Of a stretch of 64,000 nt of DNA, positions 1 to 64,000 are shown one piece after another. The stretch spans positions 2,232,001-2,296,000 of the forward strand of contig CM039007.1 of assembly GCA_017499595.2 (NCBI GenBank), given 5' to 3'. Source of the stretch: Psilocybe cubensis. Its lineage: Eukaryota. The position numbers were made by a program, and so were the translations under genes. Positions within the stretch are counted from its first letter, which is position 1, and each line of letters starts with the position of its first letter. A model generated the notes under the pieces. The model was given only the letters and a program-made list of their open reading frames with translations, was not told where the DNA came from and ran no database searches.

Positions 1-2449
1 CAACTGGAGCACGCTGGCGGCGTGCAGGCTTAGGAGGAGGTGCAGGAACGGCCTCAGGCTGTGGCGGTTCAGCTGGCTGTTCAGGAGGCGCAATAGGCAC
101 TTCTGGCTCAATGACAGGACTTGGAGTAGAGTCATCCTCATCATCATCAAAATTGAAGCCATTAGAGTCCCCCCCTGAATTGGGAGGTGGTGCACTTGCA
201 GAAGAAGTGGGAAGAAGGTCAAACTTTGGCATAGGGCCAGTGGACACCCCAGGGAAGCACCTTTCGTCGAAATCAGCTCTCTCAGAGATAATGAACCTTT
301 TGGTGACTGGGTTGTAAAACTCCCAGCCCTTGTACCCAGTAGGATACCCAACAAAGATACACTTCTCCATATGAGGCTGCAACGATTTGCGCTTATCTCC
401 CTGAACATAAACATATGCAAGACAACCCCAAACCCTCAAATGACTAACATCAGGTTTGCGCTTGTTCCAGCTTTCATACGGAGTCTTGTCCGGTAGAGGA
501 GCTGTAGGAACACGATTCCATACATGCATGTATGCTGCAACACAGCGACCCCAAAACGAAGGTGGTACACGAGCCTCATTGAGCATGGAAGTAACATGTT
601 CTGCCATGGTGCGATTTGCACGCTCTGCAACTCCGTTCTGTTGTGGGCGATTTCGCGTTGTATGACGACGCTCAATGCCACACTGGTCAGTGAATTTGAT
701 GAAAGCATTTGACATGTATTCACCAGCTTTGTCATCCTGCAGCGCTTTGATCTTAAAGCCTAATTTGTTCTCAGCCCATGCTTTGTACGTTTGAAACGCA
801 CTGAATGCATCGCTTTTGCGCTTAAGAAGCACAGCAGCTCTACTCTTTGTATGGTCATCAATAAAGGTTATCCAGTAGCGATAGCCTTCAGGAGTAGGGG
901 GCGAGATAGGACCTTTCAGATCTGAGAAGATAAGCGCAAGCGGAACATCTGACATGCTTGGTGAAGAAGGAAATGGGTTGGAATGCATCTTGCCTGCAAG
1001 GCAAGGTTCACAAATGGGGTCAGGCTGTTGCTGTGAATTCAGCTTGAGTCCGGTGACCATACCCTCTCTAATCATCTTCTGGATATCAGTGTAGCTATGA
1101 TGAGCAAAGCGACGATGCCAGAGACTGATATCAAGGGGTAGAGTGGAATTGGAGGAAATGAAGGCAGATTCCGAAATAGGAACTGTATAACCGTTCAATA
1201 AAGCGCAGTTTGATGTACTAACATCTGCAGAGAAGAGACAAGCTCCTTTGCGATGAAACTCCATCAGATTAGCATCAATGGTGATTTTGAAGCCTTTGTG
1301 CTTTGTGAGATATAGAACAGACAGTAGATTGTTTCGGAGATCTGGTACATGTAAAACTCTAGTTAACTCGACGCCTCTTGACTTTATTCCATTTACAACT
1401 GGTTCAAAGAACACAGTGCCCACCCCTGCAGAATAAATAACTCGTTCATCTACTAATCGGATTGGAATGCGAAGGGGGGTGTAATTTCTAACCCAATTGC
1501 GATGGGGCGTCATATGAGAAGTCGCCCCTGTGTCTGCAATCCAATCGTCATTAGTTTGGGGTGAAATGGAAGAGGGAACATCGGTATTAAGAGCACTTGC
1601 ATTTCCAGCAAATTCCACGTCCTTGGACTCTTTTTCCTCACTGGATGCCTCTGAGGCCTTGTGCGCTCTATTGCCTTTGCGAGCCGCTTTGACACGCTCC
1701 TTCGCATCCTTTTGCGCAGCAATGAACTTGTGACACTTGTCCATTGCATGGTTGGTCATGTCACAAAATGCGCACTTGGGCTTGGATGCAGAAGGGGCTG
1801 GAGCGGTCTGGAACGCGGTGGCGAGTGCAGGCAACTCCGAAGCGCGGCGACGTCGCTGTATGTCCTCTGTGAAAAAGGCTTGATGAATTGTAGCCTTGTC
1901 CAACTTGTCCAAAAGGAGAAGTGAGGATGCAAATGAACTGTACTCTTCTGGGAGTGCCCTGACCAGAGCAAGCGAAGCAAGCTCTTCATCAAGCTTAGCC
2001 AGATCAAACCCCTTAGGGCGAAGCTGCTGAATTAGCAACATGGCTTGCTCAACTCTATTGATCAGGGTTTGAAGGTTTTCACCTTCCTCCTTTTGGATTG
2101 AGAACAGATCATCATATGCATTAAAGCGGTTGCCAGGGCGCTTTTGCTGATGTACAGCAGCGAGGGCATCCCACATCTTGATAGGATCATCCTTGATGGC
2201 TTCCACATGAACCCTCTGATCATTCTCCAAACTGAGATAGATCAAACCACATGCTTTGTCTCTCTGCTCAAAGTAGATTTCAAGCAAAGCTTCCTCCTGA
2301 GCAGTGGGCTTGTCTGAGAGCGTTGGCTGTGCTCTAGCACCGCTGACAATGCGCCATATCCCTTTAGACTGGAGATAGGCGGTCATCTGGCCTGCCCAGG
2401 TGTTGTAGTTGGTTGAGTTCAATGGAGTGATTTGGGGATCAGAAGTCAT
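1..2449 (-). CDS. Ty1/copia Gag-PR-IN polyprotein of the longer copy; continues past integrase and runs off the left edge
   Basis: Same ATG (cat at 2447-2449) and sequence as the 753-aa repeats. After RFIIS it continues ERADFDERCFPG... into a Pro/acidic linker instead of entering an LTR; no stop seen in the window. Confidence 0.85.
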   Translation of the reverse strand, partial: MTSDPQITPLNSTNYNTWAGQMTAYLQSKGIWRIVSGARAQPTLSDKPTAQEEALLEIYFEQRDKACGLIYLSLENDQRVHVEAIKDDPIKMWDALAAVHQQKRPGNRFNAYDDLFSIQKEEGENLQTLINRVEQAMLLIQQLRPKGFDLAKLDEELASLALVRALPEEYSSFASSLLLLDKLDKATIHQAFFTEDIQRRRRASELPALATAFQTAPAPSASKPKCAFCDMTNHAMDKCHKFIAAQKDAKERVKAARKGNRAHKASEASSEEKESKDVEFAGNASALNTDVPSSISPQTNDDWIADTGATSHMTPHRNWVRNYTPLRIPIRLVDERVIYSAGVGTVFFEPVVNGIKSRGVELTRVLHVPDLRNNLLSVLYLTKHKGFKITIDANLMEFHRKGACLFSADVSTSNCALLNGYTVPISESAFISSNSTLPLDISLWHRRFAHHSYTDIQKMIREGMVTGLKLNSQQQPDPICEPCLAGKMHSNPFPSSPSMSDVPLALIFSDLKGPISPPTPEGYRYWITFIDDHTKSRAAVLLKRKSDAFSAFQTYKAWAENKLGFKIKALQDDKAGEYMSNAFIKFTDQCGIERRHTTRNRPQQNGVAERANRTMAEHVTSMLNEARVPPSFWGRCVAAYMHVWNRVPTAPLPDKTPYESWNKRKPDVSHLRVWGCLAYVYVQGDKRKSLQPHMEKCIFVGYPTGYKGWEFYNPVTKRFIISERADFDERCFPGVSTGPMPKFDLLPTSSASAPPPNSGGDSNGFNFDDDEDDSTPSPVIEPEVPIAPPEQPAEPPQPEAVPAPPPKPARRQRAPV

Positions 2450-2840
2450 TATTGCGAATTGCGAAGGAACGCCTAAGCGGATGGATACGAGTGTTGGTAG
2501 TAATGTGTGGGGATGTGTAATGATGTGTGGAAACGAACTAGGCGTTACCCGGAGCTCGGGGTGCGATGCAAACGCAAGTTGAAAAGACGAAGTTAAACTA
2601 GCCTAATTTAAAAGGGTTACTTTTAACTAGAAATAACTCGGGGATTAGGCGACGGGGGCCCGCTCAACCGAGGTTAACAAGTCGCGTAAGGCGTGCTTGT
2701 TCAACCCTACTAGCAGCGGCAATGTATGGCCGGGCCTGGTAGAGGATAAAAAGCAAAAAGGACTAAAATGACCGTTTTGTGAAAACTATGCAGAAAGCAA
2801 CTTGGTTCGCAAAATACGGAATTGGAGCGCTTAGAGCGCG

Positions 2841-2852
2841 GGGCCCATAACC
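2841..2852 (-). promoter_or_regulatory. Primer-binding site GGTTATGGGCCC (internal tRNA-iMet, half-tRNA type), repeated at +2950 in the next five units
   Basis: Directly abuts the CA end of the LTR on the minus strand; matches the known copia/hemivirus PBS. Confidence 0.85.
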
Positions 2853-3231
2853 TGTTGAAGCAGGCGAGCTCGGGGCAGTGTGAGCTACTCGGCGACCTAG
2901 TTATAGAACGTAGGGGTGCAGGGATAAGCAAGCACGAAGCGTCTGAAGTCCGAAGTGAGTAACTGGGTGAATTGAGCAAAGTGCTAACAAACTAACCTGA
3001 AGTCCGAAGTGAGTAACTGGGGACTTCAGGATGTAAACTAGAGTGACTATATACTGTGTAGACTCAAGTACTCTGGTCTACCTAGGTCTACTCTGGCCCG
3101 GTCCAGACCAGTCTCTGGACTGATAAATATCATGTGTCTAGAATGGTCTGGAGAGCAAATGAAGATAAGAAGAAAGTAATCTAATCTGATAAGATAGCAA
3201 AGTGAGGGAGACATAGAAAGCAGTTTTAACA
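2853..3231 (-). repeat. Copia LTR 1 (379 bp, TGTTAAAA...TTCAACA)
   Basis: TG...CA termini, followed by the PBS; internal 25-bp duplication ctgaagtccgaagtgagtaactggg. Confidence 0.92.
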
Positions 3232-5399
3232 TCAGAGATAATGAACCTTTTGGTGACTGGGTTGTAAAACTCCCAGCCCTTGTACCCAGTAGGATACCCA
3301 ACAAAGATACACTTCTCCATATGAGGCTGCAACGATTTGCGCTTATCTCCCTGAACATAAACATATGCAAGACAACCCCAAACCCTCAAATGACTAACAT
3401 CAGGTTTGCGCTTGTTCCAGCTTTCATACGGAGTCTTGTCCGGTAGAGGAGCTGTAGGAACACGATTCCATACATGCATGTATGCTGCAACACAGCGACC
3501 CCAAAACGAAGGTGGTACACGAGCCTCATTGAGCATGGAAGTAACATGTTCTGCCATGGTGCGATTTGCACGCTCTGCAACTCCGTTCTGTTGTGGGCGA
3601 TTTCGCGTTGTATGACGACGCTCAATGCCACACTGGTCAGTGAATTTGATGAAAGCATTTGACATGTATTCACCAGCTTTGTCATCCTGCAGCGCTTTGA
3701 TCTTAAAGCCTAATTTGTTCTCAGCCCATGCTTTGTACGTTTGAAACGCACTGAATGCATCGCTTTTGCGCTTAAGAAGCACAGCAGCTCTACTCTTTGT
3801 ATGGTCATCAATAAAGATTATCCAGTAGCGATAGCCTTCAGGAGTAGGGGGCGAGATAGGACCTTTCAGATCTGAGAAGATAAGCGCAAGCGGAACATCT
3901 GACATGCTTGGTGAAGAAGGAAATGGGTTGGAATGCATCTTGCCTGCAAGGCAAGGTTCACAAATGGGGTCAGGCTGTTGCTGTGAATTCAGCTTGAATC
4001 CGGTGACCATACCCTCTCTAATCATCTTCTGGATATCAGTGTAGCTATGATGAGCAAAGCGACGATGCCAGAGACTGATATCAAGGGGTAGAGTGGAATT
4101 GGAGGAAATGAAGGCAGATTCCGAAATAGGAACTGTATAACCGTTCAATAAAGCGCAGTTTGATGTACTAACATCTGCAGAGAAGAGACAAGCTCCTTTG
4201 CGATGAAACTCCATCAGATTAGCATCAATGGTGATTTTGAAGCCTTTGTGCTTTGTGAGATATAGAACAGACAGTAGATTGTTTCGGAGATCTGGTACAT
4301 GTAAAACTCTAGTTAACTCGACGCCTCTTGACTTTATTCCATTTACAACTGGTTCAAAGAACACAGTGCCCACCCCTGCAGAATAAATAACTCGTTCATC
4401 TGCTAATCGGATTGGAATGCGAAGGGGGGTGTAATTTCTAACCCAATTGCGATGGGGCGTCATATGAGAAGTCGCCCCTGTGTCTGCAATCCAATCGTCA
4501 TTAGTTTGGGGTGAAATGGAAGAGGGAACATCGGTATTAAGAGCACTTGCATTTCCAGCAAATTCCATGTCCTTGGACTCTTTTTCCTCACTGGATGCCT
4601 CTGAGGCCTTGTGCGCTCTATTGCCTTTGCGAGCCGCTTTGACACGCTCCTTCGCATCCTTTTGCGCAGCAATGAACTTGTGACACTTGTCCATTGCATG
4701 GTTGGTCATGTCACAAAATGCGCACTTGGGCTTGGATGCAGAAGGGGCTGGAGCGGTCTGGAACGCGGTGGCGAGTGCAGGCAACTCCGAAGCGCGGCGA
4801 CGTCGCTGTATGTCCTCTGTGAAAAAGGCTTGATGAATTGTAGCCTTGTCCAACTTGTCCAAAAGGAGAAGTGAGGATGCAAATGAACTGTACTCTTCTG
4901 GGAGTGCCCTGACCAGAGCAAGCGAAGCAAGCTCTTCATCAAGCTTAGCCAGATCAAACCCCTTAGGGCGAAGCTGCTGAATTAGCAACATGGCTTGCTC
5001 AACTCTATTGATCAGGGTTTGAAGGTTTTCACCTTCCTCCTTTCGGATTGAGAACAGATCATCATATGCATTAAAGCGGTTGCCAGGGCGCTTTTGCTGA
5101 TGTACAGCAGCGAGGGCATGCCACATCTTGATAGGATCATCCTTGATGGCTTCCACATGAATCCTCTGATCATTCTCCAAACTGAGATAGATCAAACCAC
5201 ATGCTTTGTCTCTGTGCTCAAAGTAGGTTTCAAGCAAAGCTTCCTCCTGAGCAGTAGGCTTGTCTGAGAGCGTTGGCTGTGCTCTAGCACCGCTGATAAT
5301 GTGCCATATCCCTTTAGACTGGAGATAGGCGGTCATCTGGCCTGCCCAGGTGTTGTAGTTGGTTGAGTTCAATGGAGTGATTTGGGGATCAGAAGTCAT
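3138..5399 (-). CDS. Truncated copia Gag-protease-integrase, 753 aa, no RT/RNase H; stop lies inside the downstream LTR
   Basis: Gag N-term (LNSTNYNTW), CxxC-x4-H-x4-C knuckle, protease WIADTGATSHMT, LWHRRFAH..CEPC, integrase core (FSDL / QDDKAG / NGVAERANRT), HLRVWGC. Confidence 0.93.
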   Translation of the reverse strand: MTSDPQITPLNSTNYNTWAGQMTAYLQSKGIWHIISGARAQPTLSDKPTAQEEALLETYFEHRDKACGLIYLSLENDQRIHVEAIKDDPIKMWHALAAVHQQKRPGNRFNAYDDLFSIRKEEGENLQTLINRVEQAMLLIQQLRPKGFDLAKLDEELASLALVRALPEEYSSFASSLLLLDKLDKATIHQAFFTEDIQRRRRASELPALATAFQTAPAPSASKPKCAFCDMTNHAMDKCHKFIAAQKDAKERVKAARKGNRAHKASEASSEEKESKDMEFAGNASALNTDVPSSISPQTNDDWIADTGATSHMTPHRNWVRNYTPLRIPIRLADERVIYSAGVGTVFFEPVVNGIKSRGVELTRVLHVPDLRNNLLSVLYLTKHKGFKITIDANLMEFHRKGACLFSADVSTSNCALLNGYTVPISESAFISSNSTLPLDISLWHRRFAHHSYTDIQKMIREGMVTGFKLNSQQQPDPICEPCLAGKMHSNPFPSSPSMSDVPLALIFSDLKGPISPPTPEGYRYWIIFIDDHTKSRAAVLLKRKSDAFSAFQTYKAWAENKLGFKIKALQDDKAGEYMSNAFIKFTDQCGIERRHTTRNRPQQNGVAERANRTMAEHVTSMLNEARVPPSFWGRCVAAYMHVWNRVPTAPLPDKTPYESWNKRKPDVSHLRVWGCLAYVYVQGDKRKSLQPHMEKCIFVGYPTGYKGWEFYNPVTKRFIISDVKTAFYVSLTLLSYQIRLLSSYLHLLSRPF

Positions 5400-5802
5400 T
5401 ATTGCGAATTGCGAAGGAACGCCTAAGCGGATGGATACGAGTGTTGGTAGTAATGTGTGGGGATGTGTAATGATGTGTGGAAACGAACTAGGCGTTACCC
5501 GGAGCTCGGGGTGCGATGCAAACGCAAGTTGAAAAGACGAAGTTAAACTAGCCTAATTTAAAAGGGTTACTTTTAACTAGAAATAACTCGGGGATTAGGC
5601 GACGGGGGCCCGCTCAACCGAGGTTAACAAGTCGCGTAAGGCGTGCTTGTTCAACCCTACTAGCAGCGGCAATGTATGGCCGGGCCTGGTAGAGGATAAA
5701 AAGCAAAAAGGACTAAAATGACCGTTTTGTGAAAACTATGCAGAAAGCAACTTGGTTCGCAAAATACGGAATTGGAGCGCTTAGAGCGCGGGGCCCATAA
5801 CC

Positions 5803-6181
5803 TGTTGAAGCAGGCGAGCTCGGGGCAGTGTGAGCTACTCGGCGACCTAGTTATAGAACGTAGGGGTGCAGGGATAAGCAAGCACGAAGCGTCTGAAGTC
5901 CGAAGTGAGTAACTGGGTGAATTGAGCAAAGTGCTAACAAACTAACCTGAAGTCCGAAGTGAGTAACTGGGGACTTCAGGATGTAAACTAGAGTGACTAT
6001 ATACTGTGTAGACTCAAGTACTCTGGTCTACCTAGGTCTACTCTGGCCCGGTCCAGACCAGTCTCTGGACTGATAAATATCATGTGTCTAGAATGGTCTG
6101 GAGAGCAAATGAAGATAAGAAGAAAGTAATCTAATCTGATAAGATAGCAAAGTGAGGGAGACATAGAAAGCAGTTTTAACA
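5803..6181 (-). repeat. Copia LTR 2
   Basis: Copy of 2853-3231 at +2950. Confidence 0.92.
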
Positions 6182-8349
6182 TCAGAGATAATGAACCTTT
6201 TGGTGACTGGGTTGTAAAACTCCCAGCCCTTGTACCCAGTAGGATACCCAACAAAGATACACTTCTCCATATGAGGCTGCAACGATTTGCGCTTATCTCC
6301 CTGAACATAAACATATGCAAGACAACCCCAAACCCTCAAATGACTAACATCAGGTTTGCGCTTGTTCCAGCTTTCATACGGAGTCTTGTCCGGTAGAGGA
6401 GCTGTAGGAACACGATTCCATACATGCATGTATGCTGCAACACAGCGACCCCAAAACGAAGGTGGTACACGAGCCTCATTGAGCATGGAAGTAACATGTT
6501 CTGCCATGGTGCGATTTGCACGCTCTGCAACTCCGTTCTGTTGTGGGCGATTTCGCGTTGTATGACGACGCTCAATGCCACACTGGTCAGTGAATTTGAT
6601 GAAAGCATTTGACATGTATTCACCAGCTTTGTCATCCTGCAGCGCTTTGATCTTAAAGCCTAATTTGTTCTCAGCCCATGCTTTGTACGTTTGAAACGCA
6701 CTGAATGCATCGCTTTTGCGCTTAAAAAGCACAGCAGCTCTACTCTTTGTATGGTCATCAATAAAGATTATCCAGTAGCGATAGCCTTCAGGAGTAGGGG
6801 GCGAGATAGGACCTTTCAGATCTGAGAAGATAAGCGCAAGCGGAACATCTGACATGCTTGGTGAAGAAGGAAATGGGTTGGAATGCATCTTGCCTGCAAG
6901 GCAAGGTTCACAAATGGGGTCAGGCTGTTGCTGTGAATTCAGCTTGAATCCGGTGACCATACCCTCTCTAATCATCTTCTGGATATCAGTGTAGCTATGA
7001 TGAGCAAAGCGACGATGCCAGAGACTGATATCAAGGGGTAGAGTGGAATTGGAGGAAATGAAGGCAGATTCCGAAATAGGAACTGTATAACCGTTCAATA
7101 AAGCGCAGTTTGATGTACTAACATCTGCAGAGAAGAGACAAGCTCCTTTGCGATGAAACTCCATCAGATTAGCATCAATGGTGATTTTGAAGCCTTTGTG
7201 CTTTGTGAGATATAGAACAGACAGTAGATTGTTTCGGAGATCTGGTACATGTAAAACTCTAGTTAACTCGACGCCTCTTGACTTTATTCCATTTACAACT
7301 GGTTCAAAGAACACAGTGCCCACCCCTGCAGAATAAATAACTCGTTCATCTGCTAATCGGATTGGAATGCGAAGGGGGGTGTAATTTCTAACCCAATTGC
7401 GATGGGGCGTCATATGAGAAGTCGCCCCTGTGTCTGCAATCCAATCGTCATTAGTTTGGGGTGAAATGGAAGAGGGAACATCGGTATTAAGAGCACTTGC
7501 ATTTCCAGCAAATTCCATGTCCTTGGACTCTTTTTCCTCACTGGATGCCTCTGAGGCCTTGTGCGCTCTATTGCCTTTGCGAGCCGCTTTGACACGCTCC
7601 TTCGCATCCTTTTGCGCAGCAATGAACTTGTGACACTTGTCCATTGCATGGTTGGTCATGTCACAAAATGCGCACTTGGGCTTGGATGCAGAAGGGGCTG
7701 GAGCGGTCTGGAACGCGGTGGCGAGTGCAGGCAACTCCGAAGCGCGGCGACGTCGCTGTATGTCCTCTGTGAAAAAGGCTTGATGAATTGTAGCCTTGTC
7801 CAACTTGTCCAAAAGGAGAAGTGAGGATGCAAATGAACTGTACTCTTCTGGGAGTGCCCTGACCAGAGCAAGCGAAGCAAGCTCTTCATCAAGCTTAGCC
7901 AGATCAAACCCCTTAGGGCGAAGCTGCTGAATTAGCAACATGGCTTGCTCAACTCTATTGATCAGGGTTTGAAGGTTTTCACCTTCCTCCTTTCGGATTG
8001 AGAACAGATCATCATATGCATTAAAGCGGTTGCCAGGGCGCTTTTGCTGATGTACAGCAGCGAGGGCATGCCACATCTTGATAGGATCATCCTTGATGGC
8101 TTCCACATGAACCCTCTGATCATTCTCCAAACTGAGATAGATCAAACCACATGCTTTGTCTCTGTGCTCAAAGTAGGTTTCAAGCAAAGCTTCCTCCTGA
8201 GCAGTAGGCTTGTCTGAGAGCGTTGGCTGTGCTCTAGCACCGCTGATAATGTGCCATATCCCTTTAGACTGGAGATAGGCGGTCATCTGGCCTGCCCAGG
8301 TGTTGTAGTTGGTTGAGTTCAATGGAGTGATTTGGGGATCAGAAGTCAT
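6088..8349 (-). CDS. Truncated copia Gag-PR-IN, 753 aa
   Basis: ORF track; near-identical to 3138-5399. Confidence 0.93.
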   Translation of the reverse strand: MTSDPQITPLNSTNYNTWAGQMTAYLQSKGIWHIISGARAQPTLSDKPTAQEEALLETYFEHRDKACGLIYLSLENDQRVHVEAIKDDPIKMWHALAAVHQQKRPGNRFNAYDDLFSIRKEEGENLQTLINRVEQAMLLIQQLRPKGFDLAKLDEELASLALVRALPEEYSSFASSLLLLDKLDKATIHQAFFTEDIQRRRRASELPALATAFQTAPAPSASKPKCAFCDMTNHAMDKCHKFIAAQKDAKERVKAARKGNRAHKASEASSEEKESKDMEFAGNASALNTDVPSSISPQTNDDWIADTGATSHMTPHRNWVRNYTPLRIPIRLADERVIYSAGVGTVFFEPVVNGIKSRGVELTRVLHVPDLRNNLLSVLYLTKHKGFKITIDANLMEFHRKGACLFSADVSTSNCALLNGYTVPISESAFISSNSTLPLDISLWHRRFAHHSYTDIQKMIREGMVTGFKLNSQQQPDPICEPCLAGKMHSNPFPSSPSMSDVPLALIFSDLKGPISPPTPEGYRYWIIFIDDHTKSRAAVLFKRKSDAFSAFQTYKAWAENKLGFKIKALQDDKAGEYMSNAFIKFTDQCGIERRHTTRNRPQQNGVAERANRTMAEHVTSMLNEARVPPSFWGRCVAAYMHVWNRVPTAPLPDKTPYESWNKRKPDVSHLRVWGCLAYVYVQGDKRKSLQPHMEKCIFVGYPTGYKGWEFYNPVTKRFIISDVKTAFYVSLTLLSYQIRLLSSYLHLLSRPF

Positions 8350-8752
8350 TATTGCGAATTGCGAAGGAACGCCTAAGCGGATGGATACGAGTGTTGGTAG
8401 TAATGTGTGGGGATGTGTAATGATGTGTGGAAACGAACTAGGCGTTACCCGGAGCTCGGGGTGCGATGCAAACGCAAGTTGAAAAGACGAAGTTAAACTA
8501 GCCTAATTTAAAAGGGTTACTTTTAACTAGAAATAACTCGGGGATTAGGCGACGGGGGCCCGCTCAACCGAGGTTAACAAGTCGCGTAAGGCGTGCTTGT
8601 TCAACCCTACTAGCAGCGGCAATGTATGGCCGGGCCTGGTAGAGGATAAAAAGCAAAAAGGACTAAAATGACCGTTTTGTGAAAACTATGCAGAAGGCAA
8701 CTTGGTTCGCAAAATACGGAATTGGAGCGCTTAGAGCGCGGGGCCCATAACC

Positions 8753-9131
8753 TGTTGAAGCAGGCGAGCTCGGGGCAGTGTGAGCTACTCGGCGACCTAG
8801 TTATAGAACGTAGGGGTGCAGGGATAAGCAAGCACGAAGCGTCTGAAGTCCGAAGTGAGTAACTGGGTGAATTGAGCAAAGTGCTAACAAACTAACCTGA
8901 AGTCCGAAGTGAGTAACTGGGGACTTCAGGATGTAAACTAGAGTGACTATATACTGTGTAGACTCAAGTACTCTGGTCTACCTAGGTCTACTCTGGCCCG
9001 GTCCAGACCAGTCTCTGGACTGATAAATATCATGTGTCTAGAATGGTCTGGAGAGCAAATGAAGATAAGAAGAAAGTAATCTAATCTGATAAGATAGCAA
9101 AGTGAGGAAGACATAGAAAGCAGTTTTAACA
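8753..9131 (-). repeat. Copia LTR 3
   Basis: Copy at +5900. Confidence 0.92.
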
Positions 9132-11299
9132 TCAGAGATAATGAACCTTTTGGTGACTGGGTTGTAAAACTCCCAGCCCTTGTACCCAGTAGGATACCCA
9201 ACAAAGATACACTTCTCCATATGAGGCTGCAACGATTTGCGCTTATCTCCCTGAACATAAACATATGCAAGACAACCCCAAACCCTCAAATGACTAACAT
9301 CAGGTTTGCGCTTGTTCCAGCTTTCATACGGAGTCTTGTCCGGTAGAGGAGCTGTAGGAACACGATTCCATACATGCATGTATGCTGCAACACAGCGACC
9401 CCAAAACGAAGGTGGTACACGAGCCTCATTGAGCATGGAAGTAACATGTTCTGCCATGGTGCGATTTGCACGCTCTGCAACTCCGTTCTGTTGTGGGCGA
9501 TTTCGCGTTGTATGACGACGCTCAATGCCACACTGGTCAGTGAATTTGATGAAAGCATTTGACATGTATTCACCAGCTTTGTCATCCTGTAGCGCTTTGA
9601 TCTTAAAGCCTAATTTGTTCTCAGCCCATGCTTTGTACGTTTGAAACGCACTGAATGCATCGCTTTTGCGCTTAAGAAGCACAGCAGCTCTACTCTTTGT
9701 ATGGTCATCAATAATGGTTATCCAGTAGCAATAGCCTTCAGGAGTAGGGGGCGAGATAGGACCTTTCAGATCTGAGAAGATAAGCGCAAGCGGAACATCT
9801 GACATGCTTGGTGAAGAAGGAAATGGGTTGGAATGCATCTTGCCTGCAAGGCAAGGTTCACAAATGGGGTCAGGCTGTTGCTGTGAATTCAGCTTGAATC
9901 CGGTGACCATACCCTCTCTAATCATCTTCTGGATATCAGTGTAGCTATGATGAGCAAAGCGACGATGCCAGAGACTGATATCAAGGGGTAGAGTGGAATT
10001 GGAGGAAATGAAGGCAGATTCCGAAATAGGAACTGTATAACCGTTCAATAAAGCGCAGTTTGATGTACTAACATCTGCAGAGAAGAGACAAGCTCCTTTG
10101 CGATGAAACTCCATCAGATTAGCATCAATGGTGATTTTGAAGCCTTTGTGCTTTGTGAGATATAGAACAGACAGTAGATTGTTTCGGAGATCTGGTACAT
10201 GTAAAACTCTAGTTAACTCGACGCCTCTTGACTTTATTCCATTTACAACTGGTTCAAAGAACACAGTGCCCACCCCTGCAGAATAAATAACTCGTTCATC
10301 TGCTAATCGGATTGGAATGCGAAGGGGGGTGTAATTTCTAACCCAATTGCGATGGGGCGTCATATGAGAAGTCGCCCCTGTGTCTGCAATCCAATCGTCA
10401 TTAGTTTGGGGTGAAATGGAAGAGGGAACATCGGTATTAAGAGCACTTGCATTTCCAGCAAATTCCATGTCCTTGGACTCTTTTTCCTCACTGGATGCCT
10501 CTGAGGCCTTGTGCGCTCTATTGCCTTTGCGAGCCGCTTTGACACGCTCCTTCGCATCCTTTTGCGCAGCAATGAACTTGTGACACTTGTCCATTGCATG
10601 GTTGGTCATGTCACAAAATGCGCACTTGGGCTTGGATGCAGAAGGGGCTGGAGCGGTCTGGAACGCGGTGGCGAGTGCAGGCAACTCCGAAGCGCGGCGA
10701 CGTCGCTGTATGTCCTCTGTGAAAAAGGCTTGATGAATTGTAGCCTTGTCCAACTTGTCCAAAAGGAGAAGTGAGGATGCAAATGAACTGTACTCTTCTG
10801 GGAGTGCCCTGACCAGAGCAAGCGAAGCAAGCTCTTCATCAAGCTTAGCCAGATCAAACCCCTTAGGGCGAAGCTGCTGAATTAGCAACATGGCTTGCTC
10901 AACTCTATTGATCAGGGTTTGAAGGTTTTCACCTTCCTCCTTTCGGATTGAGAACAGATCATCATATGCATTAAAGCGGTTGCCAGGGCGCTTTTGCTGA
11001 TGTACAGCAGCGAGGGCATGCCACATCTTGATAGGATCATCCTTGATGGCTTCCACATGAACCCTCTGATCATTCTCCAAACTGAGATAGATCAAACCAC
11101 ATGCTTTGTCTCTGTGCTCAAAGTAGGTTTCAAGCAAAGCTTCCTCCTGAGCAGTAGGCTTGTCTGAGAGCGTTGGCTGTGCTCTAGCACCGCTGATAAT
11201 GTGCCATATCCCTTTAGACTGGAGATAGGCGGTCATCTGGCCTGCCCAGGTGTTGTAGTTGGTTGAGTTCAATGGAGTGATTTGGGGATCAGAAGTCAT
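9038..11299 (-). CDS. Truncated copia Gag-PR-IN, 753 aa
   Basis: ORF track; carries the GYCYWITII variant. Confidence 0.93.
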   Translation of the reverse strand: MTSDPQITPLNSTNYNTWAGQMTAYLQSKGIWHIISGARAQPTLSDKPTAQEEALLETYFEHRDKACGLIYLSLENDQRVHVEAIKDDPIKMWHALAAVHQQKRPGNRFNAYDDLFSIRKEEGENLQTLINRVEQAMLLIQQLRPKGFDLAKLDEELASLALVRALPEEYSSFASSLLLLDKLDKATIHQAFFTEDIQRRRRASELPALATAFQTAPAPSASKPKCAFCDMTNHAMDKCHKFIAAQKDAKERVKAARKGNRAHKASEASSEEKESKDMEFAGNASALNTDVPSSISPQTNDDWIADTGATSHMTPHRNWVRNYTPLRIPIRLADERVIYSAGVGTVFFEPVVNGIKSRGVELTRVLHVPDLRNNLLSVLYLTKHKGFKITIDANLMEFHRKGACLFSADVSTSNCALLNGYTVPISESAFISSNSTLPLDISLWHRRFAHHSYTDIQKMIREGMVTGFKLNSQQQPDPICEPCLAGKMHSNPFPSSPSMSDVPLALIFSDLKGPISPPTPEGYCYWITIIDDHTKSRAAVLLKRKSDAFSAFQTYKAWAENKLGFKIKALQDDKAGEYMSNAFIKFTDQCGIERRHTTRNRPQQNGVAERANRTMAEHVTSMLNEARVPPSFWGRCVAAYMHVWNRVPTAPLPDKTPYESWNKRKPDVSHLRVWGCLAYVYVQGDKRKSLQPHMEKCIFVGYPTGYKGWEFYNPVTKRFIISDVKTAFYVFLTLLSYQIRLLSSYLHLLSRPF

Positions 11300-11702
11300 T
11301 ATTGCAAATTGCGAAGGAACGCCTAAGCGGATGGATACGAGTGTTGGTAGTAATGTGTGGGGATGTGTAATGATGTGTGGAAACGAACTAGGCGTTACCC
11401 GGAGCTCGGGGTGCGATGCAAACGCAAGTTGAAAAGACGAAGTTAAACTAGCCTAATTTAAAAGGGTTACTTTTAACTAGAAATAACTCGGGGATTAGGC
11501 GACGGGGGCCCGCTCAACCGAGGTTAACAAGTCGCGTAAGGCGTGCTTGTTCAACCCTACTAGCAGCGGCAATGTATGGCCGGGCCTGGTAGAGGATAAA
11601 AAGCAAAAAGGACTAAAATGACCGTTTTGTGAAAACTATGCAGAAGGCAACTTGGTTCGCAAAATACGGAATTGGAGCGCTTAGAGCGCGGGGCCCATAA
11701 CC

Positions 11703-12081
11703 TGTTGAAGCAGGCGAGCTCGGGGCAGTGTGAGCTACTCGGCGACCTAGTTATAGAACGTAGGGGTGCAGGGATAAGCAAGCACGAAGCGTCTGAAGTC
11801 CGAAGTGAGTAACTGGGTGAATTGAGCAAAGTGCTAACAAACTAACCTGAAGTCCGAAGTGAGTAACTGGGGACTTCAGGATGTAAACTAGAGTGACTAT
11901 ATACTGTGTAGACTCAAGTACTCTGGTCTACCTAGGTCTACTCTGGCCCGGTCCAGACCAGTCTCTGGACTGATAAATATCATGTGTCTAGAATGGTCTG
12001 GAGAGCAAATGAAGATAAGAAGAAAGTAATCTAATCTGATAAGATAGCAAAGTGAGGGAGACATAGAAAGCAGTTTTAACA
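11703..12081 (-). repeat. Copia LTR 4
   Basis: Copy at +8850. Confidence 0.92.
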
Positions 12082-14249
12082 TCAGAGATAATGAACCTTT
12101 TGGTGACTGGGTTGTAAAACTCCCAGCCCTTGTACCCAGTAGGATACCCAACAAAGATACACTTCTCCATATGAGGCTGCAACGATTTGCGCTTATCTCC
12201 CTGAACATAAACATATGCAAGACAACCCCAAACCCTCAAATGACTAACATCAGGTTTGCGCTTGTTCCAGCTTTCATACGGAGTCTTGTCCGGTAGAGGA
12301 GCTGTAGGAACACGATTCCATACATGCATGTATGCTGCAACACAGCGACCCCAAAACGAAGGTGGTACACGAGCCTCATTGAGCATGGAAGTAACATGTT
12401 CTGCCATGGTGCGATTTGCACGCTCTGCAACTCCGTTCTGTTGTGGGCGATTTCGCGTTGTATGACGACGCTCAATGCCACACTGGTCAGTGAATTTGAT
12501 GAAAGCATTTGACATGTATTCACCAGCTTTGTCATCCTGCAGCGCTTTGATCTTAAAGCCTAATTTGTTCTCAGCCCATGCTTTGTACGTTTGAAACGCA
12601 CTGAATGCATCGCTTTTGCGCTTAAGAAGCACAGCAGCTCTACTCTTTGTATGGTCATCAATAAAGATTATCCAGTAGCGATAGCCTTCAGGAGTAGGGG
12701 GCGAGATAGGACCTTTCAGATCTGAGAAGATAAGCGCAAGCGGAACATCTGACATGCTTGGTGAAGAAGGAAATGGGTTGGAATGCATCTTGCCTGCAAG
12801 GCAAGGTTCACAAATGGGGTCAGGCTGTTGCTGTGAATTCAGCTTGAATCCGGTGACCATACCCTCTCTAATCATCTTCTGGATATCAGTGTAGCTATGA
12901 TGAGCAAAGCGACGATGCCAGAGACTGATATCAAGGGGTAGAGTGGAATTGGAGGAAATGAAGGCAGATTCCGAAATAGGAACTGTATAACCGTTCAATA
13001 AAGCGCAGTTTGATGTACTAACATCTGCAGAGAAGAGACAAGCTCCTTTGCGATGAAACTCCATCAGATTAGCATCAATGGTGATTTTGAAGCCTTTGTG
13101 CTTTGTGAGATATAGAACAGACAGTAGATTGTTTCGGAGATCTGGTACATGTAAAACTCTAGTTAACTCGACGCCTCTTGACTTTATTCCATTTACAACT
13201 GGTTCAAAGAACACAGTGCCCACCCCTGCAGAATAAATAACTCGTTCATCTGCTAATCGGATTGGAATGCGAAGGGGGGTGTAATTTCTAACCCAATTGC
13301 GATGGGGCGTCATATGAGAAGTCGCCCCTGTGTCTGCAATCCAATCGTCATTAGTTTGGGGTGAAATGGAAGAGGGAACATCGGTATTAAGAGCACTTGC
13401 ATTTCCAGCAAATTCCATGTCCTTGGACTCTTTTTCCTCACTGGATGCCTCTGAGGCCTTGTGCGCTCTATTGCCTTTGCGAGCCGCTTTGACACGCTCC
13501 TTCGCATCCTTTTGCGCAGCAATGAACTTGTGACACTTGTCCATTGCATGGTTGGTCATGTCACAAAATGCGCACTTGGGCTTGGATGCAGAAGGGGCTG
13601 GAGCGGTCTGGAACGCGGTGGCGAGTGCAGGCAACTCCGAAGCGCGGCGACGTCGCTGTATGTCCTCTGTGAAAAAGGCTTGATGAATTGTAGCCTTGTC
13701 CAACTTGTCCAAAAGGAGAAGTGAGGATGCAAATGAACTGTACTCTTCTGGGAGTGCCCTGACCAGAGCAAGCGAAGCAAGCTCTTCATCAAGCTTAGCC
13801 AGATCAAACCCCTTAGGGCGAAGCTGCTGAATTAGCAACATGGCTTGCTCAACTCTATTGATCAGGGTTTGAAGGTTTTCACCTTCCTCCTTTCGGATTG
13901 AGAACAGATCATCATATGCATTAAAGCGGTTGCCAGGGCGCTTTTGCTGATGTACAGCAGCGAGGGCATGCCACATCTTGATAGGATCATCCTTGATGGC
14001 TTCCACATGAACCCTCTGATCATTCTCCAAACTGAGATAGATCAAACCACATGCTTTGTCTCTGTGCTCAAAGTAGGTTTCAAGCAAAGCTTCCTCCTGA
14101 GCAGTAGGCTTGTCTGAGAGCGTTGGCTGTGCTCTAGCACCGCTGATAATGTGCCATATCCCTTTAGACTGGAGATAGGCGGTCATCTGGCCTGCCCAGG
14201 TGTTGTAGTTGGTTGAGTTCAATGGAGTGATTTGGGGATCAGAAGTCAT
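11988..14249 (-). CDS. Truncated copia Gag-PR-IN, 753 aa
   Basis: ORF track. Confidence 0.93.
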   Translation of the reverse strand: MTSDPQITPLNSTNYNTWAGQMTAYLQSKGIWHIISGARAQPTLSDKPTAQEEALLETYFEHRDKACGLIYLSLENDQRVHVEAIKDDPIKMWHALAAVHQQKRPGNRFNAYDDLFSIRKEEGENLQTLINRVEQAMLLIQQLRPKGFDLAKLDEELASLALVRALPEEYSSFASSLLLLDKLDKATIHQAFFTEDIQRRRRASELPALATAFQTAPAPSASKPKCAFCDMTNHAMDKCHKFIAAQKDAKERVKAARKGNRAHKASEASSEEKESKDMEFAGNASALNTDVPSSISPQTNDDWIADTGATSHMTPHRNWVRNYTPLRIPIRLADERVIYSAGVGTVFFEPVVNGIKSRGVELTRVLHVPDLRNNLLSVLYLTKHKGFKITIDANLMEFHRKGACLFSADVSTSNCALLNGYTVPISESAFISSNSTLPLDISLWHRRFAHHSYTDIQKMIREGMVTGFKLNSQQQPDPICEPCLAGKMHSNPFPSSPSMSDVPLALIFSDLKGPISPPTPEGYRYWIIFIDDHTKSRAAVLLKRKSDAFSAFQTYKAWAENKLGFKIKALQDDKAGEYMSNAFIKFTDQCGIERRHTTRNRPQQNGVAERANRTMAEHVTSMLNEARVPPSFWGRCVAAYMHVWNRVPTAPLPDKTPYESWNKRKPDVSHLRVWGCLAYVYVQGDKRKSLQPHMEKCIFVGYPTGYKGWEFYNPVTKRFIISDVKTAFYVSLTLLSYQIRLLSSYLHLLSRPF

Positions 14250-14652
14250 TATTGCGAATTGCGAAGGAACGCCTAAGCGGATGGATACGAGTGTTGGTAG
14301 TAATGTGTGGGGATGTGTAATGATGTGTGGAAACGAACTAGGCGTTACCCGGAGCTCGGGGTGCGATGCAAACGCAAGTTGAAAAGACGAAGTTAAACTA
14401 GCCTAATTTAAAAGGGTTACTTTTAACTAGAAATAACTCGGGGATTAGGCGACGGGGGCCCGCTCAACCGAGGTTAACAAGTCGCGTAAGGCGTGCTTGT
14501 TCAACCCTACTAGCAGCGGCAATGTATGGCCGGGCCTGGTAGAGGATAAAAAGCAAAAAGGACTAAAATGACCGTTTTGTGAAAACTATGCAGAAAGCAA
14601 CTTGGTTCGCAAAATACGGAATTGGAGCGCTTAGAGCGCGGGGCCCATAACC

Positions 14653-15031
14653 TGTTGAAGCAGGCGAGCTCGGGGCAGTGTGAGCTACTCGGCGACCTAG
14701 TTATAGAACGTAGGGGTGCAGGGATAAGCAAGCACGAAGCGTCTGAAGTCCGAAGTGAGTAACTGGGTGAATTGAGCAAAGTGCTAACAAACTAACCTGA
14801 AGTCCGAAGTGAGTAACTGGGGACTTCAGGATGTAAACTAGAGTGACTATATACTGTGTAGACTCAAGTACTCTGGTCTACCTAGGTCTACTCTGGCCCG
14901 GTCCAGACCAGTCTCTGGACTGATAAATATCATGTGTCTAGAATGGTCTGGAGAGCAAATGAAGATAAGAAGAAAGTAATCTAATCTGATAAGATAGCAA
15001 AGTGAGGGAGACATAGAAAGCAGTTTTAACA
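14653..15031 (-). repeat. Copia LTR 5
   Basis: Copy at +11800. Confidence 0.92.
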
Positions 15032-17199
15032 TCAGAGATAATGAACCTTTTGGTGACTGGGTTGTAAAACTCCCAGCCCTTGTACCCAGTAGGATACCCA
15101 ACAAAGATACACTTCTCCATATGAGGCTGCAACGATTTGCGCTTATCTCCCTGAACATAAACATATGCAAGACAACCCCAAACCCTCAAATGACTAACAT
15201 CAGGTTTGCGCTTGTTCCAGCTTTCATACGGAGTCTTGTCCGGTAGAGGAGCTGTAGGAACACGATTCCATACATGCATGTATGCTGCAACACAGCGACC
15301 CCAAAACGAAGGTGGTACACGAGCCTCATTGAGCATGGAAGTAACATGTTCTGCCATGGTGCGATTTGCACGCTCTGCAACTCCGTTCTGTTGTGGGCGA
15401 TTTCGCGTTGTATGACGACGCTCAATGCCACACTGGTCAGTGAATTTGATGAAAGCATTTGACATGTATTCACCAGCTTTGTCATCCTGCAGCGCTTTGA
15501 TCTTAAAGCCTAATTTGTTCTCAGCCCATGCTTTGTACGTTTGAAACGCACTGAATGCATCGCTTTTGCGCTTAAGAAGCACAGCAGCTCTACTCTTTGT
15601 ATGGTCATCAATAAAGGTTATCCAGTAGCGATAGCCTTCAGGAGTAGGGGGCGAGATAGGACCTTTCAGATCTGAGAAGATAAGCGCAAGCGGAACATCT
15701 GACATGCTTGGTGAAGAAGGAAATGGGTTGGAATGCATCTTGCCTGCAAGGCAAGGTTCACAAATGGGGTCAGGCTGTTGCTGTGAATTCAGCTTGAATC
15801 CGGTGACCATACCCTCTCTAATCATCTTCTGGATATCAGTGTAGCTATGATGAGCAAAGCGACGATGCCAGAGACTGATATCAAGGGGTAGAGTGGAATT
15901 GGAGGAAATGAAGGCAGATTCCGAAATAGGAACTGTATAACCGTTCAATAAAGCGCAGTTTGATGTACTAACATCTGCAGAGAAGAGACAAGCTCCTTTG
16001 CGATGAAACTCCATCAGATTAGCATCAATGGTGATTTTGAAGCCTTTGTGCTTTGTGAGATATAGAACAGACAGTAGATTGTTTCGGAGATCTGGTACAT
16101 GTAAAACTCTAGTTAACTCGACGCCTCTTGACTTTATTCCATTTACAACTGGTTCAAAGAACACAGTGCCCACCCCTGCAGAATAAATAACTCGTTCATC
16201 TGCTAATCGGATTGGAATGCGAAGGGGGGTGTAATTTCTAACCCAATTGCGATGGGGCGTCATATGAGAAGTCGCCCCTGTGTCTGCAATCCAATCGTCA
16301 TTAGTTTGGGGTGAAATGGAAGAGGGAACATCGGTATTAAGAGCACTTGCATTTCCAGCAAATTCCATGTCCTTGGACTCTTTTTCCTCACTGGATGCCT
16401 CTGAGGCCTTGTGCGCTCTATTGCCTTTGCGAGCCGCTTTGACACGCTCCTTCGCATCCTTTTGCGCAGCAATGAACTTGTGACACTTGTCCATTGCATG
16501 GTTGGTCATGTCACAAAATGCGCACTTGGGCTTGGATGCAGAAGGGGCTGGAGCGGTCTGGAACGCGGTGGCGAGTGCAGGCAACTCCGAAGCGCGGCGA
16601 CGTCGCTGTATGTCCTCTGTGAAAAAGGCTTGATGAATTGTAGCCTTGTCCAACTTGTCCAAAAGGAGAAGTGAGGATGCAAATGAACTGTACTCTTCTG
16701 GGAGTGCCCTGACCAGAGCAAGCGAAGCAAGCTCTTCATCAAGCTTAGCCAGATCAAACCCCTTAGGGCGAAGCTGCTGAATTAGCAACATGGCTTGCTC
16801 AACTCTATTGATCAGGGTTTGAAGGTTTTCACCTTCCTCCTTTCGGATTGAGAACAGATCATCATATGCATTAAAGCGGTTGCCAGGGCGCTTTTGCTGA
16901 TGTACAGCAGCGAGGGCATGCCACATCTTGATAGGATCATCCTTGATGGCTTCCACATGAACCCTCTGATCATTCTCCAAACTGAGATAGATCAAACCAC
17001 ATGCTTTGTCTCTGTGCTCAAAGTAGGTTTCAAGCAAAGCTTCCTCCTGAGCAGTAGGCTTGTCTGAGAGCGTTGGCTGTGCTCTAGCACCGCTGATAAT
17101 GTGCCATATCCCTTTAGACTGGAGATAGGCGGTCATCTGGCCTGCCCAGGTGTTGTAGTTGGTTGAGTTCAATGGAGTGATTTGGGGATCAGAAGTCAT
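14938..17199 (-). CDS. Truncated copia Gag-PR-IN, 753 aa
   Basis: ORF track. Confidence 0.93.
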   Translation of the reverse strand: MTSDPQITPLNSTNYNTWAGQMTAYLQSKGIWHIISGARAQPTLSDKPTAQEEALLETYFEHRDKACGLIYLSLENDQRVHVEAIKDDPIKMWHALAAVHQQKRPGNRFNAYDDLFSIRKEEGENLQTLINRVEQAMLLIQQLRPKGFDLAKLDEELASLALVRALPEEYSSFASSLLLLDKLDKATIHQAFFTEDIQRRRRASELPALATAFQTAPAPSASKPKCAFCDMTNHAMDKCHKFIAAQKDAKERVKAARKGNRAHKASEASSEEKESKDMEFAGNASALNTDVPSSISPQTNDDWIADTGATSHMTPHRNWVRNYTPLRIPIRLADERVIYSAGVGTVFFEPVVNGIKSRGVELTRVLHVPDLRNNLLSVLYLTKHKGFKITIDANLMEFHRKGACLFSADVSTSNCALLNGYTVPISESAFISSNSTLPLDISLWHRRFAHHSYTDIQKMIREGMVTGFKLNSQQQPDPICEPCLAGKMHSNPFPSSPSMSDVPLALIFSDLKGPISPPTPEGYRYWITFIDDHTKSRAAVLLKRKSDAFSAFQTYKAWAENKLGFKIKALQDDKAGEYMSNAFIKFTDQCGIERRHTTRNRPQQNGVAERANRTMAEHVTSMLNEARVPPSFWGRCVAAYMHVWNRVPTAPLPDKTPYESWNKRKPDVSHLRVWGCLAYVYVQGDKRKSLQPHMEKCIFVGYPTGYKGWEFYNPVTKRFIISDVKTAFYVSLTLLSYQIRLLSSYLHLLSRPF

Positions 17200-17602
17200 T
17201 ATTGCAAATTGCGAAGGAACGCCTAAGCGGATGGATACGAGTGTTGGTAGTAATGTGTGGGGATGTGTAATGATGTGTGGAAACGAACTAGGCGTTACCC
17301 GGAGCTCGGGGTGCGATGCAAACGCAAGTTGAAAAGACGAAGTTAAACTAGCCTAATTTAAAAGGGTTACTTTTAACTAGAAATAACTCGGGGATTAGGC
17401 GACGGGGGCCCGCTCAACCGAGGTTAACAAGTCGCGTAAGGCGTGCTTGTTCAACCCTACTAGCAGCGGCAATGTATGGCCGGGCCTGGTAGAGGATAAA
17501 AAGCAAAAAGGACTAAAATGACCGTTTTGTGAAAACTATGCAGAAAGCAACTTGGTTCGCAAAATACGGAATTGGAGCGCTTAGAGCGCGGGGCCCATAA
17601 CC

Positions 17603-17981
17603 TGTTGAAGCAGGCGAGCTCGGGGCAGTGTGAGCTACTCGGCGACCTAGTTATAGAACGTAGGGGTGCAGGGATAAGCAAGCACGAAGCGTCTGAAGTC
17701 CGAAGTGAGTAACTGGGTGAATTGAGCAAAGTGCTAACAAACTAACCTGAAGTCCGAAGTGAGTAACTGGGGACTTCAGGATGTAAACTAGAGTGACTAT
17801 ATACTGTGTAGACTCAAGTACTCTGGTCTACCTAGGTCTACTCTGGCCCGGTCCAGACCAGTCTCTGGACTGATAAATATCATGTGTCTAGAATGGTCTG
17901 GAGAGCAAATGAAGATAAGAAGAAAGTAATCTAATCTGATAAGATAGCAAAGTGAGGGAGACATAGAAAGCAGTTTTAACA
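17603..17981 (-). repeat. Copia LTR 6
   Basis: Copy at +14750. Confidence 0.92.
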
Positions 17982-20149
17982 TCAGAGATAATGAACCTTT
18001 TGGTGACTGGGTTGTAAAACTCCCAGCCCTTGTACCCAGTAGGATACCCAACAAAGATACACTTTTCCATATGAGGCTGCAACGATTTGCGCTTATCTCC
18101 CTGAACATAAACATATGCAAGACAACCCCAAACCCTCAAATGACTAACATCAGGTTTGCGCTTGTTCCAGCTTTCATACGGAGTCTTGTCCGGTAGAGGA
18201 GCTGTAGGAACACGATTCCATACATGCATGTATGCTGCAACACAGCGACCCCAAAACGAAGGTGGAACACGAGCCTCATTGAGCATGGAAGTAACATGTT
18301 CTGCCATGGTGCGATTTGCACGCTCTGCAACTCCGTTCTGTTGTGGGCGATTTCGCGTTGTATGACGACGCTCAATGCCACACTGGTCAGTGAATTTGAT
18401 GAAAGCATTTGACATGTATTCACCAGCTTTGTCATCCTGTAGCGCTTTGATCTTAAAGCCTAATTTGTTCTCAGCCCATGCTTTGTACGTTTGAAACGCA
18501 CTGAATGCATCGCTTTTGCGCTTAAGAAGCACAGCAGCTCTACTCTTTGTATGGTCATCAATAATGGTTATCCAGTAGCAATAGCCTTCAGGAGTAGGGG
18601 GCGAGATAGGACCTTTCAGATCTGAGAAGATAAGCGCAAGCGGAACATCTGACATGCTTGGTGAAGAAAGAAATGGGTTGGAATGCATCTTGCCTGCAAG
18701 GCAAGGTTCACAAATAGGGTCAGGCTGTTGCTGTGAATTCAGCTTGAGTCCGGTGACCATACCCTCTCTAATCATCTTCTGGATGTCAGTGTAGCTATGA
18801 TGAGCAAACCGACGATGCCAGAGACTGATATCAAGGGGTAGAGTGGAATTGGAGGAAATGAAGGCAGATTCCGAAATAGGAACTGTATAACCGTTCAATA
18901 AAGCGCAGTTTGATGTACTAACATCTGCAGAGAAGAGACAAGCTCCTTTGCAATAAAACTCCATCAGATTAGCATCAATGGTGATTTTGAAGCCTTTGTG
19001 CTTTGTGAGGTATAGAACAGACAGTAGATTGTTTCGGAGATCTGGTACATGTAAAACTCTAGTTAACTCGACGCCTCTTGACTTTATTCCATTTACAACT
19101 GGTTCAAAGAACACAGTGCCCACCCCTGCAGAATAAATAACTCGTTCATCTACTAATCGGATTGGAATGCGAAGGGGGGTGTAATTTCTAACCCAATTGC
19201 GATGGGGCGTCATATGAGAAGTCGCCCCTGTGTCTGCAATCCAATCGTCATTAGTTTGGGGTGAAATGGAAGAGGGAACATCGGTATTAAGAGCACTTGC
19301 ATTTCCAGCAAATTCCATGTCCTTGGACTCTTTTTCCTCACTGGATGCCTCTGAGGCCTTGTGCGCTCTATTGCCTTTGCGAGCCGCTTTGACACGCTCC
19401 TTCGCATCCTTTTGCGCAGCAATGAACTTGTGACACTTGTCCATTGCATGGTTGGTCATGTCACAAAATGCGCACTTGGGCTTGGATGCAGAAGGGGCTG
19501 GAGCGGTCTGGAACGCGGTGGCGAGTGCAGGCAACTCCGAAGCGCGGCGACGTCGCTGTATGTCCTCTGTGAAAAAGGCTTGATGAATTGTAGCCTTGTC
19601 CAACTTGTCCAAAAGGAGAAGTGAGGATGCAAATGAACTGTACTCTTCTGGGAGTGCCCTGACCAGAGCAAGCGAAGCAAGCTCTTCATCAAGCTTAGCC
19701 AGATCAAACCCCTTAGGGCGAAGCTGCTGAATTAGCAACATGGCTTGCTCAACTCTATTGATCAGGGTTTGAAGGTTTTCACCTTCCTCCTTTCGGATTG
19801 AGAACAGATCATCATATGCATTAAAGCGGTTGCCAGGGCGCTTTTGCTGATGTACAGCAGCGAGGGCATGCCACATCTTGATAGGATCATCCTTGATGGC
19901 TTCCACATGAACCCTCTGATCATTCTCCAAACTGAGATAGATCAAACCACATGCTTTGTCTCTGTGCTCAAAGTAGGTTTCAAGCAAAGCTTCCTCCTGA
20001 GCAGTAGGCTTGTCTGAGAGCGTTGGCTTTGCTCTAGCACCGCTGACAATGCGCCATATCCCTTTAGACTGGAGATAGGCGGACATCTGGCCTGCCCAAG
20101 TGTTGTAGTTGGTTGAGTTCAATGGAGTAATTTGGGGATCAGAAGTCAT
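17888..20149 (-). CDS. Truncated copia Gag-PR-IN, most diverged unit (753 aa from the ATG at 20149)
   Basis: ORF track 17888-20209 starts at a non-ATG codon; the homologous ATG (MTSDPQ) is at 20149. Confidence 0.9.
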   Translation of the reverse strand: MTSDPQITPLNSTNYNTWAGQMSAYLQSKGIWRIVSGARAKPTLSDKPTAQEEALLETYFEHRDKACGLIYLSLENDQRVHVEAIKDDPIKMWHALAAVHQQKRPGNRFNAYDDLFSIRKEEGENLQTLINRVEQAMLLIQQLRPKGFDLAKLDEELASLALVRALPEEYSSFASSLLLLDKLDKATIHQAFFTEDIQRRRRASELPALATAFQTAPAPSASKPKCAFCDMTNHAMDKCHKFIAAQKDAKERVKAARKGNRAHKASEASSEEKESKDMEFAGNASALNTDVPSSISPQTNDDWIADTGATSHMTPHRNWVRNYTPLRIPIRLVDERVIYSAGVGTVFFEPVVNGIKSRGVELTRVLHVPDLRNNLLSVLYLTKHKGFKITIDANLMEFYCKGACLFSADVSTSNCALLNGYTVPISESAFISSNSTLPLDISLWHRRFAHHSYTDIQKMIREGMVTGLKLNSQQQPDPICEPCLAGKMHSNPFLSSPSMSDVPLALIFSDLKGPISPPTPEGYCYWITIIDDHTKSRAAVLLKRKSDAFSAFQTYKAWAENKLGFKIKALQDDKAGEYMSNAFIKFTDQCGIERRHTTRNRPQQNGVAERANRTMAEHVTSMLNEARVPPSFWGRCVAAYMHVWNRVPTAPLPDKTPYESWNKRKPDVSHLRVWGCLAYVYVQGDKRKSLQPHMEKCIFVGYPTGYKGWEFYNPVTKRFIISDVKTAFYVSLTLLSYQIRLLSSYLHLLSRPF

Positions 20150-20383
20150 TATTGCAAATTGCGAAGGAACGCTCAGTGGATAGATACAAGTGTTGGTTAA
20201 TGTGTACAAATGAGTAATAATGTGTTAAAACAAACTAGGTGTTACCTGGAGCTCAGAATGCAATGTGAATGCAAGTTGAAAAGACAAAGTTAAACTAGGG
20301 TTACTTTTAACTAGAAATAATATGGGGATTAGGCGACGGGGGCCCGCTCAACCGAGGTTAACAAGTCGCGTAAGGCATGCTCG

Positions 20384-20761
20384 TGTTGAAGCAGGCAAGC
20401 TTGGGGCAGTGTGAGCTACTCGGCGACCTAGTTATAGAATGTAGGGCGCAGGGATAAGCGAGCACGAAGCATCTGAAGTCCGAAGTGAGTAACTGGGTGA
20501 ATTGAGCAAAGTGCTAACAAACTAACCTGAAGTCCGAAGTGAGTAACTGGGAACTTCAGGATGTAAACTAGAGTGACTATATACTATGTAGACTCAAGTA
20601 CTCTGGTCTACCTAGGTCTACTCTGGTCCGGTCCAGACCAGTCTATGGACTGATAAATATCATGTGTCTAGAATGGTCTGGAGAGCAAATGAAGATAAGA
20701 AGAAAGTAATCTAATCTGATAAGATAGCAAAGTGAGGAAGACATAGGGAGCAGTTTTAGCA
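20384..20761 (-). repeat. Copia LTR 7 (outer, more diverged); adjacent PBS and ~155 bp of leader deleted
   Basis: tgttgaagcagg...ttttagca joined directly to leader sequence ...taaggcatgctcg. Confidence 0.88.
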
Positions 20762-21239
20762 GTTCCTAAGCAGCCTGATGAATAATGGAAGGTTTTATAT
20801 GATCCTGAACCACCTGAAGCCAATGATTTTGGGAATTTGAAGAGATGGAGTTTGCTGGTATTGCTGGCACCCATTCATATATGTCAAATAAAAATGGATT
20901 AGATATACGTTATGTGTTTGATTGAATGCCTTTTATTGACATTTTTAGAGAAATATACTTTGGAAGTTCATTCTGAACTATATTTCTTGAAAAAAAGTCA
21001 ACAAAAACAACATGTTAATATACAAAATGTATATCTGATTTGTTTTTATTTGGCATATATCAATGGCCTCTAGCAGTATGGGCTTGTTTCAAGCATAGAT
21101 CAGTGCACATCTAAGCAGGCAATAAAAGTATCTGATGCATACATGTAACAAAAAGCTGCTAATACAGAATTTAATTGGTTGCAGTACAACCAAGCTTGGA
21201 AGTGAGTTGAGCTTCCTCAGAGTCAAAAGGCAATTGGCT

Positions 21240-21588
21240 GTGGTTGGGTTTTTAAAATCAGGCAAAATGCAGATGGCAGTATAGAGCACTACAAGGCTTG
21301 TATTATTGCCAAGGGCCATAGTCAGCGCCCTGGCATTGATTACCATGAGGTCTTTCGCTTCTACTGTCCGTCCTGCTACTTTTTGCTTGATTATGGCTCT
21401 GGCCCCTATTGGAGACTTGAAGTTGCGCTCTGTTGATATTACAGCTGCTTTTACTAAAGGTGGCCTAGACAAGGAGATTTACATGCTACAACCTGAAGAA
21501 TTTCACCAAGGTGGTCCTAACATGGTTTTAAAGCTTAAAAAGTCACTCTATAGTCTTAAGCAGTCTGCATGTAAATGGAACCTCAAGT
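21240..21588 (+). pseudogene. Decayed copia reverse-transcriptase fragment
   Basis: WVFKIRQNADGSIEHYKACIIAKGHSQRPGIDY, then after a frameshift VDITAAF...EIYMLQPEEF...KLKKSLYSLKQS. Confidence 0.85.
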
Positions 21589-21639
21589 TAACTAGGTCTC
21601 CAAATAGCTCACACTGCCCCAAGCTTGCCTACTTTAACA
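21589..21639 (+). repeat. 3' end fragment of the array-family LTR
   Basis: taactagg...agctcacactgccccaagcttgcctactttaaca matches the reverse complement of ~2853-2903. Confidence 0.7.
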
Positions 21640-22929
21640 CCAAGTCCCAAAGCCGGCAATCAAAAAGTTACATAACTGGTTGACTTGGGGATAATAGATG
21701 AGGATTAAACACACAATTTATAGAAAAGGACAACTAAATGACATAGATTACCACTACACCACCTGGCCAATACTACCCAGCAAGTTTGACAGGTAAAGTG
21801 CCTTACATGCATTTACTTGGTAAAACTAAAATTGTCGTTGGGCAAGTATTCAAACTGGCCTAATGAAAACTTAACAATGGTAATGCAAATGGAATATTGA
21901 TACAATGGCATCAAAATATGTCATACCAAATGATATTATTAACAATGTGTAATGACGCAAATGTAATCAAAAATGCAAATAAAGATTGATAACACAAAAT
22001 GCCACTGATATCAATGACAATGCCACTGACAAAGCAAAACCAACCAAAACCTTGAACCAAGTTTGTTAATAAGGTTGGACATAAATTGCCAAAATTCCTC
22101 ATCATAGGTACTCCTGAAGAGCTCCAGGAGAGAACCCTAGTCCTTTCAGAAGAGCCAGGGAGGGTGCAGGAGTGTTGAAGAGGGCAGAAAAAGGCACAAG
22201 TGAGTTTGGAAGGCCACCAAGGGTTGAAAAGGGTGCAGGAGGGCAGAGAGAGGCAAAAGTGGGTTAAAAAGGCCAAAGATGGTTGAGAAAAGTGCAGAAA
22301 GGCTAAAAAGGACGCAGGATGGCTAAGGAGGATACAAAATGGCTAGAAATAGATGCAAAAGGATGTAGGAGGGTGCAGACAGGATTGAAAAGGGCTAAAA
22401 AGGCTATGGAGAGTGCAGAGAGAATTGAGAAAGATGCAAGAAAGCCAGAGAGAGGCAGATGTGGGCTAGGAAGGCCAGAGAGGTGTAAAGGGTGCAGAGT
22501 GGGTTAAGGAGAATAAACAAACCAAAAGCTCGGACTTATAATATTGTTTGCCATCATTTGTCATTATATGCTATGCTAGGTATAAAAATTGAACCTCATC
22601 TTTCATGCACTTCCTTTCCTTTCAATTACTACCATCCACTACAAAAAATCTTTACTACCTTAGCTACCCCTTTTGCCCTTTTTTAGCACTTTCTGTACCT
22701 CAACTACCACCACAACATGACAGTGCTAGCATTCCTTGGAGCTATAGCTTTATTTCTTCTTCTCCTCATCACTATCATATTTCTCCTTATCTGCACAATT
22801 TTCTATGAAGTAGAATTGGTTTTCCTCCTTCTCTATTTTGCTCTGACCATCCCATATCATAGTAAATCTTTTGGCCAAACTCCTTTGTTGCACTCTGCCA
22901 TTGCCCATGGTTGTGATTTGGCATAGTCT

Positions 22930-23233
22930 TGTTAAAACTGCTCTCTATATCTCCCTCAATTTGCTATCTTATCAGATTAGATTACTTTCTTCTTATCGTT
23001 ATTTGCTCTCCAGACTATTCGAGATACATGATATTTATCAGTCTATAGACTGGTCTGGACCGGACTAGAGTACTTGAGTCTACACAGTATATAGTCACTC
23101 TAGTTTACATTCTGAAGTCCCCAGTTACTTATTTCGGACTTCAGACACTTTGTGCTCACTTATTTCTGCGTCCTATATTCTATAACTAGGTTACCAAGTA
23201 GCTCACACTGTCCCGAGCTTGCCTGCTTCAACA
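22930..23233 (+). mobile_element. Solo LTR of the array copia family, opposite orientation
   Basis: tgttaaaact...cttcaaca is homologous to LTR 1; flanked by agtct/ggtct (5-bp TSD, 1 mismatch); has only one copy of the 25-bp internal repeat. Confidence 0.85.
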
Positions 23234-26200
23234 GGTCTGTGGGGTGGCATATAAAAAGACAGGATCATAGCCTGAAGGCATTTTTGGATGGTTTTGGATG
23301 AGTTGACTGTGTTCTTGTTGTGACATCCTTTTTAATAGGTCTTGTAATGGAGCAAAGAGCTCAACCTTTGGTGGACAAGTGCATGCAATTGGATAGGCGC
23401 TTAGAGAAAATGTGCCATTGCCTAGCTTGTGCTATCCCAGAGTCACAAATGGATGTCAACCTCAACATCAAGTTGCACTTGCTTGACGACAAGGCCTATG
23501 CAGCTAAAATGGAGCTCAAGAGCATTTTTTACTAATATGTACCATATGACTAATATAAAGAATATTGCTGTTGCTATAGTATCACTCTCATGCACATCTA
23601 GCTTACTTCATTGACATATTATGAGGCCTGACCGAAAGAAGGGATGAGTCTTTTTATTCTCGACTTTCTGCCAGCTTTTGTCCTTTTTAATGTGCCAGCT
23701 TTGGCCAAAATTTTTGTCATGTGCACTTATTAAGCTGGCTGAATACTGAATTGAGCCGGTTCCGGCTACCTGCTGAATAAGTTGTTGTTTTTATTGTTTT
23801 ACGGCAGTTTTATGCTTTTTAACTGTGTATATACATTTGATATATTAAACAAATAATATTGACAAAGTTAAAACCTTAAAAAACAACCAGAATCCTGTAA
23901 AACGGGTCCAAATACACCCCTATTGACAATGTTGATTGGAGTTTGAATTATGCCTTCACAAATAGCAACAACTTCCAAATTAAGATGCATCCATCAAATT
24001 TGCTGTTTCTCATTAGTTTTGCCTGATTATGCCATTGTTTTGAATGCAATGTTGAGATAAAGTAATATACTAGTATGTATATGCATTTACATAATTTAAA
24101 ACTGAGTAATATGCCTGTTAAACTAGTGAATATACAACCAGCAAGTGTGTTACAAGTGGAGATTGAATTTGGATACCAAATATGGAAGGTTTTGCCAAAA
24201 CGGGAAGTGCAGCTCTAAATTGCTTATATTGGTTATCATTTGGTTTTTGACCAATAAATACAGATTTGAGCACTAATATATGCAAATATAAACAGTATAT
24301 CATGTCAAATATTATATGAATAAAAGAATAAAAGTAATTCAAGCAAAGTTTATTTAAAATAAAACCAATAATCTAAGATAATGTATAACTTTTAGTAGCA
24401 AAATTAAATAAGTGGGACTCGTATTTGCCATGCATAGCAATGGCCCACACAAGACAAGTTTTTTATTACACCCTTTGCTATCTTTTTGTTCTTCTGATCT
24501 TGCACTGCTTGCTATTATCCTCTGCATATTATTCACTACTCCATTTTTTTTGTGTTAGACTGACTTATCTTTATGTTGTTGCTATCTTATTCCTTTCATC
24601 TTGGTTTACTTGCTTTAACCATTGTATATAGTTTGCATCCCTATTGTCATTATACCTTGCACTGCTTTTTATAAACATCAAAAACAGATATATATATGAT
24701 ATATGGAGCAAGAAAAAAATACATGTACATCTATATTGCAAGTAATGAAAGCTACAGAAGAGCTTCTATAGTGTTTAAAAAAGTCTACAATGTGTCTGGC
24801 TATGGAAGAGCTTCTGTAGTCAATTGGTGTGCAAATACTGGTGATTGCCCAATGCAATACACAGGATTGATATAGAAGACCCTCTGTATCAAGTGGAATT
24901 AAGAGGTGTCTGATAGCAAGCAAGGACTACAGAAGAGCTTCTATAGTTGTGGGTGTGCATTGATAATGCAGATAATAAAAGATAGTAGCTGTACATTAGG
25001 CAGAATACTCAATTTACATATGATACCCGCCTATCTTTATTGATTGTAAATACTGACTTTTTTTCTTATCTACCTTCAAAGCTCTTTGATTGTGGATTAT
25101 AGAAAAAGACATGACAGAGCTCTTGTATTGTTCTTGGTATTGCATTCTTCCGCAATCAGGGTTACTTAGTCCAACCACCAGAGCTTTCTGGTTGTCAAAC
25201 TAGAATAAGATGCTATCAAAACTCTTTGGTAGTATCAACACCAGATATTTCTAGAGCTCTCTGGTAGTGGCTAAGGGCTAGCCAGCAAGGCTGCTTGTTA
25301 GAACAAAAAAAACAAAGGCCAATAAAAAAGCCTCAAAAATTAGGTTATATGCCCACTCATATATATGTACAAGCCACCAAGATAAAAATTGTTCTGGTCA
25401 TACACCTTTACCATATAATGATTTTGAGGAGATTGAATGGGCTGACCAAGAAAGTTGTTGTGACAGTCCCAAGAAGAGAAGTAGTAGCTACTGCTACAAT
25501 AATTTGGGATTAGGAAATGATGTAATGATATAATATAGTACTCACACAATAACAAATAGCCCACCTTGCCTTAGATTTTCAAGTCTTCCCCAATATTGAG
25601 CTGCTTCAATAATTTTTTGAGTAGCTCTGGTAAAATTTGCATTCTGGACTACTTAAATGTTAGTTTTTTGTTTAGCGGTATATTAAGGTGCACTGCCTAG
25701 TTTTCAACCTATGTGAAAGTAAAAGGACATTGATTTTGCAAAAGGGTAAGTACATCTAAACATCATTTACAACTATCCAATCACTTAGTGACATCTAAGG
25801 TAGCAAAATACTATTAAAGGGTGTAAATTAGTATGGGATGCATTCTTTTGAATCTCTTGAGTCCAGGCAATTCATGACTTGCTTTTTGATAATTTAAAAA
25901 TGCATTTCAAAATTCAAATAGGCTTTTATTGCAATCAAAGTCTTCTTGTTGCTGGCCAACCAGCTTCTGTCAAAGGTCAAATCTGACTTCCAAATAAACA
26001 GAAGACCTATATGAGCCAAATTTGCAGGCTATAATTTCCAGTATTGTATCCAAAATTTTTTTCTTTACCTTTTATGTGTGCTTAATTCAGCTTAAATGCC
26101 ACTTTTTTTGTAGAACTGGCTGAGAAAACTATTATAAGATCTGTATTATCATACTACAATGAGCTTGCCATCTACTTTTTATATTGTTGCTAACCTGAAC

Positions 26201-29130
26201 TGGATGCTCTGACATTGTTTTTATGCCATCAAAGGGAGGCATGGTCCCAAGTAATTAAATCTTTTTGCATGATTTGCACGGGCTCCGGGCTAAGTCATTG
26301 AGCTTTGGTTTGCAACACCATTTGTCAGTAGTTGACATTGTTATTAATTTTCAATATTGACATAGCACATAACCAGTAGAACAAATTTTAGATATTATAT
26401 CCATTAAGACCCCTCTGAACATACCAAGAACAGGACAGGATCCAATGCTTTATGTGCACAGATTATTGTTATTTCCTCCTGAGCTATATTTGGAATGACA
26501 ATGTTGTTTTGTGAATTGGCCAGGTCAATTTTAACCTTTACAATATCCCCTAATGCAGCCTAAAAGAATTACTCACCAGGCCTCCATTCAAAGCTTGTAT
26601 GATAGTTATGCATTATGGTTATGCAAGTGCATTAGCTTTATTATGAGATAATTTTCAAAATCCAGTCTTTCACCAACACAAACCTGGAAATAAGATTCTT
26701 ACAGTGTCAATATTGAGCAATGAGAACAAATATTATTGAGAGCTAAAACATAATAAAGATTACACATAGCAAATATTTTTTGGATAAAATTTTTCTAGAA
26801 TAACCAGTGCATTGTGATTTTTGGTAGTACTCATTTATGATATTGCTGCAACAGCCAATGTTGTTTAGAGCAAGGCTCTGGAGTATTGGTTGGCTAGGAC
26901 AGAGATATTAGGCATAAATGTGGAAAATAGGAAATGAAAGAAAGGTGAGATAAATTCTCAGAGTAAACGCTGTTTGCCCGGGCTATAGTTGGGGAAGCAA
27001 CATATGGTGCAAGCATTCTGGTAAATAAAATAGACTATGAGAATGTTCTAATAGTGTATACTAGGAGCTAATACTAGGAAGTAGACTTAGAATGTCACAG
27101 GATTATATACAAAGGACTTGTTGGGTGTTAGGTATTCAATATTGCTTCCTATTAATAGGATCAGCATAGGCAAAAGTATTAATTGAGTATGCAACTGTGA
27201 AAATTATTGGAGAAATAAGACTTGGGGGTTGGTGTAAGTTAAATAGACCCAGAGACAAATACAAAAGAGTTGCATAATACAAAGAGGGGTAGCCGTAGTG
27301 TAACTATCTGGGAAAGAAACTTGGTTATGCCTGTACATGGTGTTTTTTAGCTTTGAAAAGCTTGCTGAACACATTCTAACATAAAGGAGTAAGATTAAGA
27401 AAAGAAAAAGGCTATAGTTACATTTTCACCATAATTTGAAATTAACAAATTTTGATATGTTCCAGCCATGGCCAGAATATTAGATCCTTCCCGAGAAAAA
27501 TAATATTGGAGCACAATTGGCATAGAATTTGACAGCTATCCAAGACTTTTGCCTGTGGATAGGCAGAAAGAAATTGGAAGAGTAAGTTGTGACCTTCTTG
27601 CTCTATGTACTCAAGAGACTGTCTGGAATAGATGAAATGAGTGATAACAAACCCATGTGATGGCATATAGCTGGCAATATCAAATACAAAGAATCTAATA
27701 TAAGCTTACCAACACAACAAGGCATTCTTTGCAATGCAAGTGCAACTCTGGTGCACTAGATAACAAATAATGGGCCTGTCTAGTACAATGCTTCAAAAAC
27801 CGCAATAGTGCAAAACCACAACTAGGTACTTACAGATGGGGAGTGGTAGGATTAAAAAAAATATTTGGACATCCTCCTCTACTCTATCTGGAGGAGATAT
27901 AGCTATACACTAAATCCACAGCTATGCACCAAACCTATATACATGTTTAGCGCACTGCTGGTAGCTGATATTAAGGAGTAATGGATGCTACTGTCAGCAT
28001 TCTGTTGATGACCTGGGTTTCTGGGCTATTCTGTACTGAATGTCTTATTTTTGTCAGCTGTGGCAAGCAGTATAAAGGGCATGCAGCATACATATTTGTG
28101 GAGTTTATGGGCAGTTTGCTACTAGAATACTGCCTTGTTATTGTCTGCAAAACGCCTGGTAATATGTTCTGGGTTCATAGGCTGTTTTATGCTGGCATGA
28201 GTTTTTAAAATGATGGATGAAATGGTGGGCAGCAATTTCTAGAGAAGTTTGGCTCTTGACATCTGGTTAGGTGTTCCCTATATGATCTTGCAACCTGTTT
28301 TTAGCATTCCCAAATAAGGCACTCTGATAAACTGTTCTGCAGAACATAGGCTAATTGTTATAGCACTCTGCATAATCAGTCAGTCCTGTGAAGAATACAA
28401 AAGACCTTTTGTATTAAATAGGATTGAGAGATGTCCAACAATAAGCAAGAACTATGTAATTGTGGGTGTGCATTGATAATGTGGATAACAAATGGTACTA
28501 GCTTATAACGTCTTATGAAGGATTCCACATTGCAGAGCATAAACTGACCTATTGCTCTTTCTAAGATTAACACAGTAGTGACTATATGTATTCATCCACA
28601 TGAGTTTTGCTGAGGTTGCCATCTCTAACGTGGTGTGTAACTGTCCAACAGATTTGCTAAGATTACTATCCCTATGTACTGTGTAATTGTTCAATAGAAC
28701 TTTTGCATTGTTAGCAAAAAAACAATGCTATCTGCTAAGAGATATTAGGATATAAGTACACACACATCATAGTGATCCACTAACAAAGGTTTGACTTGTT
28801 GGGCACTGAATAGGCTTCAGCAGGCTTTGTTTTCAATGAGATTAATGAGAGGAAATTGTGATGGCATTGGCGTCAGACGGTAGTTGGGTTGGCAAGAAAG
28901 TTAGAAAGGTGTTTAGGTGCATGGGTTTAAAATAATCACAAAAATAGGTGAGGGAAAGATCTTCAATGTATCAAATACTAGAGAGGATCTAGAGATTTTT
29001 TGGAAGGGAGAAAAGATAAAAGCACCCACAAGTTGCAAGCAAAGATTAGGCACTAAGGGTAATGTAGCATATATGACCAAACTCTCAGTAATCTGTCTCA
29101 AACATAATTTGATACTTATTAATTCTTATA

Positions 29131-29594
29131 GGATCAAGAGCTCTAAAAATTGGTATAATAGGCGCTTAATCAACTTTATTTGGGCCTGAATTTATCTGAC
29201 CAGGAAGGCATTAATACAAGGGGTAGAAAGAGGGGTAGGGTGCATATTCTAGTTCAATAGGTTCTATTGCTCAAAATAAGCTCAAATTTGGCATATATTC
29301 CATTTAATATAAATAAAAATTAATGGCATAGTTAAGCAGGTGCATACCAGCCCCTGGAGAGTGCTATTTAAGGTGTGCTTTTTTGCCAAAATATTGTATA
29401 CTTAATTGCACACTAATAAGTAAAAATATTGCAATTTTGATTTCAGATTTGGACTAAGGCATTTTAAAACTATAGGTCTACTAAAAAAACCAAGAAAAAT
29501 GGTCAAGAAATGCTCCCAAAATTGCCTAATTCATTGCCAGCAATGCACAAAAGTAGCATAGAATGAGCATTATTTATAGAGCTAAGGGCCAAGG
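29131..29594. repeat. Diverged partial copy of the long TIR of the 55309-59785 foldback element
   Basis: ctctaaaaattggtataataggcgc...cattgccagcaatgcacaaaagtagcatag...atttatagagcta aligns with ~58915-59373. Confidence 0.85.
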
Positions 29595-29607
29595 GAACAG
29601 ATAGAAT

Positions 29608-30278
29608 AGATTATTATAATCATAATTTCCGCCGGACACTCCGTCCGGCGGACAGCACGTGACCCACGTGACCACCGCGGTGGTGAAATTGACATGTTAG
29701 TTTTCACCACTGAAGTGGTCAAATCCAACATGTAAATTTGATCACTGCAGTGATCAAGTACAGCATGTAAGTATGACCACTTCAGTAGTGGAATGTAGCA
29801 AGTTAATATCAGCACTGAAGTAGTGAAATTAATATGTTGGAGTTTGCCACTTTAGTGCTGAAATTGACTTGTTGTATTCCACCACTGCAGTGGTCATTGT
29901 TGTGTGTCAGGTAGAATAAATACAATGCTAAAAATAATAATTATTGCTACTTTTATAATTTCTACACCACTGGAGTGGTAACATTTAGAATGTATCTTAA
30001 ATCACTCAAGTGCTAGAACAGTGCACATGCAGTTTGTTTTATTTCTTAGGGTTGGATTAATTAATTAATTAGATTAGGTAGTTTAGGGTTGGGATTAGGC
30101 AGTTTAGGGTTGGGTGTAGAGATTAGGGATTAGAGATTAGGGATTAGTTTTTAGGGTTGTTGAGTATATATACAAAGCGCGTGAGAGCGCGCGCAATGGA
30201 CATTGAAACGTGACGTGACAAGGTAGTCATGTGAGTCTGTCTAGTGGATGTCCAGCGGACGCGCAGACACAGTAATCC
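29608..30278. repeat. Probable small non-autonomous element: GC hairpin, CCACT/AGTGG palindromic repeats and a degenerate TTAGGG tract
   Basis: Hairpin tccgccggac-actcc-gtccggcgga at ~29627-29651, repeated accactgcagtggt-like motifs, and ttaggg/attaggg units at ~30045-30160. Confidence 0.4.
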
Positions 30279-30894
30279 ATTCAGTCTCCAAGAGAAGGGG
30301 CAGGAACAGAGTTTTGATGTAATGGCTATTAGCCCTAATTCTAATATATCTAGTCTGAGTTTCTGGGCTAAAAATAGCATGCACTAATCAATCTGGTATA
30401 GAATTGCCAAGCCTAGATAATTATAAGATTAGATATAAAATCATAATGAAATTCTATGCATAAACATTGAAATTGATGCTATGTAACAATGAAATACTTT
30501 TGAATAACAATTGAAATCTAATTGAAATCATGCTAAATAGTTAAATGAAACAGTCTGGATGTGAAATCAAATTGATAAGTAATTCAATAAAATATCATTA
30601 AAATTATGCTGGGTAGTTAAATGAAATAGTTTGGATTTAAAATCAAATCTATAAGTAAGTCAATGAAATACACTCAAAGCAAAATGAAATCAAGCAAATA
30701 ATAGCAATGAAACCATTAGATATTTTATTATTCTATTATTTAGATTTTTTTGATATAAAATGCTTAGTAAAAATGCAATTTGCCACCTAGATAGTTACCT
30801 ATAATGTATGATATAAGTAGAAGCTATTAGTCGATTTGGCTTGATTGCCATCTTAGTCATTGACCTTGTAGGCTTGGCCGTAGAGGGGGAGTAC

Positions 30895-31476
30895 TGTCAT
30901 ATGCCATACTCTCTTGACTCTATTATATGACATTGTCAGTTAAATTCCACATCTGACTTCTGTCTTCCAACTTCTGGTTTCTGACTTTGGTCCTCAACTT
31001 TGTCTCTGACTTTGTCTTCCAACTTCAGTCTAACTTTATATGTAGACTTGTCTCAGACATCTGTCTTACCTTTCTCCTAAACCTTATTTTTTTTTTTTCA
31101 TTATCCTTATTTCTTATTTTTATTCCTTATGACTTATTTCTTAGTAGTTCATCCTTATTTCAATAGTAGTATATAAACCCCTCCTGTTATAGGCTAGAAC
31201 CCCCAAGCTGATTATCAACTTGAGTAACTTGGACAATTTAGTTTGTTTGCTACTTTGATCTAACTTCGACTAATACTTGGCCAACTTTTAGTTTCTTGCC
31301 TAGTACTATTCTCCTTTTAGATCTCCGTATCCAAATTAGGGCACAAGGTATAAAAAGAGTGCAGCACATAAGCTGAAGCTAAGCCATCCAATAATTAAAT
31401 TTAACAGCAACTTTGTTCTCCAACTTCCGTCTATGAACTTGCCCTTGACTTTGTTCTGCTTGACATAACCCTAACA
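30895..31476 (+). mobile_element. Gypsy-type 3' LTR relic preceded by a PPT
   Basis: PPT tagagggggagtac, then tgtcat...cctaaca; internal TATA gtatataaacccc. Confidence 0.65.
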
Positions 31477-31489
31477 AGGTTACCCTTCA

Positions 31490-32945
31490 AGACCTAGACT
31501 ACAAACAATTGGAGAAGAATCATGCAACCTTCATCATTTTTGAAGGGACATGGAATGGGGAGGAAGTCCACTGCTGGTTATGTATTCATATCAATAATGG
31601 TTTAGGTGCCTCAAATTCAAAAGTGTTCCTTGACTATACCAAATCCAAAGTCAACAAAAGGTTTGGCATAAAAAATCTCAGGCCTTTACATTTGTACTTA
31701 GGCGTGCAATACAAGAAAAATCTAGAGACCCAAGAGCTATGGATTTACCAAAAGCCATATATTGTCAATGTTCTAGATGAATACAGGCTTCTCAATTGCA
31801 GTTTAGTCTCTATACTAATTGATACAAACAGCCCTTTTGGTCATGATACAGACACATTTCCAAAAGTTTCCAACATTAAATCCACTTTTCAATGTCTAAT
31901 TGGTTCCCTTTTATTCATCCAGCAATACTCACAATCAGATATATCAATTGCTGTTCTACTCTTTTTGCAGCACATATCTGTTAAAAAAGGTTTAATAGAC
32001 AGTTTTTTACTGCTAATTCCAAGCTGCACTCAAGCCATAGACAAGCCGGCCAGCCATTGTAATGAGGTTTTTATTATGAAGAAGAGGACTTTTCTGTTAA
32101 TCATTCTTAGCATGCACCCAATAAACATGTGTTGTATACTGCCTAATACGCTGAGTCATATAGGCAACAGCTTGTGCCATGACTTTTTCTTGAGTGTTGT
32201 GGGCTTGCCGCTTAGCTGGCATACCACATACTCAGTTCTTTTTTTTTCCTGAGTTAACAGGCCATGAGAATCTCACTTTGTGGGGTTTGAATCCGCAACC
32301 CGGCTGAGAAGCCATGAGGAAGAAAAATTCCCCATACAACTACATTTTTCACTGCTAGGCCATCACAGCCCTTTTGCAGCACATATCAAATCCACAATCT
32401 AGGCACTTTGCAATAGCAAGACATATTCTTCAATATCTAAGCAGCACATACACTTATTGCTTGCACTATGGAGGCAATAAGAAATTGGAACCTTTGCAAG
32501 GATTTTCCAATGCAGATTGGGCTTGGAATAAAAAATTGGGTGCTTTGGTCTTGGGTTTCTTATAGACCCTTGAATTGGTCATCCAAGATACAAACCTGCA
32601 TATCTATGAGCTCCACCAAATTGGAATACATTGCATTAATCTATACAGGACAGGAAGGTCTATGATTAAGCTAATCTTTATCATATCTCTGCATTACTTG
32701 CTCTCAACCTCTTTTTGTTGCAACAGACAATGAAAAAGCCAAGTTGCTTTGCAAAAATAATTCTTTACACTCAAAGACAAAGCACATAGACATCCAATAT
32801 CACTTAATCTGCTTACATATTAAGAATAAAACTTTGGTTATTCTTCACATTTTTGGCAAGGAGAATCCCGCAGACATCCTCACCAAGCTACTGCAGTGCG
32901 TTAAATTTATTGAGGCAGTGGAGCAATTGGGTCTAGCAAAGAGCA
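31490..32945 (+). pseudogene. Decayed copia RT-RNase H, interrupted by a SINE
   Basis: YLGVQY, FQCLIGSLLF, GFSNADWA, WSSKIQTCISMSSTKLEY, HSKTKHIDIQYH, ENPADILTK. Confidence 0.85.
31979..32371 (-). mobile_element. tRNA-derived SINE (~393 bp) with 16-bp TSD
   Basis: TSD ttttgcagcacatatc at 31963-31978 and 32372-32387. Minus-strand 5' end GGGCTGTGATGGCCTAGCAGT (A box) and GCGGATTCAAACCCCAC (B box/T arm). Confidence 0.75.
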
Positions 32946-34349
32946 AAAAGGCATTACATAGTTTTCATCATATATTGGTTTTTATTTTATATAAAAAATA
33001 GCAGACGGACGGAACAGCTGGGTGGGTTACAGGTATGCCAATCTACCTTGATTTGCCGTTCCAAATTTCTTTTTTCTTTTTTACTGACTTATTAGGTGTA
33101 TATGTAATATCCCTGTTTCTTTTTTTTATTGATTTATTTATACCAATGGCTTTACATTACTTTGTAGAAGGTAAAAAATTCTTTCTTAGAATCTGAGCAA
33201 AAATTAAAGGGTTTTCTTGCTTTATTTCAGATTCTTGACCATTTAGACATCCTTATCTAAGTCAAGGCAGTGAGCACCCGCCTGTTCAGTCTTACTCAGG
33301 AGGCTTTCAGCATTGGCTGGGTTCTTTAGAGGCAAATTTTCAAATAATTGCATGATTTTTCCCCTATCTGCTATAAACATCTAATACATTGTTTTCTTCC
33401 TTTCTAAACCTGCACTTAAGGACATTGCATGGATCTACACATCAAATGTCTTACAATTAAAGATTAGCACAAACTAAACATCAAATACAAGTCCTAAATA
33501 GAAAAATCAGAAAAAAAAATTGAGCTAAGAATCTCAATAAGTTTTATTCAGTTAATTAATACTTTTTTGTAGTTCTACTCATGTTTTTTAGAGATGATTT
33601 TAGCAGAAAAAAGGGCAGACACTTTTGCAAATGTATCTGCTTATACAAATCTATTGAGATTGTTTATTAATGCTGGGAGACGGAGCTTATGAAAAAAATC
33701 TGCAAGAATATATGTACAATGACAAGCTAGCCGCTCCAAGACTGTTAGCCTCTAGGGTTAAATAAGTAGTAATTGTTTCATTTCTCTTAACAATATTCCA
33801 AAATAGTTCTATTATAGAAGTAAGCAAAACACTAAGAGCTTTGAGCTTCTTTTTCAATACATTCTAATTGTCAAAGATGCAATAAATGATGACTTTGATT
33901 AGAACAATGATTATCCTATATCAAGAAAAACTGGCATGGTTTTTAAACCAATTTTTTGCTCCTATTATACTATTTGACAAATAATATACTGGCTCTTAAG
34001 CTATTAACAATGATATAACAGGCTCACTTTTACAACCAATATATTACAATTGGGAGGATTTAATATTGTTTTTAGAATTTTTTACCAATTGATATTTTTA
34101 ATAGAATTTGGTCATGATTTTATTAAAACAATCCCAACCTCAATCCTTCCATTTAAAAAAATTATTTTCTTGCAGCACTGTATCTTATTGGGCATGTTTT
34201 GGATGGGAATAATGTCTAACACTTTTTTTTACAAAGTGCTTTTCTTATCATGGTAAGCCTTTTTCTTACTTTGAATGTTTTATATAATTTATATATATAT
34301 TAGACATAGTATATTATCTTTATGTTATCTTATTCTGTGAAGGATTTTA

Positions 34350-34700
34350 TGGATATGCCAGATAAAGGTGCAGTCCAAAGTAGTGTAGGCCACTCAAGCA
34401 AGGCCACCAAAAAGCCAGTTGCATCTCTTATTGGTTTGGACAGCCAAGTCACCCTAAGATCCATAGCTTATGCTGCTATAGTGATGAGTCATTATGTATA
34501 ATATTTATTTGAAATATTTGCTTATTTTTTAGCTCATTTTCAATTTTACAGATGCCTCCGCCTGGATATTTAAATACAATTACTTCAGCTTTCAATCTTT
34601 TTACAATTTTATTGTCAATTTTTTCAAGGCTAAACATCTGAACAGCCAGCCAGAAATCCAAAAGAGTAATAAAAAAACTCTTGAACTAGTGGAATTTATA
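34350..34700 (+). pseudogene. Relic of a fungal TE-associated gene (DUF6698-like)
   Basis: VASLIGLDSQVTLRSIAYAAI, probable intron, then FNFTDASAW...FYNFIVNFF; resembles my recollection of this family; not searched. Confidence 0.35.
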
Positions 34701-35593
34701 AGTTATTTTTTAATCACAGATATGTTTTATATTGATTCCCCGTGATTCATAACAGTTTTGACTAATCCCAATCTCCTCCCATCACATCTGACTTTTTTAT
34801 GTTTTTTATCACAAATTCTTTTTAAAACTTTTGTTTAAATTTTTTTAGGTTTTTTTATTTTTTATTTTTTTGCAACTTTTAAATAAAATTTTACTTGATA
34901 TTGTCTGAGATTTTTTCTGGGATTTCTTAAAAATTTATGGTTATATACCTTAGGTGAGGTTATATTTTCCATTATTATCTTACTAAGCTAAAAAATAGTT
35001 TAAAGTGAAGCAGTTGAAACCTTCAAATACTGCATCCCTTTTAAAAGCCAATGTAGGCAAATTGAATGAAAAAAAAGATCTATTTAATAAAAACCAAAGG
35101 CTATTTTTAATTTTGGAAAGAAACATCTTAGAAGGCCAGAATATATTGACAAAGAACTGACAAAGAAGCACTTCTTTGCTTTTAAGGAACCAATAAAAGA
35201 AAGATAGAAGTTTATCATTGTCAGTTTAGTGTTAGTTTGCTAATTGGCCTACCCATGGTAGCAAAAAAGGCCTCTGATTGACCATTTCGCTTAAATGGAA
35301 TCTTCACCATTTTTCTAAAATAGTAATCAGAAAGCAGCAATCAAGGAACTCCCAATGAGCAATCTTTTTGCCAAAAAAAATAGATGTCAAAAAAATACCC
35401 AATATTACAAGGCTCATTTCTAAACCAGTTTATTTTCAAAAATCATTGCCTTATATAAATTTGAAAGAAAAACAAACTCAAATACTCCTTTCTTTTCTCT
35501 TCTACACAATTGTCAATCATTTTACTTAATAACTGTCAAATTTATGCCATATAGTGCTTTCCGGTTGTACATTGCTAATCATATCTAAAAAAT

Positions 35594-36017
35594 ATGTTAT
35601 TCATGTTAGATAAAAATATGGAAGAAGCCAGAAAAGAAGCAGAGTCTGCATTTAAAAAAGCTGCTAATAATATGGCTAAATTCTATAATAGATACAGAGG
35701 TACTCTAACTCAGTACAAAGTTAGGGATTTGGTATGGTTGGATGGCAAAGACCTCAAAACTGATAGGCCCTCCAAGAAATTGGATAATAAAAGATATGGG
35801 CCTTATAAAATTACCAAAGTTATTAGCCCTAATGCCTATGAACTTAAGCTGTCATCCACTATGAAAATCCATCCAGTGTTCAATATGGTTAAATTTCTAC
35901 CTTATTACCCAGATATTGTAGGAAGAAAGCCTCCTTCTAGACCACCTCCTGTCATTCAAGGAGAAAATCCTGAGTAGGAAGTTGAATTTATCAAAGACAA
36001 CAGACTTTTTAGAAACA
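35594..36017 (+). pseudogene. Gypsy (chromovirus) integrase C-terminus and first part of the chromodomain
   Basis: DLVWLDGKDL..RPSKKLDNKRYGPYKI..YELKL..IHPVFN..PPPVI..E*EVEFIKDNRLFRN. Confidence 0.88.
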
Positions 36018-36106
36018 CACATAAGATAGTTTAGGCCCCGTTCGGTAACCCGGTTATCTCTGGGTTAGACTCGGTTTGCCCGCCAAAATTTACTGAACCC
36101 CGAGCA

Positions 36107-37141
36107 CTGTGGAACTCCAGCTCTGATGGTATTCTAGTGGAAACACTTGTCAAGCAGAAGCAGCTGGGCCGGATGGCTAGCAACAGTAGCTGGCATCACG
36201 ATGCATGGACTGAGGCTGAGAAAGAGCTTGCTGGATCTGAACAGTTTGGTGGTGGGAAGAAAACGGCAACAAGCTGCCTCAACCGATGGACAGCTGTATG
36301 TTATTTATAAAATGTTTTCTTACGTCAAAATGCTGATGATAGTTTGTATAGCTCAAAAAGGAGTACTTGAAAGTCAAGGAACTACGTGAAAAGTCTGGAT
36401 TTGGATGGGATGAGGGCTTGTCTCGGGTCACAGCTAGTGATGAGGTTTGGAATGCTTTATTAGCGGTGTGTAATTCACTCTTTTTAAACAATTTTATTCT
36501 AATTTAAAACATCTATAGGCTAATCCTACTCTTGCCAAGTGGCGCAAAAAATCATTTCCACTTTATGATACTTTGCATGAGCTTATTAATGGCACTATTG
36601 CAACCGGGGAAATGGCATTTCATCCAGGACGCGACTTTACGCCTGCTACATCAGAACTTGATGTTTATGATGAGGCTATATCCCAGAATGGTGATGCTAC
36701 TGATCCTGCAGATGATACTGCTATTCTAGTCAGTCTTTTTTAAATATAATGAATACTAAACTCACAAAATTACAGGCACCTGTTACACCCCTTCCAGCTT
36801 TGCGTAAGCGTCCTGCGGACTCTAGCTTTGAGTCTGTAACCTCAGGAAAGCAAAATCGTGGACGCAAAACTACATCAAGCCATGCAATCAATGAGGTTGC
36901 CTCTTCTGTACATGACTTGGCCTCTGCGTTTGTAGGCTCAATGGCTTCAACTTCAACACCCGAGCGTAAATCTGCAATTGAGCTTTTTGAAGATGATGAC
37001 GACCTTTCAGAAGACAAGCAAATCAAGGCCATTCAGCTATTCCGCAAGGACTCTACTATTGCACAATCCTATCTTTCAATCAAAAAGAAGTCAACCCGTA
37101 CCCGATATATTCAAATGGAGTTATCATCTGCATTTGCATAG
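36107..37141 (+). CDS. Harbinger Myb/SANT-like DNA-binding protein (spliced; start not identified)
   Basis: Exons: W..SDGILVETL..AWTEAE..CLNRW | LKKEY..KSGFGWDE..VTASDEVW | WRKKSFPLYDTLHEL; GT-AG introns. Confidence 0.8.
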
Positions 37142-37320
37142 GTTTTTATATTTTAACATGTTTCTACTTTTTTGCTGTCCAACTCTATGCCACTCTTTTA
37201 ACATTCTACTCTTTTTATTTATTGTCCAACTCTGTGTCACTCTTTTTGGATACAAGCATGTTAAGAATTCTATGAAAGCACCTAAGCTAACATTAGATTC
37301 CATGACTTGGGAATAAAATT

Positions 37321-37800
37321 CTATAAATACCTTGAAATTGTATCTCCACTGCGTTGAAAACGTTCCTGCATTTCTGCATTTGAAAGACCTGTTCTGGCAA
37401 TTCGAAGAAATATTGCCAGTTGCTCCTCAGTTGACATATGGTGTGTCGGGCGCAAGCCAGCGTTCTCTTCAAGCTCTTTAAGAAGCTTGCGGAAAACAAA
37501 CCGGCTCATGCCCATTTGACGACGAAAGCGCAAAGGATGTCCTTTTGTTAATTAGCAATTAAACACAATTGTAGATGCTTATGACACACCTATTAATAGC
37601 TCCTGAATCCACATTTGACCAGTATGTGCAGAGTTGTGCATTGCTTTTTTCTTGAGATGAGTGCCTGCATGGCTGAGCACGGACATAACTCCAGAAGCTA
37701 CACCAAGCAGGCACAAAGCAGCTTTTTTATGCTTTTCTGCACGAATTTGACGTGATGTCGCATGTTTTTTGGATGGACTTTGGGGATTTATGTTAACCAT
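37321..37800 (-). pseudogene. N-terminal part of a Harbinger transposase; DDE domain absent
   Basis: TGQMWIQELLIG | HPLRFRRQMGMSRFVFRKLL..STEEQLAIFL..ERFQRSGDTISRY, then ends. Confidence 0.85.
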
Positions 37801-38021
37801 AGCTCTGTAGAGGATAATGTAGTGTAGAAATGATGGTCAAGCAAGAAAATCGATGAGAAGTGGCTCGAAATCAAGGTATGTTTACTATCTGATTTGATTT
37901 CGCCGAGTTCAGGCCGAGTGTGACCTAACCGATCAAAACCGGTCACTTGGTTAGTGACATATTTGTAACCTAACCTAACCTAACCGAACCAACTGTAACA
38001 GGGTTACCGAATGGGGCCTTA

Positions 38022-38308
38022 TTTATAATGTACATTACCTAAGATTTAATAATAAGGATATTATGTGAGACATGGTGGATTTACTTCCGCTACCTAATTA
38101 GGAGATTAGCGTGCTACACGTGTGATTTAGCCTGGCAAATCATAGCGTACATAACGTGCCATTTAGCGCTAAATGGAGCTGCCGAGTGGCCTGCGGGATC
38201 CGCGTGTCTACCTACATGGAAGAAACATGGGCCGGAAATGAGCCGGACGGGTCCATTTGCATCCTGTGTATTGCAAGCAGATGGATCCGCTTGACCCGTG
38301 TTGTGCTG
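38022..38308. repeat. Left TIR of the KDZ element (inner part)
   Basis: Reverse complement of 52978-53264 with a few transitions. Confidence 0.93.
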
Positions 38309-38403
38309 TCAGATGGACCCATTTGATCCGTGTCTTCCCAGAGAGGGAGGGTTATTTGAGAGGTATTGCGAATCAATGAGCACAAGGGCTCCAAAAATAA
38401 TTT

Positions 38404-39440
38404 ATTCATCTCTACCGGTATACAAATGCTTTTCCAAACTTGATTCAATCCCTGCCAGCCCAGTGTCAATTTTCTCCAGCGCATTATACATAAGTCAGAA
38501 TCTCTGACTGCAGCTGATGCAGGTGGAGGTTTTTGAACGTTGTGACCTTGCCGTCATAACTATTGTCGCCAACGGAACTGTCGATTATTTGGTCGTATGT
38601 TGCCCGTAGCTGCTGCTCGGTATAATTCTAAAATAGTTGTTAGTATCTAGTGCTTGGTAATATCTGAGTGCATACATATAAAAAAGGAGGGTTAAAATAT
38701 ACTGTCTGATCTGTCACATCCTCAAACTCAATGTTGGACTGGGTAGGAGGCGAACCGGGGTAGCCATCCATTGGATCAAACCTGCTGTAGATTTGATAAT
38801 AAGGGTTTTGAAGGAGCAGGTGGCATGCTTCAGGCGGTGGAGAATAGTGACCTTGCTTCCTCTCAGAGAAAATAGCTGGACGAGAGTCCATAATGATTTT
38901 GTTGACAACAAACATGTATGAAACATGTGCTGCCATAGACGGCGGAGCCACATCATCCCGGATGACAGGCATAGGTGGAGGATCCAGGGTATCTGGAATA
39001 ACAGGCATAGGAGGAGGAGCCAGGGTAGGTGGAATGACAGACATAGGGGGAGGAGCTAGGTTATCTGGAATGATTGGCATTGGCGGCGGAGCCAAGTCGT
39101 TCCAGATGACAGGCATTGGCGGCGGAGCCGTGTCGTTCCAGATGACTGGCATTGGCGGCGGAGCCGTGTCATTCCGGATGACTGGCATTGGTGGCAGAGC
39201 CAGGTTAGCTGGAATTACTGGCATTGGCGGCAGAGCCAGGTCTTTCCAGATGACTGGCATAGGGGGCGGAGCCAGGTTAGATGGAATGACTGGCATAGGA
39301 GGTGGAGCCAGGTTAGCTGTAATAACAGGCATAGGGGGTGGAGCCAGGTTATCTGGAATGACTGGCATTGGCGGCGGAGCCAGGTTATCCGGCTTTGCTG
39401 TGCATTTGCTTTCCTTAGAGTTGCTAATATTTGAAGACAT
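38404..39440 (-). CDS. KDZ cargo gene: Pro-rich protein with ~13 x 12-aa repeats; spliced, probably frameshifted at the 3' end
   Basis: ORF 38640-39440; likely intron gtatgc...ctaac...ttttag, then NYTEQQLRATYDQII. Confidence 0.6.
38934..39392. repeat. 36-bp coding minisatellite encoding (PDN)LAPPPMPVI
   Basis: About 13 units of atctggaatgactggcattggcggcggagccaggtt. Confidence 0.9.
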
Positions 39441-39922
39441 TGCTGATGCTCAGAAATCAATTAAAATTTACTTGAATTAATGCAATTAGTCTTACATTTT
39501 ATAGGTTTTACGGAAGGAGGTTCCTTCAGTTTTTTGAGAAGCCTGGTAAGATTATTGAGACTGGTGTAGTCAATGGGGGAATTTTTACTAGAGGTGGGAA
39601 TAAAGTTGTAGGAGGACATACAGTCCAGAAAGTGCAACTGGGTGGACTTGTTTATATATCTCACGGAATACAATACTATCCGAGGATTCTCCATGACACG
39701 GAAATAGATTCACTCATATATCAAACTTAGCAACTTTTGCACAAACTGGATCTGGTGAAGAAATCACATGACTCAGATTGTACATGTTTGTGTATGGTTT
39801 TGTTTTGCAGGACTGCTTTTTTTAGACTTTTTTTAGACTAACTCCAACCACGATCACTATCCCCACGTTCTACCGTGCCTCACCCATTAACACGTCTTCC
39901 CCCAAAAAAAAATACTTTCCCA

Positions 39923-42411
39923 ATGGCCGCTTCATCTTCCACCACCGCCACCTTTGCCCAACGCCTCGCTGACTGGGAAAAAAAGTTTACTGAGTGCTAC
40001 TGCAACGGTGAAAGCACATTCAATGCTGAGTTGGAGCAGCTGTACAAGGACTTGGTGAGTAAACAATATCCTTTGATCATGACTTGCTCAACAAAAAAAA
40101 AATTCCAATAGGTTCCATTGTGTCAGGAGCATGTCAGGGACGCCGCCTGCTTCCGGCTCATCAACTATGTTGCGAGCCCTGTCGTGTATTTATACAAGAC
40201 CAGCCAGGACAAGGACGGCAAGCAGGTAGCAAGGTTTGAGGTTGACTGGGCGACTTTGCATCATCAAGTCGCAAATTTCAAGGCATACCAGGAAGGCCAG
40301 GAGGCACAGAGGAAGAGAAGGGAGGAGGAGGAGCAAGAGAAGAGGAGGGAAAAGAAGGAGCAAGAGGAGGAGGAGAGGCAGAGGGTGGAGGTGAGGAGGA
40401 AGAGGGAGGTGAGGAGGAAGAGGGAGGAGAAAAAGAAGAGGGAGAAGGAAGAGGAGAGGCAGAGGGAGGAGGAGGAGGAAGGAGGAGAGGAGGAAGAGGG
40501 AGGAAGAGAAGCAGAAGATGGAGGAGAAGAACAAGGATGAGAGGAGGAAGAGGGAGCAGGAGAGGAGGACCAGGGAGCAGGAAAGGCAGAAGGTGGAGGA
40601 GAGGAGGAAGAGGAAGCAGGAGCAGGAGCAGGAGTAGGAGCAGGAGACAAACAAGAAGAGGAACAAGGAGGAGACGGAGAAGAGACGGGCCAAGAAAAGC
40701 AAGGGCAAGGCAGTCGAACCCCCGGTGGAAGACGGACCCGTGACAGACGCCCACAAAGACAAGGGCAAACGGAAAGCGGCGGATCCTATAGAGTCCATTC
40801 AGTTAGCTCCAGCGGATTACAGGGGCCCATGGACAAAGAAGGGGGAAATCATTCCCCACATCACCGCCTCCAACATGCCTGGTCACCCAGCGTACAGGGA
40901 GAAGCTGGAAAGATTGGCGAAGTCCAAGCAGGGGAAATTCAGGAGCAAGGCAATCATAGGAAGCCACACGGACAAAGACGCGGACGCGGACGTCGACAAG
41001 GACAACAAAGGCGATAACAAAGGGGCACCGTCTACCACCCCCACTGTCACCCCCCACCCGGAAGATGCGCACGCGTTTCGTAAAGAAGGACACCAAAGAC
41101 GATGTCCCCCCCATTCAGGAAGGCGCGGTCAAGATCCCAGAAAGTGCGCCAGGTGCCGGAGAGGATGGTAGACATGGTAGAAAGGTGCACGGCATGCATC
41201 AAATTCAAGGTGCCATGCTATGTCAAGGGGAAGACAGGCACTGAGCCTCTTGTCCCCGTGAAGCACCAATCTTGCGAGTCTTGCAAGTCTCGCAAGATCC
41301 ACTGCAGCTTCTACCCGGGGCACAACACCTTTGTGGGTCAATTTTTGACGACGCCACTGGGAAGCTATGGGGAGGCGTTGAAGTTGGAGGAGGGAGAAGA
41401 TGTTCCGGCGAAGGGGAAGGCCGGGGAAGGGTTGTTCCCTGAGGATGTGGAAGAACTGCTTGTGCAGCTCTTTGAGCGCCAAGGCAGAATCATGAAACGG
41501 CTGGACGGGTTATCCGCGTCCATGACGGTGATTAATGCATGGATTGCAACGTTTGCCGAGACAAACTTGGCGGTGGAGAATAGGATGAAGAGCATTGAGG
41601 ACGGCATCCAAGAGGTGAAGGCCAAATGGACCATGGCCAAAGAATAAGTGGCAGGAAGCACCTCGCTTTCCGTCACAATGTTCAACAACATCACCAAGAG
41701 GATCAACCACGTCCGAGATATGGTCGACAATTTGCTGGAGCAGGATAAACAAAGGAATCCCGCCCCCAAACAGGCAGCAGGACCCTCCAAGACGGAGGTT
41801 GAACAAGAATTGGGTCCGTCGTAGACCCGTGAACCCACCTCTGCACCACAATCCCCAAGCCCACCACCACCGCCAGCACCCCTCCCTTCCTCACCTCTAC
41901 CTCCAGCAGCACCCATTCTCTCTGCCATGTCTGTGCCACCAACAGTGCTATTCTTGCCCGGTTCAACTCCGGAAGCGCCTTCGCCCCCCTAGCTGGCCGA
42001 CCCTTGCTCCTCCTGGTACCGCCCATCTTTTCCCTGTTTCCACCACCCCCTCTGCCAGCTCCACGTCCTCAAAGTTTGACGTCAAAGGCCGCACCATTGT
42101 CAAAGGGTGCACCATTGTCAAAGGCCGCGCCATTGTCAAAGGCTGGCCCATCCTCAAAGGCTAAGCCATTGTCAAAGGCTAAGCTATCCTCCAAGGCCGG
42201 GCCATCTGGAAATAGATACTCATCGGAGTTGTCTGATCCCTCAGACAGCAACGAGGTTGAAATTGTGGAGGAGAATGTTGAGATCGTGGCGTCCATGCTG
42301 CCCGCGTCGAACATAGCCACAAAGACAAGGGCTAGACAAAAGCAAAAGGCAGAAACGACTCTGGCTGAAGCATCACGCTTGCCCAAAAAATCCAAGGCCC
42401 AAAAAAAGTAG
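39923..42411 (+). pseudogene. KDZ cargo gene: Glu/Arg/Lys coiled coil, Zn2Cys6-like cluster, second coiled coil, low-complexity tail; disrupted
   Basis: CTACIKFKVPC-x18-CESCKSRKIHC at ~41186-41305; frameshifts and stops split it into several ORFs. Confidence 0.65.
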
Positions 42412-42689
42412 TGTATTTCAATTCTTTGTAACTTTTTTTTGGTCTCCTTTTTTGCCTGTCATATATTACATTGCTCACATCCCTATACAGTTTTTTCATC
42501 ATTTGGACTGTATCTAGTTTTTACTCTCATGTGCTCATCTGTTTTATACCTCTCCTAAAAAGTAGCACTTGATGATTTTTAATGAATCCCACTTTTTGTT
42601 TTGATTTTGTGTGAAAACATGTTTGAGAAACATCAAGATAAGAATGAAAAGAATTACATTCAATAGGTATCATGAATCTACTTCAACAG

Positions 42690-44936
42690 CTAGGCTTTCA
42701 AAGTTTTTTTTCTTTGTCTTTTACCTGCTACAACAAGCAGACTTGCTTCCTGAAGTGCTAAGGCATCCGAAGTCACATTCCTGCGGGCCCGTGTTTCATC
42801 CGTTTCTGGACTTATTACTGTCTCCACGAAGGCATCACAAGTCACGTCCCTGCTGGCCCGTGTATTATCCGTGTCTTGGGTTGTTCTTATTTGGACTCCA
42901 TCTTCTTCCACTGTGTCAAGTGGATCTGAGTAGGGCTTTGTTTTTTTCCTAGGTTGAATCCTTCTAGTTGGTTTTGGCTTAACTGGGGGGGTACAGAACT
43001 CTCTTCATCGGGTCTGTCCATTTCCGCCGTTCCAACATATGGCACTGTTCTTTTTCTTGGCATAATCTTTCTAGCTGGCTTGGGAGGCGCCTCCTCAACC
43101 TCTGGAGTTGGGCTGGATGATGGATTGACAATTGTTGGGCTGGATCTACTTGGTAGAGAGGGCGGCTTGCTAGATCTTGAAGTTGCGTCGGTAGGAGTCT
43201 CATCCGTCTCTGGTGTGACTTCAAATCTGGCAGTAGTGCATGGCATCGCGGATGCCGGACTGCCCTGTCCATTATCAAACTCTGACAAATTGGATGATTC
43301 AGAGTCGCTTGAAGATTGGGTTTGAAGTTGTATAGCTTTTTGCCTCAGACGACGTTTGGTTATGGCTGCAGGAGGTGGAAGTATTGGGTGGGCTTCTAAG
43401 CCGTCAAACAAGTTGAACGGATAGAGAGGTTCCATAATGTCATAGCCATTTCCAAAAATCTTTGAGAATTTAAAGGGGATGTCTCCTTGGGCTTGACAGT
43501 CCCTCCATAGCTTGAGAATTGCAGAAGTTGACTCCAGGCGGAGCCGGCTGGGATCCGTCACAGGGATTGAACTTGGCTAATACTCTAGATCAATCATTTC
43601 TGCAGAACGCCTTTCAAGAGCATCCCAAGGAACACTTGAACCAGGCCTGTCCTTGGCTAAAGCTGTATACATAGTTAGCAAGTTTGTTGAGGACATAGAC
43701 AAATTACACACCATAAACCTTGTTCATGTAAATTCTAATAATTGACTTTTGTGCATAAGCGACTTCTCTCCCAGTTGAGCCATAGATAGGACTAGGTATT
43801 ATTGGAAATCCATTGCTGCTAAACTTGAGGGATTTTTCATGAAACGATGCTTCTGGCAGTGCTGGATTGGCCACACCCTTCTCTATTTCTAAAATGTGGA
43901 CAAAGTATTGAACAAACGCTTTGCGGAAAGCAGCCAACTCGGATGGAAAGAGTTGCCCAAAGGAAGGAATTCTGACATCGTCGAGTACTAGATTGCTTGT
44001 CTGGGTCCTTCAATGCCCACCAGTCAACATTAATACGGGCCAAATTATTTCGCCGTGAATGCTTACGGCGGAACTTGTTCATGCCGTGTTTAACACTTAC
44101 ATTGAGTATTCAATTTTACCCTCAATATCATAATGCTCCTCAAAGGTAATGGACCTCATACCCATTCTCTGCCACTTAAGTTTCTCCATTTGTCGAAGTA
44201 TTTTTCTGCCTTGCCTGGCAGCAGTCCTGCAGATGTCAGATTGACGGCGGAAACAAGTTCCACCAACTCACTTTGCCTTCGTTGATTTTGAAACACCTTT
44301 CTTATTCCATTCCTCAAGGATCTCCATGAACCTGTTCTGCTCCTCCTGAATCAATCTGGCCTCAACCTGCTTACGTCCTTGTTAATAAAACTTCATCCAA
44401 TCTTTACTTCCTTGAGCAGCATTCCCTGATAGAAGCGCAACCTCGGAGTCAATCTCTGCCGACTTCTCCTCACAAAATACCGTCTGAAAGGTTATATGGG
44501 AGTTCAATCCTTCCAATTTTACACTAATTTGATTTGACGCATGGTTTCTAAACCAATTTAATATTCGCTATTGTGATGGTTTATGTGTGTAACAAAATTT
44601 TCAAAGAAACAACAAGCTCACATGCTTCTTCACCTTCCATTCTTTGTGTAGTTGCTTATCTTCCTTCCTAGCACGTCTAGAGTATCTGTGATCCCATGTA
44701 GCTTGCAGCTCAGGTATGACAGTGTTTTGTATGTAGTCTGCTTTGGATGACTTTGATGTATTTTTGTAGGACTATACATGCTTTTTCAACACGCGCATTT
44801 CCTTTGTGGTCCATATATTTGATTCTTCCGGCGGAAAGTCACCCTCCGCTGTCTGTCCGCTTCTGGGTCCGTTGTGGGTTGTGGCATTTGCGGTGGAAGG
44901 AAGCGGATCTGCGTCGGGGGATGCATTGGTAGGCAT
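42690..44936 (-). pseudogene. KDZ cargo gene of unknown function (multi-exon, disrupted)
   Basis: Successive coding-like segments (RILNWFRNH; FRKAFVQYF; DPSRLRLE..LKLWRD.Q..FKF) separated by GT-AG introns, with stops. Confidence 0.55.
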
Positions 44937-45815
44937 AATTGCAGTGATGTAACAAGTAGCTTATTGATGAGTATCTGTGTGATCTAGTCAAATCTCACAT
45001 CATACGGAGATAAAATAAGCTTCCGATCATACTAAATAAATGATGTGATGTCATATTTTTCCCAATCAGGTAATCCCACTTCATCGTTGGCCACGATGAT
45101 CAAAGCATGCTGGTCACTGTCACATACATTGAACTCATGATTTTGCAATAGTTCCCTCTGCACTCAATTAATAAACACCAAATTTTGTAAACATTTAGCG
45201 CTTTATATAAAGATAATTTTACAAGATTTCAAATTCTTGTTGGATGGTTGTAAAGATACAGAAACACAAAATACAAATTCACGTCTTCTCACCCAAAACT
45301 TGTGAAACCCAAAACAGCAGTCATCTCAGAGACCATGAGAGGTATTCAAATGCATAATTTTTTTCAAAAAATATAATGATCTCAGTGAGCTCATTTTGAC
45401 ACATTTTCTAGTATATTGAGAATATCTCCATAAATATAAGGACTCACCTTCTACAAAAAATGTCATTCTGTAGCTGTTAAGATTATCTTTAATATGATAT
45501 ATGCCAGAGGAATAAGGGGCCAGCCAGTGAAAAGATATTTCAAAAACACTCCAAAGTGTGGTTCTGAAAGGCTCATTCTGCATCATATTGTACATTTATG
45601 ATGGGATCACGTCCATTTTGTGCATCTCTGAATCAAGTTTTGTTCATAGCATTTCACTCACTCATTCAAATATGCTGCAAGATAGGTCATATGAAAGCTA
45701 TTTTTCCCCTCTTTACAATGGCATAATTGAAGGAAATTTATCTACAGAAATAAACATGTTATACTACATTTAGATCTGCGCTCACAGGCTGTCAGACTTT
45801 TTGTTTCTAACATCC

Positions 45816-48800
45816 ATGGGCTTCAAGAAAATACCTGATAGGGGATTAGATGAGGAGTTTTCCAATGTTTGGGAGGCCTCCTGGTCTAGTGGGGCCAAGA
45901 AACAAAAGAGAGGGCGGCCAAGGATCCACAAACTTCCTGCAGAATCATCATCAACAAACCTCCCTCAAACACCGACTTACTCTTTCCAAAACCATGAACA
46001 CAACATTCTGGAAGAAGAAATACCTCATTATCCAAGAGATCTAACTGATCAGCAGGTACTTGATAACCTGAGACAGCTAGATGACAACAGAACGGGAGAA
46101 AAGGTATGTTTAACATGTTTTCAGTAGAATGATCAGGATGACTTTACCTATCCAGTCTCAAAATGATTACCTGAGGGAATGGCTCCCAAAACGAGAAGTG
46201 TATCTTGGAACAATGATTGGAGGAGAAGCCCCGGATCCGGATCTGAATGGACGGTGTCAGCAATGTCAAGGAATGTCTGGAGTGTGGAGATGTTGCCAAT
46301 GCTTTGGCTCTAGAATTTTGTGTTCTGAATGCCTGCAAAGAAACCATCAATTTACACCTTTCCACCGCATTGAGAAGTGGACGGGTCTATATTTCTGTCC
46401 GGGAGCTCTGTGGGAAGTGGGTGTCAAGTTGTATTTGGGTCATAATGGGAAGCGGTGTCCTTATCCCATGGATCCGAGCCATCTAGGATGTGACGGCAGA
46501 AACAATTCATCCGGGAGTCATGGGCACGGCGGAAACAATTTGCCCATCTTTGAAGATGAACACAGATTGGACCTGGATCTGCTTCCTGCGAGCAATGACC
46601 AAGAATCCTTTACGGCTTAGCTTCTGGTGGACCCGGAGGTACCCCATTTGGTTGAGCTGGACGATGGAAACGATGAAGACGATGATCTATTTGAGGAAGT
46701 CGATACAACCTATCTGGACCAACCTCGTCCAAAGGCAGCAGACAACAATGGAATTCCTTTCAAGGCAATTGTGCACACCTCCGGAGTCCATTATCTGCCC
46801 GTGCGAACATGCACATGCCGGTCCGTCTGCCTTCCGTCTATCGATTTACAGTATCTGGAGATGGGATTATTTGCAGCCAGCTTTGAAAACATTCAAACTG
46901 TGTTTACAGTTGAGGTCCTTGAGGACTTTTGGATAGACAACCTTGAGTGCAAAACGTCGGCTTATCAGTATTACCAAAAGTTGCGAAGACTGACTTTGCC
47001 AGCATTTCCAAAAAAGGTGCTGAACCGTTATCGTGAATTGAGAAGGCTTAGTAGAGAATACAGGGACCTTGTCCTGAGACAACATTATGGAGAAGGGCAT
47101 ATAAGAGAAGCGGTGGTTTCTTACTATTGTCATTGCCATGATTCATCACCAGCGAGGATGGGTATTAATGTATCTGATCCGATTGACAGCAGATCTGATA
47201 GTCCGTCTTAGGAACTCGGTATGTCAATGGACCCGTCACCGGGACACAGCAGATTAGATGGTCCGCCTGCACCACAAATGACGCGGACCAAGGATCATCC
47301 CAAAGTTGAAGATAGGAGAGGAAAGTTGGCCTTATTCTGCCCCGCCTGTCCACAGCCTGGAATAAACCTACCTGATACCTGGATTGATGATGCTGACAGA
47401 TGAGTTTTGGTTACTCATTAAGGCTCACTGCAATTGAGAGCAAATAGCAATCTGTACATATGTAGTTATGTTGCAGATGGTAATTTCAAAGCAGATCACC
47501 TCAATCAGAAAAACGAGGGAGACGATGTTTGGTTGAGCGTTGGAGAAGGATACATGACTGCTCCGGGCCCATACAAGGAGCACATCAAGAAAGCAATTTC
47601 TCTTGCTCCATGTTATAAACGGATGCGTTATCTACCATGATTTATCTTTCACGGCGGATGCTTCCCTTCCATGTCAAAAAAATCTTCCACGGCGGATGGC
47701 TTATCCTTCGTGTAAAAAAATATCAGGAACAAACATGTCATAACTACCACGCCCAGAAAGCTGAAAACAGAGTCAGCCCGGGTAAGAGAGTACATGGAAT
47801 TGGGGCACACGCTTGCGCTAGGCATGGATGCTTCTGTCCATCCAGCGTTGTCGATTTTGACAAAGGCAAAAAGCAGATGCACATGGATTGGTCTTTGACT
47901 CAGGCCAGGGAAACTACCAACACACAGGGAATCACAAAACATTTGGAAATCTACAATATAAACTGTCAATATTGCGTTAATTTGGCAAGGCGTCTCTCTA
48001 AGTCCACAAAAATGCATTGGCCACCTTCTGTTAAAATGATTTTTGCAATTGGTTTATTTCACATCCACGGGCACAAGATGGAATGTCTTTACAACTATGC
48101 ATCCACCTATATCCTGGGTGTGGGAATCATTGACGGAGAAATCCTGGAGCTGTTGTGGTCCGTGTTAAATGACACATTCCGGAGTACATGTTCCGCTACC
48201 ACTGCCCATCAAGCAGAGGTTTTGGACGACCACATGGGGGATTCCAACTGGAAGAAGACCATTAATATGGCTGCAACAATTGCTGCAAAGTTCAAACGGG
48301 CACGGGAACAGTCCAGAATCACAGACCAATTTTATAGGGGTATCACGGATCAACAAGATTCCGGGCTCATTAACACTTGGGAAGATGAAATTTCAAAAGC
48401 AGAAGCGGACCAAGAACAAGGTGTGGCCAACGCTGTTGGCAAGGTAATGGCAAGAAAAGTGAAAACGGCTGCTGGACGCCAAGAAATTGAATTGCATCTT
48501 TCAAATATGGAACTTACATCTAATGGTGCTACTGGAAAGGCAGCATGGATATCATCCGGCTTAAAACTGGAGCAAGCGCAGTACAATTATTTCAATTGCA
48601 TCCTACAAAATTTAACATGTTTTTAGATTAGAGCTCAGGGAAACTTGACTTGGTCAATAAACGTCACTCCATGCGGACCCGCATTGAAGCCTTCTGTCGA
48701 TCCGCTATGACCTTCATGGGCAAAGATGTCTTGGAGGATATTCAAGGGGACATCGCTCCCATACTTGACTATGAAGTCAGTGACAACGACAATCCTGATC

Positions 48801-49640
48801 TTGGAAATGTCAACATTACCCGCGCGGATCCGGAACAACAGCCGCTTCCATTTCCCTCCGCCGTCAAACCAGATTTCTTTGACAGCCTTGACGCGGGAAC
48901 AAACCTCATTTTAAAGGGGCTTCGCAAACTTGAACTTCAAATAAGACATGGCCACGCAGATGACTGTCTGGAAGCTGTCCGGTCAGCCTTGATCCAGCTG
49001 TCTTGGCAGTATAAATATCAGGTTCAGACCGCCGACTCCGTCTATATGGGGACTTGTGCTTGGGATGGCGTCAAGCTTTTGAATGCTTCCTGGAAATTGC
49101 ACCGGCGACTCTACAACACAAACCGTCAGAAGATGATCTATTTATCTACTGGCGTGCAAGACAAGGATAATATTCGGAAACAATATCCCATTCTGCAAGT
49201 CCATGATTGCAAGCATAGTAATGCCGTGTCGGATCCAAACATTTGCAGAGGAAGCTCGGACCGTCTAAGTTGGATTTAGAGATCCCGTCAGGGCCTGGAC
49301 AATGATAATCAATTATACGTTAATGAGTGTGAGTACTGCCATTTGTATTTCTAATTTTTTTCTCAAGGGTTTTTTAGTCTTCAGGCTAAACTGGCTCCGC
49401 GCGCGAGCTCAGAGGAATAGATGGCAAGAGGAGCTGGCCTTGACAAAAAAGGAAATGGAATGGACTGTCAGATTTTATGTGTATATGGCAAAGACATGGT
49501 GTGCACGGCATGATTTTATTCCTGACAGGTTAGTTGGTTACAGGGCAAATGCTCAAAAGCAGATTGCCATGTGAAATGATCTGGGGCAGGCCGCGGATAA
49601 GGTTTTCCGTCAAATTAATCCGGAGTATCCGTCCGTGTGG
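45816..49640 (+). pseudogene. CxC2-KDZ transposase, inactivated by in-frame stops
   Basis: CQQC..CCQC..CSEC..H..PFHRIEKWTG; VHTSGVH..CTC; LFCPACPQPGINLP; DGNFKA; CARHG; YNINCQY; FHIHGH; DGEILE..WS; LDDHMGDSNWKK. Stops at ~46618, 47209, 49277, 49572. Confidence 0.9.
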
Positions 49641-51330
49641 AGATTTATAATTACAGATTAACCAGTTCTTTGAACATTCTTGTTGTATCCCATCTCGTTG
49701 AATTCATGCACTTACTGCAGCTTTTTAAACCTCCTGTCAAGGATGAACATCATCTCCTTACCTATGATGAGCGACGTGCTCTGGCCAAAGTTCATGTCCA
49801 TATTTGTGGTACACGGATCCGTGCCGGATACCGTTTGTTCATTGCAAACGGAGACTCTGTTTCCTCTGTGCGTTGCCAAAAATGGATGTATTTGCTTGAC
49901 CTGGAGGTGGTAAGACAGTAATTTTGAACTATTATATCTTGCATTGAGAACTGCTCGATAGGCTATACTGCTGAGAGTACTCGGATACTGCTATGTCAAT
50001 GGATTCCAAGTTGATATTCCATTTTTTATATCAGAAATTCTCAATCAGAGTATACATGCCGTTTTGAACCGAACTCCCCACCATCGAGCTATTCTATTTG
50101 AATCTTTAAATCAAAGCTGGTCAGCATGGGAAGATGATGAAATTTTAAATCAGACCAAGAGCTGGGGATATTGGTGGAGGGACGGATTTGCTGAAGGCAA
50201 TGAGTGGCAAGTTGCCTTTGTTACCGTTGAATCGCAAGCAAGAGAATTTTGGAACAAGGTATGTTTTTTTATTGCGGTGGATTATATCTGATTTGCGTGC
50301 TTCCCACCAGGTGGTTCTGCCTGAATACCAACAAGAGGTACTCTGGCTAAATAATCAGAGGAAAGAAGCTAAGGAGGGTGCAAATTCATCCACCTCTGGG
50401 CCTCCAAAAAATCAAGAAAACAATCCCAAGGGCAAGGGAAAGGCGGCTGAACAGACATCCGTCCCCATCTCGGGGAAGCACGGATCCGCGTTCATGGGGA
50501 AGCATGGCTCTGCGTTTTCACCGCCCACGGGGAAACCCAATCCGCCGACCCTTGTTGCAAACACGCGGGATGAAACATCCCCGATTGCAATTTCTGACCA
50601 CAGACCGCCCTACTGTCCCCGCTGCGGTCAGCCTATCCTAACGGGCGTAATGAGGGAGTTGGCTTACCTGCGCCGGAATGTGGCGGACAAAATAAAGAAT
50701 GCCCATAAAGCAGTGACTACTTCTTTGGCCACCTTGGGCAGATATTCTGTATTGGAGAAGATGTGGATTGACTCTAAGGAGCACCTGTTCTCTAACGGCA
50801 AAGGGCTTTCAGCCAAATACAAATTTCAGCATCCCGTTCACCCTTCTCCTGACAGTTGGGGAGCTATAATGGCTCAAGCCCGGTCCTTCAAGGTCTCAAA
50901 GCTCAAGGTCACTTTATTTTACATCAACAACATTTTTTATTCTTTTATTGCCGTCAAGGAACTACCTTTTCATCCACTCTGGTATCATTTGCCACCCTCC
51001 AACACTGCAAATATTCATCTCCCAACAGATACTCTGCCTACGCCCGGTTCCGTCAGCCCTCCGTCAAATGCACACACCAGCAACACCTTCCTTTTTAACG
51101 CAAGGTCAAGACCTGTTTTCCCGGTAGAAGAGGATGATAATGATAGTACATCCGATACCACTGAATCCTCTACACCAGCTACGTTTTTAGAGCATCTCGC
51201 ACAGGACTTTAAAGAGGAGGCGGATGAGGAGTCTTCCGCCAGTAATACGACAGAGGAGTCAGATGCTTCCGGTAACTCGGAAGAGCTTAGCAAAGACGTG
51301 TCGGAAACACCCTGGGATGAGGAATCTTAG
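49637..51330 (+). CDS. KDZ cargo gene of unknown function (spliced; CPRC motif; acidic C-terminus); 5' boundary uncertain
   Basis: Consecutive + strand ORFs separated by GT-AG introns; 380-aa final ORF with YCPRCG. Confidence 0.5.
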
Positions 51331-51570
51331 TTGCCCACCTCTCACACAGGACGTTGAAGAGAAGGCGGATGATGCCTTTTCCACCAGTAATACAACAGCG
51401 GAGTCCGATGATTCCGGTGATCTTGGAAGAGCTCAGCGCGGGCGCGTCGGAAACATCCTGGAACAGAAAATTCTGATTGTGCTGTAGCTTTCATACTGTT
51501 TTGTTTTGGAAATATAAAAAAATCTTTCCCAAACTCAACTTCCAAGTCAAAAACTGATCATATTTCAAAA

Positions 51571-52838
51571 TCAAAAGTATTGGTGGCCGGTAAATTTGCA
51601 AAAAAGATTGTACGTAGTAGACCATCCCGCCTCTTGGACTCCCAGCTCTTCAAATACAGTCCTACGCATGTAATAGACTATGACTGCCCTATTTCCCTTG
51701 CACACCGCGCCGTGTTGAAGCAACCTGCCGGTAATTGCAACAAGGATCATGGGATCATACTTGTACCAAAGTCCAAGGCCAGGAAGCTCAAGCCGTCCGT
51801 GTTCACCCTTCCCAAGTGGCATCAAAAAATCATACCATGAGTAGCATGACCCATTATCCCGATGGTACGGTGTATCTTGGTTGCTAATGGTGGTCATGAC
51901 TCCAAAGGGCGAACTCCATATTGTGAGAATTTGCTTCAATATTTCGGCCTTATGGACGAGCTCCAGTTCCGCAGCAAGCCGTTGAAGAAATTTCATTCCC
52001 GCCCGGTACTGCTTGGAGTGTATAATGCTCAAGATGGCTTCCAGCAAAGCCGAAGATGTCATCATGTCTCGTATAAACTCCTGTCCAATAGGATTACACA
52101 AGTCCAAGGAGACCTCAAGCGGGTTGGACCTCTGAGGAAAATATGAGGCACTATAATACTTAGTAAACAAGTTTCTCACCTCATGGCCTTGCTGAAACCA
52201 TGTCGGGAAAAAGTTAAGATTTCCAGATTGAAGCCAACCAGGCTCATATCGAAAGTAACTGTCATTAATCCTCCAGCTTGTGGCCAAAGGTACCGCCTTG
52301 TGAATCATTGTTTCAATATCCTATAATGAATTCCACACACTCTCCTGTTACTCTTTAGAAAGCATAATATAGGAATTAATTGGTCCATTTCTAAAATTCA
52401 CCACCCTTGTCTCTGACAAAATACCTGGCAGGTACCACACTAATATGTTGCCTGCACTATCGATTACAGTTCCGGGCAGGGTTTGGTACTGTAATGTAGA
52501 ATGCACCGGAGAAAACTGGTCTTTCAGGCAAGCCTCAACGGCAGAATTCTGACCCGTGCAACGTGCGCTGAGATGGGTCAAATATTCTTCTGCATCCCAC
52601 GTCGTATATTTTGCCATTTACACATTATTTAATCTCAATTTTCAAAGCTTATTGATTGCATACCTTGATTTTCAAATGCCTGCAAAATCACCTCCACAGC
52701 TAGATTGCACTCAAACATGGTCTCAGCACTAAAGTTTTCCCGGATTTGATTAGGCAGTTCTGCATGCCAAAAACAACTAGCTATCTTTGCCTTCATGTAG
52801 TTTGAGAGGGATTGGGTTAGCTCAAAGGCATAATCCAT
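51571..52838 (-). CDS. TET/JBP-family 2OG-Fe(II) dioxygenase (spliced, possibly damaged)
   Basis: NQDTPYHRD (HxD), GRLELPGLG, LLQHG (second His), RAVIVYYMR; upstream GNILVWYLPG and WFQQGH. TET/JBP genes are known KDZ cargo in basidiomycetes. Confidence 0.88.
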
Positions 52839-52977
52839 GCTATCAGGGTATGTGGAAAGGAATGTGCTGCCAGTTATAATCTATACACCTTATTACATAT
52901 ATTAACAGTCATCCGATGTACGATTCAAGGCGAATATTTGTCGGAATACAGAAGCGGATGGATGAATGTACCCGTCT

Positions 52978-53280
52978 CAGCACAACATGGGTCAAGCGGA
53001 TCTGTCTGCTTGCAATACACAGGATGCAAATGGACCCGTCCGGCTCATTTCCGGCCCATGTTTCTTCCATGTAGGTAGACACGCGGATTCCGCAGGCCAC
53101 CCGGCAGCTCCATTTAGCGCTAAATGGCACGTCATGTATGCTATGATTTGCCAGGCTAAATCACACGTGTAGCACGCTAATCTCCTAATTAGGTAGCGGA
53201 AGTAAATCCACCATGTTTCACGTAATATCCTTATTATTAAATCTTAGGTAATGTACATTATAAATAAACTGTCTTATGTG
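52978..53280. repeat. Right TIR of the KDZ element (303 bp)
   Basis: Ends ...taaactgtcttatgtg, inverse of cacataagatagttta at 36018. Confidence 0.93.
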
Positions 53281-53553
53281 AGAAACAAACTTCAATATTT
53301 GGTCAAGTAGAAAAACTATCCTAATAAAGAATGCACTTGGGAGCCTGCAGAGCATTTGAAAAATGCTTCTAAGGCTATCAAAGACTTCCATGCCAAACAC
53401 CCTTCAGCACCTAGAAGGATTTCTACTGTGACCTTTAATAGACTTTCTTTTACTCCTATTATTAACTTTACTGAACCTCCTCCCCTTCTTAAACCCTCCA
53501 AACTAACTCATCCATGTGCACATTGTGGAAAATGTGCCTTAGAGAGGGGGTGA
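53281..53553 (+). pseudogene. Remainder of the chromovirus chromodomain plus PPT
   Basis: RNKLQYLVK*KNYPNKECTWEPAEHLKNA..IKDFH; PPT agagagggggtga. Confidence 0.88.
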
Positions 53554-53978
53554 TGTCAGTGTTTCTCCAGTTTTCCCTCTTTATTTTCACAGATTTATCT
53601 TATTCTTTCATTATCTTATTAATTATCTGATTAGATAGTTTATTTCTTTCATCATAGCCTTTTTGCTCCACTTTTTTCTAGTAAATTCTATATGATTCCT
53701 AGTCTTACTTATCCTTTTTCTATATAATGTCACTTTTATTCTTTAACTTTCCTTTATGATGTAATGTAGGGAATATTCTAGAATAGCTGTAGAGTATAAA
53801 TACTGGACTTGTAGGTAGCTGTAGCCTCAGCTTCAATCTTTTAGGATATCCACTATTATGGGTGTAATCTCTTAGAATCATTGAGTCTCTTTTACTCTCT
53901 TATTTTCTTTCTGCTCTCTTACTCTTACTCTGCTCTCTCTCTTTCTCTTGCTTGATCTTTGTTGGTGGCCTTGTCACA
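53554..53978 (+). repeat. 3' LTR of the chromovirus
   Basis: tgtcag...gtcaca directly after the PPT; TATA gtataaata. Confidence 0.75.
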
Positions 53979-55308
53979 CTGATTATAATGTTTTCCTGAC
54001 AGAATGTCTACACAATGCTAAACTCTTCGCAAATACAAAGAAATACAAATTTGGAAAAGCACAGGTTGAGTATCTAAGCTTCATTATATCCTCTCAAGAG
54101 GTAGAGATGAATCCAAAAAAACTCTCCACCATCACAGAATGGCCCAAGCCTAAGACCGTCAAAGATATCCAATTATTTCTTGGATTCACTAATTTTTATT
54201 GAAGATTTGTGGATCATTATTCAGAGACTGTACTATCACTGACTTTTTTAACCACCAAAGCAGCAAAAGTATCCTTTCAAGGTCCTACAGAAGCAGCCAG
54301 AACATTGTTTGAACAGCTCAAATTAGCCTTCACAACTGCTCCTGTTTTACAACATTTTGACACTCTAAAATCCTACACCGTGGTTACCAATGCTTCAGAT
54401 TATGCTATCTTGTCCATTCTCTTGCAATCCAACTCTTCTGACATACTTCAACCAGTTGCTTATTACTCTAGAAAGCTCTCATTTGCAGAAATTACTTACA
54501 AAATCTACAATAAAGAGCTCCTTGCTATTGTTGACATGTTCCAAGATATGCGCTTTTGGCTCATAGGTTCTCCAAAACCCATCTCTGTTCTCGCGACCAC
54601 AAAAATCTGGAATATTTTATGATATTGAAGACACTTAATCAATGTCAGGCACATTGGTCTATGCTGTTATCTGAATATGACTTTCAGCTAGACTATAAAC
54701 CCAGAAAGCATAACCCTGTGAACACGGCTTCAAGACGTTTGGACTTCATGCCTCAAGAGGGAGATGACATATTGAAAATTCAGCAAAAACTAATATTAAT
54801 TGAATACTATTTACAACAAATATTCCCTTATAACTTGCATTCCTCAGTGTCTCCAGTGATTGCTGCCTTGTCCACATTTATTTTAGACAACTCTGAACTA
54901 CTTCAAGAGTTCAAGGACACTTACAAGCACGACGTACAATGGCGTGAAGCCACACCCAATCTAATGAATCTTTCACCACTTCAGATGACCTAGTAGTCTT
55001 CCACAATGGTTGCCTCTATATTCCAGAACCCCTCCGCCTCAAAATCTTGCAGCTTCATCATAGTTTGGTTCTATCAGGACACCCAGACTATGCCGGAACA
55101 TATGATCTTGTATTTAGGGATTTCTCATGGCCTAATATGCAAAGATTTGTACAATCTTATGTATCTTCCTGCAAACATTGTGCTCAAAGCAAAATTATTC
55201 CACATAAATCTTATGGCTTACTCCAACCTCTTGAAATTTCCCAATGTCCATGGTCCTCTATTTCTATGGATTTCATCACAAAATTACCATTATTGCATGG
55301 TTACAACA
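53979..55308 (+). pseudogene. Decayed gypsy RT-RNase H-integrase fragment
   Basis: VEYLSF..EWPKPKTVKDIQLFLGFTNFY; TNASDYA; PVAYYSRKL..YNKELLAIV; GHP..CKHC; PWSSISMDFITKLP. Confidence 0.9.
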
Positions 55309-56423
55309 GAGGGGTCCCTACCACTTATTTGATTCAACTTGGGCACTTGCCCTTCACACCTGTTTATATGGTGCCCACCTTTTTTAGATGCAAAATATAT
55401 ATCATTATAGGCCAAGCTATATCATAAATCTGTATCATAGCCACCCAAATCTGTATCATAGCTGCCCAAAGTTTGTATCATAGCCACCCAAATCTGTATC
55501 ATAGCTGCCCAAAGCTTGTATCATTGATTTTAAAAGCTATATCATTAATTTCTGGAGCTGCATCATTAATTGTCCAAGAGCTACATTATTCTTTTTTAGA
55601 TTACTTAATAGCTGTATCATTCTTTCTACATTACTTAATGAAATGATCCTGATGTCATTGATCTGATTAGAATTAGGCTTTGGGCCATCATTGATGGATA
55701 TGACATCATGCTCAATTAGGGTTCTGGGCCTTCCCCTTTGCCTCGGCCCCTAGCTCTATAAATAGAGCTCATCCTATGCTACTTTTGTGCATTGCTGGCA
55801 ATGAATTGGGTGCTTTTGGGGGCATTTCTGGACCGTTTCCCTTGGTCTTTTTTAGTAGACCTATAGTTTTAAGGTGTCTCAATTCGAATCTAAAATTAGA
55901 ATTGCAATATCTTTACTCATTACTGTGCAATTAAGTGTACAATGTTTTGGTCAAAAAGCGCACCTTGAATAGCACCCTCCAGGGGTTGGTATTCACTCTT
56001 TTGACCATTTTATTATTTTTTTTTTTAAGTTAGAGGGAGTACATGCCAAGTTTTAGCTTAATTGGAGCAGTGGAACCTATTGAATTAGAATGTGCACCCT
56101 ACCCCTCCTCCTACCCCTTGTATAATTGCCTTCCTGATCAGATAAATTCAGGTCCAGCTAGGGTTGGTTAGGCACCTATTATACCAATTTTTAGAGCCCT
56201 TAATCTTAATCAAATTCCAATATTGGATGGTACCATTCCCCATCCTTCCTAGAGTTTGTGTATTTTATTATAGCATAGGATGAACATTTCCAGCACATAT
56301 AAGTATGTAAAACTGTCCTATACAGTACCAGAAACACAATGCATACCTTTGAAACTTTCTAGATGAAGAAGAACACCTTGGGTATGAGGTCAACAAAAAG
56401 ACATTAGGTTTCCACCCTAAAAT

Positions 56424-58006
56424 TGTTAGGAATTGACTTAAGTCAGGAGAGAAGAATGCCCAAAGACCAAGTTGATATCGAAGCTGGGGTCTGACTACTG
56501 ACCCCAGGACCCTATATATACATGGAGACCGGAGTAACTACTTCCCGGACCAGAGTACTCGACATATGACAACTATCAATAGATGAAACAGGAGAACGAT
56601 AGACGTGGGACCGAACACAAAGATAGAACAAGGCATGACAGCATGGGACCGTAACAGATAACGATAACGGATAGGGGTGGCACCAATACGTACCCTGACA
56701 TCACCTCCCCTCTAAAGGTCGGTGTCCCAACGACCTGGTCTTTACCGTGGACGGTTTGCACCAAAGACATGAGGCGGTCCACCGCCACGACGCGCGGTCT
56801 GAATTCCCTCCCTAGGCTGAACAGGCCCGGGGCAAGAGTAACCGTCAGAGTGTTGCTGCGGAGCCCTGAGAGCGTCCACCTCCATAGGCGAACCAGGGGT
56901 GAGCGACGAGGATGGGCTGGAGCGAGTGTCAACAGCCATAGGAGTGGGCAAATGCGGAGAAGCCGTCCCGGAATGGGATGTCCGCGTAGTTAGGGTAGAG
57001 CTTGAGGTTGGAGTAGGAGAAGGAGGTTCAATGACGAGGGTAGGAGGGGCGGCAGTGGGCGCAGGAGGCTGTTTAGGCTTCTTGGACCTAGGGTTGCGGA
57101 TGCAACGACGGGCAATCCGCTTGCCGATAGCAGAAAGAGCATCACCGACTTCACGAGCAGTGCCCCTAATAGTGACGGCACGCAAACCGGAGGTGACGAC
57201 GGGGGAGACCAAGATCTTTGCATGCAAGATGTTGTGGATTTGGCGTAAGCCAGTTCCTGCGCGCCCTATGACGTGGCCAGCCTGTTCGTCCGCAATAGAC
57301 AGGGTAGCGACGATCTTCTCAAGGGCGGCTTTGGTAGTAGTAGAGCGGATGGATTGGGAGTGCGGAGGCCCTGTAGTAGGGGTAGAGGTAGGTGCAGCCG
57401 GGCGTTCCTTTCTAGAGGTGCGTCGAGCACGAGGTGCGCGAGCAGAGGGAGTGGGAGCGGCAGGCGGTTTGGGTAGGGAGGCCGTGAGGCGTTCGAGTTT
57501 AAACTCAATGGCAGACAGTCGGTCATCAACCTTTTTATCGGCATCGAACCTGACTTGCTGCGCCCTAAAGAGGAGGGTGAAACGGTCCTCGAGGGACATT
57601 GTCATAAACCCATCGTAAGACGAAGGAGGGTCGGCCATAGAGTATAGTAGGTGGGGGCAAGGTAGAGTGGAGTAGACGAGCGCTGCAGTGGATAGAGTAC
57701 CAGGGCAACGTTGGGTAGCTTCGATATGCTGTTAGGAATCGACTTAAGTCAAGAGAGAAGAATGCCCAAAGACCAAGTTGATATCGAAGCTGGGGTCTGA
57801 CTACTGACCCCAGGACCCTATATATACATGGAGACCGGAGTAACTACTTCCCGGACTAGAGTACTCGACATATGACAACTATCAATAGATGAAACAGGAG
57901 AACAATAGACGTGGGACCGAACACAAAGATAGAACAAGGCATGACAGCGTGGGACCGTAACAGATAACGATAACGGATAGGGGTGGCACCAATACGTACC
58001 CTGACA
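56424..58006 (-). mobile_element. Miniature LTR element (TRIM-like, 1583 bp) with 277-bp LTRs, 5-bp TSD AAAAT, PPT and self-priming PBS
   Basis: LTRs 56424-56700 and 57730-58006 (TG...CA, 5 transitions). aaaat at 56419-56423 and 58007-58011. PPT (minus) ttagaggggaggtga at 56701-56715. Confidence 0.95.
56742..57638 (-). CDS. 298-aa protein with one type-I KH RNA-binding domain, N-terminal coiled coil and Pro/Ser/Thr-rich flanks
   Basis: Intact ATG-to-stop ORF. aa ~109-175: IVATLSIADEQAGHVIGRAGTGLRQIHNILHAKILVS...RAVTIRGTAREVGDALSAI (VIGxxG signature). Confidence 0.85.
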   Translation of the reverse strand: MADPPSSYDGFMTMSLEDRFTLLFRAQQVRFDADKKVDDRLSAIEFKLERLTASLPKPPAAPTPSARAPRARRTSRKERPAAPTSTPTTGPPHSQSIRSTTTKAALEKIVATLSIADEQAGHVIGRAGTGLRQIHNILHAKILVSPVVTSGLRAVTIRGTAREVGDALSAIGKRIARRCIRNPRSKKPKQPPAPTAAPPTLVIEPPSPTPTSSSTLTTRTSHSGTASPHLPTPMAVDTRSSPSSSLTPGSPMEVDALRAPQQHSDGYSCPGPVQPREGIQTARRGGGPPHVFGANRPR

Positions 58007-59798
58007 AAAATGAGCATATCACAGCTTATACTTCACCAAAATCCTCATATTATACATCTGCGGATAGCTATTACGGTCCTCTACATATTATATTCAGTAT
58101 GCTAAACAGCCAGAGCACCTCACAAAATGGTACAAGAAGAATAAGCAATATTCTCTAAAAATAGCAAAAAGGTGAAATATGATGGGCAAGATAACACCCA
58201 AAAAATACAAATATAATACAATTGTGTAGTAGCCCCAAATGACACCTATCTGTGGTATATAGAATCATGGAAATCCGATGAGTATGAGCTGAGATATGTC
58301 AAAAAGTATCTCGGAGAAAGGCCAAAGAGGTGACCACAAACAAAGCATAAATAAAGGCCAATATCCATCCGGGTCTCTGATGGGTTCTTCAACAACCTTT
58401 CTTTCCATATCTCAACAACCACTGGTCCAATGCACAACATCCTTGATGTTCTGGAAAGCTACATTTTAGGACAATATTATCCTGCTTTTATATTTTCTGA
58501 TCATGATCATTTATATATGGTAAATGCGAAAATACTGTGCATTTTGATGAAGAATGGTATTCCCTCTGCAGCATCTCATCTCATGGATGGATCTTTTTAC
58601 AGCTTGAGAGTAATAGTTAGGGGGCAACTATAGGTATCTGTAGACATCAAGTATATGATTTATGACAAAGTATTTATAGAGATATGTCCTGATCAATAAC
58701 CTACCATACCTCTCCTCATACCTCCTCTTGAATCAGTATGTTTCCTTGCTACCAAGAGTTTCAAAGAATAACTTTTGGGCTGTATGTACTTTTAGTGTTA
58801 TATTGACATGTTTATTAACAGTCTGAAGGCCCATCCTATGCTATAATAAAATACACAAACTCTAGGAAGGATGGGGAATGGTACCATCCAATATTGGAAT
58901 TTGATTAAGATTAAGGGCTCTAAAAATTGGTATAATAGGCGCCTAACCAACCCTAGCTGGACCTGAATTTATCTGATCAGGAAGGCAATTATACAAGGGG
59001 TAGGAGGAGGGGTAGGGTGCACATTCTAATTCAATAGGTTCCACTGCTCCAATTAAGCTAAAACTTGGCATGTACTCCCTCTAACTTAAAAAAAAAAATA
59101 ATAAAATGGTCAAAAGAGTGAATACCAACCCCTGGAGGGTGCTATTCAAGGTGCGCTTTTTGACCAAAACATTGTACACTTAATTGCACAGTAATGAGTA
59201 AAGATATTGCAATTCTAATTTTAGATTCGAATTGAGACACCTTAAAACTATAGGTCTACTAAAAAAGACCAAGGGAAACGGTCCAGAAATGCCCCCAAAA
59301 GCACCCAATTCATTGCCAGCAATGCACAAAAGTAGCATAGGATGAGCTCTATTTATAGAGCTAGGGGCCGAGGCAAAGGGGAAGGCCCAGAACCCTAATT
59401 GAGCATGATGTCATATCCATCAATGATGGCCCAAAGCCTAATTCTAATCAGATCAATGACATCAGGATCATTTCATTAAGTAATGTAGAAAGAATGATAC
59501 AGCTATTAAGTAATCTAAAAAAGAATAATGTAGCTCTTGGACAATTAATGATGCAGCTCCAGAAATTAATGATATAGCTTTTAAAATCAATGATACAAGC
59601 TTTGGGCAGCTATGATACAGATTTGGGTGGCTATGATACAGATTTGGGCAGCTATGATACAGATTTATGATATAGCTTGGCCTATAATGATATATATTTT
59701 GCATCTAAAAAAGGTGGGCACCATATAAACAGGTGTGAAGGGCAAGTGCCCAAGTTATATTAAATAAAGTGGTAGGTACTAGTGCACAACACTATATG

Positions 59799-60117
59799 TG
59801 TTGAACGACTATTATTAATAAAGATCACGTTCGACCGTGTGACTCTCAGAGTCATATGATAAGTCATGAAAATAGATTACTAAGTAGATAGATGACTAAG
59901 TACTATACAGTAGTTACTGTCACTAGTCACATGTAACACACTCTAGGTGTATATAAGGGCGATGCTAGTGCCCTCTAATAACAAGCGGTTTTCACAACCC
60001 ACTTGAGTAGCTACAACTCAAGTAATACAACCCAAAGGGTAAGTATTAAGTCAAGTCCTTAGCCACTGCGTACATAGACTGTGTAGAGTAGTCTTGGGCA
60101 CATTATGCTGCTCAACA
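59799..60117 (+). repeat. 5' LTR of a second copia family, followed by PBS GGTTATGGGCCC (60118-60129)
   Basis: tgttgaac...gctcaaca|ggttatgggcccc. Confidence 0.88.
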
Positions 60118-60403
60118 GGTTATGGGCCCCGTAGCCATAACGACGCAGGCTTGTTAGCCTTGCTGTCAACGGCACTGGCCTAGGGACAATACTTGCCCCA
60201 TGCTGCTCTGAAAGATAACGCCTATTTTTGGCGATCTAGATAAGTGTGCAAAAGATCTTAATCTCAATTAGATCTTAGATCTGATCTTGAGATTGATCGG
60301 GCCTGACCAGCCCAACTGTTTCCTTTCTATTCTAAGTTCAGGATGTGAGAAAAGCCTTGCTGACTTATTCTTGTCACAGGCTCAAACTTTAAGCGCACTA
60401 AGA

Positions 60404-61492
60404 ATGTCTTCCAAAGCAACCGTATCCGTTTCTGAATTCCCCAAATTCGATGGTTCCAACTATCGTAAATGGGCTGACAAAATGCTTCCCATATTCCTCC
60501 TGACTGGCGTTGATGGGGTTATTTCTGGAGATGTTGTGGCCCCTTCTCCAATTGAAGGAGAGCCTGCATTCTCATCCCCCGTTGCTCCGGCAACAACTGT
60601 TAACACAGCTCAAATTGAGCTGTGAAAAATCCAATTCCAACGCTGGTCGCAAAGATCTTCGTCGTTTGAAAAAGCGATGAAAGATTTTAAGGAGCAGAAT
60701 TCCAAGGCACTAGGTGTCATCGCAAATTCCTTGATCCTATCTATCTGGGAAACAGTCAAGGGAAAGACCGCAAAGGGGGCATGGGATGATCTGAAAGCAA
60801 AATACGATAAAGTTCAATTTGTTGAAGTGATGGAGGACTTTAAACGTCTGACCACCTTCAAATTTGATCTTTCGGATCCTACCCCTTAGCTGGCCCGTTT
60901 CAGAGCCATCTACGAGCATGTCAAGAAGGTCGAAAATGCAGATCTAGTATCCGAGACCATGGCATGTCTCATCTTATTCTCACATTTACCCCTTGCGGTA
61001 TCGCCCAATCAACCGCCCTCCATATATCAAGACCTTATTAATGATTATGGAGACAAGACCAAGATTGACGACATGAAGCTGGAGGCTATCTCCGCTGATA
61101 TCCGCAATTGTTGGGGAGCGCAGTTTGGTAATTTGGATGACAGGCAAAAACCTAAAAAGGGTACGACATATGACCCTAAGCCTGCACTAAAGACCAGCCC
61201 TTCCCGGGCACCGCAACAGTCGGCTGAACGCAATACTGCAATCCGACCAAAAGGGGAACACCCCCACTATCATCCTTTGAAGACCCCTAATCAGGGACAG
61301 TCTCAGGGTGATAATCAGGAGAAGAGGATTCGTAAGCGTGCTCCACAAGGCAAAGGCAAGCAGCGTGCACAAGGCAATACAACCTTAGCGGATGATGTCT
61401 TTATGGCATCAACATTGATGGTTCTCGAACCAGCAATTCCAGCTCCCACCACGTCAAGGATCATCGAGATCAACGGTAGAGGAAGTATCTCC
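60404..61492 (+). pseudogene. Copia gag with stops, interrupted by another copia
   Basis: MSSKATVSVSEFPKFDGSNYRKWA..KTAKGAWDDLKAKY; stops at ~60623 and ~60887. Confidence 0.8.
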
Positions 61493-61915
61493 TGTAAGAA
61501 AACTAGTAACGAGCTCAGTCGTGTTCGAGCAGAACGACTAATATATTTGTAAGTACCTAGTAACGAGCTGGTACAAATGTATAAGTAAAGAAGTAAATAA
61601 GAAACAAACAAGAGAATCTCACCTCAGTCGTGTTCGAGCAGAACGACTGAGGTTCGAGTGAACGAAAGCACACATTTTATATGCGTGCACTACTACTGTA
61701 CATAAATGATAATAGATATGAAACACAAAGTAGATTGCAGTAGAATTGCAAAGGAATGAAAATGGGATAGTGGCAAGAGCGCCCGAGAATGAACAGAACA
61801 AAAGATATAATACAGATAATAAATTGTACATACTTGTGGCACTTCGTGGATGCCCTGGGCAGGGCTTATTGTGCGCCGAACGCGCTCGATGCGTTTGCTT
61901 AGTGCACATCTCACA
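61493..61915 (-). repeat. 3' LTR of a third copia family, with PPT at ~61916-61927
   Basis: Minus strand tttgagggggag|TGTGAGA...CTTACA; internal repeats ctcagtcgtgttcgagcagaacgact. Confidence 0.85.
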
Positions 61916-61922
61916 CTCCCCC

Positions 61923-64000
61923 TCAAACGGATACAAGCCCAAGCTCGGCCACGAAGTGTTTGACTTTGGGGGAAGGAAGCGCCTTTGTGAGGGCGTCGGC
62001 GACCATGTCGTCGGTTGGGCAATAGACAAGTCGAATCGAACCATTTTTGACGATCCAGCGAATGAAGTGGAAACGGATATCGATATGCTTAGTGCGTGCA
62101 TGATATTGGTGGTCCTTTGTGAGCGCAATGGCGGATTGATTGTCAGAAAATAAGACTGTAGTGTCGAGGGAGGAGGGGAATAGATCCTTGAGGAGGGATC
62201 GCAGCCAGAGACCTTCCTTCGCGGCGTGAGTAATCGCAACATACTCGGATTCGGTTGTCGAGAGTGAAATAATCTCCTGTCGCTTCGCCGACCAGAAGAT
62301 TGCGCTGCCGTGTAAAATAAAAGCGTACCCGCTGATAGCATGCCGATCCTCGGCCATGCTCCCATCCGCATCTGCGTACCCTGCTAACTCCCTCTGCTGT
62401 CCTCCATATGACAGCCAGAGATCCTTCGTGCCCTTCAGATAGCGAAAAATTTGCTTTACCGCCTCCCAATGAGCCTCGCCGGCATTCGTTGAGAAGCGAG
62501 AAACAGTCTGGACGGCATAAGCGATGTCGGGGCGCGTACCAAGTGACGCGTACATGAGCGATCCAACAGCTTCGTGATACGGAACGTCGCGCATCTTCGC
62601 AAATTGAGCAGTTGTGGTCGGGGATTGAGCAGATGTGAGTCGGGTGTTCGGATCCATGGGAAGCAAGATGGGCTTGAGGTCTTGGAGGCCATATTGACGT
62701 ATAATGGAGTCGATATACGAGCGTTGGGAGAGAAAAATGCGACGCACAGCGCGATCGCGAATGATTTTGATACCCAACAACCAGTGTATGTCGCCTAAAT
62801 CCGTGATATCAACGTGCTTACTAATCGCAAGTTTGAACTCAGCTATGAGCTCAGCCCGTGTTGCCACGATCGTGCAATCATCAACGTGTACCAACACGAT
62901 GACCAGCTCCCCTTGCCCTCCCTTCCTCACGAACACGGCCTGATCCACCGCGCACCTCGAGAAGCCGAGGTGCTTCACCATAATTTCGACGAGCCGCTCA
63001 TACCAACGACGACCCGCCTGCTTCAGGCCGTACAAGGCCTTTCAAAGACGATACACCTGGGTGGAGGATGATGAGGTCGCGACAGCGTAACCAGGCGCTT
63101 GTCGCATATAGATGACCTCGTCGGGCTTGAGGACACCGTTCAGGTAAGCCCCCTTGATGTCTATTTGCTGGATTTCGTAGTTATTGACAGCAGCAACCGC
63201 GAGTACAGCCCGAATAGATGCAAGACGCGAAACGGGCGCGAACGTGTCGAAGTAGTCGACACCCGGCACTTGAGAGAAGCCCTGCGCGACGAGACGCGCT
63301 TTGTAGCGTACAACGTTGCCTGCGGCGTCCTTCTTCGCGCGGTATACCCACTTCGAACCAACAATGTTCGCATTTTCAGGTGCGTCGACGATCTCCCATG
63401 TCCCTGCCTTCTTCAACATCTCAATTTCCTCATCCATCGCCGCCTTCCACAGCAACCAGTCGGGGCGCCTTTTTGCCTCCGTCAGCTATCGCGGCTCAAG
63501 CGCTTCCACATCCGCAGCATCGGCCACGAGTGCGTAGACGTCGTCGTACTCGACAACATCGTATTCGGCAAGGAGCGACGCGTCCTCCCCCTCAACATCA
63601 ACGGATTGTGACGACGAGGGAGCAGGAGGTTCGGTGGATGGTACCGTGATGCCCCTGGTGATTCTGGGGTCACTCGGGCGATGGGATGCGACACCGACGC
63701 CTTCGAGGATGTCGCGGATGCGTCGGGTGGGCTTTCAAGCGCGTTTTGGATGTGTCTCGGGCTCTGAGGCGCTGTCCGTGGCATTATCGGGTTCAATTTC
63801 GACGCGAGGTGTCGCTTGGGAGGTACTGGGGGTAGCCAGAGGTTCAACGGGGGCTTCAGCAGGCTGGTTTGCAGCCTGATATTCGGTGAGTTCGTCCGTC
63901 TTCGTTTCGACAATCTCCCAATCCTCCCCCTCGAGACGAGAGACTGACGATAGCGTCTTGTCATAATAGACATTTCGCTCCACCGTCACGGTCTTCTTGT
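61923..64000 (-). pseudogene. Copia pol (linker-RT-RNase H) with point nonsense mutations; runs off the right edge
   Basis: KWVY..YKARLVAQGFSQVPGVDY; YGLKQAGR; HVDD; YADAD; STTESEY; TKHIDIRFHF; ADALTK. TGA stops at ~63042, 63482, 63735. Confidence 0.93.

What the first reader, a model, noticed from the sequence alone, without database searches (positions are those of the whole stretch)
282..20761. Retrotransposon-derived macrosatellite: 2950-bp copia units sharing single LTRs
Seen: six units all break at the same integrase position (...ATCTCTGA|TGTTAAAAC on the minus strand), joined exactly to the LTR terminus. The leftmost copy continues normally and the rightmost is the most diverged. An exact LTR-end junction implies an integrase-made joint. 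Inference, model A: a young copy inserted into an older same-family copy and the resulting direct repeat expanded by unequal exchange. Model B: an autointegration circle was amplified and recombined in.
Basis: partly seen in the sequence, partly recalled or inferred. Interest (0 to 1): 0.75.

Follow-up and report, generated by a model that had tools for sequence, protein, structure and literature searches.

The report
Self-nested centromere-type copia tandem array
In a mushroom genome, a jumping gene that gathers at one spot on each chromosome (probably the centromere) appears to have landed inside a copy of itself, and the resulting half-copy was then multiplied into a seven-unit, 20-kb tandem array, a small fungal case of a route to satellite DNA known from plants and animals.

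Summary
Confirmed: seven head-to-tail Ty1/copia units (period 2950 bp), with six identical joints where integrase sequence meets LTR base 1 without microhomology. Left of the window the last unit runs through RT-RNase H to a 3' LTR. One 5-bp TSD (GGAAC) encloses the whole array, with no TCTGA duplicate. Other evidence favours nesting. The internal LTR is a different haplotype from the outer pair. All 6 paired antisense self-joints in the genome have insertion geometry, not inversion-circle geometry. Reads of another strain show a paired same-orientation self-joint with a 5-bp overlap. New context: 90 of 90 LTR-motif matches lie in one cluster on each of 13 large contigs, as for reported centromeric copias of mushrooms. 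Four clusters carry tandem arrays, three built on one-sided same-orientation self-joints. The array's private alleles are absent from two other strains' reads. The scan had already described two sister arrays elsewhere in this genome. Verdict: a new variant of a known kind (retrotransposon-derived tandem repeats), of interest because a recent atlas found no satellite architectures in fungi. Centromere identity is inferred, not tested.

The parts
20762..20766 (-). Target-site duplication GGAAC. Its partner follows the 3' LTR left of the window (next to C10:2229860). It lies in an older, antisense copy of the same family (element positions 3261/3265).
20384..20761 (-). Outer 5' LTR of host element A (378 bp). 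It is the sister of the 3' LTR left of the window: 8 differences, and three shared alleles that the internal LTRs lack.
17982..20761 (-). Unit U1, the host copy up to the joint. It has a 153-bp deletion that removes the PBS (LTR end joined to position 533) and a heavily mutated leader at about 20000-20383.
15032..17981 (-). Unit U2: LTR 17603-17981, PBS, leader, gag-PR-IN cut in the SH3-like domain
12082..15031 (-). Unit U3 (LTR 14653-15031)
9132..12081 (-). Unit U4 (LTR 11703-12081). It carries a U1-type tract at unit positions 2352-2492 (about window 9590-9730), a mark of exchange between units.
6182..9131 (-). Unit U5 (LTR 8753-9131)
3232..6181 (-). Unit U6 (LTR 5803-6181). Its frame is 753 codons from ATG and ends about 30 codons into the next LTR, as in U1-U5.
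282..3231 (-). Unit U7 (LTR 2853-3231, PBS 2841-2852, ATG 2449); it continues past the joint site
1..281 (-). Continuation of U7. It runs on left of the window through RT, RNase H, the PPT and the 3' LTR (C10:2229860-2230237).
20762..21639 (+). Decayed fragments (about 88% identity) of the older same-family copy into which host A inserted in antisense. The other half lies at C10:2229574-2229860 (82%).
22930..23236 (+). Decayed LTR of the same family

Best explanation
The family is a Ty1/copia element that inserts almost only into one region per chromosome, most likely the centromere, and so often lands in its own kin. Step 1 (shown): element A inserted antisense into an older copy and made the TSD GGAAC. 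Step 2 (inferred): a second copy B, with a different LTR haplotype, integrated into A in the same orientation at the SH3 part of integrase. This gave A(1-2950)|B(whole)|A(2946-end), which contains two direct repeats. Step 3 (inferred): recombination removed the downstream repeat, either within the nest or against an un-nested allele of A. That left one joint and the outer TSD. Step 4 (partly shown): the remaining two-unit repeat aged as a dead copy. It was then expanded recently to seven units by unequal exchange or gene conversion, which also mixed alleles between units. The unit lacks a PPT, RT and RNase H, so it cannot retrotranspose by itself. The array is most likely a neutral, strain-specific product of host recombination acting on same-orientation self-nests.
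For: (1) The outer LTRs are sisters: 8 of 378 differences, sharing 176T, 323A and 366T. The internal LTR lacks these alleles and differs from them at 15 and 11 positions, so it is not a copy of A's own LTR. (2) A census of LTR ends in 659 kb around all 13 clusters found 17 antisense self-joint events. Six are paired with a 5-bp TSD, and in 6 of 6 both LTRs are on the same strand. That is insertion geometry; an inversion circle would put them on opposite strands (circle types from PMC4751563 passages, geometry derived by me). (3) Same-orientation events number 6; none is paired and 3 are amplified (x6, x3, x11), against 0 of 17 antisense events with 3 or more tandem copies (Fisher p=0.011, post hoc). 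The 6:17 orientation deficit has p=0.035. (4) Raw reads of another strain (X21) show an LTR end joined to position 785 (18 reads) and an LTR start joined to position 789 (8 reads), a same-orientation pair with a 5-bp overlap, which is the predicted precursor. (5) U1 differs from U2-U7 both in 1-903 and in 1922-2867, to within 83 bp of the joint, and U4 carries a U1-type tract. (6) U2-U6 share 16 private substitutions; 6 of the 8 coding ones are non-synonymous, against 0 of 7 for alleles shared with other copies. The units differ from each other by only 0.14%. (7) The C3 cluster has a three-unit, 6376-bp array built on a solo LTR plus a neighbouring element, with no self-joint, so unequal exchange is active in these clusters. 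(8) 90 of 90 LTR-motif matches fall in 13 clusters totalling 345 kb of 45.6 Mb, while other copia RTs are dispersed.
Against: No intact same-orientation nest exists in this assembly (0 of 6), and the paired-versus-unpaired contrast alone is not significant (p=0.14). The downstream TCTGA joint is absent, so the collapse step is inferred. No donor for B was found among the 33 non-array segments compared, and family haplotypes are too recombinant to assign the tail to A or B. Some alleles do not fit a single crossover: 1780T is in U1 and U7 only, and 1359T and 1472C are in all seven units, so conversion must be added. The X21 pair is not phased by short reads, and 53 joints were not displayed. 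In the C4 array all LTRs are identical or differ by 1 base, which a circle from the element's own cDNA would also give. One of the 6 same-orientation events (C3 2594) has 6 bases of microhomology and may be a deletion. Centromere identity was not tested.
Confidence: 0.62

Rival explanations
1. Circle capture. Autointegration of a cDNA from another copy made a one-LTR deletion circle (LTR to position 2950). The circle recombined into A and was amplified before or after capture.
For: It gives the same joint and the same outer TSD. One-LTR truncated circles are a described product of Ty autointegration (PMC4751563, passages). Run X1 holds the unit as one closed 2981-nt contig with the array's alleles and without flanks. 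The C4 array's LTRs are near-identical to its host's.
Against: 0 of 6 paired antisense self-joints have inversion-circle geometry. A single crossover predicts that U1 matches the internal units downstream of the crossover, but U1 differs from them up to position 2867 of 2950. The units are not clonal: they are mosaics that exchanged tracts with U1. In the yeast eccDNA study only one read fitted autointegration (PMC4751563, passage). The X1 loop is also what a tandem array collapses to in an assembly graph.
Confidence: 0.2
2. One-ended capture. The left end of a linear cDNA was joined at position 2950, by integrase acting on one end only or by end-joining at a break. The rest was resolved by homologous recombination with A, giving the two-unit form in one step. 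Expansion followed as in the main model.
For: It explains a single exact joint, no second TSD and a foreign LTR haplotype without a collapse step. The PPT and PBS abut the LTR, so LTR base 1 is probably the free cDNA end (inference). cDNA recombination into pre-existing elements is frequent for Tf1 (PMC11042837, passages).
Against: The Tf1 tandems described in the passages read mostly keep whole elements separated by one LTR and arise at PBS/PPT homology, not at an arbitrary internal site. Two-ended self-insertion is directly seen here six times, plus once in X21.
Confidence: 0.12
3. Assembly artefact: only one or two units exist and the rest are mis-assembled.
For: No spanning long read of this sample was examined. 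The C4 units are identical (0 differences) and most C2 units are too. Two other strains lack the array's alleles.
Against: Each C10 unit has its own alleles, and several are shared in phase between units (436, 776, 2352, 2367, 2492). Run X1 contains the joint inside a closed loop of unit length at word depth 4.4; that run may be related to the assembled sample.
Confidence: 0.04
4. Selected function: the array is kept because it expresses RT-less Gag-PR-IN or RNA that restrains the family, or because it strengthens the centromere.
For: All six truncated units keep a 753-codon open frame with the integrase catalytic motifs. Athila-derived arrays bind CENH3 in Rosa (atlas preprint, section 9).
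Against: 6 of 8 private coding changes are non-synonymous, as expected for neutral decay. So few changes make an open frame unremarkable. The array is absent from two other strains. No expression data were examined.
Confidence: 0.05

Closest known systems
[quoted passage not shown]
   Same: A monomer made from the LTR-side part of a centromeric LTR element, arrays in or near centromeres, growth attributed to conversion or unequal exchange; the authors raise nested insertions as a possible origin.
   Different: Gypsy in a plant; monomers of about 0.7-1.4 kb contain part of the LTR plus UTR and are modelled as illegitimate-recombination deletions. Here it is a copia in a fungus, with a 2950-bp monomer holding a whole LTR and gag-PR-IN, a joint exactly at LTR base 1, and an enclosing TSD still visible.
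Tandem TEs by double insertion, then unequal exchange (McGurk and Barbash, PMC5932611; passages read)
   Same: Insertion preference puts two copies together and host recombination expands them; 'tail-to-internal' joints are noted as possibly due to nested insertions.
   Different: Their dimers are side by side with a TSD inside the joint. Here the second copy is inside the first, and only one of its two joints survives.
Tandem LTR-RTs of plants (PMC11899658) and Tf1/Tf2 tandems of fission yeast (PMC11042837); passages read
   Same: Units share single LTRs and the whole array has one TSD.
   Different: Those alternate LTRs with internal regions through LTR-LTR or PBS/PPT homology. Here each unit is cut at a non-homologous internal site and has no PPT (5 of 15 purines before the joint versus 13 of 15 at the true PPT). 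A shared-LTR tandem of their kind does occur in this genome at C11:1049303.
Centromeric copia elements of mushrooms: GlCEN427 of Ganoderma leucocontextum (PMC10817607) and Copia-28 of Agaricus bisporus (PMC7473861); passages read
   Same: A copia family confined to one repeat cluster on every chromosome; the Agaricus paper notes truncation by jumping into the same type of element.
   Different: In the main texts, 'nested' occurs 0 times in both and 'tandem' 0 times in the Agaricus paper; the Ganoderma passages shown describe no arrays of truncated units. Homology to those families was not tested.
Athila-derived 1.6-2.2 kb arrays in Rosa canina centromeres, class ii of the centromere atlas (10.64898/2026.09.17.752431; passages and section 9 read)
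   Same: A satellite-like array made from a sub-sequence of one centrophilic retrotransposon.
   Different: Those arrays are 43-239 kb and CENH3-bound. The atlas reports the route for plants and animals and saw no satellite architectures in its 49 fungi. The arrays here are about 13-52 kb and untested for CENP-A.

Membership tests
Ty1/copia LTR retrotransposon | Domain order gag-PR-IN-RT-RH in one frame | tested here: met
   Pfam on units; RVT_2 at C10:2231039-2231770 in the same long open frame; 1382-codon ORF
Ty1/copia LTR retrotransposon | LTRs TG...CA with PBS, PPT and a 5-bp TSD | tested here: met
Tandem LTR-RT (shared LTR, one TSD) | Alternating LTR and internal region, starting and ending with an LTR, one TSD | tested here: met
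Tandem LTR-RT (shared LTR, one TSD) | Units formed through LTR or PBS/PPT homology, so that each internal LTR is preceded by the PPT | tested here: not met
   All six internal LTRs are preceded by integrase sequence, with no PPT and 0 microhomology
Non-autonomous tandem retroelement (TRIM-like) | Unit has both PBS and PPT, so it can be reverse-transcribed in trans | tested here: not met
   PBS present, PPT absent; the TRIM definition is recalled
Centromeric (centrophilic) retrotransposon | One cluster per chromosome, absent elsewhere | tested here: met
   90 of 90 motif matches in 13 clusters of at most 83 kb, at 19-80% of contig length
Centromeric (centrophilic) retrotransposon | Young nested insertions of the same family | tested here: met
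   6 paired antisense self-nests, plus unpaired joints
Centromeric (centrophilic) retrotransposon | Low-GC, CpG-depleted surroundings | tested here: met
   The three 5-kb bins right of the array have 33-38% GC and CpG o/e 0.16-0.26, versus 0.75-1.10 some 20-40 kb to the left
Centromeric (centrophilic) retrotransposon | CENP-A occupancy or centromeric Hi-C contacts | not testable with these tools
   No ChIP or Hi-C data available
Centromeric (centrophilic) retrotransposon | Contigs are whole chromosomes | tested here: inconclusive
   C1-C13 hold 45.6 of 46.6 Mb; an exact eight-copy TTAGGG pattern (recalled motif) found 0 matches
Captured autointegration circle | One LTR end joined exactly to an internal site in the same orientation | tested here: met
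   also expected from nesting
Captured autointegration circle | Companion inversion-circle products captured in the genome | tested here: not met
   0 of 6 paired antisense joints
Satellite DNA / macrosatellite | Head-to-tail, homogenised monomers | tested here: met
   U2-U6 99.8-99.97% identical, with exchange tracts
Satellite DNA / macrosatellite | High copy number, shared across chromosomes or the population | tested here: not met
   7 units at one locus; each cluster's array has a different monomer; the private alleles are absent from X21 and X22

The most novel reading that the evidence does not exclude
Self-targeting by a centrophilic copia is a standing source of satellite-like arrays in mushroom centromeres. 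Antisense self-insertions persist as nests, while same-orientation ones are unstable and either vanish or leave one integrase joint that recombination multiplies. Four of 13 putative centromeres in this one genome would then be caught at the first step of the transposon-to-satellite transition, which a 325-genome atlas did not see completed in fungi. The arrays would be CENP-A-bound and would turn over between strains.
Probability: 0.35. Interest if true: 0.7.

Novelty: new variant of a known kind. Interest (0 to 1): 0.45.

Why it matters
How centromeric satellites first arise from transposons is usually inferred from old, large arrays whose origin is erased. Here the founding joint, the enclosing TSD, both parental haplotypes, a likely precursor in another strain and three sister arrays are all still readable in a 46-Mb genome. 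The orientation rule (antisense nests persist, same-orientation nests resolve into one-joint repeats) can be tested directly with long reads across strains. It also bears on why fungi appear to lack satellite centromeres: arrays do start, so the block would lie in their growth or persistence. The ingredients (nesting, unequal exchange, TE-derived tandem repeats, centromeric copias in mushrooms) are each already described.

Tried and rejected
The TSD was rejected as a discriminator between models, by geometry. A microhomology deletion was rejected for this joint (0 bases). A circle or daughter from A's own cDNA was rejected for this array by LTR haplotypes. Assigning the tail to A or B by subfamily markers failed because the family is too recombinant. 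A search for a donor of U1's mutated leader found no match above 89% among the 40 of 55 candidates scored. The telomere pattern search gave 0 matches and was uninformative. In the census I dropped two same-orientation calls as simple deletions (C6 at 4989, C10 at 533). I counted the two ends of one C5 solo LTR as one antisense event. I left two C7 ends as non-family because they scored 28-29 of 40, below the cut of 32. Literature searches that returned no description of such arrays in fungal centromeres: 2 papers held, 1 listed, on rDNA; 3 papers; 0 papers; 13 held, 10 listed, none on this; I judged these from listings only. The library lacks most subscription papers, and the atlas preprint's supplements were not seen and may list fungal cases. 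No structure or complex prediction was run, as none was needed.
Full report
Observation. Self-comparison shows a 2950-bp period from 282 to 20384. On the minus strand six joints read ATCTCTGA|TGTTAAAA, at 17982, 15032, 12082, 9132, 6182 and 3232. At 282 the same site continues as integrase sequence. Each unit is a 379-bp LTR, a PBS, a leader and a gag-PR-IN frame cut in the SH3-like domain. The frame is 753 codons in U1-U6 and keeps the catalytic motifs. U2-U6 differ at 1-7 sites, U7 at 11-15, and U1 at 60-66. The joint has no microhomology and no polypurine tract. Named homologues are Agaricomycete copia polyproteins, for example Agrocybe (70% over 55% of the query) and Sparassis (55% over 93%). 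Earlier scan notes label the genome Psilocybe-like; I did not check that.

Left of the window U7 continues through RT and RNase H to a PPT and a 3' LTR at C10:2229860-2230237. That LTR is followed by GGAAC, the same five bases that precede the outer 5' LTR at 20762-20766. There is no second TCTGA. The array therefore lies inside one insertion, A, which itself sits antisense in an older family copy at positions 3261/3265. This meets model B's prediction and fails model A as written. It does not decide the matter. A same-orientation nest, A(1-t) B(whole) A(t-4 to end), holds two direct repeats. Losing the downstream repeat leaves the outer TSD and one joint, the same product as circle capture (my derivation).

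Haplotypes. The outer LTRs differ at 8 of 378 sites and share three alleles that the internal LTRs lack. The internal LTR differs from them at 15 and 11 positions. So the internal LTR came from another copy, B. Against 33 non-array segments, U2-U6 share 16 private substitutions; 6 of the 8 coding ones are non-synonymous, whereas all 7 coding alleles shared with other copies are synonymous. One of the 16, position 759, lies beside an indel and may be an alignment effect. This fits a dead copy that aged (about 0.5% private change, versus about 1% per LTR for A) and then expanded recently (0.14% between units). U1 differs from U2-U7 in 1-903 and again in 1922-2867, but matches U2-U6 in 904-1779. 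U4 carries a U1-type tract at 2352-2492. A single crossover with a circle predicts that U1 matches the internal units all the way to the joint, which it does not. Neither model explains every allele without added gene conversion (1780T in U1 and U7 only; 1359T and 1472C in all seven). Subfamily markers could not assign the tail.

Genome context. A 25-base LTR motif has 90 matches, and all 90 lie in one cluster on each of contigs C1-C13. The clusters span 345 kb of 45.6 Mb, the largest 83 kb, none near a contig end; the reversed control has 0 matches. Other copia RTs are dispersed, including 12 equal-scoring copies of another family on 9 contigs (150 of 152 matches listed). The DNA right of the array has 33-38% GC and CpG o/e 0.16-0.26. 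This matches the pattern reported for GlCEN427 in Ganoderma (PMC10817607, passages) and Copia-28 in Agaricus (PMC7473861, passages), both in putative centromeres. Centromere identity here is an inference; I put it at about 80%.

Census of self-joints. In 659 kb around the 13 clusters I classified LTR ends by their flanks. There are 17 antisense events. Six are paired with a 5-bp TSD, and in all six both LTRs lie on the same strand, as for a true insertion. An inverted autointegration circle (a product type listed in PMC4751563, passages) recombined into a resident copy would put them on opposite strands (my derivation). There are 6 same-orientation events after dropping two deletions. None is paired, and three are amplified: C10 x6 (this array), C4 x3 (period 4484, joint in RNase H, outer TSD CAAAG) and C2 x11 (period 4714, LTR end joined to LTR position 319). 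Amplification to 3 or more copies is 3 of 6 versus 0 of 17 (p=0.011); orientation 6:17 gives p=0.035; pairing 0 of 6 versus 6 of 17 gives p=0.14. These tests are post hoc and on small numbers. The clusters were not fetched in full, and one same-orientation event (C3 2594) has 6 bases of microhomology. A fourth array, on C3 (three units, period 6376), is built on a solo LTR plus a neighbouring element with no self-joint, and C11 has a shared-LTR tandem. Unequal exchange between direct repeats is therefore common in these clusters.

Other datasets. Four of 22 listed runs were laid on window 17900-22800. In raw reads X21 and X22 (26-29% of each run read) the array's private alleles are essentially absent. 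At 17968, 676 of 676 and 556 of 556 reads show the other base; at 19964, 1235 of 1235 and 1136 of 1137. The flank is covered at roughly 25-45x. The array is thus strain-specific. These strains show other LTR-to-internal joints in both orientations. In X21 an LTR end joined to position 785 (18 reads; 13 in X22) and an LTR start joined to position 789 (8 reads) overlap by five bases, the signature of an intact same-orientation nest. Short reads do not phase the pair, and 53 joints were not displayed. Run X1 yields one 2981-nt contig that is a closed loop of the unit, with the array's alleles, word depth 4.4 and no flank. I read it as a few long molecules with several tandem units, or a collapsed array; a free circle is not excluded, and X1 may be related to the assembled sample. 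Together with phased unit-specific alleles, this makes an artefact unlikely, but spanning reads were not seen.

Mechanism. Most likely (0.62): centromere-directed integration, then same-orientation self-insertion, loss of the downstream repeat, ageing and recent unequal expansion. The first insertion, the foreign LTR, inter-unit exchange and frequent self-insertion are shown. The intact nest at this locus and its collapse are inferred. Rivals are circle capture (0.2), one-ended cDNA capture resolved by recombination (0.12), selected function (0.05) and artefact (0.04).

Comparison. It works like maize CRM-derived tandem repeats (PMC3648361, passages and section 5) and like double-insertion tandems (PMC5932611, passages). 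It is not a canonical tandem LTR-RT (PMC11899658, PMC11042837, passages), because units are cut at a non-homologous site and lack a PPT. The centromere atlas (10.64898/2026.09.17.752431, passages and section 9; supplements not seen) describes arrays from retrotransposon sub-sequences in plants and animals and saw no satellite architectures in fungi. Arrays of 13-52 kb do not overturn that, but they show the first step. Searches returned no account of such arrays in fungal centromeres (judged from listings); supplied the comparisons. The scan had earlier described arrays that match the C4 and C2 cases.

Verdict. The feature is real, of a known kind, and a new variant by host and by the readable one-joint origin. 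Interest 0.45.

Noticed in passing
window 20000-20383: U1's leader has 33 substitutions in 356 bases (24 of them C>T or G>A, 13 at CpG). That is far more than either LTR of the same element, and no donor above 89% was found. Unexplained local hypermutation.
   Followed up: partly
G000:C2:2200908-2258753 (L006-L011): An array with 11 joints (period 4714) sits antisense in a copy that has the same 352-bp integrase deletion. X21 and X22 show an LTR start joined near LTR position 324, a near-partner of its joint at 319 with a 6-bp rather than 5-bp overlap.
   Followed up: partly
G000:C4:2864808-2883614 (L013-L015): An array with the same plan: three identical 4484-bp units and outer TSD CAAAG. Its outer antisense joint (position 1823) also appears in X21 and X22 reads.
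   Followed up: yes
G000:C3:1517915-1537420 (L023-L025): A three-unit array (period 6376) of a whole element plus about 1.06 kb of spacer, apparently from exchange between a solo LTR and a neighbouring 3' LTR.
   Followed up: partly
G000:C1:3675935-3693911 and C5:1797274-1815419: Multiply nested copies with secondary duplications of joints; at C1 the inner and middle copies share one haplotype.
   Followed up: partly
window 2941-3023 (inside each LTR): The LTR holds a 25-bp direct repeat with a 54-bp period, and X21 and X22 have reads lacking those 54 bases. It may be the intron-plus-spliced-copy module that earlier scan notes describe in copia LTRs of this genome.
   Followed up: no
window 46114-52320: A KDZ-type transposase (CxC2 and KDZ domains) lies next to an oppositely oriented TET/JBP dioxygenase frame, between 290-bp inverted repeats at 38019-38308 and 52978-53267. 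Probably a TET/JBP-carrying DNA transposon of a described kind.
   Followed up: no
window 55314-59779: A pair of about 970-bp inverted repeats (96.9%) encloses 277-bp direct repeats and a frame with a KH-domain hit; a related 470-bp piece lies at 29129-29597.
   Followed up: no
window 38930-39389: A 36-bp tandem repeat, 12.8 copies, inside an open frame with no Pfam hit.
   Followed up: no
run X1 laid on window 17900-22800: The only contig laid is a closed loop of the unit with the array's alleles, without other family haplotypes or flank. It could be a trace long molecule, a much larger array in that source, or a free circle.
   Followed up: partly
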